This document shows, piece after piece, positions 1 through 64,000 of a stretch of DNA of 64,000 nucleotides. Both the position numbers and the translations under genes were made by a program. The notes beneath the pieces are model-generated. The model saw nothing but the letters and a program-made list of their open reading frames with translations. It made no database searches and had not been told where the DNA came from. Position 1 is the stretch's first letter. Each line of letters begins with the position of its first letter. The stretch lies in IMG/VR virus record IMGVR_UViG_3300047472_000191, positions 60,940-124,939 of that record; one strand, 5' to 3'. This stretch comes from a virus.

Positions 1-3000
1 GCCACGGCGAAGCTGAACCAGGCTGCGTTCGACGCCACCGACAAGGCCAAGGCGGCGTCCCTGGATGCCCAGGTCTCCGGCGCGCTCGCGGACCACTGGG
101 CGGCTCACGACGCGCATCAGGCTGCTGCGGAAGCCGGTCAGGCGGCGGGCCACGGGGCGGACATCCAGCAGTTCCACGCGAAGCAGAAGGAAGCCCACCT
201 GGACAAGATCGCCAAGATCCAGGAAGAGCAGGACGCCGCCAAGAAGGCCGCTGCCGAGGCCAAGAAGGCTGCACAGCTCAAGGCGATCGACATGTCGGAC
301 GCCGCCAAAGCGGCCAGCCTCGACGCCGAGAACACGCCCCACGGCAAGACCCTGGTCGGCAAGCACCTGGACGCTGCCGCCGCGCACCTGGACGCCGCCG
401 ACGCGGCAAAGGACGCCAGTGGCGGGGCAAAGCTGGTCGAGCACCACACGGCCATGGCGAAAGAGCACACCGCAACGGCCAAGAAGGTCAGTGCGGACGT
501 CTCGAAGGCCGACCAGACGGCCGGGGACCACTTCAACAAGGGCGACGACGCCGAAACCACCGGGGACCACAGCGCTGCGGTCCAGCACTACAAGAAGGCC
601 GCCGAGGAAGCCGATAAGGCTGGGAACATCACGCTCAAGGCCAACGCCCTGCACTCCGTCGCCAACATCACGGGGACGAAAGAGGACCACAAGGCGGCCG
701 GTAAGGCTGCACTGAAGGTCCAGATCGCGGAGAACAAGAAGGCCAAGCCCAGCGAGTTCATCCAGAACAAGTACGAAAACATGGCGGAGGAGCACCTCGC
801 TGCCATCGACGCGGGCAGCACCGCTCCGAAGGCCTCCGAGGCGCCCGCGCAGGCGGAGGGCAAGGTTCTCAAGCCGGTAGGCAAGTTGACCGGTACTGGC
901 AAACAGCTCGGTTCCCACGCCAATGAGGTACTGGTCGACGAGGCCGGGAACCAGTGGCTGAAGAAGGCCGACGCCAAGGGGTATTCCCGGGTACTGGACC
1001 CGGCGCTCGCCTCCCTTCAGCGCAAGGTCGGCATCGAGACGCCTGTCTTCGTGAAGACGAAGGAGGGGCACCTCCAGGGCATGATCCCTGGTGCGGCGGA
1101 CGCCTTCCCCGGTGGCAAATTCGACCCGGAGAAGCTGTCCCCTGAGGACGTCACCAAGATGCTCCAGCACCAGGTGCTGGATTTCGCGACGGGCAACCAG
1201 GACACCCACTCAGGGCAGTGGCTGCGTAACCCGGACGGGTCTCTCACGCAGATCGACCAGGCCCAGGCGTTCAAGTTCGGTGTCGGCAAGGGGTCGGGCG
1301 GCTACGGCAAGGGTGACCCGACGACTACGTACCCGCCGAACCACCCGGATACCGAGGTGTATCCGAAGCTGTGGGCTGCCGCCCAGGCAGGCAAGATCGA
1401 AATCCCGGACCCCAGCGGGGACAACGAGTTCGCTAAGACGATCCAGGCGATTCAGGACATGCCGGACGAACAGTTCAAGGCACTGTTCAAGCCGTACGCC
1501 ACACAGGTAGTCGCCAACGGCGGCAACCCGGGCGGGCACGCCACGGTGGACGAGTTCCTGAACGCCATCACCGAGCACAAGAACAGCATCGGCAGCGACT
1601 TCCAGAAGCTGTACAACAAGCTCCCGGAGTCCTCGAAGATCAGTACTGCGGCGCCGGAGGCCCCCGAACCGCACGTACCTACAGGTGCAACGGCAGACAC
1701 GAAGAAGAACGCGCTGGAAGCCATCCAGACGTACGCGGTGTCCGGGAACGGCCAGCCGCTGACCCCGTGGATGACGCAGATGGCCAAGGAAGCCGGGCTG
1801 ACCGACGCCGAAATCCACCAGGCGTTCAAGGACGGCCCGAAGGATATAGCGCTCCAGGAGGTCGCGAAGCAGGCCGCCAACGGCACCTTGCTGAACAGCG
1901 GCGCGATCACCAAGGCCAAGGACGCCGGTGCGAGCCTCAAGGAAATCCACGAGGTCATACAGGCCGCCAAGAATCCTGCCCCGGCCTCCGGCAACAGCGG
2001 ACTGTCCAAGAAGGAGCAGGCCCTCAAGGCGCTCGCGGAGCACGAGCAGAGCGATGGAGACATCGCCAAGGGCGGCCAGCTGGAGAAGGCTGCTGTGGCG
2101 GCGGGGGCGTCTCAGCAGGAACTGGTGCAGGCGGCGCACCACCCCGAGACGTACCTGAAGTCCCTTGAGGGCAAAACGGGTTCCGCTGCTCCGGCGACGG
2201 CCCCGGAGCCGTCGGGTCTGTCCGCGAAGCAGGAGGCCTTGAAAAAGGTTGCCGAATTTTCGAGCAACCCGCCCGAGGACTGGACCGTGATGAAGTTCCA
2301 GGAAGTCCAGAAGGCAGCGAAAGCGGCAGGGGCTTCCCCCGCCGAGGTGCAGGAAGCTAAGTACACCCCGGAGAAGTTCCTCAAGAGTCTTCCGGCCGCC
2401 GCGCCGTCCGTCGCCGCTCCGTCGGCCCCTGCGGCAGTCGCCCCTGCGGCTCCCAGCGCCCCGGCAGGCCCGAAGGTCGACCCGTTCAAGCCGCAGGCCA
2501 AATGGACCAAGGGCGTTGCGGGACTCAAGATGCCGTCCGGCGAAACGCAGGAAACCGACGTCGTCGCCGGTCCGAAGGGGCTCGTCGTCCACAAGACGAC
2601 CAATGGCCCCGGCTGGACCGTGTCCTCTTCCGACGGCCTCTCCCTGGGCAACAAGTTCAAGACCCAGAAGGAAGCCAAGCTCGCCGCCGAGTGGATGGCG
2701 AAGAACCACGGCGCCACCGGGGCGATCACGCTCGACAACCACAAGGCGTGGGGGGCGTCTCACCCGGAGGAGCTGACCAAGTTCAAGCAGGGGGTCGTCA
2801 ACAGCCAGTGGAACAAGGACGCCCAGGCGACGCTGGACGCGCACAACGGCATGGCCCCTGCTGGAACTGCTGCTCCGGCCGCGATGACCGCTAAGGAGGA
2901 CGCGCTCAAGAAGCTGGCAGAACACAACCTGCCGGAAAACGGCGACGACTGGGATTACGACAAGAACGCGGACCTGAAGGACTCCGCATCTGCTGCGGGC

Positions 3001-4443
3001 GCCAGCCCGGCCGAGATCGCCTCTGCGGCAGGAAAGCCGAAGACGTACATCAAGTCCCTGGGGAACGCAGCTGCGGCGACGCCTGCGAGCCCCAGCACTC
3101 CGGGCCATGCCACGCTGCCGTCTACACCTGCGGGTCAGACGGGCTGGAAGAAGACGACGCACCCCGTAACGGGCAATGCCGCCTACGTCCACCCGGAATC
3201 GGGTATCCACATCAGCAAGAAGCCGTACGGCACGATGTGGCAGCTGTCCACCCCGAGCGGGGCCGTGATCGGTGTCCAGTACTCGTTGAAGGATGCCAAG
3301 CACGCGGCGGCGCAGCTCACGAAGCCGTTCACGCCGGGCTACAGCAAGTACCAGGACGAGATCAAGCTGAAGCAGGTCGCTTCCGCGTTCGGCAAGGACT
3401 CGAAGGCGTTCAAGGACGCAGAGACGGCGTTCAAGGACAAGCACGGAAGCGTGCCGGAGGTCCAGCCTGCGTCGGCGCCGAAGCCGTACACGCCGGGGTC
3501 CCCGCAGGCCGCTACGGTCAAGAAGCAGCCGCCGAACCCGGTCACGGATGCGTTCACGATCACCGGCAGCCAGTCAAAGGACGCGCACAACCTCAAGGCG
3601 ATCCTCGCGGCCAACGGACCGACCTCGCCGAAGTTCCTGAACGCCAAGGCGGAATGGGAGAAGAAGTACGGGAAGACCTTCGATCCGTCGTTCAAGTCGC
3701 CGTACGCCGCCACGGTTCATCCGGCGCATGCGGGCTTCACCCCGTCGAACCCGAAGTCTTACACCACACAGGACTCCCAGGACCCGGCGGAGCTGGCGAA
3801 GGTGACCAAAATGCACTGGTCCCAGGACACCCTGGACCAGGGATTCCGGTCGGCTTCGATCACCGCGTCTCTGAACGGGGACTGGAAGCCCAAGCACGAA
3901 GACACCGGCGACGGCAGCGGCCCGATGATCTACTCCGGGGGTTCCTACGACGCCATCAACAACCAGTTGCGCGGTGACGCCCAGTCGGACCTGATGCCGA
4001 TCGGCCCCACGGGCGGCGACTGGGACGACGTCATCGCACACGCGGACAAGCTGTTCGACGAGGTGCCCCCGCTGACGCAGAACGTTGTTCTGTCCCGCAA
4101 GGTCGGCTCGGACGGCGGGGCGTTCCCGAAGTCCCCGCCGCCGATGACGCCGGGCGCCGTGTTCACCGACCACGGCTATGTGTCCACGTCCAAGAGCCGG
4201 GATGTCTGGTCCGGTCCTGTGCAGATGGAGGTCCGGGTTCCCAAGGGCATGAAGGTGCTGGACCTGAACCACACCACGGGCTCGAACCACCCCAGTGAGC
4301 TGGAGGTTCTGCTGCCGCGCGGTGTCCGCTACCGGGTCATCTCGGACGGTCCGGCCCTGCACTATTCAGGCGCGGGGCAGCAGAACCGGCACATTGTGGT
4401 GGAAGTACTGCCGCCGCTCCCGAATGACAGCGCGATAAACTAG
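1..4443 (+). CDS. Giant multidomain (polyvalent-type) protein, 5'-truncated: HipA/PI3K-like kinase domain, helical repeats, C-terminal VIP2-like ADP-ribosyltransferase
   Basis: Frame 1 is open from base 1. Kinase-like motifs WLKK, DFATGNQDTHSGQW and IDQAQAF at ~900-1300. ART motifs YxxINxxLRG, LSR, YVSTS and ELEVLLPRG at 3930-4330. Confidence 0.8.
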   Translation, partial: ATAKLNQAAFDATDKAKAASLDAQVSGALADHWAAHDAHQAAAEAGQAAGHGADIQQFHAKQKEAHLDKIAKIQEEQDAAKKAAAEAKKAAQLKAIDMSDAAKAASLDAENTPHGKTLVGKHLDAAAAHLDAADAAKDASGGAKLVEHHTAMAKEHTATAKKVSADVSKADQTAGDHFNKGDDAETTGDHSAAVQHYKKAAEEADKAGNITLKANALHSVANITGTKEDHKAAGKAALKVQIAENKKAKPSEFIQNKYENMAEEHLAAIDAGSTAPKASEAPAQAEGKVLKPVGKLTGTGKQLGSHANEVLVDEAGNQWLKKADAKGYSRVLDPALASLQRKVGIETPVFVKTKEGHLQGMIPGAADAFPGGKFDPEKLSPEDVTKMLQHQVLDFATGNQDTHSGQWLRNPDGSLTQIDQAQAFKFGVGKGSGGYGKGDPTTTYPPNHPDTEVYPKLWAAAQAGKIEIPDPSGDNEFAKTIQAIQDMPDEQFKALFKPYATQVVANGGNPGGHATVDEFLNAITEHKNSIGSDFQKLYNKLPESSKISTAAPEAPEPHVPTGATADTKKNALEAIQTYAVSGNGQPLTPWMTQMAKEAGLTDAEIHQAFKDGPKDIALQEVAKQAANGTLLNSGAITKAKDAGASLKEIHEVIQAAKNPAPASGNSGLSKKEQALKALAEHEQSDGDIAKGGQLEKAAVAAGASQQELVQAAHHPETYLKSLEGKTGSAAPATAPEPSGLSAKQEALKKVAEFSSNPPEDWTVMKFQEVQKAAKAAGASPAEVQEAKYTPEKFLKSLPAAAPSVAAPSAPAAVAPAAPSAPAGPKVDPFKPQAKWTKGVAGLKMPSGETQETDVVAGPKGLVVHKTTNGPGWTVSSSDGLSLGNKFKTQKEAKLAAEWMAKNHGATGAITLDNHKAWGASHPEELTKFKQGVVNSQWNKDAQATLDAHNGMAPAGTAAPAAMTAKEDALKKLAEHNLPENGDDWDYDKNADLKDSASAAGASPAEIASAAGKPKTYIKSLGNAAAATPASPSTPGHATLPSTPAGQTGWKKTTHPVTGNAAYVHPESGIHISKKPYGTMWQLSTPSGAVIGVQYSLKDAKHAAAQLTKPFTPGYSKYQDEIKLKQVASAFGKDSKAFKDAETAFKDKHGSVPEVQPASAPKPYTPGSPQAATVKKQPPNPVTDAFTITGSQSKDAHNLKAILAANGPTSPKFLNAKAEWEKKYGKTFDPSFKSPYAATVHPAHAGFTPSNPKSYTTQDSQDPAELAKVTKMHWSQDTLDQGFRSASITASLNGDWKPKHEDTGDGSGPMIYSGGSYDAINNQLRGDAQSDLMPIGPTGGDWDDVIAHADKLFDEVPPLTQNVVLSRKVGSDGGAFPKSPPPMTPGAVFTDHGYVSTSKSRDVWSGPVQMEVRVPKGMKVLDLNHTTGSNHPSELEVLLPRGVRYRVISDGPALHYSGAGQQNRHIVVEVLPPLPNDSAIN

Positions 4444-4463
4444 AACGGACGTTGGAGGACACC

Positions 4464-4670
4464 ATGGCGAACGAGCCCTCGAAAGAGCCCACCCCGGACG
4501 GGTGGAAGGCCGGTGACCTTGTGTGGGAGGTTGCCCCGGATGAGGTGACGCCTGTCATGCAGGCGGAGCTGGAGGAGCATCTTGCGAATCAGCGCAAGGA
4601 AGCTCAGCGGGACTCCGTGACCGAGAAGGTGCGGGCGCAGATGGCGAAGCGTCGGCAGGCGGCCAGCTAG
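4464..4670 (+). CDS. Small protein directly after the ART gene (possible partner or immunity protein)
   Basis: GGAGG RBS, ATG at 4464, followed by a terminator hairpin. Confidence 0.7.
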   Translation: MANEPSKEPTPDGWKAGDLVWEVAPDEVTPVMQAELEEHLANQRKEAQRDSVTEKVRAQMAKRRQAAS

Positions 4671-4681
4671 CCCGGATTCCG

Positions 4682-4720
4682 GCCGATACCCCGATTCCTT
4701 TTGGGAGTCGGGGTATCGGC
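4682..4720 (+). terminator. Intrinsic terminator hairpin
   Basis: GCCGATACCCCGATTCC-TTTT-GGGAGTCGGGGTATCGGC. Confidence 0.75.
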
Positions 4721-4731
4721 ATGCCTGGGGG

Positions 4732-4769
4732 TTGCACACCCCTCTAGCATGTGCTAGGGTAGATATATC
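4732..4769 (+). promoter_or_regulatory. HrdB-type promoter carrying the repeated phage motif
   Basis: TTGCAC-N17-TAGGGT within ATGTGCTAGGGTAGATATATC. Confidence 0.75.
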
Positions 4770-4798
4770 GAAGGCAGGAACTACTCAAGGAGAACAGC

Positions 4799-5059
4799 AT
4801 GACTGTCAGCTTCCGGACCTGGGTCCTCAAGGAGGGCCAGAACCGGTTCAACCTGAAGATGCGCCAGCTGGCCGACCAGATCCTCCGGGACGCCTGCTCC
4901 CAGGGCAAGGGCAACAGCTATGAGCACCTCGTAGTGCACATGCTGAACGAGCACAACTGCTCGATGGAAGAGGCGGACCTGCTGTACTGGGCGGGCCTGG
5001 AGTGGGCCTCGGCTACAGGCCACAAGGGGCTCATCGAGCACCCCTACGAGCTGTCATGA
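4799..5059 (+). CDS. Hypothetical protein (YozE-like small helical protein possible)
   Basis: AAGGAG RBS, with its own promoter and terminator. Confidence 0.7.
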   Translation: MTVSFRTWVLKEGQNRFNLKMRQLADQILRDACSQGKGNSYEHLVVHMLNEHNCSMEEADLLYWAGLEWASATGHKGLIEHPYELS

Positions 5060-5067
5060 CGGCCAAA

Positions 5068-5106
5068 ACGTAAGCCCCCTGGTCACATTGACCAGGGGGC
5101 TTACGT
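5068..5106. terminator. Bidirectional terminator between convergent genes
   Basis: ACGTAAGCCCCCTGGTCA-CAT-TGACCAGGGGGCTTACGT, a perfect 18-bp stem. Confidence 0.85.
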
Positions 5107-5112
5107 ATGTGA

Positions 5113-6957
5113 TCAGCTGGCCCGGTTACGCAGGATCTCCACCTTGTCCCCGGTCAGCTGCCAGCCCTTCAACGACTTCCCGGTAGCCTTGTTCTTGATC
5201 ACCTTCTCCTCGAACCCGGCAACCTTGGCCTGCGCCACGAACGCCGAAGCCGAATGCACACGGTCCTCGATCTTGTTCCCCATGAAAGCCCTCCAGGCAT
5301 CAGCCAGAGTGCGCGGGTGAATGAAAATCGCATCACCCTGCATGTCCTCGGTGCGGTAAAACGCCGGGGCCGTCACGAACGACTTGCCCGAAATCTTGAT
5401 CGGCTCAAACGCCGTCATCCCATGCCCGGCCCAGTCCCCGTACTCGTGCAGAGCCCACGGCAGCACGTCCGTGGTCAGGGCGTTGTCCCAGGAGTTCGCG
5501 TACTTCAGATCCTCCTGCACCCACGCCCACACCCGGCCGTAGGTGGCGCCCTTCTTGCCCCACGCCTTCGGATCCCCCAGAAGGTGATCAATGAAGCAGG
5601 CCCCTGCGAGAAGGACCGCGTACTTGTCCCCGAGACGTCCCGGGCACGGCTTCGTCTCATCGATCAGAGCCTCGACGTCGTCCAGCCAGCGCAGGATCTC
5701 CGCCACGACCGTCCCCGCCATCGCAGCCATCCCGTGGGCGCCCGGGTACTTGCGCATCAGAGACGTCACGTCGGTCCACTGCGACAGATGCTCACGGCCC
5801 GGGACCTGCGACTTCCGGTTGGTCGGATCCGTCAGCTCCAGCAGGATGATCCGGTCCATCAGGGCCTTCTGGGACTTCAACCCCAGGTGCTCCCCGGTCA
5901 GCAGAATCGTTCCTGTCATGTGGGAGTGCTGTGACGCCTTGAACCCCGACTCGTGCGACCGCATCATCTTCGTGCCGTCCGACGTGGACAGCCGCAGCAT
6001 CTCAAAAACCACCTTCGGCTCATCCAGGTCGTCTATGTGGACGAACCCCGACCGGGTGGAAGCGATCTTCTGCCGGACATCCGGCACCGTGCCCTGCGAC
6101 GGACCCGACGTGTTGCCCGTGAGGATCTGCCGGAGCATCGACAGTGCACCCGTCGTCTTGCCCGACCCCGACGGGGCCTCCACAGCCATCACCGGGAAAT
6201 GAGACGTGTGCTGGATGATCCCGGACTGGACCAGGGACATCACCATCCACGACGCTACAACCGCCAGAGGCGTTTCGTCATGGAACGTCAGCACCTGGGA
6301 CAGTACGTCCTTGACCTCGGCCAGGCCGTTCTTAGCCATCCCGTAGGCGAACGGGGCATCCCCCGACGTCGACAGCTGAGCAGACGGACGGTACGGGGCC
6401 GACAGATCAAACACCGTCTCCCCGGGCCTCAGGATGCCCTCGTGCGACACGAACACGTTCAAGTCGGGGTGGTACCCCAGCTGGTCCACGATCGTCGCCT
6501 CAGGCGGCTTCTGGGCGTTGATGTAGCGCAGCAGCCGGACACCCTGGGAGACACCGCCGCCAAGCGCACCGTCCGGGCACATCACCGAGACACCCGCCGA
6601 CGTCAGCCACAACGTCAGCTTGCGCGGGTCAGACAGGGTCTTCTCATCCAGGATCCGGCGGAGTTCCTTCCCGTCCGCCTGACGCACGATCACGACATCC
6701 CACGCCCGGCGTTCCGTCGTGTCATCCGCGATGATCCCGAGTGCCTTGATGTCAAAGTTGCCGTACGGCTCTTCATCAAAGATGTACTTGCCCGGCTCCG
6801 TCGGATCCTTCGCACGCGTACGCACGTGGATCACGCCCTCCTGCGAGCAGAGCCAGCCCGTATCAAGATCAGCATCCGTGACAAGGGTGGAAGCAGCAGG
6901 CGTGTCGGTTGCCTGCGGGGTGATAGGGGAGATAGTCTCAGACACAGAGAGATGCAC
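5113..6957 (-). CDS. P-loop NTPase, putative replicative helicase (paralog A)
   Basis: Walker A EAPSGSGKTT, Walker B FVHIDD, arginine-finger-like ALMDR; collinear with 56276-58114. Confidence 0.75.
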   Translation of the reverse strand: MHLSVSETISPITPQATDTPAASTLVTDADLDTGWLCSQEGVIHVRTRAKDPTEPGKYIFDEEPYGNFDIKALGIIADDTTERRAWDVVIVRQADGKELRRILDEKTLSDPRKLTLWLTSAGVSVMCPDGALGGGVSQGVRLLRYINAQKPPEATIVDQLGYHPDLNVFVSHEGILRPGETVFDLSAPYRPSAQLSTSGDAPFAYGMAKNGLAEVKDVLSQVLTFHDETPLAVVASWMVMSLVQSGIIQHTSHFPVMAVEAPSGSGKTTGALSMLRQILTGNTSGPSQGTVPDVRQKIASTRSGFVHIDDLDEPKVVFEMLRLSTSDGTKMMRSHESGFKASQHSHMTGTILLTGEHLGLKSQKALMDRIILLELTDPTNRKSQVPGREHLSQWTDVTSLMRKYPGAHGMAAMAGTVVAEILRWLDDVEALIDETKPCPGRLGDKYAVLLAGACFIDHLLGDPKAWGKKGATYGRVWAWVQEDLKYANSWDNALTTDVLPWALHEYGDWAGHGMTAFEPIKISGKSFVTAPAFYRTEDMQGDAIFIHPRTLADAWRAFMGNKIEDRVHSASAFVAQAKVAGFEEKVIKNKATGKSLKGWQLTGDKVEILRNRAS

Positions 6958-7044
6958 CTCTCGCTAGCACCCCCCGACCTGCGACCGGTCGGGGGGTTCT
7001 TTCATGTTGATGGTGCAGACCCTAACACGTCGATCACGGCTAAC

Positions 7045-7293
7045 GGGTTACCCCCCGACACGTAACCGCCCGGGTAACCTGACCCCGCATTCTTAGCTTG
7101 TCTAACGAGTTCAAGATCATCTTTTACCAAACGAATGGACGTTACTCCAAAGTTACTTCTAGAGTTACCTTTCAAACACCCCCTCTGACCTGCATGGTTA
7201 CCTGGTTACCTCGTTACTTCCGTATGTGCCTATACGCGCATGCGCGCACATCACGCGCGATGTGGCGCCCTCATATTTCTGGAACGGGTAACC
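7045..7293. repeat. GGTTAC/GTAACC iteron-like array, putative origin 1
   Basis: About 10 (G)GTTAC/GTAACC copies (7046, 7062, 7074, 7141, 7152, 7164, 7196, 7204, 7213, 7288), an AT-richer core and a CTCTGACCTGCAT box. Confidence 0.65.
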
Positions 7294-7394
7294 GCGTCTC
7301 GGGGGCCTCGGGGAGCCTGCACGTGGATGGCTTCAAAGCGGCTGCAACGAACGCTGCGGGAGGTCTGCGGGGAAGCCTGCGACCAGAACGTAAG

Positions 7395-7434
7395 ATGGCC
7401 ACCTACACCAGGTGCAACTGGTGTAGGTGGCCAT
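7395..7434. repeat. Perfect 17-bp inverted repeat
   Basis: ATGGCCACCTACACCAG-GTGCAA-CTGGTGTAGGTGGCCAT. Confidence 0.85.
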
Positions 7435-7468
7435 TTGTGCCGCGAGACCATCAAAAAGAGGCTCTGTC

Positions 7469-7945
7469 ATGATACCTGCTGGCATCCAGGTGCTTGAGGA
7501 CGGAACGATCATCGGGAAACGGGGTGTGCCCGTGCGCACGCATCCGGATACCCGGGGTTATCACTACGTTCGCTTGTACATCGAAGGCCGCCGACAGCGA
7601 CGGTTCGTCCACCCTCTCGTGTGTGAAGCCTTCCATGGTCCGAAGCCGTTCCCGGAAGCGCAGGTCAGGCACCTGAATGGCATCAAATCGGACAATCGGG
7701 CTAACAATCTCAAATGGGGGACCTCCGCAGAGAACGCTGCGGACAAAAAGGTGCATGGAACTGCTTGGGACGTTGCCAGGGGAGAACAGCACTGCCGCGC
7801 CAAACTGACTGACCAGCAGGTCTTGAAAATCCGGGAGCGTTACGCCGCAGGCGACATCCTGATGCGAGAACTGGCAGTCATGTACGGGGTGGGTGAAAGC
7901 AGGATCAGCACCATCGTCAACCGAAAAGGTTGGACCCACATCTGA
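7469..7945 (+). CDS. HNH homing endonuclease with C-terminal HTH
   Basis: VHPLVCEAFHG...VRHLNGIKSDNRANNLKWGTSAEN, then RGEQHCRAKLT...HTH. Confidence 0.9.
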   Translation: MIPAGIQVLEDGTIIGKRGVPVRTHPDTRGYHYVRLYIEGRRQRRFVHPLVCEAFHGPKPFPEAQVRHLNGIKSDNRANNLKWGTSAENAADKKVHGTAWDVARGEQHCRAKLTDQQVLKIRERYAAGDILMRELAVMYGVGESRISTIVNRKGWTHI

Positions 7946-8097
7946 AATAGCCCGCATTCCACAGGCCCCCGTTAGCAGCCGTCCAGTGCTGTTACCGGGG
8001 GCCTTCCCTTTTCATTCGACTGCTGCTAGGCAATACTAGGATCATTGGCTAGTATTAGGCGCAGTCACGATTTCATGGACAGAGCGAGGTAAAGAGG

Positions 8098-9726
8098 ATG
8101 GCGGAACGCGAATTGCTGTTATCCCCTCAGGATGACGGTGCCGCTGTCGAGCTGTCTTCTCGGGTGTACCGCAAGCGGATCCTTCCGAAGGCCACGATCC
8201 ACTACCGTGGCCGCAAGATCACTTTCGATGACCAGTACCTGCACGACCTCGCCAACTCCTTCCAGCAGGGCGCCTACGATCAGGTGGCCTTCATGATGGC
8301 CCCGGACAACAACAGCCACACCCTGGACCCGGAGCGGTTCCGTGGTGAGATCAAGGATGTTGAGGTCGGTGACGATGGCCTGTACGGCATCTTCCAGGTC
8401 ACCCCTGAGGCTGCCAAGGTGCTGGAGCAGAACCCGAAGTTAGGTGTTTCTGCGCGCATCCTCGAAAACTACTCGCGCTCGGATGGGAAGCAATTCCCCC
8501 GGGCGCTTCAACATGTCTTGGGGACCCTCGATCCGGTAATCCCCGGACTGGGTAGCTGGGAAGAGGTTGCCCTGTCCAACGGGATCGATCCGGGCAATGT
8601 GATTGACCTGTCTGAACTTTCCTACGAGGAGTTGGAGCCCGTGACCACACGCGCTGAAAACCTACAGCAGGTGGCTGCGGCTACCGACATGACCGTGGAA
8701 GATCTCGAAGCGCTCGACATGACTGACGACGAGCTGGCGATTTTCGCGTCAGCGTTCGTCGACACCGAGCCTGCGGCAGAGGCTGCGGCCGAATCCGCCG
8801 AGGATGACGAGCTGGTCGAAGAGCCCGGCGAGCAGGGCGATCTTTTCGCTGCGGCGGACGAGGCCACCGACGAGGCTCTCCCTTCCGAGGAGGAGATCGA
8901 AGCCGCTGTGGAGGCCCTCTCCGATGAGGAGCTGACCGCCCTGGCGGCCGAACTCGGCATCCCGGCCGACGAGGAGCTGGAAGCCGCCGAAGAGGCGGGC
9001 GAGGAAGAGGCCACGGCCGAGGTGGAGACCGCCGAAGAGGCCGAAGAGGTTGCTGAGCCCACCGATGCCGAACTGGCGGAGCGCCTGGGCACTGGTGAGT
9101 TCGGCAGCGGCATCGACGAACCCGTTGAGGACCCGGACCTGGGTGACCTGACCGACGAGGCCCTGGCCGAGATGACGGAGATGTGGGAGACCGCTCACGC
9201 CGCCGACGACGCCACGGGCGCGGAGGAAGCTGCCGCTGTCGCCGCCGAAGCCGCCGAGACGGCTGAGACTGCTGTGGAGGCCACGGAGGTGGCTGCCGAA
9301 GCGGCTGAGACCGTTGCGGAAACCCCGCAGCTGGTCGGCGCCGGATCGGTTTCCCTGTCCAACGAGGCCGCCCCCGAGGTTGTGGCCCTGTCCAACCAGG
9401 TGAGCACTCTTCAGCAGCAGCTCGCGGAGCAGCAGTTCGACACCCTCAAGCGGGAGTACGTCCGCCAGGGGGTTCCCTCGGCTCTGGTCGACCTGGCCCG
9501 TCCGGTCCTGGTCGCCGGTCGTGCCCTGGAGTTCTCCAACAGCGTGGGCGACACGGTGGATCCGGCGGACATCGTCCGGCAGCTTCTGGACTCCGCCACC
9601 GGCTACATCGATCTGGCCCGCGAACGCGGTCACAGCTACTCGCCGGAAGCCGAGGACAAGGCGGCGATGGCAGCCGAAGAGGACAAGCGTCTCGCCTCCC
9701 TGTGGGGCGAGCAGTACGGCATCTGA
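8098..9726 (+). CDS. Capsid maturation protease fused to acidic scaffolding protein
   Basis: N-terminal Mu gpI-like protease (H..., GVSARI, LQHVLGTLDP), long Glu/Ala-rich region, position before the capsid genes. Confidence 0.7.
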   Translation: MAERELLLSPQDDGAAVELSSRVYRKRILPKATIHYRGRKITFDDQYLHDLANSFQQGAYDQVAFMMAPDNNSHTLDPERFRGEIKDVEVGDDGLYGIFQVTPEAAKVLEQNPKLGVSARILENYSRSDGKQFPRALQHVLGTLDPVIPGLGSWEEVALSNGIDPGNVIDLSELSYEELEPVTTRAENLQQVAAATDMTVEDLEALDMTDDELAIFASAFVDTEPAAEAAAESAEDDELVEEPGEQGDLFAAADEATDEALPSEEEIEAAVEALSDEELTALAAELGIPADEELEAAEEAGEEEATAEVETAEEAEEVAEPTDAELAERLGTGEFGSGIDEPVEDPDLGDLTDEALAEMTEMWETAHAADDATGAEEAAAVAAEAAETAETAVEATEVAAEAAETVAETPQLVGAGSVSLSNEAAPEVVALSNQVSTLQQQLAEQQFDTLKREYVRQGVPSALVDLARPVLVAGRALEFSNSVGDTVDPADIVRQLLDSATGYIDLARERGHSYSPEAEDKAAMAAEEDKRLASLWGEQYGI

Positions 9727-9765
9727 CCGGGGCTCCCGGCAGCAACTCTAGAAGGAGAGAAAACC

Positions 9766-10227
9766 ATGGGTATGAGCCCCGTCTTCAAGCACGGTTCGCC
9801 GCAGACCTTCCAGGTCCTCAGCTCGGCTGCTGTTCGCGCGGGCCGTCTGGTGGAGTACGTCACCGAGTCCAGCACCACCAAGGTCCAGGAGGCCGGTGTC
9901 ACCTCCCTCAAGGTGGCCGGTGTCGCGATCGACGACGCGGTGGGCACTTCCACCCCGGGTGCGGACATCACCTACGGCACCGGCGTCACCCGACGCGCCT
10001 ACGACACCTCCACGATGGTCGACACCATCGGCGTCTCCACGTGCGGCGTCTGGAACCTGGTCGCGGGTGCGGCCGTCGCCGCGTTCGACGTCCTCAAGGC
10101 CGGTGCTGCGGGCACCGTCGTCACCTGGGTGTCCGGTACCGATTCACCGGCCGCCATCATCGGCATCGCGCAGGCCGCGATCTCCAACGGTGCCACCGGC
10201 CCCGTTTCGCTCCGTCTCGGCGTCTGA
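9766..10227 (+). CDS. Capsid decoration/cement protein
   Basis: VAGVAIDDA...IIGIAQAA pattern; lies between scaffold and major capsid genes. Confidence 0.7.
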   Translation: MGMSPVFKHGSPQTFQVLSSAAVRAGRLVEYVTESSTTKVQEAGVTSLKVAGVAIDDAVGTSTPGADITYGTGVTRRAYDTSTMVDTIGVSTCGVWNLVAGAAVAAFDVLKAGAAGTVVTWVSGTDSPAAIIGIAQAAISNGATGPVSLRLGV

Positions 10228-10268
10228 TCCGTCCGAGTCTGAACAGATCTAGAAAGGACGACTGAGAC

Positions 10269-11189
10269 ATGCCTCAGACCACTGTCGGAACCGTTTCTTC
10301 GAACGATGGCTTCCGCCTCACAGTCAACACGCTGCTCAAGCGGCCGACCGTCATCCGGGAGCGCATTCTCCGGCTGGCCGACCAGCAGTTCATCACCGAC
10401 ACGGTGTTACGCAAGGTGCAGGACGTTCCGTCCGGCGTCGTGCTGTACAACGAGTCGACTCCGCTGTACGCCAACGGCGGCCCGTCGGTCGTCGCGGAGG
10501 GCGGCGAGATTCCGCTGATCACGGCGAACCTCGGCATCGGCAAGGCGGCCCGTACCATCAAGCGCGCCTTCGGTATCGAGTTCACCGAGGAGATGCGTCG
10601 GCGCAACGACATGGACCGTGTCAACACGTCCATCGCGCAGGTCGTCAACTCCATGAAGGCCGCCTGGGAGGACGCGTTCCTCTCCGCCGCCATCGCGGGT
10701 CTCGCGTCGACCGCTTCGGGTACCGCGTGGGCGACCGCCACGGACGTCCGGTCCACTCTGGCGAACGCGATGCTGGCGATCCAGCTGGCCGACGCGGAGT
10801 CCACGGACCAGACTGGCGTGCAGAAGTTCGGGTTCGAGCCGGACACGCTGATTCTGCATCACGCGCGTGCGATGGACCTGGCGCTCAACTCCGACATGAA
10901 CAAGTACTTCACCGGTTCCGGCGCCCCGAACTCCGCGTACGCCGACAAGCTGACCCTCCCGGGCCTGCTGTTCGGTCAGTTCAAGGTCGTCAAGTCGTGG
11001 CGTGTCCCGACCAACTCGGCGATCCTCCTGGAGGCCGGGACGATCGGTGGCATCGCCGATGAGCGTGCGTTGGACGTGACGCCGCTGGAGCACAACAGCA
11101 CCAACGAAACGTGGCGCTGCAACGTGGTCCGCCAGTCCGCGATCTTCCTGGATCAGCCTAAGGCGGGACGCGTCATAACGGGTATCTAG
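10269..11189 (+). CDS. Major capsid protein
   Basis: 306 aa, VAEGGEIP motif, FGFEPDTLIL, synteny. Confidence 0.85.
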   Translation: MPQTTVGTVSSNDGFRLTVNTLLKRPTVIRERILRLADQQFITDTVLRKVQDVPSGVVLYNESTPLYANGGPSVVAEGGEIPLITANLGIGKAARTIKRAFGIEFTEEMRRRNDMDRVNTSIAQVVNSMKAAWEDAFLSAAIAGLASTASGTAWATATDVRSTLANAMLAIQLADAESTDQTGVQKFGFEPDTLILHHARAMDLALNSDMNKYFTGSGAPNSAYADKLTLPGLLFGQFKVVKSWRVPTNSAILLEAGTIGGIADERALDVTPLEHNSTNETWRCNVVRQSAIFLDQPKAGRVITGI

Positions 11190-11249
11190 CCCACAACGGA
11201 CAACACACACCTGGCACGGCGAATACACATCGAAGGAGTCATACCAGTC

Positions 11250-11549
11250 ATGGCAGAAGAGAACGTTCTGTTCCGGGTCACCCGGCCGAACACGTCGATC
11301 TTCCACCCGGACCGGTCGGTCAGCCTGCTTCCGGTGCAGACCGGCGGCGAGATCGAGCTTCCCCGGAAGACGGCGGACTACCACGTCCGTAACGGCGTCG
11401 GCGTGATCGTCGATGCGGCCGAGGACGCCCCGGAGAAGACCCCGGAGCCCGAGCAGGCCCCGGAGGCGCCCAAGGAGCCTGTGAAGGAGCCGGAGGCGCC
11501 CACGGCTCCGGTCAAGCGCGCCCCCGGGCGCCCGGCCAAGACCGCGTAA
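11250..11549 (+). CDS. Hypothetical head-associated protein
   Basis: AAGGAG RBS, Pro/Glu-rich tail, synteny. Confidence 0.65.
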   Translation: MAEENVLFRVTRPNTSIFHPDRSVSLLPVQTGGEIELPRKTADYHVRNGVGVIVDAAEDAPEKTPEPEQAPEAPKEPVKEPEAPTAPVKRAPGRPAKTA

Positions 11550-11573
11550 CACCAGTCAGAGGGGAGGGCCGTC

Positions 11574-12026
11574 ATGTCGTACGCCACGATTGCCAGCGTC
11601 AGGACGGCCCTCGCCGCTGGTGGCGTAGTAGACCCGACCAGCGCGACGTCGCTGTCCGATGCGGATCTTCAGGACAAGATCGATGAGGCGGATGCCCTGA
11701 TCGACGGGTATTTGACCGCCCGGTACGCGCTGCCGATCACCGGGACTGTCCCGCCCATCGTCCTCATGGTGTCGCGGGACCTTGCCGCGTCGTACGCCAC
11801 GATTACGTACCTGGGCAGCATTCCTCTCCAGCCGACGCATCCCGTGCAGATCAAAGCGGCCTCGGCCATGGCCACGCTGGAGAAGATCCGCACCGGGGAC
11901 ATCATGCTGTCCCTGCCGGGCGCCGGATCCGAGCAGCGCACCGACAACCCGGCGGTAGAGAACCTCTACGACGGGTCCATGTTCACGCTGGGCCAGTTCG
12001 ACTTGTCTCAGGACTGGGGCTGTTGA
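11574..12026 (+). CDS. Head-to-tail adaptor (Mu gp36-like)
   Basis: MSYAT...IDEADALIDGYLTARYALP. Confidence 0.8.
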   Translation: MSYATIASVRTALAAGGVVDPTSATSLSDADLQDKIDEADALIDGYLTARYALPITGTVPPIVLMVSRDLAASYATITYLGSIPLQPTHPVQIKAASAMATLEKIRTGDIMLSLPGAGSEQRTDNPAVENLYDGSMFTLGQFDLSQDWGC

Positions 12027-12472
12027 TGGGCTCGTTCACCGAGAATGCGGACGAGCTGATCCGGGCGACCGAGCACGACCTTGTGGGGTCGCTGACGGTG
12101 GACCAAATCTACGCACACTACCAAGAAGTGGGCGATTCGTTCAATCACCCCCAGGGCGGTATTGCGCGTGCCCTCGCCACGGGGCTCCTCAACAAATACC
12201 CCGAGATCGTACGCAAGCTGGCAGACGCTGTTCTCGACGGCCGGGAAGCCATGCAGCAAGCCATGATCGACGGCATGGAAGCCCTGAACCTGGAGTACTA
12301 CGAGCTGGCCCCGCGCGAGTTCCACGACCTGCGGGCTTCCGGATCCCCCGAGGTCATGGAGGGCGAAGAGCAGGTGTACCACCGGCCTCCGAACGTCCAC
12401 CGGCTCTCCGAGGAGGAGCTACGGGCGAAGCAGGAGCTGAGGGCATTGGGGATCTTCGGTGCTGACTTCTGA
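12026..12472 (+). CDS. Neck/tail completion protein
   Basis: YAHYQE...HPQGG motif, coupled start, synteny. Confidence 0.6.
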   Translation: MGSFTENADELIRATEHDLVGSLTVDQIYAHYQEVGDSFNHPQGGIARALATGLLNKYPEIVRKLADAVLDGREAMQQAMIDGMEALNLEYYELAPREFHDLRASGSPEVMEGEEQVYHRPPNVHRLSEEELRAKQELRALGIFGADF

Positions 12473-12905
12473 CTTCATCGCCTGGCTGGCTGCGCAGGAG
12501 ATCAACGGCGAACCCATGCCGGTGATCTACCAGGGCCCGAACGGGCCGGGTGCGGAACCCCGGGAACACATCGTGGTCACCCCGGTCCCGGGCGGCGGCA
12601 TGCAGGTGGACGGGCACATCGAGCAGCGGGTGTTCCAGATCAAAACCGTAGGCACGATGGGGCTGAATTCCCGGAACTGGAACGACGTCTTTTCTAAGAC
12701 GGAAGACCTGGCCCAGCGTATCGACAAGCTCATCATGAATACGTGGCGGCCGGTGATCGGCGGGGAACAGGTTGTGTACATGTCCCGTTTCGGTACCCGG
12801 GTACGGCAGGGCGGCCCGTCCGGGCAGCCTATCGACAACGCCAACCGTCCGGCTTTCCAGACTATGTATGTAGTCGAGGCCGAGTCCAACATCTACGACG
12901 ACTGA
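12459..12905 (+). CDS. Tail terminator-like protein
   Basis: Synteny; FQIKTVG...IDNANRP pattern. Confidence 0.6.
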   Translation: MLTSDFIAWLAAQEINGEPMPVIYQGPNGPGAEPREHIVVTPVPGGGMQVDGHIEQRVFQIKTVGTMGLNSRNWNDVFSKTEDLAQRIDKLIMNTWRPVIGGEQVVYMSRFGTRVRQGGPSGQPIDNANRPAFQTMYVVEAESNIYDD

Positions 12906-12914
12906 GGAAACGCC

Positions 12915-13166
12915 ATGGCAGACGACAAGACCCCGGAAAAGACGGCCCCGAAGACCGCTGTGGCGCGAGCCCAGGCACCGGCTCCCGAGCCTGCGCCGGA
13001 ACCCCTGGTGTTTCTCTACCTGGGGCAACCCCACACCAGTTTCGAACTGTCCGGGATGGGTCTGGCCGACCTCGTTCCCGAGGGGACAGCGTATTCCCCG
13101 AAGGACGCCGACATGGTTCGGATGATGTGCCTCAAGTACGGGATCCGTTACTCCGAAGGGGAGTAA
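12915..13166 (+). CDS. Hypothetical protein
   Basis: GAGG RBS, codon bias. Confidence 0.6.
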   Translation: MADDKTPEKTAPKTAVARAQAPAPEPAPEPLVFLYLGQPHTSFELSGMGLADLVPEGTAYSPKDADMVRMMCLKYGIRYSEGE

Positions 13167-13310
13167 ATAGCCCGTCGTCGACAACCGTGATCCGGGTCCT
13201 TATACTTGCCACTGGCAGGCTTTTAAGGTCCGGGCGTAAGGCCGAATTGCCGTAATCACGGGCCAAGAAAACGCCCCTTCCCGAAGGAACGGGAAGGGCT
13301 ATCGAAGGAA

Positions 13311-13904
13311 GTGATTACTATTCCCGGCAGCATAAACCCGAAGAACGTTGTCGTCGGCGTAGCGTCGGCCTGGATTCAGCCGTACGACCCGAGCGTTCCG
13401 GCTCTCCTGCCTGCGGTCACCATCGCCAAGGGTGCGGACTGGGGCGGCAACTGGCAGAACCTCGGCGCCACCGACCAGGGCTGGAAGCTCCAGATCGGTA
13501 CGTCCACCAAGTCGATCACGATCGAAGAGCAGTCCACACCCGCTCTCGTCATGGCCGACAACCACAGCTACCAGGTGACCGGTGACCTCGCCGAGGACAC
13601 CCTCCAGCACGCCTTATGGGCGTACGGCGGCGGCCAGCTGGTCACCACGGCGGCGGCGTCCGGCGTCCCCGGCTACCAGACCCTGAGCCTCCAGGACAAC
13701 CTGAACTACTGGGCGATCGGCCTGGAGACCATCAACGTGCAGGGCTTCTGGCGCCGGTACCTGATCCCTCAGGGCGTCGTCGGCACCAACGTGGACACCT
13801 CGTTCCGCCGGTCCAACGAGAAGCGCATGTACTCCTTCCAGTTCGAAGGCACCTGCGCCCCGTCCCAGCTCGTCATCCAAGAGATGGTGGCCGCTGCACT
13901 TTAG
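13311..13904 (+). CDS. Major tail protein
   Basis: WQNLGATDQG motif; precedes chaperone and tape measure genes. Confidence 0.8.
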   Translation: MITIPGSINPKNVVVGVASAWIQPYDPSVPALLPAVTIAKGADWGGNWQNLGATDQGWKLQIGTSTKSITIEEQSTPALVMADNHSYQVTGDLAEDTLQHALWAYGGGQLVTTAAASGVPGYQTLSLQDNLNYWAIGLETINVQGFWRRYLIPQGVVGTNVDTSFRRSNEKRMYSFQFEGTCAPSQLVIQEMVAAAL

Positions 13905-13955
13905 TGCTGTACACGTCAAGTTCTACTCACCCGGCACAGCGAGAAAGGTTTCACC

Positions 13956-14342
13956 ATGGCATTCGTTGCTCACGAGGCGATCGAGCCGCTCGACTACGAT
14001 TTCACGCACTTCATGGACGGTTCCGAGGCGAAGGGGACCGTGCCGGAGCCGAGCCAGCAGGCCATGGCGGGGTACCGCAAGGCCGTTCTGGCGGTCGTCC
14101 GCGACTACAAGGACGTTCAGGACGTCGACCCGGACACGTTAAGCAACGACGAGCTTGACCGGATCACCGACCGCGCCGAGGAGCTGGAGAAGCGCATGGA
14201 CGAGCTGACGGCCCGTCTCTGCAAGAACACTCCGTCCGTGGAGACGCTCAGCAAGCTGCCGTGGCGCCACAAGGTGATGTTCTCGAAGTGGCTCCAGGAG
14301 CAGTTCAACCCGGGAAAATTGACGGGCGTTACGAAGGACTGA
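13956..14342 (+). CDS. Tail assembly chaperone (short form)
   Basis: Synteny; slippery G GGA AAA at 14312-14318. Confidence 0.8.
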   Translation: MAFVAHEAIEPLDYDFTHFMDGSEAKGTVPEPSQQAMAGYRKAVLAVVRDYKDVQDVDPDTLSNDELDRITDRAEELEKRMDELTARLCKNTPSVETLSKLPWRHKVMFSKWLQEQFNPGKLTGVTKD

Positions 14343-14551
14343 CTGGGGGAGAGGACCAGCGGCGTCTGTATTACACGCTGCTGAAACTCTTCCACGTCAC
14401 CCGGCAGCAATGGGATGCAATGCCCTGGCATGATCAGCGGATGTACATCGAACAGCTGAACAAGGATCCCGAGTACAACGAGGACGGGGAATCCGGCGGG
14501 TCAGATGCGCAGGAACTGACTAGCTGGGACGACCTTCCTCCGGGGGCCTAA
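14312..14551 (+). CDS. Tail assembly chaperone, -1 frameshift extension
   Basis: The -1 frame after GGGAAAA is open to 14551 (..IDGRYEGL..WDAMPWHDQRMYI..). Confidence 0.75.
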   Translation, partial: GKIDGRYEGLTGGEDQRRLYYTLLKLFHVTRQQWDAMPWHDQRMYIEQLNKDPEYNEDGESGGSDAQELTSWDDLPPGA

Positions 14552-14707
14552 TAAGACTCGCCGTGCCGGGTGGAGACCGCAGGGCCGAAGCTGTAAAAGG
14601 CTTCGGCCCTGCGGGCATTCTAGGCTCTGGCTAATCGCCCCTTTTAGCAGGTAATCTTGGAATCTGCAACGCAATGCGGGTCAAGGGGATGATGAGAGGG
14701 AGCGCCA

Positions 14708-17700
14708 GTGTCCGGAACGTATTCGGCCGGAGACATCGAAGCCTCCCTCAAGTTAGACAGGTCTGAGTTCAACCGGGAACTCACGCAGGCCAAGCGGGAT
14801 GCTGAGGATTTCCAGAAGCAGACCTACAAGCCGAGGGTTTCCCTGGATGATACCGAGGCCAAGACAAAAATCCAGGCGCTCAAGGACGAACTCCAGAGCC
14901 TTCACAACATCACGGTCTCTGCCGCGTTATCGGGTTTCGACTCTGCCAGCACCCACTTAGCGGCCCTCCAGGCGCAAGCCGACCACCTCAATGGCATGGT
15001 CATCACGATTTATGCCGACGTGGACACGACGGCGGCAGCAGCCTCTCTCACCGCACTGCGGGCAGCCGCCAGTGACAACATCACCATCCATGCGGACGTG
15101 GACACGCGGGTAGCTGCGGCGTCTCTTGCACGTTTGCGTGCGGCTGCTGCCGACCCCATCAACATCCCCACTGGGGGCGGGGATCCTGGCGGTCCTGCAC
15201 CAAGGCCTCGCCCTGGTGTCCCCGATGGGGATGATGAGAGGAACCGGAAGCTCAAGGACCCGTTCAAGATCCCGGGGGCGCTGTTCAGCCTTCCGGGGCT
15301 CATTGCCTCTGTTCTGCCTCAGCTCCCGGCCCTGACGACCCTGCTGGGCGGTGCTACGGCTGCGGTGGTCTCGTTCGGTGTCGCGGCGGGCGGTGCCCTC
15401 GGTGTGTACGGCGCCGCGACCATGGGCGCGGTCAAGCAGGCGACGGCACACAAGAAGGCCGTGGAGTCCACGGGCAAGGCGCTTGAGGCGGCCCAGGCAC
15501 GGCTGGCTGGGACCACGGCCGGTACGGCTGCGTACACGAACGCTCTGAAGGCGGTCACGGAGGCGGAGAAGGCGCACAAGGAGGCGCTCAAGGATCTGAC
15601 TCCGGCGGAGAAGCAGTTCACTGACTCCCTGAACGGTGTACAGACTGCCTGGCAGTCGTTCATCAAGTCCACCGAGGTGTACACGCTCAAGCCGGTTGCG
15701 ACCGTCCTGGACGGGGCGAAAGCCGCGCTGCCTCAGCTCATCCCTCTGGTCAAGGATCTCGCCCCCGCTTTCCAGAGCGTGGCCGTGGCCATGAAGAACT
15801 GGCTGAGTGGCGACGGTCTGCACCGGTTCGTCTACTTCCTCCGGACTACTGGTGTGCCGATCGTGCTCCACATGATCGCCGGGTTCCGGACGTTCATGGC
15901 GGCAGGCGGTGCGCTTATGCGCGCGTTCGGGCCGATTGCAGTAAAAATGTCCGAGTACTTCGAGACACTGGGCAAAAAATCGGAGGCGTGGGCACAGGGC
16001 GGGGGAGTGCTCCGGTTCCGCGATCACTTCTTTGAGGCCTGGCACCAGCTCAAGCCGATTTTCAGTGAGCTGATCACCCTCGTCGGGCACATCTGGGAGA
16101 TCCTTCAGGGGACCGGCAGCCCCAACGCGAACGCTCTCGTAGGTGTGCTGCACGGGCTGAACACGGCCATCGGGAACCTTCAGCCCGCAGCGGTGAAGTC
16201 TCTGGGCGAGATCTTCCAGTCCATCAGCGACGTGGCGATCCAGCTGGCTCCGGTCATCGGGATCACGTCCAAGGCGATCGTCGACATCATCAACGTGCTG
16301 CCGCCCGGGACGATCCGGGCTATCGCGGACGCCATGATCGCGTGGAAGCTGGCCGTCCTCGGATGGAATGCCGCCATTGCGGCCTGGGCCTTCCTCACCT
16401 CGATTATCGCAGGCCTGACGCTGGCCTGGCGCACCCTCAGTTTTGTTTTCGCGGCTTCTCCGATCGGTGTCATTGTCACGGGCCTTATCCTGCTTGTCGG
16501 GATCATTGTCCTGATCGCCACGAAGACCACCTGGTTCCAGACACTTTGGAAATACACCTGGGAAGGCATAAAAATTGCCGCCCACGCTGTATGGGTCAAC
16601 GTGTTGCAACCTACTTTCCATGGGATTTGGGTTGGCCTCCAGGAAATCGGCAAATGGGGTGTATGGCTGTGGAACAACGCCCTTAAACCGGCATGGAACG
16701 GGATCGCCAGCGGCGCTTCCTGGCTATGGGGCTACCTCAAGCCGGTGCTTGTGGGCATCGGAAACGCATTCATGCTGGTCGGCAAGGTCATCTGGATTTT
16801 CTGGTCCACCTACGCCAAGGTCGTCTTCATTATTTTCGAAGCGGCTATCAAGGCGCTCTGGCTGTACGTCCTCAAACCGGTGTTCGGGTGGATCGCCGCA
16901 GGCTGGCACGCCCTGGGTACGGGCGTGATGTGGGTCTGGCATCACCTGCTCAAGCCTGCCTGGGACCTGGTGGTCGCCGGAGCCATTTACGTGTGGAACC
17001 ACGGCGTCAAGCCCGCCATCGGGTGGATCACCGCAGGCTGGCATGCCGTGGGTGACGGCGTGATGTGGGTGTGGCGGCACCTGCTCAAGCCTGCCTGGGA
17101 CATGGTGTCGGATGGTGCCACCAAGCTGTGGAAAAACTACATTTCGCCGGTATTCAACGGAATCAAGAACACCATCAGCGACAAGTGGGACTGGATCAAG
17201 GCGCACGTATTCAGCCCGATGGGTGATTTCTTCACCAAGAAGATCCCCGGCTGGGCCGACACGATGAAGGGCAAACTGGTCACCGCCTTCGATACCGCTT
17301 GGAAGGGTATTCAGAAGGTCTGGGACAACGTCAAAAAGGCGATCGGGTCGCCTATCTACCTGGTCGCGAAGTACGTCTGGAATGACGCGATTTACGGGAT
17401 CATGGACAAGATCTCCGGATTCGTGCACCAGAAGAACCCGCTCGGGAAAATCCCGCTGGACAACATCCCGCACTTCGCAGCCGGTGGCCCGGTACGGGGA
17501 GGTACCCCCGGCAAGGACTCCGTGCTGTCCATGCTGATGCCCGACGAGCACGTCCTCACCCGCGAGGACGTCGCAGCCATGGGTGGTCAGCACGCCGTGG
17601 CTCGCTTCCGTTCCGCCCTGCACGGCGGCGCCCCTGTCCAAGGCGCCAACAACACGGGCCACTTCGGCATCGGCGGCTGGATCGGCGACGCAGGCTCCGC

Positions 17701-19366
17701 CCTGGCCGGGACTGTCAGCAAGGGCCTGGGCGTACTCAAGGACGCCGTCCTGGGGGCTGTCGGGGTCGTGGTTAACCCGCTTCTGAACGCCGCCGAGAAG
17801 ACCGTCGACAAGCTCATCCCAGCCAACGGCGGCTGGGAAAACCTGGCCAACGGAACGTTGAAGCAGCCGATCGAATGGATCAAGGGCTTCATCAACAAGG
17901 AAGACAAGAAGGCCCAATCCGTCGGCGGCGTCATCCCGGCCGGACAGCACCTCGCGATCATCGACGCAGCCCTGAAGGCTGCGGGAGCCCCTCCGCCCGG
18001 AACTAAGGAGCAGTGGGAAGCCGGGATGAACACGCTGATTCAGCGTGAGTCCGGGTGGAACGCCTCCGCCATCAACAACTGGGACTCCAACGCGAAGGCC
18101 GGGCACCCCTCGCAGGGTCTGACGCAGACGATCCCGTCCACGTTCAACGCCTACGTTCCGCCAGCGCTGCGGAGCCTGGGCATCCTCAACCCGATTGCCA
18201 ACGTCGCGGCCTCCGTCCGCTACATCAAGTCCGTGTACGGCGGCATCCAGAACGTTCAGCAGGCCAACGCCAACAAGGCCCCCAAGGGCTACTGGACCGG
18301 TACCTCTGGGGCCGCTCCGGGTATGGCCTGGGTCGGTGAGCGCGGTCCCGAGCTGATCGACTTCCACGGCGGGGAGACGGTCTACAACAACGGCGACTCG
18401 ATGCGCATGCTGCGTTCCGGGCTGCTCGGGGGCCTGCACGGCTACGCCTCCGGTACCGCGAAGCAGCGGTCCACCGTGCGCCGGACTTACCACGAACTGG
18501 ACAGCGACACGGCCCGGCGCAACGCCGCACAGAAGGCCTACAACGCGGCGCACACGAAGTACCTGAACGCGACCACGGCCAAGGAGCAGCAGGCCGCGCG
18601 CAAGGAGATGGACAAGTACCAGAAGCGGATCGACAACGCGAACAAGGAGATCGCGGCCGACAACAAGTTGATCAAGCTGCACGACAAGAAGTACAAGGCC
18701 GCCTCGGATGCCGTCCGCCGGGAGCGGGCCGATGCTGCGGCTCTGGCGGCTGCTCGCAAGAAGAAGCGGGACGCACAGATCTCTGCGGCCCGGACGGCGG
18801 CGCAGAACTTCATCAACAACGCGAAGGCCAAGATCGACGCGAAGCTCCAGGTGGCGACCGATGCCCGCAACGGGTATTACGACGCGGCGAAGCAGAGCGG
18901 ACAGCTGACCAACCTGACGGGCAACCGGGCGGCCGGGTTCACCCAGCAGCTTCAGGCGAAAATCACTGCAATCAAGAACTTCCAGGCAAACCTGCACAAG
19001 CTGGCTACTCTCGGCCTCTCGCAGGGGGTTATCCAGCAGATCGCGGCCATGGGGGCGGACCAGGGCGGGGCGCTGGCTCAGTCGCTTGCCCGGACGACGA
19101 CGGCGGCCGATGCGAAGGGTCTCAACGCGAAGTACGCGGAGCTGGACAAGGTGGCAGGGCAGTACGCGGATTCGGCTGCGAATGACGGGTACGGTCTGAG
19201 TTCCCTAAAGGCCCAGTCAGCAGTTCTTTCCAAGACGAAGATTACGGTAACGGCGCCGAATACGATCATGGTTACTATTGACGGAAAGACCTTCAAGGCC
19301 CACACCGAAAAGGTTGTTGAATCGAAGGTGACCGAGATCGTGGACAAGGCTGGAAAGAAGAAGTGA
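14708..19366 (+). CDS. Tape measure protein with lytic transglycosylase domain
   Basis: 1552 aa, Trp-periodic repeats, IQRESGWNASAINNWDSN..SQGLTQTIPSTF. Confidence 0.92.
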   Translation: MSGTYSAGDIEASLKLDRSEFNRELTQAKRDAEDFQKQTYKPRVSLDDTEAKTKIQALKDELQSLHNITVSAALSGFDSASTHLAALQAQADHLNGMVITIYADVDTTAAAASLTALRAAASDNITIHADVDTRVAAASLARLRAAAADPINIPTGGGDPGGPAPRPRPGVPDGDDERNRKLKDPFKIPGALFSLPGLIASVLPQLPALTTLLGGATAAVVSFGVAAGGALGVYGAATMGAVKQATAHKKAVESTGKALEAAQARLAGTTAGTAAYTNALKAVTEAEKAHKEALKDLTPAEKQFTDSLNGVQTAWQSFIKSTEVYTLKPVATVLDGAKAALPQLIPLVKDLAPAFQSVAVAMKNWLSGDGLHRFVYFLRTTGVPIVLHMIAGFRTFMAAGGALMRAFGPIAVKMSEYFETLGKKSEAWAQGGGVLRFRDHFFEAWHQLKPIFSELITLVGHIWEILQGTGSPNANALVGVLHGLNTAIGNLQPAAVKSLGEIFQSISDVAIQLAPVIGITSKAIVDIINVLPPGTIRAIADAMIAWKLAVLGWNAAIAAWAFLTSIIAGLTLAWRTLSFVFAASPIGVIVTGLILLVGIIVLIATKTTWFQTLWKYTWEGIKIAAHAVWVNVLQPTFHGIWVGLQEIGKWGVWLWNNALKPAWNGIASGASWLWGYLKPVLVGIGNAFMLVGKVIWIFWSTYAKVVFIIFEAAIKALWLYVLKPVFGWIAAGWHALGTGVMWVWHHLLKPAWDLVVAGAIYVWNHGVKPAIGWITAGWHAVGDGVMWVWRHLLKPAWDMVSDGATKLWKNYISPVFNGIKNTISDKWDWIKAHVFSPMGDFFTKKIPGWADTMKGKLVTAFDTAWKGIQKVWDNVKKAIGSPIYLVAKYVWNDAIYGIMDKISGFVHQKNPLGKIPLDNIPHFAAGGPVRGGTPGKDSVLSMLMPDEHVLTREDVAAMGGQHAVARFRSALHGGAPVQGANNTGHFGIGGWIGDAGSALAGTVSKGLGVLKDAVLGAVGVVVNPLLNAAEKTVDKLIPANGGWENLANGTLKQPIEWIKGFINKEDKKAQSVGGVIPAGQHLAIIDAALKAAGAPPPGTKEQWEAGMNTLIQRESGWNASAINNWDSNAKAGHPSQGLTQTIPSTFNAYVPPALRSLGILNPIANVAASVRYIKSVYGGIQNVQQANANKAPKGYWTGTSGAAPGMAWVGERGPELIDFHGGETVYNNGDSMRMLRSGLLGGLHGYASGTAKQRSTVRRTYHELDSDTARRNAAQKAYNAAHTKYLNATTAKEQQAARKEMDKYQKRIDNANKEIAADNKLIKLHDKKYKAASDAVRRERADAAALAAARKKKRDAQISAARTAAQNFINNAKAKIDAKLQVATDARNGYYDAAKQSGQLTNLTGNRAAGFTQQLQAKITAIKNFQANLHKLATLGLSQGVIQQIAAMGADQGGALAQSLARTTTAADAKGLNAKYAELDKVAGQYADSAANDGYGLSSLKAQSAVLSKTKITVTAPNTIMVTIDGKTFKAHTEKVVESKVTEIVDKAGKKK

Positions 19367-19367
19367 T

Positions 19368-20696
19368 ATGCCGGTTGTAGTCCCCACAGGATCCCCGGTC
19401 TCCTCTTCGACCACGGACTCGACGTCTTTCGACGGACGTATCCGGGTCATAGACGACCCGGCGTTCGGCGGTGTCCGCATCAAGATCGACTACTCGTTGG
19501 ACCTCAACTTGTGGTCCAACCCTTTCCAGTGCACGGTGTACCGGAAGCACGAAGACGGCTCCGTGTACACGGTGCGTGGCGGAGACCCCTACCTCAACTA
19601 CGCAGGCAAGGGCTGGCTGTACGACCAGGAAGCCCCCCTTGGCCAGCCCGTCTCCTACTACGTCGTACCCATCGACGCCGACGGGGGCACGGGGGTCCAG
19701 TCGGCTGTCGCCTCCATTCTCACGGGCACTCCGGCGGGCGGTTTCAACAGCCCCGACATGTGGCTGGTCAACCTCGCCGATCCCAGCGCCTCGGTGCGGG
19801 CACGCGGCCTCAACACGCTTGCCGGTAACTACAACGGGCGCAGCGACAAACAGACGGTCCTCGGCAGCCCCTTCCCCACGGTGACGCCGGACACCCGGAA
19901 CGGACTGAGCACCCAGATAACTGTGCTCACGGTCGGGCAGCAGGAATTCGTTGCCATGCAGAAGCTCTTGAAGCAGAGCATCATCATGCGGAAGTCGTCG
20001 TTATGGGAAAGGCCTGACGGCTATTTCACCGTGGACGACGCCTCCTATGCAGCCCAGACCGCCGGAACAGGGCGAGGCGCGTACGCCTGGCAGATGGGCC
20101 TTACCGAGGTAAACCGCCCCAATACGTACGGCCAGACCGTCGCCAGTCCCTCTTTCACCTTTGCCTCATATCGGGATCAGTTCCCGCTGTTCAGTGATGC
20201 CCCCATGCTGCCGTTCGATGCCATCCAGGGCGGCAACGTCATGGACCCCAACACGTCCAGCCTGGAAACCGACGATTCACAGTGGGTGGCAAACACCAAC
20301 ACGACCAAAACGTGGTCGGCGGAACAGGCCAAGCAGGGCACGCACTCCCTGAAAATGGTCGCCACGACCGTCGGCGTTTTCGGAGCGTTCACCGGGCCGC
20401 GCTTCCCGGTGAACCCGGACGCCGTCTACACGTTCACGGCGTGGCTGTACAGCCCGAACGGCCTGGTGGCGGACCTTCAGCTCGACTGGAAGGACGGTGC
20501 GGGCGGCTACCTCGCCAGTGATTCCCTCGGTGAGTGGGGGCGGACGGTGGCGCTCACCCCCAACATCTGGACCAAGGTCGCTCTGTCCGTCAAGCCGGTT
20601 CCCGGGGCAGCTCTGGTCACGCCGCTGGTCCGTCTGACCGCAACAGCGGGCGGCCAGGTCGGTTATGCGGACAGCATGAGTCTGGAGAACATCTGA
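19368..20696 (+). CDS. Minor tail protein (distal-tail-like) with C-terminal carbohydrate-binding module
   Basis: Follows tape measure; C-terminal CBM-like GTHSLK..YTFTAW..WTKV. Confidence 0.7.
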   Translation: MPVVVPTGSPVSSSTTDSTSFDGRIRVIDDPAFGGVRIKIDYSLDLNLWSNPFQCTVYRKHEDGSVYTVRGGDPYLNYAGKGWLYDQEAPLGQPVSYYVVPIDADGGTGVQSAVASILTGTPAGGFNSPDMWLVNLADPSASVRARGLNTLAGNYNGRSDKQTVLGSPFPTVTPDTRNGLSTQITVLTVGQQEFVAMQKLLKQSIIMRKSSLWERPDGYFTVDDASYAAQTAGTGRGAYAWQMGLTEVNRPNTYGQTVASPSFTFASYRDQFPLFSDAPMLPFDAIQGGNVMDPNTSSLETDDSQWVANTNTTKTWSAEQAKQGTHSLKMVATTVGVFGAFTGPRFPVNPDAVYTFTAWLYSPNGLVADLQLDWKDGAGGYLASDSLGEWGRTVALTPNIWTKVALSVKPVPGAALVTPLVRLTATAGGQVGYADSMSLENI

Positions 20697-21844
20697 TGCT
20701 CTCCCACTCGTTGCGCCTGGAACGGATGCTGGCCGACGGCACCCCCCTGAAGATCGAACCCGTACTGGAGTGGTCCCCGGACTGGGCCAACTGGTACCCG
20801 CTGACCGTGATCAGCGGAAGCCACACCCAGGACCGCACCAGCACCGTCCGGTGGACCTTGAGCGGCACCATCGCCAAGACGGTGCCCGTGGGGTTCGACG
20901 GCATCCACCCTTACGGCTGCCGCCTCCGGCTCCAGCTGGCGGTGTCCTGCCTGGGGTCCTCCCCCGAGTACATCCCCGCAGGCATGTACTCCGTCACCTC
21001 TGTGACGGAGAACTTCAACAACCTGGGCATTTCAGGCTCCAGCTTCGAACAGGACGTCATCGACTCCACGTTCCCCGTGGTCCGCAACCTGCCGGACAAC
21101 CGGACGATGACCTACCGGAGGCAGGCAGAAAAGCTCATCACCGAGGCAGTTCCGGACGCCCGGTTCCTCTGGGATCCCCGGCTGTCGATGAACACCGCGA
21201 TGACCTCCATGGCCGTGGACAGCGACCGCTGGTCCATCATCCACGGACAGTCCAACGATGCCTCCGTAGCCACGGCGCTGGGCGCAGACGCCCTCTGTGA
21301 CGCCTCAGGGGCCTTCTCCTTCGTCCAGCGCCCTTCGCTGACCGACACGCCCGTCTGGACCGTCTCCGAGGACACACAGACCAAGATCTCCGCAACGTTC
21401 GCCTACGACCGGCAGGGCGTGTTCAACTTGGTCGCGGTCACTGGAACCCCCGCCGACGGCGGCAGCCCCATCGGGCCGGTATTCGTATGGGACGACGACC
21501 CGCACTCCCCGACCTATGCCGGTCCCGACCCGGTGAACCATCCGGAACTTGCCGGGCACTTCGGCGTCAAACCCTACCGGTACGACTCCCCGCTGATCAC
21601 CGGCGACCGGCAGGCCTGGCAGGTCGGCCGGGCCATCCTGTCCGACATCGTGGGGGAGTCCAAGACGGTCTCTTTCTCCAGCCGCTTCCACCCCTGCCAG
21701 GAAGCCGGGGACGTCGTCCTGATCACCCGGACGAACGGGCGGCTGGAAAGCCACCTGGTGGACTCCATCGGCTACACGTGGGCCTCCGGCGCCGCGTCCT
21801 ACACCACTCGCAGCACCAAGCAGGAGGTCACGGTCCGTGTCTGA
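20696..21844 (+). CDS. Minor tail protein (hub/Tal-like)
   Basis: Coupled start; VWDDDPHSPTY..FGVKPYRYDSPLI. Confidence 0.75.
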   Translation: MLSHSLRLERMLADGTPLKIEPVLEWSPDWANWYPLTVISGSHTQDRTSTVRWTLSGTIAKTVPVGFDGIHPYGCRLRLQLAVSCLGSSPEYIPAGMYSVTSVTENFNNLGISGSSFEQDVIDSTFPVVRNLPDNRTMTYRRQAEKLITEAVPDARFLWDPRLSMNTAMTSMAVDSDRWSIIHGQSNDASVATALGADALCDASGAFSFVQRPSLTDTPVWTVSEDTQTKISATFAYDRQGVFNLVAVTGTPADGGSPIGPVFVWDDDPHSPTYAGPDPVNHPELAGHFGVKPYRYDSPLITGDRQAWQVGRAILSDIVGESKTVSFSSRFHPCQEAGDVVLITRTNGRLESHLVDSIGYTWASGAASYTTRSTKQEVTVRV

Positions 21845-22598
21845 TGCCGCAAGCCTGTTGTCCAAACTGACCACCAGCGAACGCGCCGTAAAAACCCTCC
21901 GCGCCGTCGTGTCCGCCTACCGGGAAGACGGCCTGGTCAATCTCCGGTACGGGACATCGAGCCTGTACGGGATCCCTTGCCTGGCTTCCTACACCGACCG
22001 CAGCATCGGGGACGTGGTGCAGGTGCTGGACCTCGGTCACAGCGTCTGGGTGGTCCTGGGACGCATCGGCGGCGGTGACTCGGAATTCGTCTTTCCGACC
22101 ACACAGAACAACGGCTACCAGCAGTACTATTTGGACACTCTGACCAGCCGTGGCATGACGGACATCGGGTACGAGGGGTACATCGGGTCCTCCGGGACCA
22201 ACAATGAGCGGCCCCTCATGCTGGCCTGGTCGTACTACAACGGCAGCAGCAACAGCCTGAACAGCATCAGTGCAGGCCGGACCTTCGCGACCGTCTGTGT
22301 AGCCCGGAGCAATCTTCTCCACGGAAAGCGGGAGGCCGTAGAAATGCGGCTCTGCCCGCACAACTACAACGCACTGCCGAGCACCATCACGCTGGACACT
22401 GCATCGTTCAGCCCGGTCACGTTCCGTCTGGAAGTCGGGGAAATACGCAATGTCGCCCTCCCCGCCGACTGGTTCGCCGCCATGACGGCAACAACCCCGA
22501 CCATCAAGGGATTCGCCGTTCAACCTGTTACGGCAACCCCATCACAAGCCGGTTACGCAATTTTCAGCCAGATCTCCGGCGGCTTCAGATCGTTTTAA
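21837..22598 (+). CDS. Minor tail protein
   Basis: N-terminal OB-like CLASY..GDVV..VLGRI, synteny. Confidence 0.65.
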   Translation: MSDAASLLSKLTTSERAVKTLRAVVSAYREDGLVNLRYGTSSLYGIPCLASYTDRSIGDVVQVLDLGHSVWVVLGRIGGGDSEFVFPTTQNNGYQQYYLDTLTSRGMTDIGYEGYIGSSGTNNERPLMLAWSYYNGSSNSLNSISAGRTFATVCVARSNLLHGKREAVEMRLCPHNYNALPSTITLDTASFSPVTFRLEVGEIRNVALPADWFAAMTATTPTIKGFAVQPVTATPSQAGYAIFSQISGGFRSF

Positions 22599-22633
22599 TC
22601 GGTATAGTTGTTCGACAGTAAAGGAGGAAATCC

Positions 22634-23269
22634 GTGGGAGCCACGTTCAGCGCGTTTTCTGCACTTCCGGTGCCGGATACCGCAGCCAGCAATGACGTCC
22701 CCTACTGGTTATCCCAGCTGGTGGCCGTCCTGGACACCAAACTCGTTCTCGCCGCTACCTCCACGGCGGACCGGGACAGCCGCTACTTCAGCGCCCCGTC
22801 CGGTGTGATCTGCGTCGTCCGTGACGGCACCGGGACCGTTCTCGGCGTGTACGTGAAGACGTCCAACGCCGGAACGTCCGTCTGGTCGACCATCTGGACG
22901 GCACCTGTCCCGCAGACTCCGGTCAACATCCCCCTTTCGGACGGGGTGCAGGTAGCGAACGGCAAGCCGCCTATCGCTGTCTACAACCCCGCCGCGAACA
23001 CCTGGACTTTCTGGGGAAACGTCGGTTTCACCAACGGCACGAACATACCGACCAACACCATTCTCGGAACTGTTCCGGCGGCGGTTTCTCTCAGCACGGT
23101 TCAGCCCTACTACGAAGGTATTGCCCCCACGTCGGTCGGAGGAACCGGCAGCCCGTCCGGAGGGGCAAAAATTTCTTTCTCGGTCGGTGGCAACATCGTG
23201 ATATTCCTCCCGTCCGGCGTCTCTCCGGCCTGGGTCGGTTTTGACGGCATTGTGCTTCCGGGCGCGTAG
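22634..23269 (+). CDS. Minor tail protein
   Basis: AGGAGG RBS; STADRDSRY motif typical of actinophage tail proteins. Confidence 0.65.
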   Translation: MGATFSAFSALPVPDTAASNDVPYWLSQLVAVLDTKLVLAATSTADRDSRYFSAPSGVICVVRDGTGTVLGVYVKTSNAGTSVWSTIWTAPVPQTPVNIPLSDGVQVANGKPPIAVYNPAANTWTFWGNVGFTNGTNIPTNTILGTVPAAVSLSTVQPYYEGIAPTSVGGTGSPSGGAKISFSVGGNIVIFLPSGVSPAWVGFDGIVLPGA

Positions 23270-23280
23270 GGGGAATTGAC

Positions 23281-24345
23281 GTGGCGCGTTTCATTTACGG
23301 TGGTGGTGGTGACGGGGACATCATCAAACCCACAGGTGTTCCGTACATCAACGCCAGTGCAAACGTGTTCGACGCACGCACCGGCGGAACTCAGATAGCG
23401 GATCTCCAGAACATTTCCGGATCCGCTATCACCTCGGTGGCCACGGACGCGTTCGGGCAGGCCATCTTCTACGGCCCCGACAACTACATTGGCGTCCTCT
23501 GGCTCGACTTCGGCAGCGGCGTCCGATGGGCGGTATCCCCCAAGGCGGTAGACCTCGCCGCGTTACGGGCGATCGGCGTGCAGCGGGCAGCTGACGCCGC
23601 CGCAACGACCCCGACCGCGAAGGCAGGGCTCCCGTACAACGCGGCGGATCCACTGGAACAAGCGCTTGCGGCAGCCCTTGACCCCCTGGTCATCCCCCGG
23701 TTCGCGTCCCAGTCGGCCCGGGACGCGGCCTTTCCGTCTCCCCAGGGCGGTGACAGGTGCTGGCGGACTGACCTGGCCCTTGAGCAGGTCTTCAACGGCA
23801 AGCTGGGTCTGTGGCGGAACAACAGTTTCGCCTACAACTTCGGGTCCGTGGGCGGGTCGGTGACGGTCGCCAACACGGTTACCGAAACCCAGCTGTCAGT
23901 GACAACGGTCCCTGCGAATACTCCGGCTGGGGCGACGTTCAAGGTGACGGGTTACGGCTCAATCGTTCAAGCCGCCAACGCGACCCCCACCCTGACGCTG
24001 CGGCTCAAGGTCGGGGGCGTATCGGGTGTGAGCCTAGCGGCGAACTCCTGGACGGCGGCCACCAACGCAACACCGAGTGCGCGTGCTTGGCAGGTCCAAG
24101 GATTTGTCACCCTGAATTCAACCGGTGCCAGCGGGACCTGGTTCGGGAACCTGACGGGTTCTTCTACTATCACCAGCACTACGCCCCTCTTCAGCTCCGG
24201 GGCGTCCTTGCGCAGTGACGGTACTTCGCTTACCACAAGGGACTCTACGGTCTCTCAAAACCTCTCTCTGACCGCTCAATGGGACGCCGCGTCCGCATCG
24301 AACAGCGTTATTCAGTACGGCTGGGCCTGGGAAAGGGTCTGCTGA
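23281..24345 (+). CDS. Tail fibre/receptor-binding protein 1
   Basis: RFASQSARDAAFPSP motif; N-terminus paralogous to the next gene. Confidence 0.7.
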   Translation: MARFIYGGGGDGDIIKPTGVPYINASANVFDARTGGTQIADLQNISGSAITSVATDAFGQAIFYGPDNYIGVLWLDFGSGVRWAVSPKAVDLAALRAIGVQRAADAAATTPTAKAGLPYNAADPLEQALAAALDPLVIPRFASQSARDAAFPSPQGGDRCWRTDLALEQVFNGKLGLWRNNSFAYNFGSVGGSVTVANTVTETQLSVTTVPANTPAGATFKVTGYGSIVQAANATPTLTLRLKVGGVSGVSLAANSWTAATNATPSARAWQVQGFVTLNSTGASGTWFGNLTGSSTITSTTPLFSSGASLRSDGTSLTTRDSTVSQNLSLTAQWDAASASNSVIQYGWAWERVC

Positions 24346-25316
24346 TGGCCAGATTCCTCTACGGCGGAGGTGGGGACGGAGACGTCATCAAGCCCACGGG
24401 TACGCCGTTCCTCAACACCACAGCGCTGGTCTACAACTCCCGGTCGGGAGGCACGCTGATTACCGATCTCCAGAACATTTCCGGTACCTCTATCGGTCAG
24501 GTGACCACCGACTCCAACGGGCAGGCCATCTTTTTCGGGCCGGACAACTACATCGGTACGCTGTGGCTCGACTTCGGCAGCGGCAGCGGCGTGCGGTGGG
24601 CTCTGTCGCCCAAGGCCGTGGACCTGGCCGCTACCCGGGCTATCGCGGTACAGCGGACGGCAGACGCGGCAACTCCGAGCTTCACCACGAAGGCTCACCT
24701 GCCCTACAACGCGGCGGACCCGCTGGAACAGGCCCTCGCGACAGCTCTGGACCCTCTGGTCATTCCCCGGTTCGCCACAGCAGCAGCCAGGGACACCGCG
24801 TTCCCGGCTCCGGCGAACGGTGACCGGTGCTACCGGACCGACCTTGCTGCCGACCAGGTGTACACCGGAACGGCCTGGGTGACTCTGGTACAGGCAGGGC
24901 CGTGGACACAGGCGAACCTTTCCATATCTCCGACGTCGGGCAGTTTCTCTGTAGGTACTGGATCGCTCACTATCCGGTACCAAATCCAGGGGAAGGGTGT
25001 GGAGTTCTACATCGGCTTGACTGTGGCGGGGGACACCACGGTGGGGAACGGTGTGTGGACCGTCACCGGATTACCTTTCAGCATCTCGGCATCCAGCATT
25101 TTGGTGACGACTTTCCCGGGTCAGGTGTTCACCGGCTCCGCGCGTTTTATGGCGATTGCGCAGGCGGAAACAGCCACTACGCTTTCCCTGTGGTCCTATG
25201 CATCAACGGGTTCTACCGCAGTTACCCGGATCGGCGGCAGTGGTTCCACCCCCGGCGGCGGAACCTGGCAGGCCGGTAACTTCCTCCGCGTGGGCGGTAT
25301 CGCAGAACTCGCCTGA
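24345..25316 (+). CDS. Tail fibre/receptor-binding protein 2
   Basis: MARFLYGGGGDGD N-terminus shared with 23281; different C-terminus. Confidence 0.7.
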   Translation: MARFLYGGGGDGDVIKPTGTPFLNTTALVYNSRSGGTLITDLQNISGTSIGQVTTDSNGQAIFFGPDNYIGTLWLDFGSGSGVRWALSPKAVDLAATRAIAVQRTADAATPSFTTKAHLPYNAADPLEQALATALDPLVIPRFATAAARDTAFPAPANGDRCYRTDLAADQVYTGTAWVTLVQAGPWTQANLSISPTSGSFSVGTGSLTIRYQIQGKGVEFYIGLTVAGDTTVGNGVWTVTGLPFSISASSILVTTFPGQVFTGSARFMAIAQAETATTLSLWSYASTGSTAVTRIGGSGSTPGGGTWQAGNFLRVGGIAELA

Positions 25317-25345
25317 CATCCGGGCGGACTAGGAAAGGGAACAGC

Positions 25346-25624
25346 ATGACGGAATACACACGACGCTACCCAAGCGGTTCGTCGGACTTCTATCCGAACG
25401 GCACCACTCTTCAGGTCAGCTACGTCGTTGCGGGTACCGACGGTTCTTCTATCGAAGGCACACTCGACACGCACGGGCTTCTCACAGAGGACCAGATAGA
25501 CGAACTCGCCTTCGCCATTCAGACCGCGTGTTCCGGTCTTCCCTGGCTGTCGACATCCTTCGTTACGGTCCTGGAGGACGGCCGCCGGGCATTTTCTGTC
25601 TCTCCGGTAACACCTCCACAATAG
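25346..25624 (+). CDS. Hypothetical protein (possible fibre chaperone)
   Basis: ORF with RBS after the fibre genes. Confidence 0.55.
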   Translation: MTEYTRRYPSGSSDFYPNGTTLQVSYVVAGTDGSSIEGTLDTHGLLTEDQIDELAFAIQTACSGLPWLSTSFVTVLEDGRRAFSVSPVTPPQ

Positions 25625-25696
25625 GGACGTTCTAACGAAATAGCCTCCCTTGGTACGATCCAAAGAGGCTAATTCTGGTTCCCGAGGGGCAATTCA

Positions 25697-26089
25697 ATGA
25701 GCGTTCCGTTAGACACCCTCATAACCACGGGTGCAGTGGTCTTCGGGAGCTTATCGACCTACGCAGGGACGCGGTACATGGGTCGGAATACGAACGCCAC
25801 CGAAAACCGCAAGGTAAAGCTCAGTGAGTTCGAGACGTTCAAAGAGGCGTACTACGAGCAGATCGCTGAGTTCAAGGAACGCTACGCGACTCAAGAAGCG
25901 AAGATGAACAAGGTGGAACGTCTGCTTCGCCTGGCTCTCAAGCACATCCGGGACCTGCGCACCGACATGCGGCAGCACGACGTCATTCCGTCCCACGGGA
26001 CGCCGTCCGAGCTGGAGAGCCTGCTGTGGACTCTCACGGATGAGGACGATGCGGAGGTCACCGCGTCGCACCCCGGATCGGGGGAGTGA
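25697..26089 (+). CDS. Membrane protein with coiled coil (lysis cassette)
   Basis: N-terminal hydrophobic helix followed by a coiled coil. Confidence 0.65.
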   Translation: MSVPLDTLITTGAVVFGSLSTYAGTRYMGRNTNATENRKVKLSEFETFKEAYYEQIAEFKERYATQEAKMNKVERLLRLALKHIRDLRTDMRQHDVIPSHGTPSELESLLWTLTDEDDAEVTASHPGSGE

Positions 26090-26652
26090 TGCGCGTTCCC
26101 CGGGCCCAGCTCCGTCAGGCCCTGATAGCAGCGGGCGCACAGAGCGGGACATGGGCACAGCCCGGAACGGCCGAGACTCTGGCAGCTGTGGCCCTCGCCG
26201 CGTCGGGGGTTCAAGGGGAAGCGGACTGCGATACGACGGACGGCCTGCGAGTCACCGTCTTCCAGATCGAGACGCGTCCCGCAGACACCGGACGGCGTAC
26301 CCCGCGAGATCGGGAGTGGCTCACCGACGGCCTCTCCAACGCGTGCTTGGCGGCCGTAGCGCTCACGCACATGAACGGGCTGAAGATGTGGCCCGAGTAC
26401 ACGTCCGGCGCCTACCGGCGCTACCTCCCGGAGGCGCATCCCCCGTCCATACAGCGGCCTGAGGACGACGTTCCGTACCAGGAGGCCCCCGTGTTCCCCG
26501 GCGTCCCGCTACGGCTCCTGATGCGCGCCTGCGGATGGATCGCCCCGTCCAACGTAGACGCCGACCGGATCGCCGGGATCAACGGCTTTCCCTCCGCCGC
26601 AGACGTTCCCGCAGGGCACGTTGTGCGGATCCCCGTACAGCGGGGCTGGTAA
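26089..26652 (+). CDS. Transglycosylase-like protein with LysM-like tail, apparently lacking the catalytic Glu
   Basis: AVALAASG..FQI..NA..W..YTSGAYRRYL, and IAGING..VPAGHVVRIP. Confidence 0.6.
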   Translation: MRVPRAQLRQALIAAGAQSGTWAQPGTAETLAAVALAASGVQGEADCDTTDGLRVTVFQIETRPADTGRRTPRDREWLTDGLSNACLAAVALTHMNGLKMWPEYTSGAYRRYLPEAHPPSIQRPEDDVPYQEAPVFPGVPLRLLMRACGWIAPSNVDADRIAGINGFPSAADVPAGHVVRIPVQRGW

Positions 26653-26688
26653 TCGGCCCCGTGCTGAAAACCGAGTGAGAGGACTCTC

Positions 26689-26907
26689 GTGAACAAGTTC
26701 CTGAATCGTGCCTTCCTGAAGGACGTTGCGGACCGCACCGTCTCCACCTACGTACAGGCGTTCGTGGGTCTGGAACTGTCCGACATGACCAACCTGACGT
26801 CCATCGGCGCCACCAAGGCCGTTGCGATCGCCGCGCTGCCTGCGGCGTTAGCCGTGCTCAAGGCCGCGCTCAAGGGCGCCGCCAAGCAGGACACCGCTGG
26901 CGTCTGA
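26689..26907 (+). CDS. Holin (r1t-like)
   Basis: FLKDVADRTVSTYVQAF plus hydrophobic helices. Confidence 0.8.
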   Translation: MNKFLNRAFLKDVADRTVSTYVQAFVGLELSDMTNLTSIGATKAVAIAALPAALAVLKAALKGAAKQDTAGV

Positions 26908-27002
26908 CCTGCTGAGAAGGGGGCGGCGGTTCTCTGGAGCTGCCGCCCTCCCCGCTATATGATCAGCCTTGGATGCAGGACTTCCAGCGGAGGTACATAA
27001 GC

Positions 27003-27191
27003 GTGACCGCTATGCAACACACGGCGCAGGACCGGTGCGACCGGTGCCGGGCGCAGGGCTACACCACGTGGGACATCGCGGGTAAGTCGCTTACGTTCTG
27101 CGGGCACCACACCAACGCTTACGGGGACGTCCTGACCCAACGGGGCTACACCCTCCGCGTGGACGACACCATCGCCCTTAACAGCAGGTAA
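27003..27191 (+). CDS. Small Zn-binding protein
   Basis: DRCDRC...LTFCGHH. Confidence 0.7.
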   Translation: MTAMQHTAQDRCDRCRAQGYTTWDIAGKSLTFCGHHTNAYGDVLTQRGYTLRVDDTIALNSR

Positions 27192-27473
27192 TAGGGCCAC
27201 ATCCGTCTAAACTGCTAAGGTAGATACCGATCACCCCATGGTCTTCCGCCGGAAACTCTGGCGGACGCACGAAAGGTCAGGTGATTGCCCCTCATGACGG
27301 ACAGCATCAAGAACCAGCAGCCCGATATGACGGAAACGTCCTGACCTAGGAGTGTGATCCGACATCTCCCTGGCGGCCGGTCTGAAATACCCGGCCGTCT
27401 CGGAGAGGGATCAACCCGACGAGCCCCGGCAAACCCTGCCGGGGCTCCCGTATACCCCGAGAAGGAGAGAACT

Positions 27474-29018
27474 GTGACCGCGCTACTTGAGGCGCCCGTC
27501 AAGCCGCCTCTGCGGCCGTATCAGGCGGCAGGCGTCCAGTTCCTCCGGGACCACCCCCGCGCGTATTTGGCGGACGATCCTGGGCTCGGAAAAAGTCGAC
27601 AATTGCTGGAAGCGTCCGTGGGCAAGACCCTGATTCTCGCCCCCGCCATGATCCTGGACTCCGGTACCTGGCGGAACGAGGTCAACCGGTGGGCCGACGA
27701 CCCCAGCCGGTTCACGTACGTCCCCTACACGTCTCTGTGCCACCGGGAGACCACCCCCGGAGCCTTCCTGTACGAGCGGATCGCCAAGCACGACACAGCC
27801 GTGATCACCGAAGATCAGGTACTAGACGAGAACGGCAAGCTGCTACAGGGCTTCAAGCCCATTCTGACTGCCAAGGGGGAGCACAAGCGGCAGCCCTCCC
27901 GGTCCAAGGTCGTCCCGATACCGCGTCCCGAGTACAACCAGCACTGGGACACGATCATCTGCGACGAAGCCCAGCTGCTCAAAGGCCGCAAAACCACCTG
28001 GGTCGACGCCCTCAAGATCCTGTCCCGGAACGCGGACCGGCTGTGGATGGCCTCCGGTACACCGATCTCCAACTTCGCCCCCGAGCTGTTCGCCCCGCTG
28101 CAACTGCTGTACCCGGAACTGAGCGGCAAGGGGCAGAAGCTCGGATCGTTCTGGCGGTGGGCCGGGACGTGGTTCCACATCACAGAGTCCCAGTTCCGAG
28201 AGCACGAGAAGATCATCGGAGATCTTCTGCACTGCTACCCGGAGTGCCTCGACCAGCCCGCCTGGGACCCGTGCGAGCACTACGAGCGGTTCTTCAAGCA
28301 GAACCTCGGAGACCGGTACATACAGAGGCTGCGGGACGACGTACTGCCGGACCTTCCCCCGCTGGAGATGCAGACCGTACTCACCCCGATGACCAAGAGG
28401 CAGGGTGTGGAGTACCGGAAGATGAAGAAGGACTCGCTGGCCTACGCTCTGGACGGCAACATGATGGTCGCCTGGTCCAAGGGCGCCGCGCACGTGAAGC
28501 TGGACAAGATGGCAACCGGTCTGGGTCTCTTCACCGGGGGTATCGAGGAGTCCGGCAAGCTGGACCAGCTGCGGTACGACCTCAGCGAGCGGGTGTATCC
28601 CACACTGGTGGTCGCGCACTATCAGGACACCGTCACCGCGTGCGCGGAGGTAGCCAGGTCGCTCGGTAAGAAGGCGGAGCAGATCGACGGCCGGACCAGC
28701 AAGGGGGACCGGCTGCGGTTCGTGGAAGCCTTCCAGGCTGGCAAGCTGGACGTGCTGGTCGGGTCTCTGGAGACGATCTCGGAGGGTCTGACGCTCACGG
28801 CCGCTGACTTGATCATTTTCGTTGAGCACTCCTGGAAGCCGTCCCGGAATCAGCAGGCGCTCCGCCGGGTGCACCGGCTGGGGCAGACGCGCCCGGTCAC
28901 GGCCTACGACTACGTCACGCCGAAGAGCGTGGATGAGGGCAAGCGGGAGCTGTTGGCTACGAAGCAGGATCGGGCGATGAGGGCTTTGACCTGGGGGGTT
29001 GTTCGAGACCTCCTTTAG
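27474..29018 (+). CDS. SNF2-family helicase
   Basis: LRPYQ, DDPGLGKS, CDEAQ, SGTP, EGLTL, QALRRVHRLGQ. Confidence 0.92.
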   Translation: MTALLEAPVKPPLRPYQAAGVQFLRDHPRAYLADDPGLGKSRQLLEASVGKTLILAPAMILDSGTWRNEVNRWADDPSRFTYVPYTSLCHRETTPGAFLYERIAKHDTAVITEDQVLDENGKLLQGFKPILTAKGEHKRQPSRSKVVPIPRPEYNQHWDTIICDEAQLLKGRKTTWVDALKILSRNADRLWMASGTPISNFAPELFAPLQLLYPELSGKGQKLGSFWRWAGTWFHITESQFREHEKIIGDLLHCYPECLDQPAWDPCEHYERFFKQNLGDRYIQRLRDDVLPDLPPLEMQTVLTPMTKRQGVEYRKMKKDSLAYALDGNMMVAWSKGAAHVKLDKMATGLGLFTGGIEESGKLDQLRYDLSERVYPTLVVAHYQDTVTACAEVARSLGKKAEQIDGRTSKGDRLRFVEAFQAGKLDVLVGSLETISEGLTLTAADLIIFVEHSWKPSRNQQALRRVHRLGQTRPVTAYDYVTPKSVDEGKRELLATKQDRAMRALTWGVVRDLL

Positions 29019-29065
29019 GTGCTAGGGTAGATACATACCCGAGAGACACCACCAAGGAGACTTTC

Positions 29066-29272
29066 ATGGAGCCCCAGACTGAGATCGTGTACGTAGTCGC
29101 ATCCGCCCCCCACAAGGCCATCGCCTTCATCAACGGCACAGACGCCCAGCCGAACAGCGTCTTCACCGTCAGGTCGGCAGCCGAAACTGTGGCGCGGTGG
29201 AAGTCCCAGGACTATGGCTACGACATGCACGTCTATGGGGCCCGGGTCACCGTCGAACTGCTGGAGGACTGA
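29066..29272 (+). CDS. Hypothetical protein
   Basis: Follows the motif promoter at 29023; AAGGAG RBS. Confidence 0.7.
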   Translation: MEPQTEIVYVVASAPHKAIAFINGTDAQPNSVFTVRSAAETVARWKSQDYGYDMHVYGARVTVELLED

Positions 29273-29275
29273 GCC

Positions 29276-29902
29276 GTGCCGAGTATCACCCCCCAGGCCG
29301 CCCCGACTGCCCAGGTGCGGCCCACCCCCGTCGTCTATCCGAGAGTCAACGAAGACGACGCCGTGATCATGGGTCTCGACCCTGGCGGCAAGGAAGGCGA
29401 CGACAAGGGCGGGCACGTCGGGGTCGCCCTGGCCTGCCGGTCCTATGTCGCGGACCCTGCGGCCCCGGGAGGCTGGTCCCTTCAGTCGCCCGGTTGGAGG
29501 GTCTACGACACCTTCGAAATGTCCCCGGACGAGTTCATCCGGTGGTTCGTTACCAATACGTCCGCGATCGACCTGATTTTCGGTGAGATGTTCCGGCTGG
29601 ACAAGGAACGCGCCTACACGCTGATCGGGTCCAGCATGCCGACGTCACAGCTCATCGGCTGGGTCCGCATGCACTGCATGCTGTACGCCCCGACCATTCA
29701 GGTGAACTGGCAGTCGAACATGGTCCTGAAAGGCCCGACTGCGGCGATCCTGCGGGAAAAGGGGATCAAGCCGGTGTCCCCGCCCGGGAAGAACGCCGCC
29801 CGGTTCAGCACGGGGGACCACCAGCGAAGCTCTGAACTCCACCTCTGGCACGGCCTGATGCGCGCTGGGCTTGTCGAGGGAATTAGCTCTGACATAGGGT
29901 AG
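29276..29902 (+). CDS. RuvC-like Holliday junction resolvase
   Basis: IMGLDPGG..VGVA, E-x-F, DHQRSS..H. Confidence 0.65.
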   Translation: MPSITPQAAPTAQVRPTPVVYPRVNEDDAVIMGLDPGGKEGDDKGGHVGVALACRSYVADPAAPGGWSLQSPGWRVYDTFEMSPDEFIRWFVTNTSAIDLIFGEMFRLDKERAYTLIGSSMPTSQLIGWVRMHCMLYAPTIQVNWQSNMVLKGPTAAILREKGIKPVSPPGKNAARFSTGDHQRSSELHLWHGLMRAGLVEGISSDIG

Positions 29903-29948
29903 ATAAGACCACTGTGCCGCCGCGCCTACACACTCCAGGAGACACCGT

Positions 29949-30212
29949 ATGACGACAGCCCCCAGCGAAGAGAGCGTTTGGCAGGAAAAGCGAACCCGCC
30001 AGCACGCTCTGTACCCCCGGCAGCGTGAAGCCCTCCAGTTGTACGCCCGGGGACTGAGGTACAGCGAGATCGCAGATGAGATGGACCTCGCCATCGGCAC
30101 CGCCCGTTCCTACGTCGGAGCCGCCCGCGTGGCCCTCGGAGCCGCCGACCCGACAGAAGCAGTACGGATCGCCGCCGAGCGCGGTGAGATCGAACTCGCA
30201 AGCAACATCTAG
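29949..30212 (+). CDS. LuxR-type HTH DNA-binding protein
   Basis: LYPRQREALQLYARGLRYSEIADEMDLAIGTARSY. Confidence 0.85.
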   Translation: MTTAPSEESVWQEKRTRQHALYPRQREALQLYARGLRYSEIADEMDLAIGTARSYVGAARVALGAADPTEAVRIAAERGEIELASNI

Positions 30213-30426
30213 GCGAACCCCCGCAAGGGAGGCACCGGTTGATCCGGTGCCTCCCTTTTGTGTTTTCTGATGCAGCACGCTTCGCAGGACTTGTTGCAGG
30301 GCTATTTCAGCGTATGATCGGGGACAGCCCCGGAGAATTGCCGCCCAGTGGTGGGCCGGAGCGCTAGTAGCAACTCCCAACGTTGCTAGGATAGAACCAT
30401 CATCCCCGCTGCTTCGGAGCCCCTCC

Positions 30427-31419
30427 ATGACCACACCCCTGCCACCCCTCAAGGTCAGCTATTCCCAGCTCACGACGCTTCGCGACTGTCCCTTGAAGTT
30501 CCGCTGGCACTACTACGACGGCTACCGGGTCATCGCGAAGGATCCGAAGCTGGACCTCGGCTCCGCCTGGCACGAGTGCGTTCTTGAGAACCACTACAAC
30601 GTGATCAAGGACTACCAGGACCACACCCTTGACGGCCGCTCTCCGCAGCGGGGAAGCGCCGATGAGGAGAGTCTTCTCTCCGTCGCCCGTAACACCGTGG
30701 AAGCCGCCCTCACCGCCGCCCTGAAGGGTGAGCAGTACAGCGCGCTGTACCCCGAGGACTACGACGTTCTGCGGTGGATGTACGCCGGTTACACCGCTCA
30801 CTACGGCTGCGACCCGCACTGGCGCATCCTCGACGTGGAACACAAGGGCTTGGCCCCGCTCGGGCAGATCATCACCCCCGCCGGTCGCCGGGATGTCGTT
30901 CTGGACTACCGGATCGACCTCGTGGTGGAAGACCTGGAGCTGGGCGGCGTCTTCGCCGTCGAGTCAAAGTCCGCGAAGACCCTTTCCACCCGGTTTGCTA
31001 TGGAACTGGACGACCAGACCGGTTTGTACGAATGGGCGTTCCGTACCAGCAACCACCCGCAGGCCAAGACGATCAACGGATGCGTCCGCTCCGAAGCCAA
31101 GAAGGCTATGAACGTCGGCGACAAGCCGGGGGCTACCAAGGGCAAGGCGCAGACCCTGGAAGCGCGTCACCAGCGCCTCATGGTGCCCCGCACACCCACA
31201 GAGCTGACTGCTATCTCCCGGGACGCCCTGGCCGCCTCGCAGGCAGCTTACGGCGGCAACCTGCCGATCTACAGCGGCCCCAACCCGGGCGAATGCCAGT
31301 GGAAGTGCCAGTTCAAGGATGTCCACATCGAGTTCCGCAAGGGTCGTCCGATCGCCCAGCTGATGCAGGAACACGGCTTCCGCCAGGTCCCCACCGAGTT
31401 CAACGGCCTTTCGGCCTGA
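30427..31419 (+). CDS. PD-(D/E)xK exonuclease (RecB/Cas4-like)
   Basis: SYSQL..CP, GSAWH, IDLV..ESKS, Q..LY, CQWKC. Confidence 0.85.
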   Translation: MTTPLPPLKVSYSQLTTLRDCPLKFRWHYYDGYRVIAKDPKLDLGSAWHECVLENHYNVIKDYQDHTLDGRSPQRGSADEESLLSVARNTVEAALTAALKGEQYSALYPEDYDVLRWMYAGYTAHYGCDPHWRILDVEHKGLAPLGQIITPAGRRDVVLDYRIDLVVEDLELGGVFAVESKSAKTLSTRFAMELDDQTGLYEWAFRTSNHPQAKTINGCVRSEAKKAMNVGDKPGATKGKAQTLEARHQRLMVPRTPTELTAISRDALAASQAAYGGNLPIYSGPNPGECQWKCQFKDVHIEFRKGRPIAQLMQEHGFRQVPTEFNGLSA

Positions 31420-31433
31420 CGAGAGGAGCTTCC

Positions 31434-31646
31434 ATGCCCGCACACAAAGGGTCGGCCCATCACCTGGCCGTACTCAACGAAACATCCGTCCGGGAAGCCC
31501 GCCGGGAGTACCGCCTCGGAGGGATCTCCGTCCGGGAACTCGCAGACCGCTACGGCGTGACCACCGGGGCCATGCGACGGGCCATCCACGGAATCACCTG
31601 GGCCCACGTCACGGCTACCCCCCTGGAGGACAGCGATGCCGCGTGA
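31434..31646 (+). CDS. Stand-alone HTH of the HNH C-terminal type
   Basis: KGSAHHLAVLNE..ELADRYGV..TWAHV. Confidence 0.7.
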   Translation: MPAHKGSAHHLAVLNETSVREARREYRLGGISVRELADRYGVTTGAMRRAIHGITWAHVTATPLEDSDAA

Positions 31647-31773
31647 TCTGATCCCCGTCCGCTGCCAGAGCTGCGCATTCCCCGGCATGGTCACACGGAC
31701 TCTCTGGCAGCGCGTCCTGGGCCAGCTGGCCTGCGGGAACTGCCGCAAAACCACCGCCTGGAAGGAACGCTGA
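31636..31773 (+). CDS. Small Zn-ribbon protein
   Basis: GGAGG RBS; CQSC...CGNC; 45 aa. Confidence 0.55.
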   Translation: MPRDLIPVRCQSCAFPGMVTRTLWQRVLGQLACGNCRKTTAWKER

Positions 31774-31775
31774 GC

Positions 31776-32300
31776 ATGATCGGCAAGACCACCACCCTCC
31801 TGTTCACCGGGGCCCGCTGGCACCCCAACCCGGAGATCGCCACCACGGCGCTCGCCCGGTACGTCCTGAACGAGGCCCCGGGCTGGGTCGTCGTCCGGCA
31901 CGGGGCCTGCCCCGGAGATCAGTCCATCGACCAGGCGATATCCGAGTGGATACGCGACTGCGGCGAGGCCCTCGGTGTCATCGAAGATCCGATGCCCGCC
32001 GACTGGGACAACTGCGGACCCGGCTGCCCGCCTTACGGAATCATCGGCCACCGCATCTTCAAGCGGCCCGGCGACGTAGAGCACCCCGGCAAGCTGGACA
32101 CCTACTGCCCGCAGGCCGGTCCCCGCCGCAACGCCGAAATGGTCAACAAGCGCCCCCGGGCGGACCGGGCGATCGCGGTTCCGTACGGCCGGTCGTTCGG
32201 CACCCGCAACTGCATCGGCCTGGCCCACGCCGCCGACATCCCCACCACGGTCCTCACCGACCGAAACGTTCCTGCTGTCCTGATGGAGGCCCTGTTCTGA
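31776..32300 (+). CDS. SLOG/YspA-like protein
   Basis: LLFTGARW, VRHGAC, ADWD, AGPRRNAEMV, GTRNCI. Confidence 0.8.
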   Translation: MIGKTTTLLFTGARWHPNPEIATTALARYVLNEAPGWVVVRHGACPGDQSIDQAISEWIRDCGEALGVIEDPMPADWDNCGPGCPPYGIIGHRIFKRPGDVEHPGKLDTYCPQAGPRRNAEMVNKRPRADRAIAVPYGRSFGTRNCIGLAHAADIPTTVLTDRNVPAVLMEALF

Positions 32301-33016
32301 TGGCCGAGATACTCACCTTCAGTTCCAAGATCACCGCAACGCTGGTCCAGTTCACCGGAGACGACACCGGTATCTGCAACGCGGCCCGCGTCTCCACCCT
32401 CGGAGACCTGGCCGAAGGCGCCGGATGTCCCACCAAGAACGCTGGTCTGATCAACTTCCTGATGCGGGACCGGCACGGCAGCCCCTTCGAGCACGGCTCC
32501 ATGACGTTCTTCGTCAAGGCCCCGATCTTCGTGTTCCGCGAGTTCATGCGGCACCGCGTCGGATTCAGTTACAACGAAGAATCCGGCCGCTACAAGCAGC
32601 TCGCCCCCGAGTTCTACTACCCCGCCCCCGGCCGCAACCTCGTGCAGACCGGCAAGCCCGGCGCCTACACCTTCGAGCCCGGCGACGCCGAGCAGTACGG
32701 GGCCGTCTCGTCCAACCTCAAGCGGATCGCCATCGACGCTTACGAGGCCTACGAGTACATGCTCAAGTGCGGCATAGCCCGCGAAGTGGCCCGCATGTGC
32801 CTGCCGGTGAACATCTACAGCTCCGCCTACGTCACCTGCAACCCGCGCTCCCTCATGCACTTCCTGGGCCTGCGCACCCACCGCGAGGACGCCACCTTCG
32901 TGAGCCATCCCCAGCGGGAAATCGAGCTGGCTGCCGAGCAGATGGAAGAGGTCTTCAAGGGCCTCTTCCCCGCCACCTGGACGGCATTCGAGAAGAACAA
33001 GCGCGTAGCACCTTGA
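32300..33016 (+). CDS. thyX: Flavin-dependent thymidylate synthase
   Basis: HGSPFEH, REFMRHRVGFSYNEESGRY, REVAR, HPQREI. Confidence 0.95.
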   Translation: MAEILTFSSKITATLVQFTGDDTGICNAARVSTLGDLAEGAGCPTKNAGLINFLMRDRHGSPFEHGSMTFFVKAPIFVFREFMRHRVGFSYNEESGRYKQLAPEFYYPAPGRNLVQTGKPGAYTFEPGDAEQYGAVSSNLKRIAIDAYEAYEYMLKCGIAREVARMCLPVNIYSSAYVTCNPRSLMHFLGLRTHREDATFVSHPQREIELAAEQMEEVFKGLFPATWTAFEKNKRVAP

Positions 33017-33504
33017 TCAAAGTTCCGGTAACAGACAGGCACGGCACGATAGTGGCCTGGACGCTGATGGATGAAGAGGCTGCGGGTCGTCTGCCCGCGC
33101 CCCTTCGTTCGAACGGTAGCGGTTACGTCACCATGAACGTTCCGCACCCCGTAGTCGAGGGCCGGTATTACACGCTCGGACTGCACCGCTGGGTGCTAGG
33201 GGTTCCCTACGGCAAGCCGGTCCAGGTTGATCACATCAACCATGATCCGCTGGATAACCGCCGTTCGAACCTGCGGGAAACGAGTGCTAGCGGTAACCAA
33301 CAAAACCGTAAGCCCGGGGCCGACAGTCGCAATGTCTCAGGGCTACCTGGTGTCGGGTACCGGCGCGAGAACGCTGATAGGGGATGGGCTCCCTGGTATG
33401 GGCGCAAAAAGTACCAGGGCAAATCGTATCGAACCGGTTACTTCCACACGCCGACCGAAGCTTACGAAGCACTGCAAATTCGGATGAAAGGTGTCGCGCC
33501 ATGA
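33013..33504 (+). CDS. HNH endonuclease with AP2-like domain
   Basis: LHRWVL..VDHINHDPLDNRRSNLR..N; SGLPGV..GYFHTPTEA. Confidence 0.9.
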   Translation: MIKVPVTDRHGTIVAWTLMDEEAAGRLPAPLRSNGSGYVTMNVPHPVVEGRYYTLGLHRWVLGVPYGKPVQVDHINHDPLDNRRSNLRETSASGNQQNRKPGADSRNVSGLPGVGYRRENADRGWAPWYGRKKYQGKSYRTGYFHTPTEAYEALQIRMKGVAP

Positions 33505-33932
33505 CCGAGCGGATGATCAAGAACACTCGGCACGCTGTCCAGCACCCGTGGCCGGAGGACGTGTATCTCCAGGGCGGGGGCCACGGCCTGGTGTTCTCCA
33601 GTGACGGCAACGACTACACCACTGCGTTCGTGGAGGCCTTCCCCGGCAGCACGTTCCTCCGGGGTGAAGGGCCGACCGTAGCGGAGGCCGAAGACGCCGC
33701 GTGGAAGCAGTTCCTGGTGTGGCGGGACTGCGACGGCTCCGGACAGCCTCACGGACCCTACGAGCGCCGTCAGTACCGCAACGGGGCCGGGTTCTGTACC
33801 CGCTGCGGAATCTGGATGAACAAGGTGTTCGAGCCGCTCCCCGAGGACCCTGACCGGAAGCCCTCCAGGCTGGAGCAGTTCCTCACCGCCATCGTCAGCA
33901 AGGACGACTCTCCGAAGGGGGAGGAGCAGTGA
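33501..33932 (+). CDS. Hypothetical protein
   Basis: Coupled ORF; CTRC. Confidence 0.65.
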   Translation: MTERMIKNTRHAVQHPWPEDVYLQGGGHGLVFSSDGNDYTTAFVEAFPGSTFLRGEGPTVAEAEDAAWKQFLVWRDCDGSGQPHGPYERRQYRNGAGFCTRCGIWMNKVFEPLPEDPDRKPSRLEQFLTAIVSKDDSPKGEEQ

Positions 33933-34201
33933 CCGACAACGCGCCCCGGGCAGTCACTCCGGAGGAGCTTTCCGCGATCCTCCGCAGCGACGACGACGGC
34001 CCTGACGCCCTGTACCCGTGCCGCATCGGCATCTTCTGCGACGGGTGCGAAACCGTTGAAGAGCGAGACTTTCTCGTCAACGACCGCACCACCAAGCCCG
34101 AACGCCTGGAGCTGATCCGGGCGTTCGTCCGGACCCTCGGTTGGCTCGCGGACGCGGTTGAGGATCTGTGCCCGCCGTGCCGCCGGAAGGGTCAGGCATG
34201 A
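33929..34201 (+). CDS. Zn-finger hypothetical protein
   Basis: CDGC..GW..DLCPPC. Confidence 0.65.
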   Translation: MTDNAPRAVTPEELSAILRSDDDGPDALYPCRIGIFCDGCETVEERDFLVNDRTTKPERLELIRAFVRTLGWLADAVEDLCPPCRRKGQA

Positions 34202-34368
34202 ACTGGGTGTGGGACCTGCTGGAGCGCCGACGGGAACGGCGGGCCGCCCGGGAGTACGCCCGGATCATCAACACCCCGATGTCCCTCGCAACGGCCCTGG
34301 CTATTCGGAACGCCGAAGTCGCGGGCGACGCCCCCCGGCGCACGGTCAAGCGGACGGAGCAGCCGTGA
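34198..34368 (+). CDS. Hypothetical protein
   Basis: ATGA coupling at the start and GTGA overlap at the end. Confidence 0.55.
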   Translation: MNWVWDLLERRRERRAAREYARIINTPMSLATALAIRNAEVAGDAPRRTVKRTEQP

Positions 34369-34604
34369 ACGCGTACTGGAGCTATCTCCTGACCGCTGTG
34401 GGCATCTACGGCCTTCTCCTGCTCAGAGCCAAGAAGTCGATCGGGTGGGTCGTCGGGCTGGCTGCACAGACTCTGTGGCTCGCCTATGCGATCGCCACCA
34501 GGCAGTGGGGGTTCATCCTGTCCGCCGCCTGCTACGGAACTGTCAACACCCTCGGTCTGATCGCCTGGCGCAAGGCCGAACGAGAGCAGGAGACCACGAC
34601 GTGA
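34365..34604 (+). CDS. Small PnuC-like membrane protein
   Basis: Three hydrophobic helices; GWVVGL..QTLWLAYAIAT.QWGFI. Confidence 0.65.
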   Translation: MNAYWSYLLTAVGIYGLLLLRAKKSIGWVVGLAAQTLWLAYAIATRQWGFILSAACYGTVNTLGLIAWRKAEREQETTT

Positions 34605-34981
34605 GCGAGAACGTAGGCGTAGGTGTCTGGGTCACCAAGGACAGCGGGGAGCGGGAGGCCTACGAGACCGGGATGGTCCGGGATGTACAAGGCCCCGATA
34701 AGCCTCGGTTTGACCTCCTGTGGGCCGAAAATGTCCCGTATGAGGAGCAGTTCCTCACCCGGGTGGCGGCGTTGGCTCAGCGCGGTGCGGCCAAGTACGG
34801 GGACAGAAACCACGAGAAGAGCAGGACGCCGGAGGAGATGGCTCGGTTTAAGGCCTCTGCGCTACGGCACCTGATGCAGTGGCTTGCAGGGGAGACCGAC
34901 GAAGATCACATGGCGGCGGTGACCATGAACCTGTTCATGGCCGAGTCGTGCCGGTGGCGGATGGACAACCCGCCGAAGTAG
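34601..34981 (+). CDS. dATP/dGTP diphosphohydrolase-like protein
   Basis: TGMVRD..KPRFDLL..GAAKYGDRN.EK..SALRHL..EDHMAAV..N. Confidence 0.8.
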   Translation: MSENVGVGVWVTKDSGEREAYETGMVRDVQGPDKPRFDLLWAENVPYEEQFLTRVAALAQRGAAKYGDRNHEKSRTPEEMARFKASALRHLMQWLAGETDEDHMAAVTMNLFMAESCRWRMDNPPK

Positions 34982-35068
34982 GCCCTCCAGGGGGTTGCTG
35001 TCAGCGGCCCCCTGTAGTCTGATTACTTCCGCTGCAACGAAGCCTGTTCGGCGGCTCGGGTACTGAGC

Positions 35069-35104
35069 TTGACACTGAAAAACGATGTGTCTACCTTAGT
35101 ACTC
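35069..35104 (+). promoter_or_regulatory. Consensus promoter overlapped by an inverted copy of the phage motif
   Basis: TTGACA-N17-TACCTT; the reverse strand reads GTACTAAGGTAGACACAT. Confidence 0.65.
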
Positions 35105-35160
35105 AGCGACCCGGCGCCAATCCGGAAGAGACTCGTCAAACCCGTAGAAAAGAGCATCGC

Positions 35161-36180
35161 GTGCCCCGTGTATCAGGCGCACCCGTCCCCCGGACGGAAA
35201 CCAAGATCCCTGAGCAGCACCAGCCCAACCCGGCTGCCCCGTTCGACCCGATGGAGTTCCTGGGACTGACCTCCCTGGAAGAGACCACCGAGTTCATCCG
35301 GGCCATGCTGTACGGCCAGCCCGGCACCGGCAAGACCACGGCTGCCGCCTTCGTCGCCAACCTTCCCGGAGACGGTCTCACCGTCTTCGTCGATGTGGAA
35401 GGCGGCATCAAGAAGGAGGCGCTCAAGCGTCTCGGCGTCGACACCAGCAAGGTAGTGATCTGGCCCGACCGCGAGAAGGGCGAAGAGGTCACCTACGACA
35501 GCATCGAGAAGCTGCTGTTCCGGCTGCGGTCCACTCTCCAGCGTCAGCCCGGATCCATCAAGGCAACCGTGTTCGACTCCTCCACCGAGCTGGGCGCCAC
35601 GCTGCTGCTGGAGATCACCACCTACGCCTACGAGAAGGACCAGAACCTTCCCGAAGCGGCCAAGATCAAGAAGCTGGCCGAGGGCAAGCAGCTGCGCGAC
35701 TCCAAGCACAGCACCCAGATCCAGGACTACGGCACCCTGACCAACCAGGGACGTACCGTCTTCCGGGGCTTCCGTGACCTCGGCTGCCACCTGGTCATCA
35801 CTGCACTGGAGAAGGACGACGCGGAGAACGAGCAGGGCGGCAAGTCCGTCGGCCCGGAACTCCCGAACAAGCTGTCTGCCTCCGTCCGAGGGTATGTGGA
35901 CCTGGTGCTCCGTCTGACGGCGGAAACCCTCAAGACTGGCCCGGCCGAGCAGGTCACCCTGATCTCTGCCGAGACGAAGCAGTCGCTCACCAAGCAGTGC
36001 AAGGACCGCGACGGCGTCCTGCCGATGACGCTTCTGACCCCGACGCTCGACCGCATTCACAAGTACGTCAAGGGCGAGCTGACCGAGGCCACGGACCCCG
36101 AGGCCAAGCGTCACCAGGAAGTCCGGGCCAAGGCCGAGGCGTTCCGCGCCTCTCGCAAGCAGCGCCCCGCAACCGCCTGA
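35161..36180 (+). CDS. AAA ATPase (Sak4/AAA_24-like recombinase)
   Basis: LYGQPGTGKTT, DVEGG, VFDSSTE, KDR. Confidence 0.8.
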   Translation: MPRVSGAPVPRTETKIPEQHQPNPAAPFDPMEFLGLTSLEETTEFIRAMLYGQPGTGKTTAAAFVANLPGDGLTVFVDVEGGIKKEALKRLGVDTSKVVIWPDREKGEEVTYDSIEKLLFRLRSTLQRQPGSIKATVFDSSTELGATLLLEITTYAYEKDQNLPEAAKIKKLAEGKQLRDSKHSTQIQDYGTLTNQGRTVFRGFRDLGCHLVITALEKDDAENEQGGKSVGPELPNKLSASVRGYVDLVLRLTAETLKTGPAEQVTLISAETKQSLTKQCKDRDGVLPMTLLTPTLDRIHKYVKGELTEATDPEAKRHQEVRAKAEAFRASRKQRPATA

Positions 36181-36222
36181 TACACCAGAACCCCCAGAAC
36201 TCACACGCGAGGATAACGAAAC

Positions 36223-36843
36223 ATGCCGAAGCTCAACCCGAACCAGGTCGCCGCTGCCCAGGCCCAGGGCTACGAGGCGAAGGCCGAGGACAAGCCGCTC
36301 CAGCCGCTGCCGGTTGCCGACGGCAAGCCCTACGTCTACAAGCTGGTCGGCTGCACCTCCGGGCCCGCGAAGTCCAACCCGCAGCGCATCCAGTGGACGT
36401 GGGAGATGACGCTCGACGGGCGTTACCACCCGGAGTTCGTCGGCAAGGGCTACCTGGAGCGCATCTGGCACTACACCCCCGTGGACGGCGGGCAGGAATG
36501 GGCCATCGCCAAGATGCTCCACGCGTTCGGCTACAGCCCGGACACCGACACGGACGAACTGATCAACGATGAGGCGACCGTCCTGGCGTTCCTGATCGTG
36601 GACTCGTACGGCACCCCGCCGAAGATCTCCATGAAGGCCCGCCGGTTCGCCTACCACGACGAGGCGGAGCACCCGCAGGCGCAGGGTTCCGAGCCGCCGT
36701 TCGGCGGGGACAACGACCCGTACGCCCCGGCTGCCGTGGGCGCCGTGGCTGCCCCCAAGGATGACCCGTGGGCCGTCTCGCAGCCTTCCGACGCGGTGAG
36801 CGTTCCGCCGCAGGCTGAGGGTGCTCCGGACGACACGTTCTAG
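36223..36843 (+). CDS. Single-stranded DNA-binding-like protein
   Basis: Follows the Sak4-like gene; acidic tail ending DDTF. Confidence 0.6.
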   Translation: MPKLNPNQVAAAQAQGYEAKAEDKPLQPLPVADGKPYVYKLVGCTSGPAKSNPQRIQWTWEMTLDGRYHPEFVGKGYLERIWHYTPVDGGQEWAIAKMLHAFGYSPDTDTDELINDEATVLAFLIVDSYGTPPKISMKARRFAYHDEAEHPQAQGSEPPFGGDNDPYAPAAVGAVAAPKDDPWAVSQPSDAVSVPPQAEGAPDDTF

Positions 36844-36974
36844 TCCTGGGGTGAGGTACTGATTCGACCCCCTGTGCAGCTTGCAGGGGGTCGAACTCAT
36901 ACCCGAGTGAGAGCCCTAGTATGTGCTAGACTGTCACTATTGTGCACAGTACACATATCGACAAGGAGACTCTC

Positions 36975-37256
36975 ATGGACCAGCCCACTCCACGGCGGGG
37001 AGCGTCCCCCTCCAAGGCAGTCCGTACCCCCGAAGAGGCCATGGAAATGGCCCGCAAGCGACCGGGCGTCAAGATCCTGGTATCTGCGGAACACGAGAAG
37101 TACGGCGCCCGCGTCAAGGCCAACGACATCAGGTCCGGCAAGCGCGGCCCCTGGAAGCAGTACCTCGGAGAAGTCCGCACGTCGGCGATGAAGCAGAACG
37201 ACGGCTCATACAACGTGTACATCTACGTCGAGCCGACGCCCGCCACTCTCGACTAG
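36975..37256 (+). CDS. Hypothetical protein
   Basis: AAGGAG RBS. Confidence 0.65.
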   Translation: MDQPTPRRGASPSKAVRTPEEAMEMARKRPGVKILVSAEHEKYGARVKANDIRSGKRGPWKQYLGEVRTSAMKQNDGSYNVYIYVEPTPATLD

Positions 37257-37377
37257 CAGGCACCGGAGTACGCATGGCCTCCACCCACCCATACAGAACC
37301 CGTAACCGCCGGTAGGGACCTCCACGACGGAGGTCCCTACTGGTCTATACAGGGCCGCTACAGGCCCAGGGAGAACC

Positions 37378-39396
37378 ATGCAGACCGTAGAGACCCTCCC
37401 GGCCACCTTCCGCGTTCCCCGCGTCCACATCCTCCCCTCACAGCTTCCTGACGGCCTGTACACCCCCGTCGCCTGGGACCTGGAAACCAGTGCCCTGTAT
37501 TTCGACGAAGGCGGCATCGCCACAGTCTCTGTCGCATGGTTCGAAGACAACATTGAGGACGCTGACCACATCCGCACCGCCGCCTTCCCGTTCGCGCAAG
37601 GAGAAGAGGGCAAGCCGGACTGGAGCGGTCAAGAGGTTCTGTTCGGCAGCGCCGAGGAAATCAACCTCCCGCTGGAGGAGTGGAAGGCGCTCACCGCGTG
37701 GCTCAGCAAACAGCGGCTCATCGCCCACAACGCCCAGTTCGACACGAGCATGATGACGGGCGGCGTCATGACCTACCGGTGGGGCAACGGATACGGCGTC
37801 GACCTGTCCGAACAGCAGTACTGGGACACCATGTTGGCGAACTACATGCTGTGGCCCCGACACCCCCTCGGCCTCAAAGAGACTGCGGAGCGGCTGTGGC
37901 CCGGGGAAGGCCAGAAGGACTCTCAGGAGCGGCTCAAGCAGCACCTGAAGAACCAGAAAAAGAAGCGCGGCAACAAGGGCGGTGTCCGCTACGACCTGGC
38001 GAACTGGGAGGTCATGGAGGATTACGCCGACGACGACGCCTATAAGTGCCTGCGGATCTACCTCGTACAGAAGAAAGCGTTCAAGGCCCCCGACCACCCG
38101 CAGTACCAGCCCTTCAAGGCCGTCCAGTTGCCCGTCCTGCGGCTCCTCGTAGAGCAAGAGAAGCGGGGCATGCCCTACGCCGTGGAAGCCTCCCGTGCAG
38201 CCGCTCAACGCATCGAACCGGCCAAGCAGAAGCTAGCCAGCCAGTTGCCGTTCCTCCCCACCGGAGACCACGCCAAAAACTACTTCTACGGCGACCCGGA
38301 CCAGACCAACATCCGGGGCCACAAGCCCCTGGGACTGTCCCCCGCCTACCGCAGCCCGAAGACGGGGGAGCCCTCCCTCAACTCCGAGGCGCTCCGGGAA
38401 CTGGCAGAGCAGGAAGTCCCGTGGGCGAAAGAGTGGCAGACGTACACCCTGCTGGACCGCGCCCAGTCCATGTACTACAACGGGTGGGCCGACAAGTGCG
38501 GGCCGGACAACCGGATCCGCGCCCGGATCCGGCAGGTCGGCACCGTATCCACCCGGTTCAGCATCGAACGCGCCAACCTCCAGGCCATCCCCCACGGACG
38601 CAAGCTGGAAGGCCTCGCATTCGTCGGCTTGAGCGACCTGCCCACCCCGCGCGCACTGATCCGGCAGCAGGTAGAAGACACGATGCCCGGCTGGGTCCTC
38701 ATGGAGTACGACCTGTCGCAGGCCGAACTTCGCCTCGGGGCCCTGCTGTCCAACTGCAAGAAGATGCTCACCGCGTACTTCGATGACGTCGACCTGCACA
38801 CGTTCACCGCTGAGCAGCTCGGGACGCCCCGACAGGTCGGCAAGGTGGCGAACCTGTCCCTGGAGTACGGTGCCGGACCGACGACGCTCGGGAACATGAT
38901 GGTCAAGATGACCGGTGGCAAGGTCAAGATGCAGCCCTGGGAGCTGAAGGAAGTCCACGCGGGCTTCCACCGGGCGTACCCGGAGCTGAACCAGGCCATC
39001 GAGCGGTGGGACCACTTCGCCCGCCGCAACAAGTTCGTTCCGCTGATCGGCGGCCAGAACCGGTATATCCGTTTTGGTGAAGATACCCGCTTGGCCTGGA
39101 ATCAGCATGTGCAGGGCAGTTTGGGTCAGTACATGCTGCACTGGCTGCTGGAAATCGAAGGCATCGGCCACCAGCTGGGCGTGCACAAGCGGGCCCAACA
39201 GGACGGCATTGGCGGGGCCGGACTGCTGATGGAGGTCCACGACTCGGCGATCAACCTGATCCCGGTGGACCTGGAAGAAGAGTTCTCCCACCTGGTCAAG
39301 AAGGCAGGCGTGGACCTGTGGCGGGACTACTTCGGATACATCAACGGAGGCGTCCCCATGAAGGTGGACGGCAAACCGTTCGCAGAGGGAGAATGA
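37378..39396 (+). CDS. polA: Family A DNA polymerase with 3'-5' exonuclease
   Basis: DLETS, HNAQFD, YADDD; DLSQAELR, RQVGKVANLSLEYG, EVHDS. Confidence 0.93.
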   Translation: MQTVETLPATFRVPRVHILPSQLPDGLYTPVAWDLETSALYFDEGGIATVSVAWFEDNIEDADHIRTAAFPFAQGEEGKPDWSGQEVLFGSAEEINLPLEEWKALTAWLSKQRLIAHNAQFDTSMMTGGVMTYRWGNGYGVDLSEQQYWDTMLANYMLWPRHPLGLKETAERLWPGEGQKDSQERLKQHLKNQKKKRGNKGGVRYDLANWEVMEDYADDDAYKCLRIYLVQKKAFKAPDHPQYQPFKAVQLPVLRLLVEQEKRGMPYAVEASRAAAQRIEPAKQKLASQLPFLPTGDHAKNYFYGDPDQTNIRGHKPLGLSPAYRSPKTGEPSLNSEALRELAEQEVPWAKEWQTYTLLDRAQSMYYNGWADKCGPDNRIRARIRQVGTVSTRFSIERANLQAIPHGRKLEGLAFVGLSDLPTPRALIRQQVEDTMPGWVLMEYDLSQAELRLGALLSNCKKMLTAYFDDVDLHTFTAEQLGTPRQVGKVANLSLEYGAGPTTLGNMMVKMTGGKVKMQPWELKEVHAGFHRAYPELNQAIERWDHFARRNKFVPLIGGQNRYIRFGEDTRLAWNQHVQGSLGQYMLHWLLEIEGIGHQLGVHKRAQQDGIGGAGLLMEVHDSAINLIPVDLEEEFSHLVKKAGVDLWRDYFGYINGGVPMKVDGKPFAEGE

Positions 39397-39400
39397 TCGT

Positions 39401-39970
39401 ATGAGCCCACGGTTAGGTAGCAGCGACGAACCGCAGCGGGGACGTCCCAGCCGGGAACAGGTGGTAGCCCGCACCCAGGCGATGCAGCTACGGCGCCGCA
39501 TCCTGGACGAAGGCTCCTTTGGTGGTGGCTTCGATGTCCCCGGCGATATCACGCCGACAGAGGCCGCCATTGAGGCGTTCAGGCGGTCTCTGGCCATGGT
39601 CCGCTGGATCGAGTCCCAGATGGCACAGTGGGCCCCGAACCTGCTGCCGTTGACGGACGCCAACTACGACGATAAGGGCGCCTTGCAGGTCATGCCCTCC
39701 CATGAGGCGGCGTGGCTGGACCTGTGGATGCAGGAACGCAAAGAGCTGCGGGAAGCCATCAAGTTGTGTCACACGATCGGCGTTGAGGAACGGCAACTCG
39801 CCTTGCAGGAACAGCAGGCTGACGCCATGTTCAGCATCCTGGAACGGATGATCGACGCTCTCGGACTGTCCGAGGACCAGCGACGCCGGGTCCCGGAGTT
39901 GATGCCGGAGATCATCCGCACGGTCGCAATGCCTTCGTTCGGCGGAACGGTCCACACGCCCCAGCTGTAA
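39401..39970 (+). CDS. Helical protein resembling actinophage small terminase subunits
   Basis: WMQERKEL..LCHTIGVEERQLAL pattern, recalled from putative TerS proteins and unverified. Confidence 0.5.
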   Translation: MSPRLGSSDEPQRGRPSREQVVARTQAMQLRRRILDEGSFGGGFDVPGDITPTEAAIEAFRRSLAMVRWIESQMAQWAPNLLPLTDANYDDKGALQVMPSHEAAWLDLWMQERKELREAIKLCHTIGVEERQLALQEQQADAMFSILERMIDALGLSEDQRRRVPELMPEIIRTVAMPSFGGTVHTPQL

Positions 39971-40112
39971 CCGCTAGGGTAGATGCAGCGCATGACCAGC
40001 GCGGTCCCGCCAAGCTGCTTAGGCGGCGTCCACGGTCGGATCAAAGGTGCAAACGCCCGCTCCCTTCCCAAGACCTGGGGGAGCGGGCGTTCTGCTGTCT
40101 CCGGACGCACAA

Positions 40113-40510
40113 GAGCCCCCGCTCTCACTAGGAGAGCGGGGGCTCAAGGCTGTGTGTTCCCGGGAGCCTCTGCCCCGCTTCGCTGATAGGCCCCTGAGCA
40201 GGCCGTCGAATGCGGGAGGGACTGCGGTTACCCGCGCCCGGCTTGATCCCGGCGAACACTGCGGTACAGCCTAGCCGAAGCCAGGTCACCCCTGTACCGC
40301 ATACCTTCCCGGTCAGACAGCTCGTGTGGCTGGGAAGGAGCTGAAACCCGCTCGGCTATTACGCCGACTGTTCTCGGGGGCCAAGGTTTCCCAGGGCAGA
40401 CGAGCGGGTTACCCCAGCAAGGTGCACTCGGAGGCCAGGGCCGCCGCATGCTGGGCTTGTTGCAGGCCTCCCCGGCAACCAATGTCCGGTCCTGGCCTGC
40501 GGGTGCCAAC
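40113..40510. ncRNA. Candidate large structured noncoding RNA (strand uncertain)
   Basis: At least 8 helices and 2 possible pseudoknots; no credible ORF; bounded by a perfect 14-bp hairpin at 40113-40145. Confidence 0.55.
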
Positions 40511-40561
40511 TCTAGCATCAAACGAGGAGGAGTCCTAGCACTTCCCTGCTAGGGTAGATCT

Positions 40562-40762
40562 ATGACGAAGCGACCGATCATCCGCTGGGAACGCAAGACC
40601 CGTCCCGGCAGCATCTACGGCCCGTTCACGGTATTCCGGGCCAGCAAGACCGGCGGCCCTCTGCTCAAGGAGGACGCCCACGGCATCAAGGACGTCAACG
40701 GGTTCATGATCCAAACAAAGGCCCATCGGGTCACTGTGGAGTTCCGGCGCCGGGGCAACTAG
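40562..40762 (+). CDS. Hypothetical basic protein, probably leaderless
   Basis: ATG 6 nt after the TAGGGT -10 box. Confidence 0.6.
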   Translation: MTKRPIIRWERKTRPGSIYGPFTVFRASKTGGPLLKEDAHGIKDVNGFMIQTKAHRVTVEFRRRGN

Positions 40763-40844
40763 CACATTGGGGAGGGTTGACTCTCCTCCCCAATGTGCTA
40801 GGGTAGATACATCAAGTCCCGGACACCGCCCCGAGGAGACCGCC

Positions 40845-41147
40845 GTGAAGCACCGTAAGCCGAGCACCAGCCTGTTCGAAACGGAAGACCGCATCTTCCA
40901 GCGAGTCAGCAACACGGCATGGGCTTATGGGACCGCCGACCAGCTGTTCGAGGGCGAAGACGTCTTCACCTCGGGGCAGTATCACGAGTACCTGGACGGT
41001 CAAGCCGAGATTGAGGCCGAAGACTACGTTCGGCGCAACTTCGGGGACTGCGGCAGATCCATCGTCGGCACCGGCGACTATGAGCAGATGATGGCCGAGG
41101 AAGCCCGAGCACACTTCTACGGCGCCGCCAACCCCTACACGATCTGA
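40845..41147 (+). CDS. Hypothetical protein
   Basis: Motif promoter at 40799 plus GAGGAG RBS. Confidence 0.7.
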   Translation: MKHRKPSTSLFETEDRIFQRVSNTAWAYGTADQLFEGEDVFTSGQYHEYLDGQAEIEAEDYVRRNFGDCGRSIVGTGDYEQMMAEEARAHFYGAANPYTI

Positions 41148-41156
41148 GAGGCCGCC

Positions 41157-41498
41157 ATGACCGAGAACCCCACCGCCCCCGTGTTCATCCCCGACGAGCG
41201 CGAGGCCAAGCTCCCCGCGTGGGCCCGCCAGGAGATTCAGACCCTCCGGAACATCGTGAGCAACCTGCACAAGCAGGTGCAGGCGGTCAAGGGAGAACAC
41301 GCGGGCAGCAACGTCCAGTTGATCGACACGACCGGACGCACCCCGCTGCCGAAGGGCTCAATGGTCAAGTTCGACTCCCACTGGGGCGGCGTCACGGTCC
41401 ACCACGACTCGAAGGGACTGGTGCGTATCCAGGGCGACAACACCCTGTTGGTACGTCTGGAAGCGGGCAACGCCCTCACCGTCGAACTGGAAAAGTGA
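41157..41498 (+). CDS. Hypothetical protein
   Basis: REAKLPAWAR motif, RBS. Confidence 0.7.
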   Translation: MTENPTAPVFIPDEREAKLPAWARQEIQTLRNIVSNLHKQVQAVKGEHAGSNVQLIDTTGRTPLPKGSMVKFDSHWGGVTVHHDSKGLVRIQGDNTLLVRLEAGNALTVELEK

Positions 41499-41500
41499 TC

Positions 41501-41689
41501 ATGTTCTCGTACGTTGTGTACTGGCCCGTACCGGCATCCCTCGCAGGCCCCTACGTAAAGATCATCAGCGGGGACACCCTGGAAGACACCTTCAAGCAGG
41601 CCATGCGATGGCAAGCCGAAAACCTCACCCTTGAACAGCACCTCTCCGGAGGGATCAAGTACCTCGGGATCGCCCCCGACACCCCCTAA
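41501..41689 (+). CDS. Hypothetical protein
   Basis: Adjacent ORF followed by a terminator at ~41705-41736. Confidence 0.55.
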   Translation: MFSYVVYWPVPASLAGPYVKIISGDTLEDTFKQAMRWQAENLTLEQHLSGGIKYLGIAPDTP

Positions 41690-41787
41690 CCCACCCGCTC
41701 CGACAGTCCCGCCTGGCACCCCAGGCGGGACTTTTTGTGATATGGCCAAAGTGTTAGGATCAAGTGATAGGTCATAGGGGAGGGTCC

Positions 41788-42174
41788 ATGTGCCGCCACC
41801 TGCGGTTTCTAGAGCTTGCAGCACGTAATGCAGCGCTCTCAGACTGCCAGTTCAAACACGGGGCCCTGATCGTGCGCGGCGGAGCCGTCCTCTCCAGCTC
41901 CCCCAACCGGCACCGCAACCCCCCGGCCATCAACTACCTCGGGTCCTCCGTACACGCGGAAGTCGCCGCACTACGCCGCGCCAACGCCTCCGGAGCAACC
42001 CTCTACGTCGTCCGGCTCTCCCCGTCCGGGCTTGCCCTCAGCCGCCCCTGCCCCCGTTGCTGGACGGCTATCGAGCGGTCGGGCGTGAAAACGGTCGTGT
42101 ATTCCACGGGTGCCGGATATGAGGTCGAGCGGCTTACCGCTTACGCGGCCCAGCCCCACCTGATTGCGTGCTAG
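41788..42174 (+). CDS. Zn-dependent cytidine/dCMP deaminase-family protein
   Basis: HGALIV, HAEVAAL, LYVVR, SRPCPRC. Confidence 0.85.
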   Translation: MCRHLRFLELAARNAALSDCQFKHGALIVRGGAVLSSSPNRHRNPPAINYLGSSVHAEVAALRRANASGATLYVVRLSPSGLALSRPCPRCWTAIERSGVKTVVYSTGAGYEVERLTAYAAQPHLIAC

Positions 42175-42182
42175 GAGCTGCT

Positions 42183-42440
42183 GTGAGCCCTGTTGAGCCT
42201 TCCCCGGTCCCGGAGATACCCGAGACTCTTGCGGGCCTGTCACAAGCCGTCCAGCAGCATTACGCGGACCATCCCGCTCACAGCTCCGGATGCACCTGCC
42301 TGGATCCGGTGATCCGCGCGATCGCCCGGAAGCTGCTGCCGCACGGCGGGGAGAACTGCGGCTGCCAGGTGGCCGGGGTCAGTGACCGCACTCGGGAGGC
42401 TCTGGCGCACGTCCTCACTGAGATCGCCAGGAGGCTCTAG
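42183..42440 (+). CDS. Hypothetical Cys/His protein
   Basis: AGGAG RBS; HxxxCxC twice. Confidence 0.55.
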   Translation: MSPVEPSPVPEIPETLAGLSQAVQQHYADHPAHSSGCTCLDPVIRAIARKLLPHGGENCGCQVAGVSDRTREALAHVLTEIARRL

Positions 42441-42766
42441 TGGGGGCCTGGTTGCACCCTGCGATGTCGTCGGGACGTCTGGAGGGGATCCGGTCGTGGG
42501 CGCTGCGGTCGGCGGAGCAGTCCCGGGAGTTCGGGGAGCCGGAGGCGGTGTGGTCCGGCTACCTGGATGCGGCGGACCGGGCGGCGGATTTGCTGGACCA
42601 ACGGGCATATTGCGGGCATACATACCGGTATGTAGGTTGTGCGTCGTTGCGAATGCGAGCGTCTGAAGAGGATCGCAAATCGAGGGACAACTGTTTTTTC
42701 CCTTTGTGCTTAATTTCGGCCAGGAAATTTCGGCCGGGTCATATCCGGTTTCATTTCGACAAATAG
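42440..42766 (+). CDS. Hypothetical protein (3' end doubtful)
   Basis: Coupled start; AT-rich tail. Confidence 0.4.
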   Translation: MGAWLHPAMSSGRLEGIRSWALRSAEQSREFGEPEAVWSGYLDAADRAADLLDQRAYCGHTYRYVGCASLRMRASEEDRKSRDNCFFPLCLISARKFRPGHIRFHFDK

Positions 42767-42775
42767 GAGTCTGCA

Positions 42776-42958
42776 ATGCCGATTTACCCGTACAAGTGTT
42801 CGAATACCAACTGCCAGGAGACCGAGGATCTCAGGGCGCCTATGGCCGAGCGGGATGCCTTGCAGGGGAAGATGTGTCCTACCTGCGGTGATGGCACACT
42901 GCGTAGGCAGTTCACTCCCTATCACATTCTGAACGCAGGACTCGGTGACCTCCTCTGA
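42776..42958 (+). CDS. FmdB-like zinc-ribbon protein
   Basis: MPIYPYKC..C...CPTCG..LRR. Confidence 0.8.
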   Translation: MPIYPYKCSNTNCQETEDLRAPMAERDALQGKMCPTCGDGTLRRQFTPYHILNAGLGDLL

Positions 42959-43298
42959 CGCAGGAAGTCGTACAACTCTCAACGGGCAGGATTCAGTTGC
43001 GAGTTATCCCGCAGGTGTCGTATGTTTTCGGTTACGCACCAGTAGCGCAGGGTGTCCGTAAACGATAGTTGTCATGCAGCACCAATAGATCCAAGTGATA
43101 CAGTTCGCTAAGGAATAGTGTAGACACATGGGTCACTCGATTGATCAGAGGCAACCCGAGTGGCTCGAACATGGCAAAACGTTGTAAAAGTAGTACTTAT
43201 CGGACACGTGTCCCGTAGCCTAGCTAAAGGACACAGACCGATCGTTTTGGCATGCGTGCGTCATGCACGACCCACCCACACCCAGGAGACGCAAGATC

Positions 43299-43673
43299 AT
43301 GCAGACAGAACGGGATAGCCATATCTCGCCCGAGACATTGGCCGCGCTAGCTACAGGGGAGACCACCCTTCGGTCGGTGGACCGGACGCGCAAGCGGGAT
43401 GAGGTGCAGACCTACTTCGACAACCTTGTCACCGAGGCCTACCAGAAGTGGGTCGAGGCGGGGAAGCCCACCGCACGCCGCGAGCGCCCAGCCATGCGCG
43501 TGGATGCGGGCTCGGAAGACGTAGCCCGTGAGGCGTACAACCGTCTTAGGGCCTCCGCCGTTCACCTGAATGTCGGGATCTCCCTGGACCCCATCCACCG
43601 GCTGGCGGAGGACAAGTGGAGGGTTGCCTTCTCGGCCCAAGACCGGCGCCCCCGTGCCAGCAAAGCCCGATAG
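43299..43673 (+). CDS. Hypothetical protein
   Basis: AGGAG RBS, codon bias. Confidence 0.65.
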   Translation: MQTERDSHISPETLAALATGETTLRSVDRTRKRDEVQTYFDNLVTEAYQKWVEAGKPTARRERPAMRVDAGSEDVAREAYNRLRASAVHLNVGISLDPIHRLAEDKWRVAFSAQDRRPRASKAR

Positions 43674-43781
43674 GCAAGTTGCTAGGGGTACAGGGGCGAA
43701 GCGGAGTAATGTGTTCTTCACAAAGTCTCCACTCGGGGGGACGGTGACGGCGGATCGCCGTATTTGCGCCAGGAGTCGTCT

Positions 43782-43949
43782 ATGCCCGCTTTTACTGCCC
43801 TCATGTCCTCCGCCTTCGGGCAGCAGGACCCTTTCAGCGCACTTGTCCGAAATGACAAGGCTGAGGGCGACGAAGATGTCCGGGTTCTCCCGGTTTGGGT
43901 AGCGGAATCGCTGGAGCACGATCTCCAGTTCCGCAAGATAACGCGGTGA
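43782..43949 (+). CDS. Hypothetical protein
   Basis: AGGAG RBS; terminator at ~43957-44000. Confidence 0.5.
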   Translation: MPAFTALMSSAFGQQDPFSALVRNDKAEGDEDVRVLPVWVAESLEHDLQFRKITR

Positions 43950-44229
43950 AGACGAGAGCAGGACCCCGGAGGAGCCGACATCTCCGGGGTCCTGCTTTTG
44001 GGGTAGATATAACGTGAGTTACGCAGGGTAACCCCATCGTTTACACGTCCTGCGGCAAAAGCTGCCTGAGACGATTCCCACAGAAAAACCCGCATGGCCC
44101 GTACAACCATCTGAGATGTTACCGAACGGTTACACAGGATCTTCTCACCTAGGTGTGATCTAGGTTTTACCCCCGCCAATACCCGGTGGGGGTACTTTTT
44201 GTTTAAGGATCCTGCAAGAAAGGCTACAA

Positions 44230-45123
44230 ATGCCCCCGTTACCGTTAGGCCGCCTTCATGCTCAGCCCGGACGTCCGCAGCTACGTCTAGCGGACTACCT
44301 CACCGGGACACTCCCTGCCCCTCCCGCTTCAGTGGACTGGTATAGCAAGGTCACCTCGTGGCCTATGTACCTCAATGACTCGATTGGTGACTGCACGTGT
44401 GCGGCCGTGGGGCACCTTCTCCAAGGCTGGACGGCCTACAGCACCGGTAAGGCGCTCACCGTCGCCGACAGCGATGTCCTCGGCCTCTACGAGAACGTCA
44501 CCGGGTACAACCCGCAGGATCCTTCAACGGATCAGGGCGCGTACGTCCAGGACGTGTTGGGGTACTGGCGCAAGAACGGTGTGGCCGGGCACAAGATCAC
44601 CGCGTACGCCAGCGTCAAGGTTTCCAACATGACGCTGATCAAGCAGGCGATCAGTCTGTTCGGCGCCGTGGACATCGGCTTCAACTTCCCTGCGTCCGCG
44701 ATGACGCAGTTCAACCAGGGCAAGCCGTGGTCCGTCGTCTCCGGGTCCAAGGTCGAGGGCGGGCACTGCGTCACGGTTGTCGGCTACAAGGCCAACGGCA
44801 ACCTGGTCTGCGTCACCTGGGGCGCCCTGCAAGAGATGACCCCGTCGTTCTTCGCGAAGTACGTGGACGAAGCGTGGGCGATCATCACACCGGACTGGCT
44901 CGACGCCAACGGTCACACCCCGCAGGGGATCGACCTGTACACGCTGGGGCAGGATTTCGCCGTTCTGACCGGGTCCCCGAACCCGATCCCGCAGCCTTCC
45001 CCGCAGCCGACGCCGACTCCTGTGCCGACTCCGGTGCCGGTACCCGTCCCTGCGGTCGACGCGGAGGTGCTGGCCGCTTACCGGTCGCTGCGCGCGTGGG
45101 CCGTAGCCAACAACGCCGCCTGA
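44230..45123 (+). CDS. Papain-like cysteine peptidase with Pro/Thr linker
   Basis: NDSIGDCTCA, GGHCVTVVGY, VTWG. Confidence 0.8.
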   Translation: MPPLPLGRLHAQPGRPQLRLADYLTGTLPAPPASVDWYSKVTSWPMYLNDSIGDCTCAAVGHLLQGWTAYSTGKALTVADSDVLGLYENVTGYNPQDPSTDQGAYVQDVLGYWRKNGVAGHKITAYASVKVSNMTLIKQAISLFGAVDIGFNFPASAMTQFNQGKPWSVVSGSKVEGGHCVTVVGYKANGNLVCVTWGALQEMTPSFFAKYVDEAWAIITPDWLDANGHTPQGIDLYTLGQDFAVLTGSPNPIPQPSPQPTPTPVPTPVPVPVPAVDAEVLAAYRSLRAWAVANNAA

Positions 45124-45133
45124 GCGGGTACGC

Positions 45134-45499
45134 ATGTACGAGTACCGTGCCCAGCTGATCCGCGTCGTCGATGGCGACACGTGGATCTTGGACGTGAGCC
45201 TAGGATTCAACCTCTGGGTACGTAACGAACGCATCCGGGCCTCGGGGATCAACTGCCCCGAGCTGAGCACTGACGCGGGCAAGGAAGCCTTGGCGTGGGT
45301 GCGGCAGTGGTTCGCCACGCACTGCCCTGACGGAGTGCTGACGGTGACGACGCAGAAGGACCGGGCGGACAACTACGGACGTATCCTCGGGACGGTCACC
45401 GCACTGGACGGCGCCTGTCTGAACACCGATCTTCTGGCCAACGGTTACGCCGCTGTGTGGCCTGCTGAAAAGCCTGGGACGCCCGGCTCCCTGCACTGA
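45134..45499 (+). CDS. Thermonuclease (SNase-like)
   Basis: YEYRA..RVVDGDT..RIRASGINCPE..DNYGRILG. Confidence 0.88.
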   Translation: MYEYRAQLIRVVDGDTWILDVSLGFNLWVRNERIRASGINCPELSTDAGKEALAWVRQWFATHCPDGVLTVTTQKDRADNYGRILGTVTALDGACLNTDLLANGYAAVWPAEKPGTPGSLH

Positions 45500-45512
45500 C
45501 ACAATCAGCGGT

Positions 45513-45692
45513 ATGGCTCGCATACGAGGGTGGGAACTCTCCGAAGATGACTGGGAAGAGATCGAAACCGGTGAACGAACCCGCCAGGTGATCCGTACTT
45601 ATCGGAGGATGCTCGGCCGTGAACTCGGTGATGAGCAGCTGCGGGAGTACGGCATCGATCCCCCCGAGGACTGGACAGCTGTCTCCCGCTGA
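45513..45692 (+). CDS. Hypothetical protein
   Basis: 59-aa ORF followed by a terminator hairpin. Confidence 0.5.
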   Translation: MARIRGWELSEDDWEEIETGERTRQVIRTYRRMLGRELGDEQLREYGIDPPEDWTAVSR

Positions 45693-45787
45693 ACAGAGAG
45701 CCCGCCCGGATGACTCCCCGGGCGGGTTTCTCTATGCCTCCTGATGTGCTAGGGTAGACAAACCTTATCTCCCGAGGGGATCACCCG

Positions 45788-46057
45788 ATGACCTGGGAAA
45801 ACCAGCTGCACGCCGCCTTTCAAGAGCTGAATAACACCCTCCGCCGCACCGTCATCTGCGAGCCCGCACACGTAGATGAGATCCGGCGCCTCGTAGAAGA
45901 GCGCGGCCTGTCCGGGCTTTGGAAGGTGCGGTCCAGCCTCGCCTGCCCGACCGGAAAGATCATCCTGATCGACGAAAACGCTCTGCGGAACGTGATCTGG
46001 GAAGGCGCCCAGGACGTACCCGACATCTCCACCTACACGCCGCCGACCAAGGAGTAA
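45788..46057 (+). CDS. Hypothetical protein
   Basis: Motif promoter at 45750 plus RBS. Confidence 0.65.
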   Translation: MTWENQLHAAFQELNNTLRRTVICEPAHVDEIRRLVEERGLSGLWKVRSSLACPTGKIILIDENALRNVIWEGAQDVPDISTYTPPTKE

Positions 46058-46059
46058 CC

Positions 46060-46488
46060 GTGTCTGAACTGTCCAGCGCCTCCCTGCACGCCGTCGTCCG
46101 GTGGACCTCCCGTGACTACCCCGGAGGAGAGACCTACAGCGGCTCCTACGACGTCATCACGAAGGACGTAGGGGCAACCATCGGTGTCGGCGTGTACAGC
46201 GGCAAGAGGCTCATCCACAGCTTCTACGCCCACACCCGGCACGAGGACTACGCGGCCGAGATCGCCCGGGATCTGATCCGGGACGCCGTGGACCGCATCC
46301 AGGACGACATGGGCGCCCGGTCGGTAGCCATCCAGTTCCCGCGCGTCTTCCCCACACTCGTTCTCCAGGCCGGACACAACGAGCTGGACCCGAGCCACCT
46401 GACGGACGCCTGTATCTGCCCCATCGACCCGGCTGAATACGGTTTCTGCCCCCGTTGGCGGGGCGAAGACCCAGTCTGCCGCAACTAA
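46060..46488 (+). CDS. Hypothetical protein
   Basis: AAGGAG RBS. Confidence 0.6.
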   Translation: MSELSSASLHAVVRWTSRDYPGGETYSGSYDVITKDVGATIGVGVYSGKRLIHSFYAHTRHEDYAAEIARDLIRDAVDRIQDDMGARSVAIQFPRVFPTLVLQAGHNELDPSHLTDACICPIDPAEYGFCPRWRGEDPVCRN

Positions 46489-46502
46489 CCCAAGGAGACA
46501 CC

Positions 46503-47054
46503 ATGCACAGCTTCACCGGCCCGTCCGGCAACCAATACCACCACAACGGCGACTACAGCGGGGAAGTGAGCGTGGACGCCTCCGCCGTAGCCGATGAGCA
46601 CTCCAGCTCTCTGGTGTCCATCCCCTTCGAGGACATCCGCGCCCTCTACCTGGAATACACCCGCAGCAGGCTGATCTCCGAGCTGGAGAGTGCCTCTTAC
46701 GACGACCTGGAAACGGACTGGGTCGGACTCGCCCAGGCCCCCGCACCGTCCCTGCCCGCACAGGTGACGGACGAAAAGAAGCAGACCGCGCACTGGACCC
46801 GGGAGTTCCTGCGGGACTCCGAGTCCTACAAGTGGGTCCGGGTCGGCTCCATCTACATCCACACCGAAAACCCGTGGGTCCTCGCCCGCGTAACCGGACT
46901 CCCCGTGGACGGCAGCGTGCCGTTCTCGGTATGGAACCCGCTCCAGGGCTACGACTGGCAAGACGGCGCCGGACTGCCGTCGCAGGAGGCATTCAAGGAC
47001 CTTTACCCGCTCCTCTACAGGGGAGACAGCCCGGAGTTTCTTCCCCGTCCCTGA
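46503..47054 (+). CDS. Hypothetical protein
   Basis: AAGGAG RBS; HHNGDYSG motif. Confidence 0.65.
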   Translation: MHSFTGPSGNQYHHNGDYSGEVSVDASAVADEHSSSLVSIPFEDIRALYLEYTRSRLISELESASYDDLETDWVGLAQAPAPSLPAQVTDEKKQTAHWTREFLRDSESYKWVRVGSIYIHTENPWVLARVTGLPVDGSVPFSVWNPLQGYDWQDGAGLPSQEAFKDLYPLLYRGDSPEFLPRP

Positions 47055-47145
47055 AACGGTCGGATCTTCCTGGTATAAGCAGCGCATGAGACAATCGAGC
47101 TAATCGATTGATCATGCGCTGCTTTTGCGTTCGGGAGAAAACCAC

Positions 47146-49659
47146 ATGCCGTTACCCTCAGGCTTAGCAACGGTCACCATCACCGGATCCGCCACCGCGC
47201 CCGGCACCGGAGACCCGCTGATCGGGCGCATCACCTTCACACCGGACGCACAGCAGATCATCGACCTTGCCGCCGGATCCCTCATCACGGGATCGGTAAT
47301 TGCCGAACCGGACAGCCTCGGTAACTTCTCGGCCACGGTACTCGCCCCTGACTCCGACGGTATTTCCCCCGCGCTGTGGACTTACAAAGTGGAGATGGAT
47401 TTCATCGGGGTAGACCCCTACATCTTCCACATCTCCATTTCCAAGAACACCCCCACCGTCGACTTGTCCACGCTCATTCCGATCGGCCCGACCACCGGCA
47501 ACGTCGTAGGCCCGTCCACTGTTCAGGGTGACCTCCACGTCACCGGCAATTTCACCGTGGGCAGTGTGGCCCCAGGCGTCATCGACCCCATCCCGCACGC
47601 CACCCGGCACGCCATCGGAGGCGTGGACCCCCTCACCCCGGCGGCCATCGGGGCACTGACCCAGACCACCGCAGACGGGCGCTACGCGGCCAAGTCGTCC
47701 GTCGTCCTGGACTGGATCAACCCGGACAACTACGGGGCAGTGGGCGACGGCACCACCGACGACACAGCCGCCCTTCAGGCCGCCCTCAATGCATGTCCGG
47801 CGGGCGGCGTCGTCTACCTGCCGGTGGGTATCTACCGCACCAGTGCACCGCTCAAAATCCCGCCCTACGTCACCCTCCAGGGCAGTCACGGAGGCGGGGA
47901 GGCACAGAGCACCTCTTCCCCGACCCCGTCCTGCATCAAGCCTCTGCCCAGCTTCACCGGCAACGCGGTCATCCAGATCCTCGACCAGCAGCTCGGCGGC
48001 TACACCTCCCTGTGCTCCGAGGTCGCGATCCGCAACCTGACCATCGTGGGATCGGGATCCCCGGCTGGTGTGGACGGCATTCTCGCCACCGGTCAGATCC
48101 AGATGCTCTCCCTGCGGGACGTCCACGTCCGCAGCGTCACCGGCAAGGGCATCAACACCGCCTACAACCTGAGCGCTCCGCCAGGACCGCAGGCCCCGTT
48201 TTGCTTGCACTTCGAACGTGTTTCCGTCCTGTGGTCGGGAAGCCACGGCGTCGTCCTCAACAACAGCACGGACTCGACCTTCAACGATGTCTACGTCCTC
48301 GGGTGCTCCGGCTTCGGCTGGTTCATCTCCGGGGCCAGCGGTTCTCAGTGGATTGCATGCCGCGCGGAATGGTCCGGGCTGGACGGATTCAACCTGGCGG
48401 GCAACACCGGCACGGAGACGTTCATCGGCTGCTCCACCGACCGGAATGGCCAGAACGGGTTCTCGGTCTCTTCCTCCGCCGACACGGGCACGATCATGCT
48501 GTCCGGCTGCCGGATGACCCGCGACGGGAAAAGCAGCACTGGCGCCGGGTATGCCGGGCTCAAGGTCAGCAGCAACGCGCGCAAAGTCATCGCCGACAAC
48601 CTGGTGATCACCACAGGGAAAGACGACAACGGAACCGGCAACCTGACCCCGCAGTACGGTGTGTCAGCCAGCAACTCCGCCTACGTTGTTGTGGCCTCGG
48701 GGGACCTCAACGGGGTGTCCGCCGGATGGAACGACGGTGGCGGCAACACCACGTTCCAGCGGGGCACCACCGTTACCGGTACCGGGATCACCTCGTCGAT
48801 GCCTCGCTTGGACCAGCTCACCGCACCGACCGCATCGGTGGCTCTGAACGCCCAGAAGATCACGGGCTTGGCCAACGGGTCGGCCGCAGCGGATGCCGCT
48901 GCGTTCGGTCAGATCCCCACCGCTGCCACATCGGTGGTGAACCCGACGACGTACGGGGCGGCCTCGGCTACGGGATCGTCAACGGCGTACGCGCGGCAAG
49001 ACCATTCGCATGGCACCCCGGCCATGCCCCGGCTGGACCAGGTCAGTGCGCCTACCGCAGCGGTGGCTTTGAACGCCCAGAAGATCACCGGTCTGGCCAA
49101 CGGGTCCGCAGCCTCCGACGCAGCCGCCTTCGGGCAGATCCCCGTCGCAGGCACCGCAGCGGGCACCTACACCGCAGGCAACGACTCCCGGGTCACCGGG
49201 GCGCTCCAGGCCGCCAACAACCTCTCGGACGTGGCGAACAAGGTGACGGCTCTCCAGAACCTTGGCGCCCCCGGCAAAACCTGCACCACGAACGAGACCA
49301 ACTCCACCGTCACTCAGCAGGCGTCCACTCAGCTGGTGGTGCCTGTGGTGGCTAACGCCGTCTACGCGGTCGCGGGCAAGCTGGCAATTCAGACTCCGTC
49401 GGCCGTGAACTTCGTCCACGGATTTACCGGCCCCACCGGGGCCACCATGATCTGGGGCGACTCCAGCACGTTCATCGCCACCATTGGCGGCACTGACAGC
49501 TGGTCAGGCACAGGGGCCACCAAGTGGGCGAACATATTCGGGACGCTCACCACTGGCGCCAACGCCGGAAACCTCACAGTGACGTTCGCCTCGGGCACCG
49601 CCGCAAACACGGCGACACTGGCAGCCGGGAGCCAAATCCTTCTTACGAGGGTCGGATGA
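47146..49659 (+). CDS. Tailspike-like protein 1, pectate-lyase-fold beta-helix
   Basis: YGAVGDGTTDDTAALQAAL..VYLPVGIY, parallel beta-helix repeats, fibre repeats. Confidence 0.8.
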   Translation: MPLPSGLATVTITGSATAPGTGDPLIGRITFTPDAQQIIDLAAGSLITGSVIAEPDSLGNFSATVLAPDSDGISPALWTYKVEMDFIGVDPYIFHISISKNTPTVDLSTLIPIGPTTGNVVGPSTVQGDLHVTGNFTVGSVAPGVIDPIPHATRHAIGGVDPLTPAAIGALTQTTADGRYAAKSSVVLDWINPDNYGAVGDGTTDDTAALQAALNACPAGGVVYLPVGIYRTSAPLKIPPYVTLQGSHGGGEAQSTSSPTPSCIKPLPSFTGNAVIQILDQQLGGYTSLCSEVAIRNLTIVGSGSPAGVDGILATGQIQMLSLRDVHVRSVTGKGINTAYNLSAPPGPQAPFCLHFERVSVLWSGSHGVVLNNSTDSTFNDVYVLGCSGFGWFISGASGSQWIACRAEWSGLDGFNLAGNTGTETFIGCSTDRNGQNGFSVSSSADTGTIMLSGCRMTRDGKSSTGAGYAGLKVSSNARKVIADNLVITTGKDDNGTGNLTPQYGVSASNSAYVVVASGDLNGVSAGWNDGGGNTTFQRGTTVTGTGITSSMPRLDQLTAPTASVALNAQKITGLANGSAAADAAAFGQIPTAATSVVNPTTYGAASATGSSTAYARQDHSHGTPAMPRLDQVSAPTAAVALNAQKITGLANGSAASDAAAFGQIPVAGTAAGTYTAGNDSRVTGALQAANNLSDVANKVTALQNLGAPGKTCTTNETNSTVTQQASTQLVVPVVANAVYAVAGKLAIQTPSAVNFVHGFTGPTGATMIWGDSSTFIATIGGTDSWSGTGATKWANIFGTLTTGANAGNLTVTFASGTAANTATLAAGSQILLTRVG

Positions 49660-49725
49660 CGCACCGTCCGGGACAGCTGCCTGCTGTCCCCCGCATTTCG
49701 ATTACGGATGTACAGGAGAACTGAA

Positions 49726-52700
49726 ATGCCGTTACCGCTGGGTTTATCAACGGTCACCGTATCGGGCCGGGTCACGCGTCCTGGTCAAGGCACGAACCCT
49801 GACCCGTTGGTCGGCCGCATCACGTTCATCCCCGATGTCCCGCAGATCGTAGCCACCGCATCCGGTTCTCTCATCTTCGGCACCGTCACCGCTGAACCGG
49901 ACGGTGCCGGGGATTACTCGGCTGTTCTTCTGGCCCCCGACAGCGCCGGTATTTCCCCCTCGGGCTGGACCTACCGGGTAGAAATTCATTTCCTCGGAGT
50001 GCAGGACCCCGATGTCTTCCGCATCGCCCTGTCCAAGAACAATCCCACGGTCAAACTGACCACACTCATTCCCGTGGGCCCGACTTCCGGGAACTCTGTA
50101 GGCAGCAGCACCATCGAAGGTGATCTGCACGTTCTCGGGGACCTGACGGTCGGCGGCAGCGCCTTCATCAACGCCCTGCCGCACGCGTCCACGCACGCTG
50201 TGGGCGGTACCGACCCGGTCACTCCCGCTTCCATCGGCGCCGACCCCGCAGGCGCCGGTACAGCCGCACGCGCGTACGCGGACAGCCTGATACCCAACGA
50301 CTGGATCAACGTCCGCAAGGCCCCGTACAACGCGGCCGGGGACAGCATCACGGACGACCGGGCCGCCATTCAGGCTGCGTTGGATGCCGCCCACGCTCGT
50401 GGCGGAGGCACCGTCTACCTCCCTGTGGGCACGTACGGGCTCGGCGCGACGCTGAACATGCCCGCAGGCGACGGAATCCAGATCGTCGGCTCCGGCTGGA
50501 AATCCGTCCTCAAGGTCATGTACGGGGCGAACTGCTACGCCATCACGTTCCCCGCAGCGGACACCCGCGTCGCCATCCGGGATTTGATGATCGACGGAAA
50601 CTGCGGCTCCCAGACCACCGCTTCGGGCGGCATCTACGCTGCGGGCGCGGTCGCGAGCGACTTCGAGCACATCCACTTCACCGCCTGCCGGGACGACGCG
50701 CTGTATCTCGGCCCGCAGACCGGAGGCGTGTTCGGCCACAACAACAGGGTCGTCCGCTGCCTGTTCGACCAGTCCATGAACTCGACTGGTCCGGGCCGGG
50801 GCATCCACATGGACAGCTCCGACGAGAACCAGATCATCGCCTGTGACTTCGAGTACCTGGGCGGATCAGGCGGTACCGGATCCGGTACCGCTTCCATGAT
50901 CTACGACCAGTGCGGCACCCAGTTCATCTCGGACTGCAACTTCGTCAACGGCGCCAACAACGTCATCGGCGTGCGGGTGCAGGACGCCAAGTCCACCAAG
51001 ATCACCGGCTGCAACTTCGACGGCCTCGCCGGGACCGCGATTTTCCTCGCCGCACAGCGGTGCATCGTCACCAGCAACACGATCTTCTCCCCGGGGCACT
51101 CCGGTACAGCGGGCCAGGCCTCCGGCATCCACCTGGAGTACGCCACCGCCGACAACGTCATCACCGACAACGTCATCACCTCCGACGCGGCCAACGGCAT
51201 CTCCCGGGGCGCCATCCGGGAAGCCTCCGACGGCGCCTCCGGCGGCAACAACATCAGCAACAACACGATCGTCACCCTCGGCACCTGGTCCTACGCGGCG
51301 CTCGACTTGAGCGGCAAGGGCTCGCAGGTACTGGGCAACATCGGCGGCGGCCTCACGGGCAACCAGGGACTGTTCGTCAACCCCAAGACCCCTGCCTACA
51401 AGGCGGTCGGCGACGGCACCACGGACGACACAGCCGCGATCCAAGCCGCCCTCACCGACTGCCCGCAGGGCGGCACCGTCTACCTTCCCAGAGGCGTCTA
51501 CCGCACCTCCGCTCCGCTGGTCATCCCGCCCGGGGTCACACTCCAGATGCCCCGCGCAAGCCTGATGGTCGTGGCAGGTCTGACCAACCCGCCGTGCGCG
51601 ATCAAACCGCTGGCCTCGTTCACCGGTGCCGCCGTGATCCTGCTCAAGGACGCCGCTACCGGCGGGTACGGCGCCATTTCAGCGGAACAGCGCCTCATCG
51701 ACGTCCAGATCGACGGCTCCGCCTACACCGCTACCGCACTGGACGGCATCCAGGCCAAGGGCAACGTCCAGAACGTCGTCATGCGGGGCGTCACCATCCG
51801 CTACATGTCCGGCAACGGCATCTACACGAACGTCAACGCGGGCTACTACCCGTACTCGTGGCGCCTGTACCGGGTGATGGCCGACAACAACGCGGGCCAC
51901 GGCTTCTCCTTCACCCTGATGACCGACATCACCATGTTCGACTGCCAGGCCATCGGCAACGTCGGTAACGGATTCAACCTGATAAACCTCGCCAACAGCC
52001 AGCTGACCGGATGCCGCTCCGAATGGAACGGGAACTACGGCTACCTGTTCACCGGCAGCTGGGGGTCCGGCACCAGCTCCGGCGGCGTTCAGGTCACCGG
52101 ATGCTCGACAGACCGCAACGGGTTCGACGGCATCCACATCGACTCCACCGGTACGCCCCCGCTCATTTTCAGCGGGCTGATGCTGCGGCGTGACGGCCGC
52201 AACGGCGGTACCGGAGGCGGCGGGTATGCGGCCCTCGCCACCTACGGCACCACCACTCCTATCGTCGTCACGGGACTGACCGTGTTCCCCGGGGTGGACG
52301 ACACCGGAGCGGGCACGAACAGCCCCCAGTACGGCATCAACGTGCAGAACGCCACCACGGTGTTCACGCTCAACAACGCGTTCGTTCAGGCGGCGACCAC
52401 CGCTGTCCGGGACGACGGCACGAACGGCAAGGTGCTCATCGGTCCGGCGGTCGTCACGGCCACCGGTACGACCGCCGCTCCGGTCATTGCGCCGACCTCC
52501 CCGTGGAACTGGCTCGGTACCGCGACCGCACGGCACACGACGGCGGCATCGAACATCCTCGAAGGCCGTGTGGTGGGGGAGAACTTCTCTCGGGCTGTGA
52601 TGCGCGCGGACGGTCTGATCGTCCTCGGGGACGGCACTGGTGTTCCGGACACCACCGGCTTCTACCGGGAGTCTGCGGGCAACCTCAAGACCGACGCCTA

Positions 52701-53031
52701 TCTGGTGGCGAACGGGAGCGGGCAGTCCAACGGCACGTGGACCGCGTGGGGAGCGGACAAGAAGGCTCTGCGGGCGGGCGGTGTCGGCGGCGGGGTGTCG
52801 GTTGCGGAGGGCACCAATGGGCGTATGGGCAACGCCACGCTGGCAGCGGGTACGGTGACGGTCGCGAACACGAGTGTCACCGCTACTACGCGGATCTTCC
52901 TCTCCCGGGCTACAGCGGGCGGCACGCTGGGCCAGCTGTCGTACACGAAGAACCCGGGTGTGGGGTTCACGATCAACTCGTCCACCGCTGAGACTTCCAC
53001 GGTGGACTGGCTGCTTGTCGAGGTGTCGTAG
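49726..53031 (+). CDS. Tailspike-like protein 2 with two tandem beta-helix domains
   Basis: GDSITDDRAAIQAAL and GDGTTDDTAAIQAAL; N-terminus paralogous to 47146. Confidence 0.8.
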   Translation: MPLPLGLSTVTVSGRVTRPGQGTNPDPLVGRITFIPDVPQIVATASGSLIFGTVTAEPDGAGDYSAVLLAPDSAGISPSGWTYRVEIHFLGVQDPDVFRIALSKNNPTVKLTTLIPVGPTSGNSVGSSTIEGDLHVLGDLTVGGSAFINALPHASTHAVGGTDPVTPASIGADPAGAGTAARAYADSLIPNDWINVRKAPYNAAGDSITDDRAAIQAALDAAHARGGGTVYLPVGTYGLGATLNMPAGDGIQIVGSGWKSVLKVMYGANCYAITFPAADTRVAIRDLMIDGNCGSQTTASGGIYAAGAVASDFEHIHFTACRDDALYLGPQTGGVFGHNNRVVRCLFDQSMNSTGPGRGIHMDSSDENQIIACDFEYLGGSGGTGSGTASMIYDQCGTQFISDCNFVNGANNVIGVRVQDAKSTKITGCNFDGLAGTAIFLAAQRCIVTSNTIFSPGHSGTAGQASGIHLEYATADNVITDNVITSDAANGISRGAIREASDGASGGNNISNNTIVTLGTWSYAALDLSGKGSQVLGNIGGGLTGNQGLFVNPKTPAYKAVGDGTTDDTAAIQAALTDCPQGGTVYLPRGVYRTSAPLVIPPGVTLQMPRASLMVVAGLTNPPCAIKPLASFTGAAVILLKDAATGGYGAISAEQRLIDVQIDGSAYTATALDGIQAKGNVQNVVMRGVTIRYMSGNGIYTNVNAGYYPYSWRLYRVMADNNAGHGFSFTLMTDITMFDCQAIGNVGNGFNLINLANSQLTGCRSEWNGNYGYLFTGSWGSGTSSGGVQVTGCSTDRNGFDGIHIDSTGTPPLIFSGLMLRRDGRNGGTGGGGYAALATYGTTTPIVVTGLTVFPGVDDTGAGTNSPQYGINVQNATTVFTLNNAFVQAATTAVRDDGTNGKVLIGPAVVTATGTTAAPVIAPTSPWNWLGTATARHTTAASNILEGRVVGENFSRAVMRADGLIVLGDGTGVPDTTGFYRESAGNLKTDAYLVANGSGQSNGTWTAWGADKKALRAGGVGGGVSVAEGTNGRMGNATLAAGTVTVANTSVTATTRIFLSRATAGGTLGQLSYTKNPGVGFTINSSTAETSTVDWLLVEVS

Positions 53032-53042
53032 CTGAGCGTCCC

Positions 53043-53291
53043 TCAGTTTTCGATCGTCTGTGACGTATCTCCGCTCCCCGCTCGCAGCAGCGGCAGCAGC
53101 AGGCCCCGCTGAAAAGCAGCCGTCAGCAGGGAGCGGTGCAGTTCGAGTGTCAGTTCGGTCATGAAGCGGTGCCGTTCGTGGTCCCGCTGCCTGCATGTCG
53201 CTGAGCAGTAGCGGGCCTTCCTGCCGAGCCGTCCCAGCAGGAAGGTTTCGCCGCAGCGCAGACAGTCGCGGGATGGTCCCATTTCAACCAT
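53043..53291 (-). CDS. Small Zn-finger protein
   Basis: CLRCG..GRKARYCSATCRQR. Confidence 0.7.
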   Translation of the reverse strand: MVEMGPSRDCLRCGETFLLGRLGRKARYCSATCRQRDHERHRFMTELTLELHRSLLTAAFQRGLLLPLLRAGSGDTSQTIEN

Positions 53292-53353
53292 GGATGGCTG
53301 GCCTCCTCGGAGTAGGTGTGTTAGTGTAGATACATCGAACAGGGAGGGTTATC

Positions 53354-53506
53354 ATGGACCTGGTCAAGCTGTTTCTCGGACTCCTCGCGTGCTACCTCCT
53401 CATGTGGTTCGGATGCTCCCGTCTGTACCGAGCCTGTATCGCCTGGGGCGAGCGCGATGCACAAAGACCCCAGCGTAGACAGCATGGAACCCACCGCCGC
53501 CCCTAA
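53354..53506 (+). CDS. Small membrane protein
   Basis: Motif promoter at 53322, GGAGG RBS, hydrophobic N-terminus. Confidence 0.55.
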   Translation: MDLVKLFLGLLACYLLMWFGCSRLYRACIAWGERDAQRPQRRQHGTHRRP

Positions 53507-53555
53507 AGGGCAGATACATCGTCCCTACCTACCCACACGCCTGAAAGGCCCCAAA

Positions 53556-54014
53556 ATGAAGACCCGTCACTTCCTCGCCGCCACGCTGCTGGCGCTCCTC
53601 CCGCTCACCGCCGCGTGCAACACCACCACGCACGACGAGAAGCACCCGGCCAAGTCGTCGGCCCCGGCCACCCCGGCGGCAGACCCCACCACGGAAGAGC
53701 CCGCGCCGGACTACACCCCGACCGCCGACGACTTCCTGGCGAGCGTCAAGACCACCCAGCGCCAGTGCTTCGGCTCCGCCGGGTGCAACGTCACCGTTGA
53801 GCCGGACCTCACGTACATGGGCACCGACACCATCGACCCGGACAAGACCTACTCGATCACCTACGAGATCCACGGGGACGAGAGCGGCCCCGTGATCGAT
53901 ACCCTGACGCTGTCGGACGGCACGTCCCTGCACTACCACTCGTCCATGCTGTCGACCAGCAGCTCCGGCACCGAGATCAGCATCGAGATCACCGACGTGG
54001 AGGAAACCCTCTGA
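53556..54014 (+). CDS. Lipoprotein
   Basis: Signal peptide with LTAAC lipobox; QCFGSAGCNV. Confidence 0.8.
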   Translation: MKTRHFLAATLLALLPLTAACNTTTHDEKHPAKSSAPATPAADPTTEEPAPDYTPTADDFLASVKTTQRQCFGSAGCNVTVEPDLTYMGTDTIDPDKTYSITYEIHGDESGPVIDTLTLSDGTSLHYHSSMLSTSSSGTEISIEITDVEETL

Positions 54015-54286
54015 TGGGGTTCAGCACGAACGACAGCCACGTCCGGGGCGATCTGTTCAACGAGTCGGGCAAGTGGAAGTACACCGTGGCCCTGGACTAC
54101 GGTTTCCCGGGATTCAACTACACCAGCTGGGACTTGTGGAAGCAGGCGCGGCTTGCCCTCGCCCACGCCACCGCAAAGGGTGTCTCCGGGGTCTCCATGC
54201 TCCAGGTCCCGAAGGGGTGGTCCCTGATCGTCCTGGAGCCCTGTGGGGAGTACAGCCACCCCATCACCGTGCACCACACCGACTGA
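54014..54286 (+). CDS. Hypothetical protein
   Basis: Coupled start; FNESGKWKY. Confidence 0.7.
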   Translation: MGFSTNDSHVRGDLFNESGKWKYTVALDYGFPGFNYTSWDLWKQARLALAHATAKGVSGVSMLQVPKGWSLIVLEPCGEYSHPITVHHTD

Positions 54287-54296
54287 AGGGCCCCTG

Positions 54297-54542
54297 ATGG
54301 AACCGGAAGCGATCCGCCTCCACGCCCTCAACGCCGCCGTACGAAGCAGCATTCAGGGCCGTGACCCGGTCAACGTCGTCACGCGCGCCCACTACTACGC
54401 CCACTACATCCGAGACGGCTCGGACACCATCAACTGCCCCTCCTACTGCGACCTGCGGGAGCCCGCTGTCCCGGCACCGCAGCCTGAGGACACGCCCCCC
54501 GGCAAGCAGTACGGGGCGGGGAACCCCCTCCTGAAGGGCTGA
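54297..54542 (+). CDS. Hypothetical protein
   Basis: ORF ending before a bidirectional hairpin at ~54546-54589. Confidence 0.6.
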   Translation: MEPEAIRLHALNAAVRSSIQGRDPVNVVTRAHYYAHYIRDGSDTINCPSYCDLREPAVPAPQPEDTPPGKQYGAGNPLLKG

Positions 54543-54626
54543 ACAAGAAGAGCCCCTCTAGCGTCCGATACTCGCTAGAGGGGCTCTTCCGTGCGTGGGG
54601 AACCTGCCGCTACAACGGCGAGAAGG

Positions 54627-54902
54627 TCAGCGGTTGCGCGGGTAGTCCTCCATCGGAACCGCCCAACGAGCCACCAGGTTGGAACCCTCAGGGCCGATCA
54701 CCGCGTTCGCCGGAACCCCGTTCGAATAGCACTCGGCAACAAAGTCGGTGACCGCGTCCAGCGTTGCGGCACCGGCAAGCGGGCGCACGAACGTCTTGGA
54801 GCGGAGCGGGTGAATGTGCTGGTACTGGGCAGCCGCTTTCGGGTCCAGGCGGGGCATCGGGTCCTCCAGGGCAGACAGGATGGGCGACAGGTTCTCCGCC
54901 AT
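54627..54902 (-). CDS. Hypothetical protein
   Basis: Convergent on the hairpin. Confidence 0.5.
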   Translation of the reverse strand: MAENLSPILSALEDPMPRLDPKAAAQYQHIHPLRSKTFVRPLAGAATLDAVTDFVAECYSNGVPANAVIGPEGSNLVARWAVPMEDYPRNR

Positions 54903-55057
54903 AATGTACCGCCATTCGTTGCGAAAATCCCACCCAGTACCAGCCAAAGAGATATGCTCCACACAGGTTGAGTCGCCCGCTTCAACCGTCCCAACCGCAG
55001 CCCCCGACGATCATCCCGTTGGGGGCTGCGGTGTGCAGGCACCAGAGGGAAGAACCG

Positions 55058-55474
55058 ATGACCCCCCGGGAAATCCGCCGACCGCGCGGAGAACAGCACC
55101 ACAAGGCGAAACTCACGTGGGAAGACGTCCGCACCATCCGCAAAAGGTATGCGGAAGGAGGCGTCACCATGCAGCGCCTCGCAGACGACTACCTGATCTC
55201 CCGCAGCACCGTCCGTCCGCTCCTGGCTGGCACCACGTGGGCGGATCCGGGATACGTGCCCTCCCCGCTTCCGGGCCCCAACAAGGGCGAGCGGGCCTAC
55301 ACCGCTGTTCTCACGTGGGAGCTGGTCAAGGAGATACGGCAGCAGTACGCGGGTGGTGAGAGGTCCATGCAGTGCCTCGCCACCGAATACGGAGTCGGCT
55401 CCACCACGATCTACCGGGTCGTCAGGAACCTCCGCTGGTACGACCCGGAGTACACGCCGCCAGCATCCCGCTGA
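55058..55474 (+). CDS. Tandem double HTH of the HNH C-terminal type, no nuclease
   Basis: RGEQHHKAKLTW..TTWADP and KGERAYTAVLTW..RWYDP. Confidence 0.75.
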   Translation: MTPREIRRPRGEQHHKAKLTWEDVRTIRKRYAEGGVTMQRLADDYLISRSTVRPLLAGTTWADPGYVPSPLPGPNKGERAYTAVLTWELVKEIRQQYAGGERSMQCLATEYGVGSTTIYRVVRNLRWYDPEYTPPASR

Positions 55475-55526
55475 TACAGATAGACCACGACCCCCGACGC
55501 TGGCTCCGTCGGGGGTCGTCGCGCGT

Positions 55527-55919
55527 TCAGGGGCTACAGCGTGCGGCACGCGCCTCGCGGATGTCGTCCGGTACGCCGTCCGGCGGGTACAGACTCAACA
55601 TGTTGTCATTGGCAGTACGGATAGCCTCCGCGATCTCCGTCTGATCGGGCTCGTCCCCCGGACGACGCATCCCCAGAACCTGGGAGACGTACCCGCGTTC
55701 CTCATCCGTGTACCCGAGTGTTCCCTCAGCCTCGTCGACCAGATAGACCCCAACGGCCTCAGCCGATCGGTTGCTTAGCGGGGGCACCCAGATACCCAGC
55801 AGCGGGTATCTGGAATACCTTGCTGTCTTACCCGCGTAGTGGGTCACATCGTGGTACGTCCAGCCCGGGGTCGACTGGTAAGTGTAGCCAGCCCCTTGGG
55901 CGCCTTGCTCGCTTGTCAT
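55527..55919 (-). CDS. Hypothetical protein
   Basis: GAGGAG RBS on the minus strand. Confidence 0.6.
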   Translation of the reverse strand: MTSEQGAQGAGYTYQSTPGWTYHDVTHYAGKTARYSRYPLLGIWVPPLSNRSAEAVGVYLVDEAEGTLGYTDEERGYVSQVLGMRRPGDEPDQTEIAEAIRTANDNMLSLYPPDGVPDDIREARAARCSP

Positions 55920-56037
55920 GTTAGTTCTGCTCCTCACGCTGCAAGCCTCAAAAGGCCCGCTGACCTGCGGTTCTGATGGCTTGTAATGCAGTCACTTACG
56001 TGAGAAGATCCTAACACTTTCAAGAGAAGGGATCAGC

Positions 56038-56220
56038 ATGGCCAACGAACTGGACTACCCGCTCAACGCCCGCGTCCCCCAGTGGATGGCAGAGGGCTTG
56101 AAGCAAGTCGCTAAGAAGCACCGGGTACGCGGCATGTCCGACCCCATCCGCTGGGCCCTCGAAGACCTGCTGAAGCGGGAAGGCATTACCGCTCCAGACG
56201 TCGAACAGACCGCAGCCTGA
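56038..56220 (+). CDS. Ribbon-helix-helix DNA-binding protein
   Basis: LNARVP..L..VA...MSDPIRWALEDLL. Confidence 0.7.
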   Translation: MANELDYPLNARVPQWMAEGLKQVAKKHRVRGMSDPIRWALEDLLKREGITAPDVEQTAA

Positions 56221-56275
56221 TCCGCACCCAGCCGCCACCCCTGTACACGTCAGCTGGAAGCGGAAAGAGTCCACT

Positions 56276-58114
56276 ATGCCCCGGCTTAACAGCCCTTCAA
56301 CCGGTACGCCAGCAAGTACCGTTTCCTTCGGAACCATCGAGACCGGCTACTTGTCGCGCGTCAACGGGGTCCTGCACATCCAGACCATGCAGACCGTCAC
56401 CGACGCCGAGGGCAAGGAGAGCCGCCAGTCCGTACCCGTAGAGTTCGCGGACTTTGACATCCGGGCCAAGCACGTCGTCCGCGAGGCCGACGGGTTCACC
56501 TGGATCGTGGACATCGTCCCGCGCGGCTACATCGGTACCCCGCCGGAGGACCAGCTGACGTCCGCTGTGCTGGCCAACGTGCCGAAGCTCGACGCCTGGC
56601 TGGCATCCCACGGAGTCTCCTATGGTGAGCCGACCACGGGATCTGTGATGCACCGGTTCAAGCCCGGTACCCGCCTCATGCGGTACATCAAGGCGCAACG
56701 GCCCCCGCTGGCAGAGATCCGGCCGCAGACCGGCTACCACGCCGATCTAGACATGTTCCTGACAACCCGAGGCGCGATCCTCCCCGGGGAAATCGAATTC
56801 GACAACACCGTTCCGTTCCGTCCCGCAGCCATGCTCCGCCACAACACCGCCTCCCCGTTCACCTACGGGTTCGCACACCAGGGGCTGGAAGAGGTGCGGG
56901 AGGTACTGCGGGAAGTCCTCGGATTCCACGACGAGACCGCTACCGCTCTGTTCGCGTCGTGGGCGGTCATGTCGCTGATCCAGTCCGCTCTTCAGCCTGG
57001 CTACGTGGACCACTTCCCGGTGTTCGCCGTAGAGGCCCCCTCCGGTACCGGTAAGACCACCGGTGCGCTCGGGATGCTAGGAGAGATGCTCACCGGCTAC
57101 TCGATGGGCGAGTCCCAGAGCACCCATGCGGCCCTGCGGGACATGCTCGCCTCCACGTGGTCCGGCTTCGTCCACATCGACGACCTGGACGACCCGAAAA
57201 ACCTGTTCGAGATGCTACGGATGGTCACCGCGAACGGCACCCAGAACAAGAAGACCGGCCAGGGGTGGGACAAAAACGCCCAGATCCAGATGACCGGTGC
57301 CCTGTACATCACCGGGGAACACCTGGGCATGGACACCGAGAAGGCCCTCATGGACCGGGTGATCCAGATCGGTCTGCCGTCCCCGATCCACCGCAAATCC
57401 AGGCGCCCGGGACGGGAACACCTGTCACAGGCCCAGGACATGAAGGAAATCCAGCGGCGGTACCAGATGCTGGGCGGACTGTCCTCCATCTCCGCCACCG
57501 TGATCTCTGAAGTCATGATGCACGTGGAGCAGATCAGGCACCTGGTGGACACCCTGCGGGTCGCCCCGGGACGGCAGGGTGACAAGTACGCCGTCGTCCT
57601 TGCCGGTGCCCGCATGATCGACGGACTGCTGGGCGAAGAGGGTGCATGGGAGGGCGAAGGACCCACCAGCTACTACGTCAACCACTGGGTGGAACAGCAG
57701 CTGGACCAGCGGTCGTTCGAGGGGGACAACTCCCTCACCACCGAGGTGATCCCCACAGTGGGCGGACTGGGCTTGCAGACTGTGGACTCGATGGGTAAGT
57801 GCGTGGATATGTTCCGGGGCATCCCGGTGCCCTTCCCTCCCTGCGGTATCGCGGAAATCGCCGCGTTCGAAGGGGAGCGGCTGTTCATCCAGCTGACGAT
57901 CCTGGCGAACGTCTGGGAGGCCTTGAAGGGTGCCCACAACGTCAAGCAGCGGACGGAGACCCGCAAGGCTCTGGAGCAGCAGGCGAAGGCGGCTGGATTC
58001 GTGAAGACGGCCAACCCGGTACGTCTGCCGGGACGCCGGGATCTGGCGGTGCAGCGGCTGTGGGTGGCTCCCGAGAGCGTGACGGAAGCGATGCGGGAGC
58101 GGCTGGGACGGTAG
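56276..58114 (+). CDS. P-loop NTPase, putative replicative helicase (paralog B)
   Basis: EAPSGTGKTT, FVHIDD, ALMDR. Confidence 0.75.
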   Translation: MPRLNSPSTGTPASTVSFGTIETGYLSRVNGVLHIQTMQTVTDAEGKESRQSVPVEFADFDIRAKHVVREADGFTWIVDIVPRGYIGTPPEDQLTSAVLANVPKLDAWLASHGVSYGEPTTGSVMHRFKPGTRLMRYIKAQRPPLAEIRPQTGYHADLDMFLTTRGAILPGEIEFDNTVPFRPAAMLRHNTASPFTYGFAHQGLEEVREVLREVLGFHDETATALFASWAVMSLIQSALQPGYVDHFPVFAVEAPSGTGKTTGALGMLGEMLTGYSMGESQSTHAALRDMLASTWSGFVHIDDLDDPKNLFEMLRMVTANGTQNKKTGQGWDKNAQIQMTGALYITGEHLGMDTEKALMDRVIQIGLPSPIHRKSRRPGREHLSQAQDMKEIQRRYQMLGGLSSISATVISEVMMHVEQIRHLVDTLRVAPGRQGDKYAVVLAGARMIDGLLGEEGAWEGEGPTSYYVNHWVEQQLDQRSFEGDNSLTTEVIPTVGGLGLQTVDSMGKCVDMFRGIPVPFPPCGIAEIAAFEGERLFIQLTILANVWEALKGAHNVKQRTETRKALEQQAKAAGFVKTANPVRLPGRRDLAVQRLWVAPESVTEAMRERLGR

Positions 58115-58115
58115 C

Positions 58116-58341
58116 GGTTACAGCCTCTGTAACCGATGGCGTAACCGGGGCTGTAACCGGTGGTGTAACCAGGGTCGAAATGATCTTGATGGTGAGAGGG
58201 CTAGTACTTACTTTTAGTGAGTGCTAGCCCTCTCACTGTTGGGGGCTGGTTACACCTCTGGATACACCTCTGGTTACACACTTTGTAACCAGAAAAAATC
58301 TCTCTGACCTGCATAAACTTCTAGTGGTTACAGTGGTTACA
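58116..58341. repeat. Iteron array around a palindrome, putative origin 2
   Basis: GTAACC at 58129, 58141, 58153 and 58165 (12-bp period); imperfect 20-bp inverted repeat at 58192-58236; TGG(T/A)TACAC x3 at 12-bp period; CTCTGACCTGCAT. Confidence 0.75.
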
Positions 58342-58838
58342 CTTTTTTAGATGGATATACGTATGTGGGGGCTCGGCTCTGACTCCCGTTGTATGAGGGG
58401 CTCCTCCCAATCCGTCATCCCATAAGAGGGGCTTGATTCCCGGGGAGCTGTAACCAGAGCGGTGAGCCCCCAAACGATCAAGATCAGAGTGGGAGGGCTT
58501 GCCCACTCCATGCATGTGCATCTACCCTCCAGAACTAGGCCCCGATCACAGGGGCCATATCTCGTGGAGGACCCAGACACCCGCTGGGTAACGCGAAAAA
58601 CTATTTCCGCATCGTGGAACCGGTCGAATGCCTTCCAGGGGTCGTGCCGACTGCTACGGTCGGTGTTGCGGTCTTCCTCGTGTGTGGGGTGGTCCGTTGC
58701 ATCGGGGTGGTTGCATGATCGTTTCCGGTGTTGGCCGGTCCCTCTTGTTTCTCCCTGGGGGACCGGCTTTTTCGTTGTCTCGGAGTGTGGTAGGGTAGAT
58801 ATATCAGTTCACGGAGACACCGATTCGAGGAGATTCCT

Positions 58839-59150
58839 ATGAGCGCCCCCCGCCCTAACGTGGTCAGCCGGTTTCTGACGGACCGGGGGTTCGCCCGGAG
58901 CACCCGTTACACCAGTCGTATCCCGGGTTTGCCGATCATCACCGCAGGGTTCGAGGTGGGCGCACAGGACGGCGTTACGACGGTGACGTACACCCTGGGT
59001 ACCGGTGCTCCTTCTATGACTCTGGAGCGGCGTCGGGAGCTGGTTTCTGCGGTGGTGTACGGGATGGAGAGGGCTCTTTCCGAGCGGTACACGGTGATCA
59101 TGTTTGAGCCGACTGTGGGTGTGGCGTATCGGTTGACGGTCGAGGGCTGA
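58839..59150 (+). CDS. Hypothetical protein, paralog of 59257
   Basis: Shared MERALS..YTVIMF.P..YRLT. Confidence 0.75.
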   Translation: MSAPRPNVVSRFLTDRGFARSTRYTSRIPGLPIITAGFEVGAQDGVTTVTYTLGTGAPSMTLERRRELVSAVVYGMERALSERYTVIMFEPTVGVAYRLTVEG

Positions 59151-59256
59151 TACGCCGGGCGTAGCGGGGTCGTGATCCTTCGGGGTTGCGGCCCCTTCTT
59201 CGTATGTGCTAGGGTAGATACATCATCCAGGAGACACCACACCGAGGAGACTCGTC

Positions 59257-59574
59257 ATGATCCCCACCGAGCAGGTTGAGCAGACTCTGATGGACGCCGG
59301 ATTCGTCCCCTTCACCCAGCGGGGGCAGATCGGTTACGGCGGCTTCCAGGTGGTCCTGGAGGACGGCAAGACGGTGGTGACGCACGCACCGGGATTCATC
59401 GGCGCGATGCCGCCGGAGCTGAGCCGGGATCTCATCGCCAGCCGGGAGACCGTCGCCCGGCAGATCGACCGGATGGAGCGCGCACTCTCCCGAGCCGGAT
59501 ACACCGTGATCATGTTCGTGCCGGATGAGGGCCTCGACTACCGGCTGACGATCGCTCCGACGGGGAGGTGGTGA
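59257..59574 (+). CDS. Hypothetical protein, paralog of 58839
   Basis: Shared C-terminus with 58839; own promoter and RBS. Confidence 0.75.
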   Translation: MIPTEQVEQTLMDAGFVPFTQRGQIGYGGFQVVLEDGKTVVTHAPGFIGAMPPELSRDLIASRETVARQIDRMERALSRAGYTVIMFVPDEGLDYRLTIAPTGRW

Positions 59575-59792
59575 TGCAGACGGTGAAGGCGGCGCGTACC
59601 CGGCTCCGTTGGATCGCGTATCAGGTGGGCGGTCACGGTGTTGTGGAGATGCGGTACAGCCGGACGACCGGGTATGGGAGTCCTCGGCAGGAGCGGTACA
59701 CCGAGCACACCGGATCCTGCGGGGTCGTGTGGGTGCCGTGGAAGCATCCGTTCTACTTCGATGCGGACGGTACGGAGATTCCGGATCTGTGA
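59574..59792 (+). CDS. Hypothetical protein
   Basis: GGAGG RBS, coupled start. Confidence 0.55.
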   Translation: MQTVKAARTRLRWIAYQVGGHGVVEMRYSRTTGYGSPRQERYTEHTGSCGVVWVPWKHPFYFDADGTEIPDL

Positions 59793-59893
59793 TCGGGAGC
59801 AGCGGGGGTGTGGCCTACGGGTTGCATCCCCGCTTTTCCATGTGCTAGTGTAGATATATCAGAACACGGAGACACCGACCCGAGGAGATCCCG

Positions 59894-60022
59894 ATGAACC
59901 CCAAGGTCAAGAACGCCGCTGTTGCCGTAGCCGTTTCACCGCTCATGCTGGTGGGCCTGGTGGTTGTCGCGATCATCAAGGCACTTGAGGCGCTGCGGGT
60001 GATCAAGATCGACAAGCCCTGA
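59894..60022 (+). CDS. Small membrane peptide (42 aa)
   Basis: Promoter plus GAGGAG RBS; hydrophobic helix. Confidence 0.65.
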   Translation: MNPKVKNAAVAVAVSPLMLVGLVVVAIIKALEALRVIKIDKP

Positions 60023-60165
60023 TACGCCGGTTACGCATAGCCCTCGGAGAGATCCGGGGGCTATCTGCTGCGCCCAGGAACAGCGGAGCAGCGGGTGTTG
60101 CACACCGTCTAATCGATGTGCTAGGGTAGATATATCAGCAAGGGACACCACCGAGGAGACCCCAG

Positions 60166-60411
60166 ATGAACGCCGCCAAGACCGTCGCCACCGCCCTCAT
60201 CGCCGCCACCGCCATCACCGGACTCACCGCCTGCAACCCCGGCACCGAGCCCACCGGAACCGTCACCCACCGCACCGGAGGCGCTCCCATGGCCGGAAAG
60301 GGCGCCACCCTCACGGTCACCGGAAAGGACGGCAAGACGGCGGTCGTCTCCATCCCGGCCGGTGTGTACGAGAGCTGCCACGTCGGCATGCAGTACCCCA
60401 AGTGCAAGTAG
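60166..60411 (+). CDS. Small lipoprotein
   Basis: GLTAC lipobox; C..G..YPKC end. Confidence 0.75.
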   Translation: MNAAKTVATALIAATAITGLTACNPGTEPTGTVTHRTGGAPMAGKGATLTVTGKDGKTAVVSIPAGVYESCHVGMQYPKCK

Positions 60412-60595
60412 CCTTCCAGCGGTACACCAGGGCCCTCCGGGATACACCGGGGGGCCCTTTGCTGCGCCCGGACACACCCGCTGTCAGCGGGGGAGCAGCG
60501 GGGTGAAAGTCTTCTCCGGAGGGGGTTGTATCTACCCTAGTACTCGTGTAGAGTAGGAGTATCAGCAAGGGACACCGCAACCAGGGAGACCCGAA

Positions 60596-60844
60596 ATGCT
60601 CAAGTTCCTCAAGGCCGCATTCGCCACCGACGCCCAGATCACCGCCCAGATCACCGCCAAGCTGGACGCCGAGGACGCCGCCAAGAAGGCCACCGACACC
60701 CGGGGTCTCTGGGACGAGGAGCTGGGCTGCTGGATGGGTACGGCGGGCAGCACGGAGCGCTTCCTGTGGATCCTCGCCGACCAGGACCGCGACGACCGGG
60801 AGGACGCCCTGCTTGCGGAGATCCTCCGGAACCGCCAGAGCTGA
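60596..60844 (+). CDS. Hypothetical protein
   Basis: Promoter TTGTAT-N17-TAGAGT, RBS, terminator. Confidence 0.7.
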   Translation: MLKFLKAAFATDAQITAQITAKLDAEDAAKKATDTRGLWDEELGCWMGTAGSTERFLWILADQDRDDREDALLAEILRNRQS

Positions 60845-60966
60845 TCGCACCACCGAGCGCACCGAGCCCTCCGGGATACACCGGGGGGGTTTTTGTGTTG
60901 CGCGGGCGCAGCAGGGTGTGCTAGTGTAGATATATCAGCAAGGGACACCACACCGAGGAGATCCTG

Positions 60967-61179
60967 ATGAACCGCACCGCCACCGCCCGCCACATGGCCA
61001 ACGCCCACCGCGCCCTCACGGACGCCACCGAGGCCCGGGAAGCCGGACTGACCCCCCGAGTCGAAATGAACCTCCGGAGCGCCGTGGAGCAGCTGGAACT
61101 GGCCGGACACACCGGCCCCCTCTACAAGGCCACCGTGGGCGACCTGGCAGCGGTGATGTTCTCCCGCACCACGGTGTAA
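60967..61179 (+). CDS. Hypothetical protein
   Basis: Cassette architecture. Confidence 0.7.
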   Translation: MNRTATARHMANAHRALTDATEAREAGLTPRVEMNLRSAVEQLELAGHTGPLYKATVGDLAAVMFSRTTV

Positions 61180-61303
61180 CCCGCCCGACACACCGAGCCC
61201 TCGGAGAGATCCGGGGGCTTTCTGCTGCGCCCTGTTGCACACCGCGTAATCCATGTGCTAGGGTAGATACATCAAGACGGCACACCACACCGAGGAGAGC
61301 CCC

Positions 61304-61594
61304 ATGCGCTGCGGAAACGGCGATCTGACCTACGACGGCAACGGACACCTGGAGCACGTCCACTACTGCACCCAGGAAGCCGTCACCAACCGTTTCAGCA
61401 AGCGCGGCAAGACTCTCCCGTTCTGCCAGGACCACGCCTCCCGATACGACGTGTTCACGGGCAAGCTGCTACGCCGGGTCCTCGCCACATGGGAGCGCCT
61501 CGGAGATGAGTTCATGACCGACTCCGGGCACACCCGGCCGGAGCTGCGCCCCGAACACGACGGACAGCTGATGATCCCGGGGATTTTCGTCTGA
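61304..61594 (+). CDS. Hypothetical Cys/His protein
   Basis: Cassette architecture; C..C..CQDH. Confidence 0.7.
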   Translation: MRCGNGDLTYDGNGHLEHVHYCTQEAVTNRFSKRGKTLPFCQDHASRYDVFTGKLLRRVLATWERLGDEFMTDSGHTRPELRPEHDGQLMIPGIFV

Positions 61595-61696
61595 TCAAGG
61601 CGTAGCGAGGGGGTCACGGCCTACGGGTTGTGGCCCTTTCCCGTATGTGCTAGGGTAGATATATCAACCGGGAACACCACACCGAGGAGAACCCCG

Positions 61697-62137
61697 ATGC
61701 TCACCTCCGCGCAGATCGACCAGGCCATCAGCACCCGAGCCCGCGTCCGCATCTCCGACACCCACGGATGGGCCCCCGGCGTAGAGGGCATCGCGATGGG
61801 ATTCCGCCCCAACTACGGCACCATCAAGATCGGATTCACCGACACCGACGGCAAGTACACCGGAGAGTTCACCGTCGTCTCGTACAAGAGCGTCGAACTG
61901 GTCGAACCGATGATCCTCGAAGAGTTCGAAACCGTCGAGATCGACGAGATCAAGCCGGGCGACGAGATCAGCTTCAAGGACCTCTACGAGCAGCGGTACA
62001 TCCGGGGCACCGTCACCGAGATCACGGCCTCCCGTGACGGCTACAAGGACCCGTTCATCCCCTCCGTGCGTAGGGCCAACGGATTCAGCACCCACCCCGA
62101 GATCTCCCCCGGCACACCCGTACGCCGCTACATCTGA
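61697..62137 (+). CDS. Hypothetical protein (SH3-like beta domains possible)
   Basis: Cassette architecture. Confidence 0.7.
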   Translation: MLTSAQIDQAISTRARVRISDTHGWAPGVEGIAMGFRPNYGTIKIGFTDTDGKYTGEFTVVSYKSVELVEPMILEEFETVEIDEIKPGDEISFKDLYEQRYIRGTVTEITASRDGYKDPFIPSVRRANGFSTHPEISPGTPVRRYI

Positions 62138-62203
62138 CCCGGACACACCAGGGGCGTAGCTCTCACCGGAGCTACGCCCCCTTCGATCAATCCAGGAGAC
62201 ACC

Positions 62204-62476
62204 ATGCCCAAACCCCTCACACCCCTCATGCGCGCCGCACTCAAACAGATCCGGGGAGGCGGCGAGAACTACCGCTACGCCCCGCTCACCCCCTCCCTCA
62301 ACAAGCCCAAACCGGTGAAGCCCGCCGACCTCACACCCCTTGTCAGCGGCGGCCTCCTAGGGCGTACCGTGCTCGCCCTCGAACGACGCGGCCTCGTACG
62401 CCTGGCCCCCTACACACCGACCACAGGACGCGTCGTAGCCGTCCCCCAGGACACACCGGAAGACACCGATGACTGA
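62204..62476 (+). CDS. Hypothetical protein (winged-helix-like end)
   Basis: AGGAG RBS; RTVLALERRGLV. Confidence 0.65.
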   Translation: MPKPLTPLMRAALKQIRGGGENYRYAPLTPSLNKPKPVKPADLTPLVSGGLLGRTVLALERRGLVRLAPYTPTTGRVVAVPQDTPEDTDD

Positions 62477-62795
62477 GCCCGTGTTCACCCCCGCCACCGA
62501 CATCCGGATAGGCGACAAGATCGCATACGAGGGCCGACCCCATGCCCGGGTACTCCGCAACGCCGAGCCCTACACCGACCAGTTCGGCCGCACCCTGCAA
62601 GCCTTCTGGTGCGGATCAGACGACGAATCCGGACGGGAAGGCTGGGTACCGTTCGGGCCCGGTGGCGGCTTCCCCGTGATCAAAGCGGCTGCTGCCGGTA
62701 CACCGGAAGACACCGGCTGCAAGTGCACCGGATGGGACGGCTGCCCCAACCCCTCCGCCTGCGGGACACCCCAAGGCTGCCACTGCGGCGCCTGA
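62469..62795 (+). CDS. Hypothetical protein with Cys-rich tail
   Basis: Overlapping start; CKC..C..C..CHC. Confidence 0.6.
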   Translation: MTEPVFTPATDIRIGDKIAYEGRPHARVLRNAEPYTDQFGRTLQAFWCGSDDESGREGWVPFGPGGGFPVIKAAAAGTPEDTGCKCTGWDGCPNPSACGTPQGCHCGA

Positions 62796-62944
62796 ACACA
62801 CCACTGGACGGCTCAAGAGCGGATACACCGGGGCGTGGCGGATGGATCGCTACGCCCCGTTTCCTGTGGGGGGTTGTGCCGACACACCCGGACGTGCTAG
62901 TGTAGATACATCAGCCAGTGAGACACCGAACCGAGGGGACTCCC

Positions 62945-63157
62945 ATGAACCAGCACCAGATCCGCCAGGACGCCATTCAGCAGTACGGCGACGCCCCCGC
63001 CAACGCGCTCCAGGCCCTGGCCCACGTCGTTGCAGTCTTCGCGGATGCTCCCGATGACCAGGTCATGATCCAGGCCACCAGCAACATCTACGGGCAGGGC
63101 GTCCGTACGGGTCTCACGATGGGGGACCTCCGGGTGCTGGCGGCCAAGCTCGCCTGA
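62945..63157 (+). CDS. Hypothetical protein
   Basis: Cassette architecture; TGLTMGDLR. Confidence 0.7.
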   Translation: MNQHQIRQDAIQQYGDAPANALQALAHVVAVFADAPDDQVMIQATSNIYGQGVRTGLTMGDLRVLAAKLA

Positions 63158-63228
63158 TCTGATCCCACCGCCGCGCCCCCTGGAACACACCAGGGGGCGC
63201 ACCCCCATACCCCCAAGGAGCCGTCCAG

Positions 63229-63678
63229 ATGAACGCCCTGATCTACCTTCCTATCCAGACCCCCGTCATGACCGGAGAAGACCTGGAACGCCTGCACACC
63301 CTGTACCTGCACGCCAAGGCCTGCGACTACACCGTGACCGAGGTGTGGCCGGTGGTCGACCTGGAGGATAAGGGCAACACGCACAACAGCTGGTACAACG
63401 CCCAGCAGGATCTGACGGAAGGCCGGTTCGATGTGATCCTGCTGTGGGATCACAGCATCGACGACATCGATTCGCTGCACCGGGAGGTCTTGCTGCCTGC
63501 CCCCGAGAAGACGCCCGCCGAGGGTTTCCAGCCTGGGGCCCGGGTCAAGTACGACGACTCTCCCGGTGAGGTGCTGGAGCGCCGCTACAACGGTGGACGG
63601 GACAGCTGGGACTGCCAGGTGAAGTTCGATGACGGGGACAGCGGCTGGTGCTGGGAGTCGGATCTCACCCCGGAGTGA
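63229..63678 (+). CDS. Hypothetical protein
   Basis: AAGGAG RBS; C-terminal SH3-like VKFDDG..W..ESDL. Confidence 0.65.
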   Translation: MNALIYLPIQTPVMTGEDLERLHTLYLHAKACDYTVTEVWPVVDLEDKGNTHNSWYNAQQDLTEGRFDVILLWDHSIDDIDSLHREVLLPAPEKTPAEGFQPGARVKYDDSPGEVLERRYNGGRDSWDCQVKFDDGDSGWCWESDLTPE

Positions 63679-63792
63679 TCATGGTGTGAGTGGAGGGCCC
63701 TCGCCGGGTGGTGGGGGCCTTTCTGTTGTGCGCCCCAGGTGCCGTGCGCTAGGGTAGATACATCAAGAGACACCGCGACAGAGGAGACTCCT

Positions 63793-64000
63793 GTGCTTAC
63801 CGTCGTAATCTGCCCCTTCTTCTGGACCGGCCCCAACGGGATCACCCGGGAAGCACGCGCTGTCTACCTCCGAGACGGTGTCATCGTGGGCCGGGACACC
63901 TACCCCTACCAGCCCGGCGAACTCCCCCTCACACCCGTCAAAGCCCTCAAGAAGTTCGGCTTCAAGACCGTAGGCAGGTTGAAGCAGAGCAAGCCAGGAC
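63793..64000 (+). CDS. Hypothetical protein, 3'-truncated
   Basis: Motif promoter at 63750 plus GAGGAG RBS. Confidence 0.6.
   Translation, partial: MLTVVICPFFWTGPNGITREARAVYLRDGVIVGRDTYPYQPGELPLTPVKALKKFGFKTVGRLKQSKPG

Follow-up and report, generated by a model that had tools for sequence, protein, structure and literature searches.

The analyzed window comprises 64,000 nt and is the right half (record positions 60,940 to 124,939) of a 124,939-bp virus record, a 97%-complete genome with a GC content of 64%. The genome appears to belong to an uncultured Streptomyces-type phage whose host very probably comes from the family Streptomycetaceae; the relatives of its lysin belong to this family in 52 of 52 cases. 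In 503 kb of host-family DNA, taken from the loci of the lysin relatives, TTA was the rarest codon tallied (0.18 per 1000), in line with the rarity assumed in the initial annotation, and the GC content was 70.5%. Virion genes (packaging, head and tail), tailspike genes and lysis genes were defined as the late class; their "late" timing was assigned from gene function, promoters and terminators. Five related contigs (G001 to G005) were used for comparison, which gives six long contigs including this genome.

The initial annotation had listed 23 TTA codons in the window. All 23 are indeed in-frame TTA codons of the named long ORFs, and independent gene calls gave the same figures of 22 codons in 15 genes. 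The 23rd codon (42710) sits in the doubtful ORF 42440-42766, which was rejected by the gene caller (GC3 0.70). Unless indicated otherwise, the genes described here are located on the plus strand. The window starts with the 3' part of a gene for a giant head-module protein of 1931 aa (1..4443), whose 3 TTA codons are located just upstream of the window; there are 4 if the start is taken 11 codons further up. A 542-aa head-module protein (8098..9726) contains TTA at 8119 (codon 8) and 8440 (codon 115); its earlier label as a protease found no support in Pfam and PHROG. The major capsid protein (10269..11189), a label backed by PF25209, has TTA at 10407 (codon 47). Within the same head module a primase/polymerase-like gene is encoded on the minus strand (5113..6945; phrog_5177, E 3e-102). 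It contains no TTA in 610 codons, as is also the case for its orthologues in five of five relatives, and provides an internal control.

In the tail module TTA is present in the genes for a major tail (tube)-like protein (13311..13904; 13614, codon 102), the protein at the tail-chaperone position (13956..14342; 14139, codon 62), the tape measure protein (14708..19366; 14753, 14927 and 14957), a tail protein matching phrog_11649 (19368..20696; 20001) and three tail-region proteins (22634..23269 with TTA at 22709, codon 26; 23281..24345 with 23563; 24345..25316 with 25071). The lysis cassette contributes a 130-aa protein (25697..26089; 25709 and 25751, codons 5 and 19) and the holin (26689..26907; 26848, codon 54), which was identified as such by PF16945 (E 4e-9). 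Upstream of the window TTA also occurs in the genes for TerL, the portal and a 107-aa protein, in addition to the giant protein.

Further downstream, two genes of unassigned function carry the codon: a 189-aa protein located after PolA (39401..39970), with TTA at 39413 (codon 5) if ATG 39401 is used, and a 297-aa protein matching phrog_19005 (44230..45123; 44239 and 44245). The latter has no homology to tailspikes in a comparison with both spikes of this phage, and a terminator-like hairpin lies directly upstream of it. Two tailspike-like beta-helix proteins follow at 47146..49659 (PF12708, PF13229) and 49726..53031 (PF12708, PF24146, PF13229). Because of their pectate-lyase/beta-helix, tailspike-like character both were counted as virion genes; the N-terminal 240 aa of the first are 57% identical to the second. 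The TTA sites reported for them are present and in frame, but the likeliest starts had to be revised to ATG 47146 and ATG 49726, both preceded by a Shine-Dalgarno sequence at a distance of 7-8 nt. With these starts TTA is located at codons 3 and 7 of both genes. Using the revised starts, 9 of the 22 window codons fall within the first 8 codons of their gene. Most of the 5' TTA sites follow a start supported by a Shine-Dalgarno sequence with no alternative start nearby, and the codons thus lie inside true coding sequence, as in bldA-dependent host genes.

The earlier statement that TTA is absent from the helicases, SNF2, ThyX, the AAA ATPase, PolA and the nucleases was confirmed for SNF2 (27618-29018), the PD-(D/E)XK nuclease (30427-31419), ThyX (32300-33016), the AAA_24 ATPase (35161-36180) and PolA (37378-39396). 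An early-type promoter motif with an extended -10 element (TGCTAGGGTAGA...) is located at 45750..45766 on the plus strand. It is one of 51 copies, and in none of these 51 cases does the first gene downstream bear TTA. Hairpin terminators precede the genes for the lysin, TerL, the tape measure protein and the 297-aa protein. Outside the late block the late genes with TTA are those for the GH25 lysin and both tailspikes, so TTA tracks gene function rather than map position. An NlpC/P60 hydrolase located in the early region, with an early-type promoter upstream, has no TTA.

Genome-wide and in frame, TTA accounts for 29 of 964 leucine codons in late genes versus 8 of 1,781 elsewhere (odds ratio 6.9, p 8e-8), a contrast that drops to an odds ratio of 1.7 (p 0.03) once the early class is widened by all 62 low-GC3 gap ORFs. 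TTA-bearing genes make up 20 of 34 in the late class, leaving 14 late genes without the codon, versus 4 of 153 others; these four have no demonstrated late function. One could suppose that TTA has no function and is a chance feature, or a compositional or horizontal legacy of a structural-module ancestor with lower GC, and the GC content of the phage genome is indeed well under that of the host family. However, late and early genes do not differ in GC3, and the other A/T-ending codons are not enriched: the odds ratios of CTA, AGA, CCA, CGA and TTG are 0.5-0.8 in the late block, so that the AT control proposed earlier leaves the contrast intact. The effect is also specific for the reading frame, as out-of-frame TTA shows no enrichment in late genes. 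A position-independent expectation calculated as TTG x CTA/CTG amounts to 1.0 TTA for the late genes, where 29 occur, and to 4.3 for the others, where 8 occur. Altogether, the enrichment persists when AT-rich codons, 5' position, the reading frame and the choice of start are controlled for. Late genes scattered on the map share TTA, distant relatives with the same capsid module contain only 0-3 TTA, and TTA is retained above other rare leucine codons and often gained. An absence of function, already disfavoured, is therefore extremely improbable, and there is good support for the view that late genes bear TTA as a selected translational mark.

The comparison with the relatives had been suggested as a check of positional conservation. 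All five long relatives repeat the split between the gene classes, with TTA sites both conserved and newly gained. TTA was retained at 29 of 53 sites; the corresponding figures are 2 of 22 (CTA) and 18 of 95 (TTG), and gains numbered 46 for TTA and 12 for CTA. Codon 115 of the 542-aa protein is TTA in 17/17 aligned relatives, and codon 8 is TTA in 11/17 and TTG in 6/17. Capsid codon 47 is TTA in 17/21 aligned relatives and in all six long contigs (6/6). In several genes the position varies among relatives: TTA is located either at codon 102 or codon 33 of the major tail-like protein, at codon 62 or 81 of the gene at the tail-chaperone position, and at codon 54 or 13 of the holin. Tape measure orthologues contain 4-6 TTA each, and the orthologue of the 189-aa protein in G003, as called, has none. 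Pattern, specificity and conservation of the codon are thus direct observations in this clade. Streptomyces phage Crosby, the closest named relative among those checked, has 1 TTA in 15,642 codons; the mark is therefore dispensable for such phages.

The distribution of TTA within the genes is strongly biased. The first 20 codons, which hold 10% of all codons, contain 17 of the 37 TTA (46%), compared with 26% of CGA, 19% of ATA, 18% of CTA and of AGA and 8% of TTG. The UUA codons of Streptomyces and Kitasatospora themselves show a similar 5' bias (PMC13072593, available sections). The bias would also be compatible with a tuning of expression without any switch, in which UUA as the slowest codon forms a 5' ramp or pause that spaces ribosomes or balances output, and neither an on/off control by bldA nor a link to development exists. 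Actinobacterial genes are described as having a general excess of rare codons at their 5' ends (PMC13072593, available sections). The small number of TTA per gene, with zero in 14 of the 34 late genes, would also fit. On the other hand, the class split is restricted to TTA among the rare codons compared, the others being less enriched in late genes or at 5' ends; early genes hold at most 2 TTA within their first 20 codons, although they too require 5' ends that favour initiation; and 20 of the 37 TTA lie beyond codon 20. Tuning is thus a fairly improbable reading of the data.

A phage-encoded tRNA-Leu(UAA) outside the window would have contradicted a dependence on the host tRNA. The window is free of tRNA-Leu genes, as the initial annotation had noted, and in the complete 124,939 bp the only tRNA gene is a short-arm tRNA-Leu(CAA), near-cognate to UUA, which lies about 15 kb upstream of the window start. 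A tRNA-Leu(UAA) was detected neither in this 97%-complete genome nor in the relatives, including those spanning its ends. G001 and G002 contain the tRNA(CAA) alone, G003-G005 are free of tRNA genes, and the CAA anticodon is conserved across three diverged lineages.

This tRNA offers another key for the late genes: if abundant, it could read UUA by a near-cognate C-A pairing and insert leucine, and the late lock would be opened by the phage itself, as an internal timer or as a bypass of bldA, and not by host development. The sole tRNA of the genome indeed belongs to the UUR-leucine box. In the available text of two reports CAA is the only anticodon named as able to misread UUA while keeping leucine, and in both S. 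clavuligerus and E. coli tRNA-Leu(CAA) is suspected of reading UUA (PMC4932002, PMC6614811). UUG is hardly commoner in the phage than in host-family DNA (4.3 vs 3.6 per 1000), so UUG demand does not obviously explain the tRNA, and UUA is 12-fold over-used in late genes. Yet one C-to-T change would produce a true UUA reader, and CAA has been conserved; its cognate codon TTG shows no late-gene enrichment (45/964 vs 99/1,781 elsewhere); and efficient C-A reading is unproven. Moreover, short tRNA(CAA) genes were detected in 45 phage stretches of <57% GC, many within tRNA arrays, which makes a tRNA of this kind common cargo of phages. We consider an opening of the lock by the phage tRNA rather unlikely. 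A combined version, in which the phage persists and spreads in vegetative mycelium as a ParA-partitioned replicon and its about 20 UUA-locked late genes stay translationally silent until its own tRNA-Leu(CAA), reading UUA by C-A pairing at high dose, the maturation of host bldA or both open them, appears quite unlikely.

In Streptomyces the bldA tRNA-Leu(UAA) is described as the single cognate reader of UUA, with a small active pool in young hyphae (PMC4932002, PMC2000904), and the available part of PMC4932002 reports one bldA gene in each of six Streptomyces genomes. The best explanation overall, which we hold tentatively and at slightly less than even probability, is that TTA is a selected mark, that UUA limits late translation and that host bldA tRNA relieves this limit. 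We infer that particle production would in this way be coupled to the state of the mycelium. TTA would have been positively selected on the packaging, head, tail, tailspike and lysis genes of the phage clade. One to three UUA codons, often among the first 20, would stall ribosomes early on late mRNAs, and the UUA-decoding capacity of the cell would then determine how much virion and lysis protein is made. The TTA-free early genes for replication, partition and anti-defence, transcribed from host-type promoters, would be translated freely. Against this explanation stand the 14 late genes free of TTA, the TTA-free NlpC/P60 hydrolase, the four TTA-bearing genes outside the late class, the lower contrast obtained with the gap ORFs, the rarity of TTA in Crosby, the leakiness of bldA dependence in Streptomyces (PMC4932002) and the retention of a tRNA-Leu near-cognate to UUA. 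Judged from the codon distribution, late protein synthesis probably waits on a scarce tRNA, and it is plausible that the mark depends on bldA and on the development of the host.

The same codons could act on the host instead, as abundant UUA-rich late mRNAs might titrate the bldA tRNA and block host TTA genes for development, antibiotics and possibly defence late in infection. TTA is concentrated in genes expected to be most highly expressed, and an interplay of UUA-bearing mRNAs, limiting bldA tRNA and ppGpp is discussed by Hesketh et al. (PMC2000904, available text). However, the phage would slow its own essential proteins, a role of host TTA genes during infection is without support, and the 5' bias is not required for titration. 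Such a sponge effect is very unlikely.

A late mark that would be relieved by bldA resembles known systems in part. In T4-type phages early and late codon classes are matched by phage-encoded tRNAs. This phage likewise has a codon that is rare in early and common in late genes, but a cognate tRNA to match it is missing from the 124,939 bp: the single tRNA present reads UUG, a codon without a class split. In the Streptomyces phages phiHau3/StrepC.1, Smith et al. (2013) reportedly found a UUA in the terminase gene and proposed translational bypassing and a function as sensor of host state (as cited in PMC10732093); two UUA are said to head frame-breaking inserts of 10 nt, and the terminase was reportedly proposed to be made without the tRNA. 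Both cases concern UUA in an essential late gene of a Streptomyces phage. Bypassing of this type was ruled out here, as TerL is a single open frame of 567 aa (phrog_2 match over residues 36-531) with TTA at codon 16. With this frame unbroken the logic is opposite to that of phiHau3; furthermore, about 20 genes are marked here.

The bldA/TTA regulon of Streptomyces, with adpA and pathway regulators as examples, shares with the phage a rare in-frame UUA that is often located at the 5' end and conserved in orthologues; the host family, in which UUA is described as having one cognate tRNA, is very likely that of the phage too (PMC4932002, PMC13072593, PMC10732093, partly from excerpts). It differs in that one TTA is usually located in a regulator, whereas the phage has about 30 TTA directly in about 20 structural and lysis genes. 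The SLP/eCIS particles of Streptomyces also link a phage-like particle to UUA. Their production depends on bldA via a 5' UUA of slpR/SCO4263, and a bldA deletion is described as particle-free (PMC8505568, available sections). In that system a single TTA is located in one LuxR-type regulator, in contrast to the TTA spread over the structural genes of an infectious element. Streptomyces phage CW39 has nine TTA genes (two HNH endonucleases and seven hypothetical) among 208 ORFs, and bldA dependence was suggested; the available part of that report contains no late-gene enrichment, statistics or conservation (PMC13350457).

Streptomyces phage genomes are usually without UUA (PMC10732093), and the available text of PMC2000904 argues that a phage should be harmed by UUA in its highly expressed genes, which may be why the bldA checkpoint arose. 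This clade does the reverse, as it places UUA mainly in those genes for which the highest expression is expected and keeps it through turnover in the absence of a cognate tRNA. Should late translation be gated by these codons, the making of virions would depend on a host tRNA that signals the developmental state of a multicellular bacterium, and TTA could serve as a sequence-only marker of late genes in such phages. bldA mutants are described as still translating TTA genes, especially highly transcribed ones (PMC4932002, available text). The late mRNAs of the phage are likely abundant, and a dependence on bldA would be leaky.

The 124,939-bp record, of which the window covers bases 60,940-124,939, has a CheckV completeness of 97% and a GC content of 62-66% along its entire length. 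Streptomyces griseus phages, Crosby among them, provide the 11 best of 242 records that match its capsid protein (PF25209), at an identity of 39-40%, and the genes follow the Crosby order of terminase, portal, MuF, giant protein, reversed genes, scaffold, capsid, tail, lysis and replication. By its sequence the virus classifies as an actinophage. A megablast search with 12 kb for near relatives among named phages returned four records with a coverage of at most 1%. The codon counts for this genome refer to a set of 187 genes with 34,536 codons from a self-trained caller, the calls and starts being made in this analysis.

The initial annotation had listed 23 TTA codons in the window and had assigned 22 of them to 15 genes. 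All 23 positions read TTA and all are in frame. The same 15 genes were called independently, but the remaining codon at 42710 sits in a doubtful ORF. The window gaps 39971-40561 and 42441-44229 have a low GC3 in all frames and lack a convincing gene; several short TTA-bearing ORFs, ORF 42440 among them, are located there. The pattern extends 5' of the window, where TTA is found at codon 16 of TerL, codon 6 of the portal, codon 5 of a 107-aa protein, codon 12 of a 416-aa exonuclease-like protein and codons 6, 33 and 43 of the giant protein, and also in a 109-aa protein. After three starts had been shifted upstream to SD-backed ATGs, 37 in-frame TTA codons were counted genome-wide.

To compare late and early genes by map position, the block at genome 50,475-88,130 was set against the remainder. 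TTA accounts for 23 of 879 leucine codons in the block and for 9 of 1,858 in the rest (OR 5.5, p 4e-6), at the same GC3 (0.83 in the block, 0.83 and 0.85 in the remainder). The control codons CTA, AGA, CCA, CGA, GGA and TTG gave odds ratios of 0.5-0.8 in the block, so that no general surplus of A-ending or rare codons exists in the late genes. We additionally used a functional late class, which is an inferred class consisting of the plus-strand block, the GH25 lysin and two tailspikes and leaving out the HNH gene of the block and a pair of small promoter-driven genes. With this class the TTA share of leucine codons was 29/964 in late and 8/1,781 in other genes (OR 6.9, p 8e-8), and 20 of 34 late genes contain TTA, compared with 4 of 153 others (p 3e-14). 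This corresponds to 2.24 and 0.37 TTA per 1000 codons. From TTG x CTA/CTG, 1.0 TTA codon was expected in the late class (29 seen) and 4.3 in the other genes (8 seen). In-frame TTA occurs at 0.74 per kb in late and 0.12 per kb in other genes (p 5e-7), whereas the other two frames show 0.67 and 0.56 versus 0.41 and 0.52 (p 0.09 and 0.78). These figures demonstrate that late genes are enriched and not merely that early genes are depleted. The contrast was kept when the longest possible start was used for each gene (33/1,009 versus 15/1,939, p 1e-6). It fell to an OR of 1.7 (p 0.03) when all 62 intergenic gap ORFs of at least 50 aa were added as early genes, which we do not regard as a fair test, as these ORFs have a GC3 of 0.43-0.77 and many overlap each other. 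We conclude that the TTA pattern is genuine, under selection and linked to the inferred late function.

TTA follows gene function rather than location on the map, and several TTA-bearing genes are located outside the block. The GH25 muramidase (lysin, 515 aa) in the left arm contains two TTA codons, and the right arm adds two tailspike-like proteins of the pectate-lyase/beta-helix type, which are also TTA-bearing. The N-terminal domains of this pair are 57% identical, and both have TTA at codons 3 and 7 despite differences at 6 of the first 33 bases. Within the head module, an oppositely oriented primase/polymerase-like gene has no TTA in 610 codons. The other TTA-bearing genes outside the block encode a RyR-domain protein, a 189-aa protein after PolA, a 297-aa phrog_19005 protein and a YaeF/C92-like permuted papain protein with four TTA codons, which may be a wall hydrolase. 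Nowhere else in the genome is TTA as dense as at 38606-39398 (plus strand), where this gene is joined by a 70-aa ORF just upstream with three further codons; the orthologues of the papain-like gene in the related contigs G001 and G002 retain two TTA each. A counter-example is the NlpC/P60 peptidase (genome 34692-35168, plus strand), a wall hydrolase with an early-type promoter and no TTA, which departs from the rule.

In IMG/VR, 21 contigs encode a capsid 86-99% identical to that of the reference. When positional conservation of TTA was examined in aligned related contigs, some sites were fixed and others had moved. TTA is present at window position 8440 in 17 of 17 aligned relatives, at 10407 in 17 of 21, at 8119 in 11 of 17 (TTG in the remaining six), at 14927 in 8 of 11 and at 13614 in 2 of 11. 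Capsid codon 47 is TTA in six of six contigs; moving sites are found at codon 102 or 33 of the tube, 62 or 81 of the chaperone-position gene and 54 or 13 of the holin. At Leu-conserved sites in eight representative contigs, TTA was retained at 29 of 53 positions, CTA at 2 of 22, TTG at 18 of 95 and CTT at 40 of 163; the lineages share ancestry, and p values on these retention counts overstate their independence. Relatives have TTA at 46 positions where the reference uses a different leucine codon, and CTA likewise at 12. The split between late and other genes was repeated in all five long contigs, which were fetched whole: TTA per leucine codon was 16/432 and 2/1,206 in G001, 20/644 and 5/1,158 in G002, 25/721 and 0/415 in G003, 26/679 and 0/167 in G004, and 26/622 and 0/226 in G005. 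In the left arm of G001 (about 110 genes) only the lysin and the C92-like gene contain TTA. TTA numbers 0-3 in the 1,659-6,186 codons of each of seven distant capsid relatives and one in the 15,642 codons of Crosby; the late-gene mark is specific to this clade.

The likely host was approached using the GH25 lysin. Among 185,579 species with one genome each, 52 of 72 candidate loci were confirmed, and each of the 52 titles names Streptomyces, Streptacidiphilus, Kitasatospora or Actinacidiphila. In these loci (503 kb, 70.5% GC), TTA accounts for 23 of 124,770 codons. Seven of the 52 Streptomycetaceae lysin homologues (loci L033-L084) contain TTA, counted over stop-to-stop frames that may exceed the true CDS. 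The simplest mechanism would be a translational gate on late genes that is set by the UUA-decoding capacity of the Streptomycetaceae cell. The bldA tRNA would be the main holder of this capacity, in line with the bldA-gated late programme proposed in the initial annotation; we hold this reading tentatively, at somewhat less than an even chance. PMC4932002 describes the UUA tRNA gene as single and states that bldA mutants express TTA genes when these are over-transcribed. The formation of tail-like particles requires bldA via one TTA in slpR (PMC8505568). According to PMC10732093, UUA is found in 1.9% of phage genes, and bypassing is proposed for the UUA of the phiHau3 terminase when the tRNA is absent (citing Smith et al. 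2013). Nine TTA genes are mentioned for phage CW39 (PMC13350457). In literature titles and abstract openings we found no late-gene-wide TTA enrichment in a phage; such cases may be present among the supplementary UUA gene clusters of PMC10732093, which cover 161 phages.

The position of the codons within genes bears on one of the two main rivals, in which TTA would tune the rate of translation without acting as a switch. The first 20 codons hold 17 of the 37 TTA and the first 10 hold 12, while the share in the first 20 codons is 10% for all codons, 8% for TTG, 18% for CTA and 26% for CGA. A 5' enrichment of UUA in Streptomyces and Kitasatospora is described in PMC13072593, and expression of highly expressed phage genes with UUA should drop according to PMC2000904. 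5' TTA is nearly missing from true early genes, and we consider rate tuning rather unlikely. The nucleotide context of TTA is not distinctive: a slight excess of G precedes it (57%) and A after it is scarce, and the same applies to CTA.

A 17-nt extended -10 promoter motif with the core TAGGGTAGAT is present in 51 copies genome-wide, usually with TG 5' of the core and a TTG-type -35 element at about 17 nt. A small gene follows 35-50 nt downstream of the majority of copies (window examples at 4755, 29023, 40799, 45750, 59210, 60122, 61259, 61651 and 63750). The gene that comes next lacks TTA at all 51 copies, and the motif defines an early regulon. Upstream of 20 TTA genes, the search for a late-promoter motif yielded only GGCTATTTC in 3 of 20, which was not convincing. 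GC-rich hairpins with a T run are found directly 5' of the lysin (genome 15095-15213, minus strand), TerL, the 542-aa head protein, TMP, gene 44230 (window 44168-44194) and tailspike 1 (window 47055-47145), and may insulate the scattered TTA genes among these (44230, tailspike 1 and the lysin) from early transcription. The genome encodes a ParA-like ATPase (genome 42191-43162, minus strand), a DUF2637 protein (40203-41393, minus), a tyrosine recombinase (18289-19203, minus), a Prim-Pol (32268-33200, plus) and an ArdC-N/IrrE-like protein (10692-11636, minus). We regard the five together as a hint at a carrier state of temperate or plasmid-like type, and on the first four it is conceivable that late genes have to be kept silent in such a state.

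The other main rival assigns the key to the late-gene TTA to a tRNA of the phage itself. The sole tRNA of the genome is a Leu(CAA) of 76 nt with a 5-nt variable loop at genome 45897-45972 (minus strand), some 15 kb outside the window on its 5' side; a single base separates it from the GTG start of the ORF that follows. Three anticodons could misread UUA, and CAA alone among them yields leucine, as stated in PMC4932002. Counterparts with compensating stem changes are present in G001, at 76 nt, and in G002, where the variable arm is longer and the total length 83 nt; no further tRNA was detected in these two contigs, which cover the junction of the two ends of the reference. The Streptomyces sequence that matches the phage tRNA best is the 74-nt tRNA-Leu(CAA) native to the genome in question, with 78% identity over the full length. 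The S. coelicolor tRNA-Leu(CAA) is also short-armed; the LeuRS of that species charges it, and the E. coli enzyme does not (PMC6614811). A pattern scan of viral_contigs for tRNA(CAA) gave 63 stretches, two of which belong to this clade. Short forms (73-79 nt) made up 51 of the 63, and for 45 of them the GC content of the stretch is below 57%, many being part of large tRNA arrays. Short tRNA(CAA) genes are common in phages of 30-57% GC, and the short arm by itself is no host marker. A role of the phage tRNA as the key to late-gene TTA seems improbable to us.

G011, a complete 108,881-bp virus record unrelated to this clade and the only such high-GC match (L116, L134, L178), was considered as a separate lineage whose lone tRNA(CAA) might bear on the link to TTA, and rejected. 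Its tRNA-Leu(CAA) lies at the extreme end and a partial copy (3' half) at the opposite end, which fits an integration site and not cargo; G011 looks like a prophage inserted in that tRNA gene. Editing of C34 to U34 in the tRNA(CAA) by a neighbouring deaminase likewise found no support: the 216-aa protein at genome 43397-44047 (minus strand) matches dCMP_cyt_deam_1, in NCBIfam it scores best against ComEB, though well short of the cutoff, and TadA is not matched. Downstream of the tRNA, this ComEB-like dCMP deaminase adjoins an ADP-ribosylglycohydrolase (genome 43397-45154 for both, minus strand), which is preceded by an early promoter.

What the first reader, a model, noticed from the sequence alone, without database searches (positions are those of the whole stretch)
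40113..40510. About 400-nt densely structured noncoding element with two possible pseudoknots
Seen helices: GTGTTC-CCGGGA-GCC/GGC-TCCCGG-GAACAC (40154-40259); TGCGGTACAG/CTGTACCGCA (40260-40301); CCTTCCCGGTCA/TGGCTGGGAAGG (40304-40338), whose loop CAGCTC can pair with the adjacent GAGCTG (H-type pseudoknot); AACCCGCTCG/CGAGCGGGTT (40345-40410); and a 20-bp stem at 40424-40506 whose interior TGCTGGG can pair with CCCAGCA at 40413. Strand evidence is mixed. G-U wobbles favour plus, while C(UUCG)G and GUAA tetraloops and a TGCTAGAGT -10 box at 40517-40509 favour minus. I cannot assign it to tmRNA, RNase P or a group I intron. Inference: an undescribed large phage ncRNA.
Basis: partly seen in the sequence, partly recalled or inferred. 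Interest (0 to 1): 0.8.

Follow-up and report, generated by a model that had tools for sequence, protein, structure and literature searches.

The report
New folded RNA gene in actinophage
The gene-free stretch is very probably a roughly 395-base folded RNA gene read from the minus strand, and its conserved end piece defines an uncatalogued RNA family that soil phages share with Streptomyces prophages, a plasmid and chromosomes; its job is unknown.

Summary
The region folds better than shuffled controls on both strands (z -6.46 plus, -3.67 minus). No Rfam, tRNA or tmRNA match was found.

I collected 20 homologues: 7 distinct phage versions, 7 viral or proviral contigs (one identical in length and match position to Streptomyces ambofaciens plasmid pSAM1) and 6 genome hits. 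A 110-nt three-way-junction core (window 40150-40263, minus strand) is conserved. In the 19 sequences aligned, 17 of 29 pairs show compensatory changes and 93.8% of cells are paired (0 of 500 shuffles reach this).

The RNA strand is minus:
- GNRA loops in 19 of 19 cores and YNCG loops in 7 of 7 phage versions;
- 35 G-U against 1 A-C cell in the 25 firm core pairs;
- the window's only minus-strand copy of the phage promoter word lies at 40509-40517;
- a terminator hairpin follows the core in all 20.

The 20-bp stem and both pseudoknots are specific to this window and are not conserved. No transcript data exist and the function is unknown. My best guess is a trans-acting binding RNA. An RNA-primed replication origin is the main rival.

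The parts
40105..40503 (-). Predicted whole RNA, about 395 nt. The 5' end is inferred 6-9 nt downstream of the -10 word; the 3' end is inferred after terminator T1.
   Evidence: Inferred from the promoter word, the terminator hairpin and the same layout in 7 of 7 phage homologues. No transcript data.
40509..40517 (-). Extended -10-like promoter word TGCTAGAGT
   Evidence: TGCTAGRGT occurs 10 times in the window against 0.41 expected. Nine copies are on the plus strand; this is the only one on minus. All 7 phage homologues have a TANNNT hexamer 7-10 nt before the first hairpin (read). The generic sigma-70 scan found no promoter on either strand.
40462..40500 (-). 5' hairpin S1 (GCAGGCC...GGCCUGC with an inner CCGG/CCGG stem), followed by the conserved linker CAAC(A/G)A (40457-40461)
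   Evidence: Present in 7 of 7 phage versions; 10 consensus pairs, 2 with compensatory change. GTTGCAGG is invariant in alignment A1.
40413..40455 (-). Hairpin X (closing stem CCCAGC/GCUGGG, inner word CCGAGUGCAC)
   Evidence: Also seen in L006, L005, L177 and L213, with changed but still complementary closing stems (read). It excludes the window-only 20-bp stem.
40345..40410 (-). Module D: small three-way junction with a GAAA-capped hairpin and the conserved word UCUGC
   Evidence: Found in the window, L013, L006, L005, L004, L177, L211, L212 and L213, and alone with a terminator in L189. Its position relative to hairpins B and C differs in L004.
40304..40338 (-). Hairpin C with the conserved loop word GAGCUGU (complement of plus-strand 40317-40323)
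   Evidence: 13 consensus pairs, 5 compensatory. The loop word is in 6 of 7 phage versions; the internal partner is in 1 of 7.
40260..40301 (-). Hairpin B with a C(UUCG)G loop and a conserved asymmetric internal loop GGUUGAR
   Evidence: 15 pairs, 8 compensatory, G-U 9 against A-C 2. The loop is YNCG in 7 of 7 phage versions.
40150..40263 (-). Conserved 3' core: P1 with a bulged G, an AUCA bulge, P2, a GNRA-capped P3, P4 and an AGAG junction strand
   Evidence: Covariance-model hit of 112.9 bits. 19 sequences, 29 pairs, 17 with compensatory change, 93.8% of cells paired. GNRA loop in 19 of 19.
40113..40145 (-). Terminator hairpin T1: 14-bp GC-rich stem, then CUCUUGUGCGU on the minus strand
   Evidence: Read. 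A GC-rich hairpin follows the core within about 30 nt in 20 of 20 homologues, by eye. The strict terminator scan found none.
40054..40090 (.). Second GC-rich hairpin T2. It reads as a terminator for the plus-strand unit starting at the 39973 promoter word, and as a back-up terminator on the minus strand.
   Evidence: Read. Present in the window, L013, L008, L012 and L004; absent in L006 and L005.

Best explanation
SHOWN: the 590-nt gene-free gap holds a conserved, covarying RNA-type structure. It consists of five hairpin or junction modules followed by a 110-nt three-way-junction core.

STRONGLY INFERRED: it is an independent gene on the minus strand, opposite to the flanking replication genes. 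It starts at an extended -10 promoter (40509-40517) and ends at terminator hairpin T1 (40145-40113), giving an RNA of about 395 nt.

SHOWN: the core is the defining unit of an uncatalogued family. The family occurs in related soil phages, Streptomyces-type proviruses, plasmid pSAM1 and Streptomycetaceae chromosomes. Sometimes it appears as a bare promoter-core-terminator small RNA, so the core is probably the working part and the phage's 5' hairpins are add-on modules.

INFERRED MECHANISM (weak): a stable RNA acting in trans, whose core is a specific binding platform for a protein or small ligand (a decoy or RNP scaffold). The sequence-invariant CCGGG/CCCGG helix, the bulged G, the AUCA bulge and the AGAG junction strand would form the binding or docking site. 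The GNRA loop probably docks on a helix of the same RNA. Antisense pairing is not the likely mode.

I put about 0.85 on 'real minus-strand structured RNA gene of a new family' and about 0.3 on the binding-platform mechanism.
For: Structure: z -6.46 and -3.67 against shuffles. Core covariation in 19 sequences: 17 of 29 pairs compensatory against 7.7 +/- 1.2 in shuffles, 0 of 500 shuffles reaching it. Controls with the partner slid by 1-3 columns give at most 7 such pairs and at most 59.4% paired cells, against 93.8% observed. Hairpins B, C and S1 also covary.

Strand:
- The P3 loop is GNRA in 19 of 19 cores (GCAA 11, GUGA 4, GUAA 3, GGGA 1).
- The hairpin B loop is YNCG in 7 of 7 phage versions.
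- G-U 40 against A-C 18 cells overall. 17 of the 18 A-C cells lie in four marginal pairs, so the other 25 pairs hold 35 G-U and 1 A-C.
- In L177 the P1 helix keeps pairing through G-U only on this strand.

Transcription signals: the window's only minus-strand TGCTAGRGT lies right at the 5' edge. A TANNNT hexamer sits 7-10 nt before S1 in 7 of 7 phage versions. TAGACT- or TATAAG-type -10 words sit a few bases before the core in L214, L220 and L208. A terminator hairpin follows the core in 20 of 20.

Family: model scores of 36-117 bits for members against at most 22.6 bits for pattern-selected decoys. Hits in 5 of 151 Streptomycetaceae genomes and 1 of 151 class-wide genomes.

Not coding: modules are gained, lost and moved between homologues, and the two overlapping ORFs tested have no Pfam hit. 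All-against-all BLASTP of flanking ORFs found no neighbour shared across most loci.
Against: No RNA data of any kind exist for this locus.

The generic promoter and terminator scan found 0 sites on either strand, so the signals rest on the phage's own motif and on conservation.

Thermodynamics does not pick the minus strand. The plus strand folds better in the window, and for the core alone the sense strand has the lower energy in only 9 of 19 sequences, with modest z-scores.

The sequences are related: the model's effective sequence number is 1.56. Alignment A6 was fitted to a model built on this strand, which favours it.

No partner is known. DUF6233 genes lie nearby in only 3 loci, and the family is found in 1 of 5 records searched. 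The binding-platform idea therefore rests only on the conservation pattern.
Confidence: 0.55

Rival explanations
1. RNA-primed replication origin. The transcript would act as a pre-primer, as ColE1 RNA II does, or as the noncoding 'ori' RNA of cluster A parABS mycobacteriophages does. The phage's own Pol I would extend it.
For: The RNA sits directly after the DNA Pol I gene (37378-39396) and is read against its neighbours. [quoted passage not shown] This genome encodes a ParA-like ATPase and a tyrosine recombinase. pSAM1, a plasmid with prophage-like content, also carries the core.
Against: The core model does not match the Alma ori locus (best 8.9 bits, E 0.23, filters off), and BLAST finds no similarity to 50,697 phage records. 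The RNA ends in one or two terminators, which fits a released RNA rather than a persistent hybrid. The ParA-like genes are 58 kb (this genome) and 17 kb (pSAM1) away, and ParA is absent from 4 of 5 other records searched. The family occurs in integrated proviruses next to an integrase (L177) and as bare 80-110-nt units in chromosomes (L214, L220). Iteron-like GTAACC arrays beside a helicase gene at 58127-58279 are a more conventional origin candidate.
Confidence: 0.12
2. Base-pairing regulatory sRNA. The conserved free loop GAGCUGU of hairpin C, or another unpaired word, would pair with a phage or host RNA. Alternatively its palindromic AGCU centre could drive loop-loop dimerisation.
For: GAGCUGU is kept in 6 of 7 phage versions without a conserved internal partner.
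Against: The complement ACAGCTC occurs 13 times in the 125-kb genome against about 8 expected from base composition, so there is no clear enrichment. Hairpin C is missing from L012 and was not seen in the Streptomyces-type members read, so it cannot be the family's shared function.
Confidence: 0.13
3. Cis-acting switch. The core would be a ligand-sensing aptamer that tunes read-through of T1 and T2, giving antisense transcription into the replication genes.
For: The layout is a compact junction fold with conserved unpaired nucleotides, followed directly by a terminator, as in OFF-type riboswitches. The downstream genes are convergent in the window, L177 and pSAM1.
Against: No alternative anti-terminator pairing was found. 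There are two terminators in tandem in 5 of 7 phage versions. There is no consistent downstream gene, and in L205 the next ORF is co-directional. No Rfam riboswitch matched.
Confidence: 0.08
4. The functional RNA is on the plus strand, or the element acts as DNA (an insulator or recombination site).
For: The plus strand has the better folding z-score in the window. A-C cells (G-U on plus) occur at four marginal pairs.
Against: On the plus strand the loops would read UYNC and CGRR instead of GNRA and YNCG. The firm pairs hold 35 G-U against 1 A-C. On the plus strand the structure would begin just after a terminator, with no promoter in L006 and L005. In the Streptomyces copies the promoter and terminator bracket the core only in the minus sense. 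Compensatory changes that pass through G-U argue for RNA rather than DNA.
Confidence: 0.05

Closest known systems
Noncoding 'ori' RNA of non-RepA parABS cluster A mycobacteriophages (Alma, LadyBird, RedRock; Wetzel et al. 2020, PMC7157519)
   Same: An actinophage-borne, ORF-free region of several hundred nt, expressed against the direction of neighbouring genes. I read the abstract, sections 7, 10 and 15, and search passages.
   Different: No sequence or core-model similarity. Not next to parA. It ends in terminators. The family also lives in integrated proviruses and as minimal chromosomal units. A replication role is untested here.
Large orphan structured RNAs of phages and mobile elements (ROOL, GOLLD, HEARO and similar; recalled from memory, all present in Rfam)
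   Same: Ornate multi-helix RNAs with GNRA loops, carried by phages and mobile elements, found by comparative analysis, function initially unknown.
   Different: No covariance-model match to any Rfam family. It is smaller. It is modular, with a short conserved core that can stand alone.
ColE1 RNA II pre-primer (as summarised in the introduction of PMC7157519)
   Same: A structured RNA of several hundred nt beside replication functions, in a system that uses a Pol I-type polymerase.
   Different: No antisense RNA I-like partner or origin-site features were identified. The transcript is terminated. Homologues occur in non-replicative contexts.

Membership tests
Any Rfam 15 family (including tmRNA, RNase P, group I/II introns, 6S, riboswitches, ROOL/GOLLD/HEARO) | Covariance-model score at or above the family's gathering score | tested here: not met
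   0 matches at gathering score over the whole window and over L177, L198-L201 and L204. In the permissive scans the best hit for the window region was 20.9 bits against a gathering score of 48 (a fungal snoRNA, E 0.03). Nothing fell on the cores of L211, L212, L214 or L220.
tRNA / tmRNA | Cloverleaf or tRNA-like domain with tag reading frame, as detected by ARAGORN | tested here: not met
   0 genes in the window and 0 in L177 and L205-L210.
RNA-based prophage origin of cluster A mycobacteriophages | Homology to the transcribed ori region of Alma | tested here: not met
   Model R2 with filters off on Alma 25500-28500: best 8.9 bits, E 0.23. blastn of the window region and of the L177 core against the phage collection: no match.
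RNA-based prophage origin of cluster A mycobacteriophages | Lies immediately upstream of parA, in the reverse direction | tested here: not met
   The ParA-like gene is at G000 42536-43060 and the RNA at G000 101089-101450, 58 kb apart. In pSAM1 they are about 17 kb apart.
RNA-based prophage origin of cluster A mycobacteriophages | [quoted passage not shown] | not testable with these tools
   Needs a plasmid replication assay.
Independent bacterial sRNA gene (promoter, structured body, intrinsic terminator) | Own promoter upstream on the RNA strand | tested here: inconclusive
   The phage-specific word TGCTAGAGT is unique on the minus strand, and TANNNT is conserved in 7 of 7 phage versions. 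The generic sigma-70 scan found 0 promoters, and there are no transcription-start data.
Independent bacterial sRNA gene (promoter, structured body, intrinsic terminator) | GC-rich hairpin plus U-rich tail at the 3' end | tested here: inconclusive
   A hairpin is present in 20 of 20 by reading. U tails are weak or interrupted, which I recall as common in high-GC actinobacteria. The strict scan found 0 terminators.
Conserved structured RNA (covariation standard) | Compensatory base changes beyond shuffled and slid controls | tested here: met
   17 of 29 pairs; 0 of 500 shuffles reach this; slid controls give at most 7 pairs.

The most novel reading that the evidence does not exclude
The 80-110-nt three-way-junction core is a new functional RNA class of Streptomyces mobile elements. 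It would be either a ligand- or protein-sensing aptamer or a small ribozyme, used as a portable module. The phage version would be a multi-domain assembly (S1, X, D, C, B and core) that may also self-associate through the palindromic GAGCUGU loop. It could serve, for example, as a decoy for a host defence or RNA-processing factor during infection.
Probability: 0.15. Interest if true: 0.85.

Novelty: new variant of a known kind. Interest (0 to 1): 0.6.

Why it matters
Streptomyces and their phages have few characterised noncoding RNAs. Here a covarying RNA fold with no database match is shared by uncultured soil phages, proviruses, a phage-like plasmid of a laboratory strain and chromosomes. 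It is built from modules that are gained, lost and moved between versions.

Because one carrier, S. ambofaciens ATCC 23877 pSAM1, is cultivable and already has transcriptome data, the prediction (strand, ends, size) can be tested at once. The RNA can then be deleted, tagged and probed.

If the core proves to bind a host factor or a ligand, it would add a new RNA tool of mobile elements in the main antibiotic-producing genus. If it primes replication, it would extend RNA-based origins beyond cluster A mycobacteriophages.

Tried and rejected
Known families: Rfam at gathering and permissive thresholds and ARAGORN found nothing.

BLAST of the region against 50,697 phage records found no match. Against 72,556 plasmids it found only pSAM1.

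Homologue hunts that mostly failed:
- Pattern GTTCCCGGG..ATCCCGGCGAAC in viral contigs gave 12 stretches. Ten were the known phage clade; L017 and L023 looked like coding chance hits by eye and were not model-tested.
- The same pattern in metagenome contigs gave 65 stretches. Only L059 (identical to L012) was real by BLAST. Of the 7 put to the model, the other 6 scored at most 22.1 bits.
- In genome contigs it gave 56 stretches, none real by BLAST. The 19 put to the model scored at most 22.6 bits.
- The S1 pattern gave 4 new loci, none similar by BLAST.
- The D-module pattern gave 37 stretches. Of the new loci, one was a true family member (L177) and one carried the D module alone (L189).
- A protein-alignment search for the upstream gene returned only the same loci.

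BLAST of the L177 element against 401 Actinomycetota genomes gave 44 genomes with short hits. The five I read lay in apparent reading frames, on common GC-rich words, and I rejected them as chance.

Other negative or uninformative results:
- Folding energy as a strand test was uninformative: sense lower in 9 of 19.
- No neighbour gene is shared across most loci. DUF6233 as an obligate partner was rejected: present in 1 of 5 records.
- The loop complement ACAGCTC is not clearly enriched in the genome.
- The generic promoter and terminator scan found 0 sites.
- Sequencing runs: no RNA holder was listed.
- Earlier-findings look-ups by sequence and by relatives returned nothing.

Literature searches found no description of this RNA; that statement rests on those four searches only. 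Supplementary files were not seen. Table S1 and Fig S1 of PMC7157519 and S3 Fig of PMC11302927 may hold relevant RNA coordinates or pSAM1 expression.

Full report
SETTING. The window is bases 60940-124939 of a 124.9-kb IMG/VR virus contig estimated 97% complete. The element lies in a 590-nt gap between a plus-strand ORF (39401-39970) that directly follows a DNA polymerase I gene (37378-39396) and a small plus-strand ORF (40562-40762). The polymerase's best tblastn hits are Streptomyces phages, at about 40% identity. The phage uses a repeated promoter-like word, GCTAGGGTAGAT: 23 matches with up to 2 mismatches against 2.2 expected, 22 of them on the plus strand. Copies at 39973 and 40548 flank the gap.

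OBSERVATION. Folding of 40100-40520 beats dinucleotide shuffles on both strands: plus -228.4 kcal/mol, z -6.46; minus -217.4 kcal/mol, z -3.67; 0 of 100 shuffles as good in either case. Rfam gives nothing at gathering score for the whole window. The permissive scan gives only sub-threshold noise, with the best hit a fungal snoRNA at 20.9 bits against a required 48. ARAGORN finds no tRNA or tmRNA. The two ORFs that overlap the element have no Pfam hit.

HOMOLOGUES IN RELATED PHAGES. Relatives of the upstream 189-aa protein led to 12 viral contigs. Ten of these carry a similar gap region, which collapses to six distinct sequences besides the window: L013, L006, L005, L008, L012 and L004. Reading them and aligning them shows a modular element. 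Three features are present in all: a core (GTTCCCGGG...ATCCCGGCGAAC on the plus strand), the word GTTGCAGG, and a hairpin with a 4-nt loop. Other hairpins are present, absent, inserted or placed differently; module D, for example, lies on the other side of hairpins B and C in L004. This pattern is incompatible with a conserved reading frame.

A WIDER FAMILY. A looser pattern for the core found six more viral contigs, four of them proviruses from isolate genomes. The D-module pattern found L177. All seven scored 72.7-98.1 bits with a covariance model built from the phage clade plus L177 (model R1). DNA that had been selected only for matching my search pattern scored at most 22.6 bits.

L208 has the same length (89,658 bases) and the same match position as Streptomyces ambofaciens ATCC 23877 plasmid pSAM1. 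[quoted passage not shown]

A second model (R2) found the core in 5 of 151 Streptomycetaceae genomes and in 1 of 151 genomes drawn across the class. Only 25 candidates per genome were scored, so these are lower bounds. In total there are 20 members.

The neighbours are typical of mobile elements: an integrase N-terminal domain beside L177, and a phage antirepressor beside L211. DUF6233 genes lie near L207, L213 and pSAM1. No gene accompanies the RNA consistently.

STRUCTURE OF THE CORE. On the 19-sequence alignment (L220 was found later and is not included), 29 pairs form six helices, and 93.8% of cells are standard pairs against 85.5% in shuffles. Seventeen pairs show changes on both sides, against 7.7 +/- 1.2 in shuffles, and 0 of 500 shuffles reach any of the five measures. 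Sliding the 3' partners by 1-3 columns drops pairing to 36-59% and compensatory pairs to 2-7.

In RNA sense the fold is as follows:
- P1, with an invariant bulged G and the nearly invariant helix CCGGG/CCCGG;
- a 4-5-nt bulge, AUCA;
- P2;
- a three-way junction carrying P3, capped by a GNRA loop, and P4, of variable length;
- a purine-rich junction strand, AGAG in 14 of 19.

Short versions of P4 exist in L213-L215 and L220. In L214 and L220 a -10-like word lies a few bases before P1 and a terminator follows. These are minimal small RNAs of about 80-110 nt made of the core alone.

WHICH STRAND. The evidence points to the window's minus strand.
1. The P3 loop reads GNRA in 19 of 19 cores (GCAA 11, GUGA 4, GUAA 3, GGGA 1). 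The hairpin B loop reads YNCG in 7 of 7 phage versions (UUCG 3, UCCG 2, CUCG 1, CCCG 1). The D hairpin loop reads GAAA or GCAA. On the other strand these would be UYNC, CGRR and UUUC. That GNRA and UNCG loops are the classic stable RNA tetraloops is recalled knowledge.
2. In the core helices there are 40 G-U cells and 18 A-C cells. Seventeen of the A-C cells sit in four marginal pairs (the two outermost pairs of P1, the outer pair of P2 and one pair in distal P4).
3. TGCTAGRGT occurs 10 times in the window against 0.41 expected: nine copies on plus, and one on minus at 40509-40517 at the element's edge. Genome-wide there are 21 plus and 8 minus copies, and the other seven minus copies all lie in the first 46 kb. 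All seven phage versions have a TANNNT hexamer 7-10 nt before the first hairpin (read).
4. A GC-rich hairpin follows the core in 20 of 20 members in this sense.

Against this, thermodynamics does not discriminate. The plus strand has the better z-score in the window, and for the core alone the sense strand has the lower energy in only 9 of 19. The generic E. coli-style scan sees no promoter or terminator on either strand. No RNA run holding this DNA was listed.

THE OTHER MODULES AND THE PSEUDOKNOTS. In RNA sense the order is S1 (40500-40462), X (40455-40413), D (40410-40345), C (40338-40304), B (40301-40260), core, then T1. S1, B and C covary, with 2 of 10, 8 of 15 and 5 of 13 pairs compensatory. 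X and D recur in the Streptomyces-type RNAs L177 and L213 in the same order relative to the core, so the long phage RNA and those RNAs are homologous beyond the core. D also occurs alone with a terminator in L189.

It is strong in the window (-32.1 kcal/mol) but poor in L006 (-18.9), and it cannot form in the four versions that lack X. The minus-sense minimum-energy fold of the full RNA uses S1 instead. 'Pseudoknot 2' is thus the conserved closing stem of X in a competing fold. For 'pseudoknot 1', the loop word GAGCUGU is conserved (6 of 7) but its partner CAGCUC is found only in the window. The conserved loop is therefore free for something else.

WHAT IT DOES. This is inferred, not shown. 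The core can stand alone and is the only universally shared part, so it probably carries the function. Its helices P1 and P2 are conserved in sequence, not just in pairing, and it has invariant unpaired nucleotides. That pattern is typical of a specific protein or ligand site, or of a tertiary docking surface. From recalled knowledge, GNRA loops such as GUAA dock on tandem C-G pairs, which the invariant CCGGG/CCCGG helix offers. I therefore favour a stable RNA acting in trans that binds a partner (a decoy or RNP scaffold), at about 0.3.

The main rival is an RNA-primed origin. There is precedent in actinophages: PMC7157519 describes a reverse-direction noncoding RNA region required for stable prophage maintenance. 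The locus also follows a Pol I gene, and the genome has ParA-like and recombinase genes. Against it:
- there is no similarity to the Alma ori;
- the ParA-like genes are 58 kb and 17 kb away, and are absent from 4 of 5 other carriers searched;
- the RNA is terminated;
- members occur in integrated and minimal chromosomal contexts;
- iteron-like GTAACC arrays beside a helicase gene at 58127-58279 look like a more conventional origin (the lead came from earlier first-reader notes).

NOVELTY. There is no Rfam family (four scans), no phage-record similarity, and no description in four literature searches. Earlier findings of this scan held no look-alike. One note on another soil actinophage describes a modular RNA of about 410 nt, but I could not compare sequences. 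I rate this an uncatalogued RNA family of a familiar general kind: an orphan structured RNA of mobile elements.

The genome searches scored few candidates per genome. Taxon labels were not given for the genome handles.

Noticed in passing
window 39973-40095 (+): A copy of the phage promoter word right after the stop codon of ORF 39401-39970 is followed about 80 nt later by terminator-like hairpin T2. This could be a separate plus-strand RNA of about 110 nt, convergent with the main RNA. It is conserved in L013, L012 and L004 and absent in L006 and L005.
   Followed up: no
window, about 23 sites (e.g. 4753, 29021, 40548, 40797, 59208-63748); whole genome: The promoter-like word GCTAGGGTAGAT / TGCTAGRGT is repeated far above chance. 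Genome-wide there are 21 plus and 8 minus copies of the 9-mer. At 40763-40808 its TGCTAG is part of the 3' arm of a long inverted repeat, forming a terminator-promoter junction.
   Followed up: partly
L207, about 263-350 (minus strand of the locus): Directly 5' of the core lies a tRNA-like stretch with a plausible T arm (loop UUCAAUU) and acceptor 3' strand. ARAGORN calls no tRNA. It may be a tRNA-derived attachment-site remnant at the provirus edge.
   Followed up: partly
L189, about 2240-2300: A D-module look-alike followed by its own terminator hairpin, with no core nearby. Module D may be an independent RNA unit.
   Followed up: no
L177 9440-9640 and L220 1340-1440: Upstream of the core-bearing RNA, in the same direction, lies another short unit with its own -10-like word and a terminator with a U-rich tail. 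The two share the word GGCGGGGUAGGC, suggesting a tandem pair of small RNA genes.
   Followed up: no
L177, L207, L208, L209; L212: A recurring upstream word, (C/T)GTCAG-N10-(T/C)A(G/T/C)(A/G)CT (for example TGTCAG..CAGACT), at varying distance before the RNA. It may be a promoter or operator specific to these elements.
   Followed up: no
window 58127-58279; 7183-7195 and 58302-58314: GTAACC/GGTTAC arrays with 12-bp period just after the 612-aa ORF 56276-58114, and an identical 13-mer at two distant sites. This is an iteron-like candidate origin, noted by earlier readers.
   Followed up: partly
G000 18328-18894 (-) and 42536-43060 (-), outside the window: The phage genome encodes a tyrosine-recombinase-like protein (36.6 bits) and a ParA-like ATPase (93.2 bits). 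It may therefore be temperate or plasmid-like rather than strictly lytic.
   Followed up: no
L207 887-1768, L213 386-1135, pSAM1 27343-27678: DUF6233-domain genes lie within about 1.5 kb of the RNA in three loci, in differing orientations. The family was found in only 1 of 5 carrier records searched and not in this phage.
   Followed up: partly
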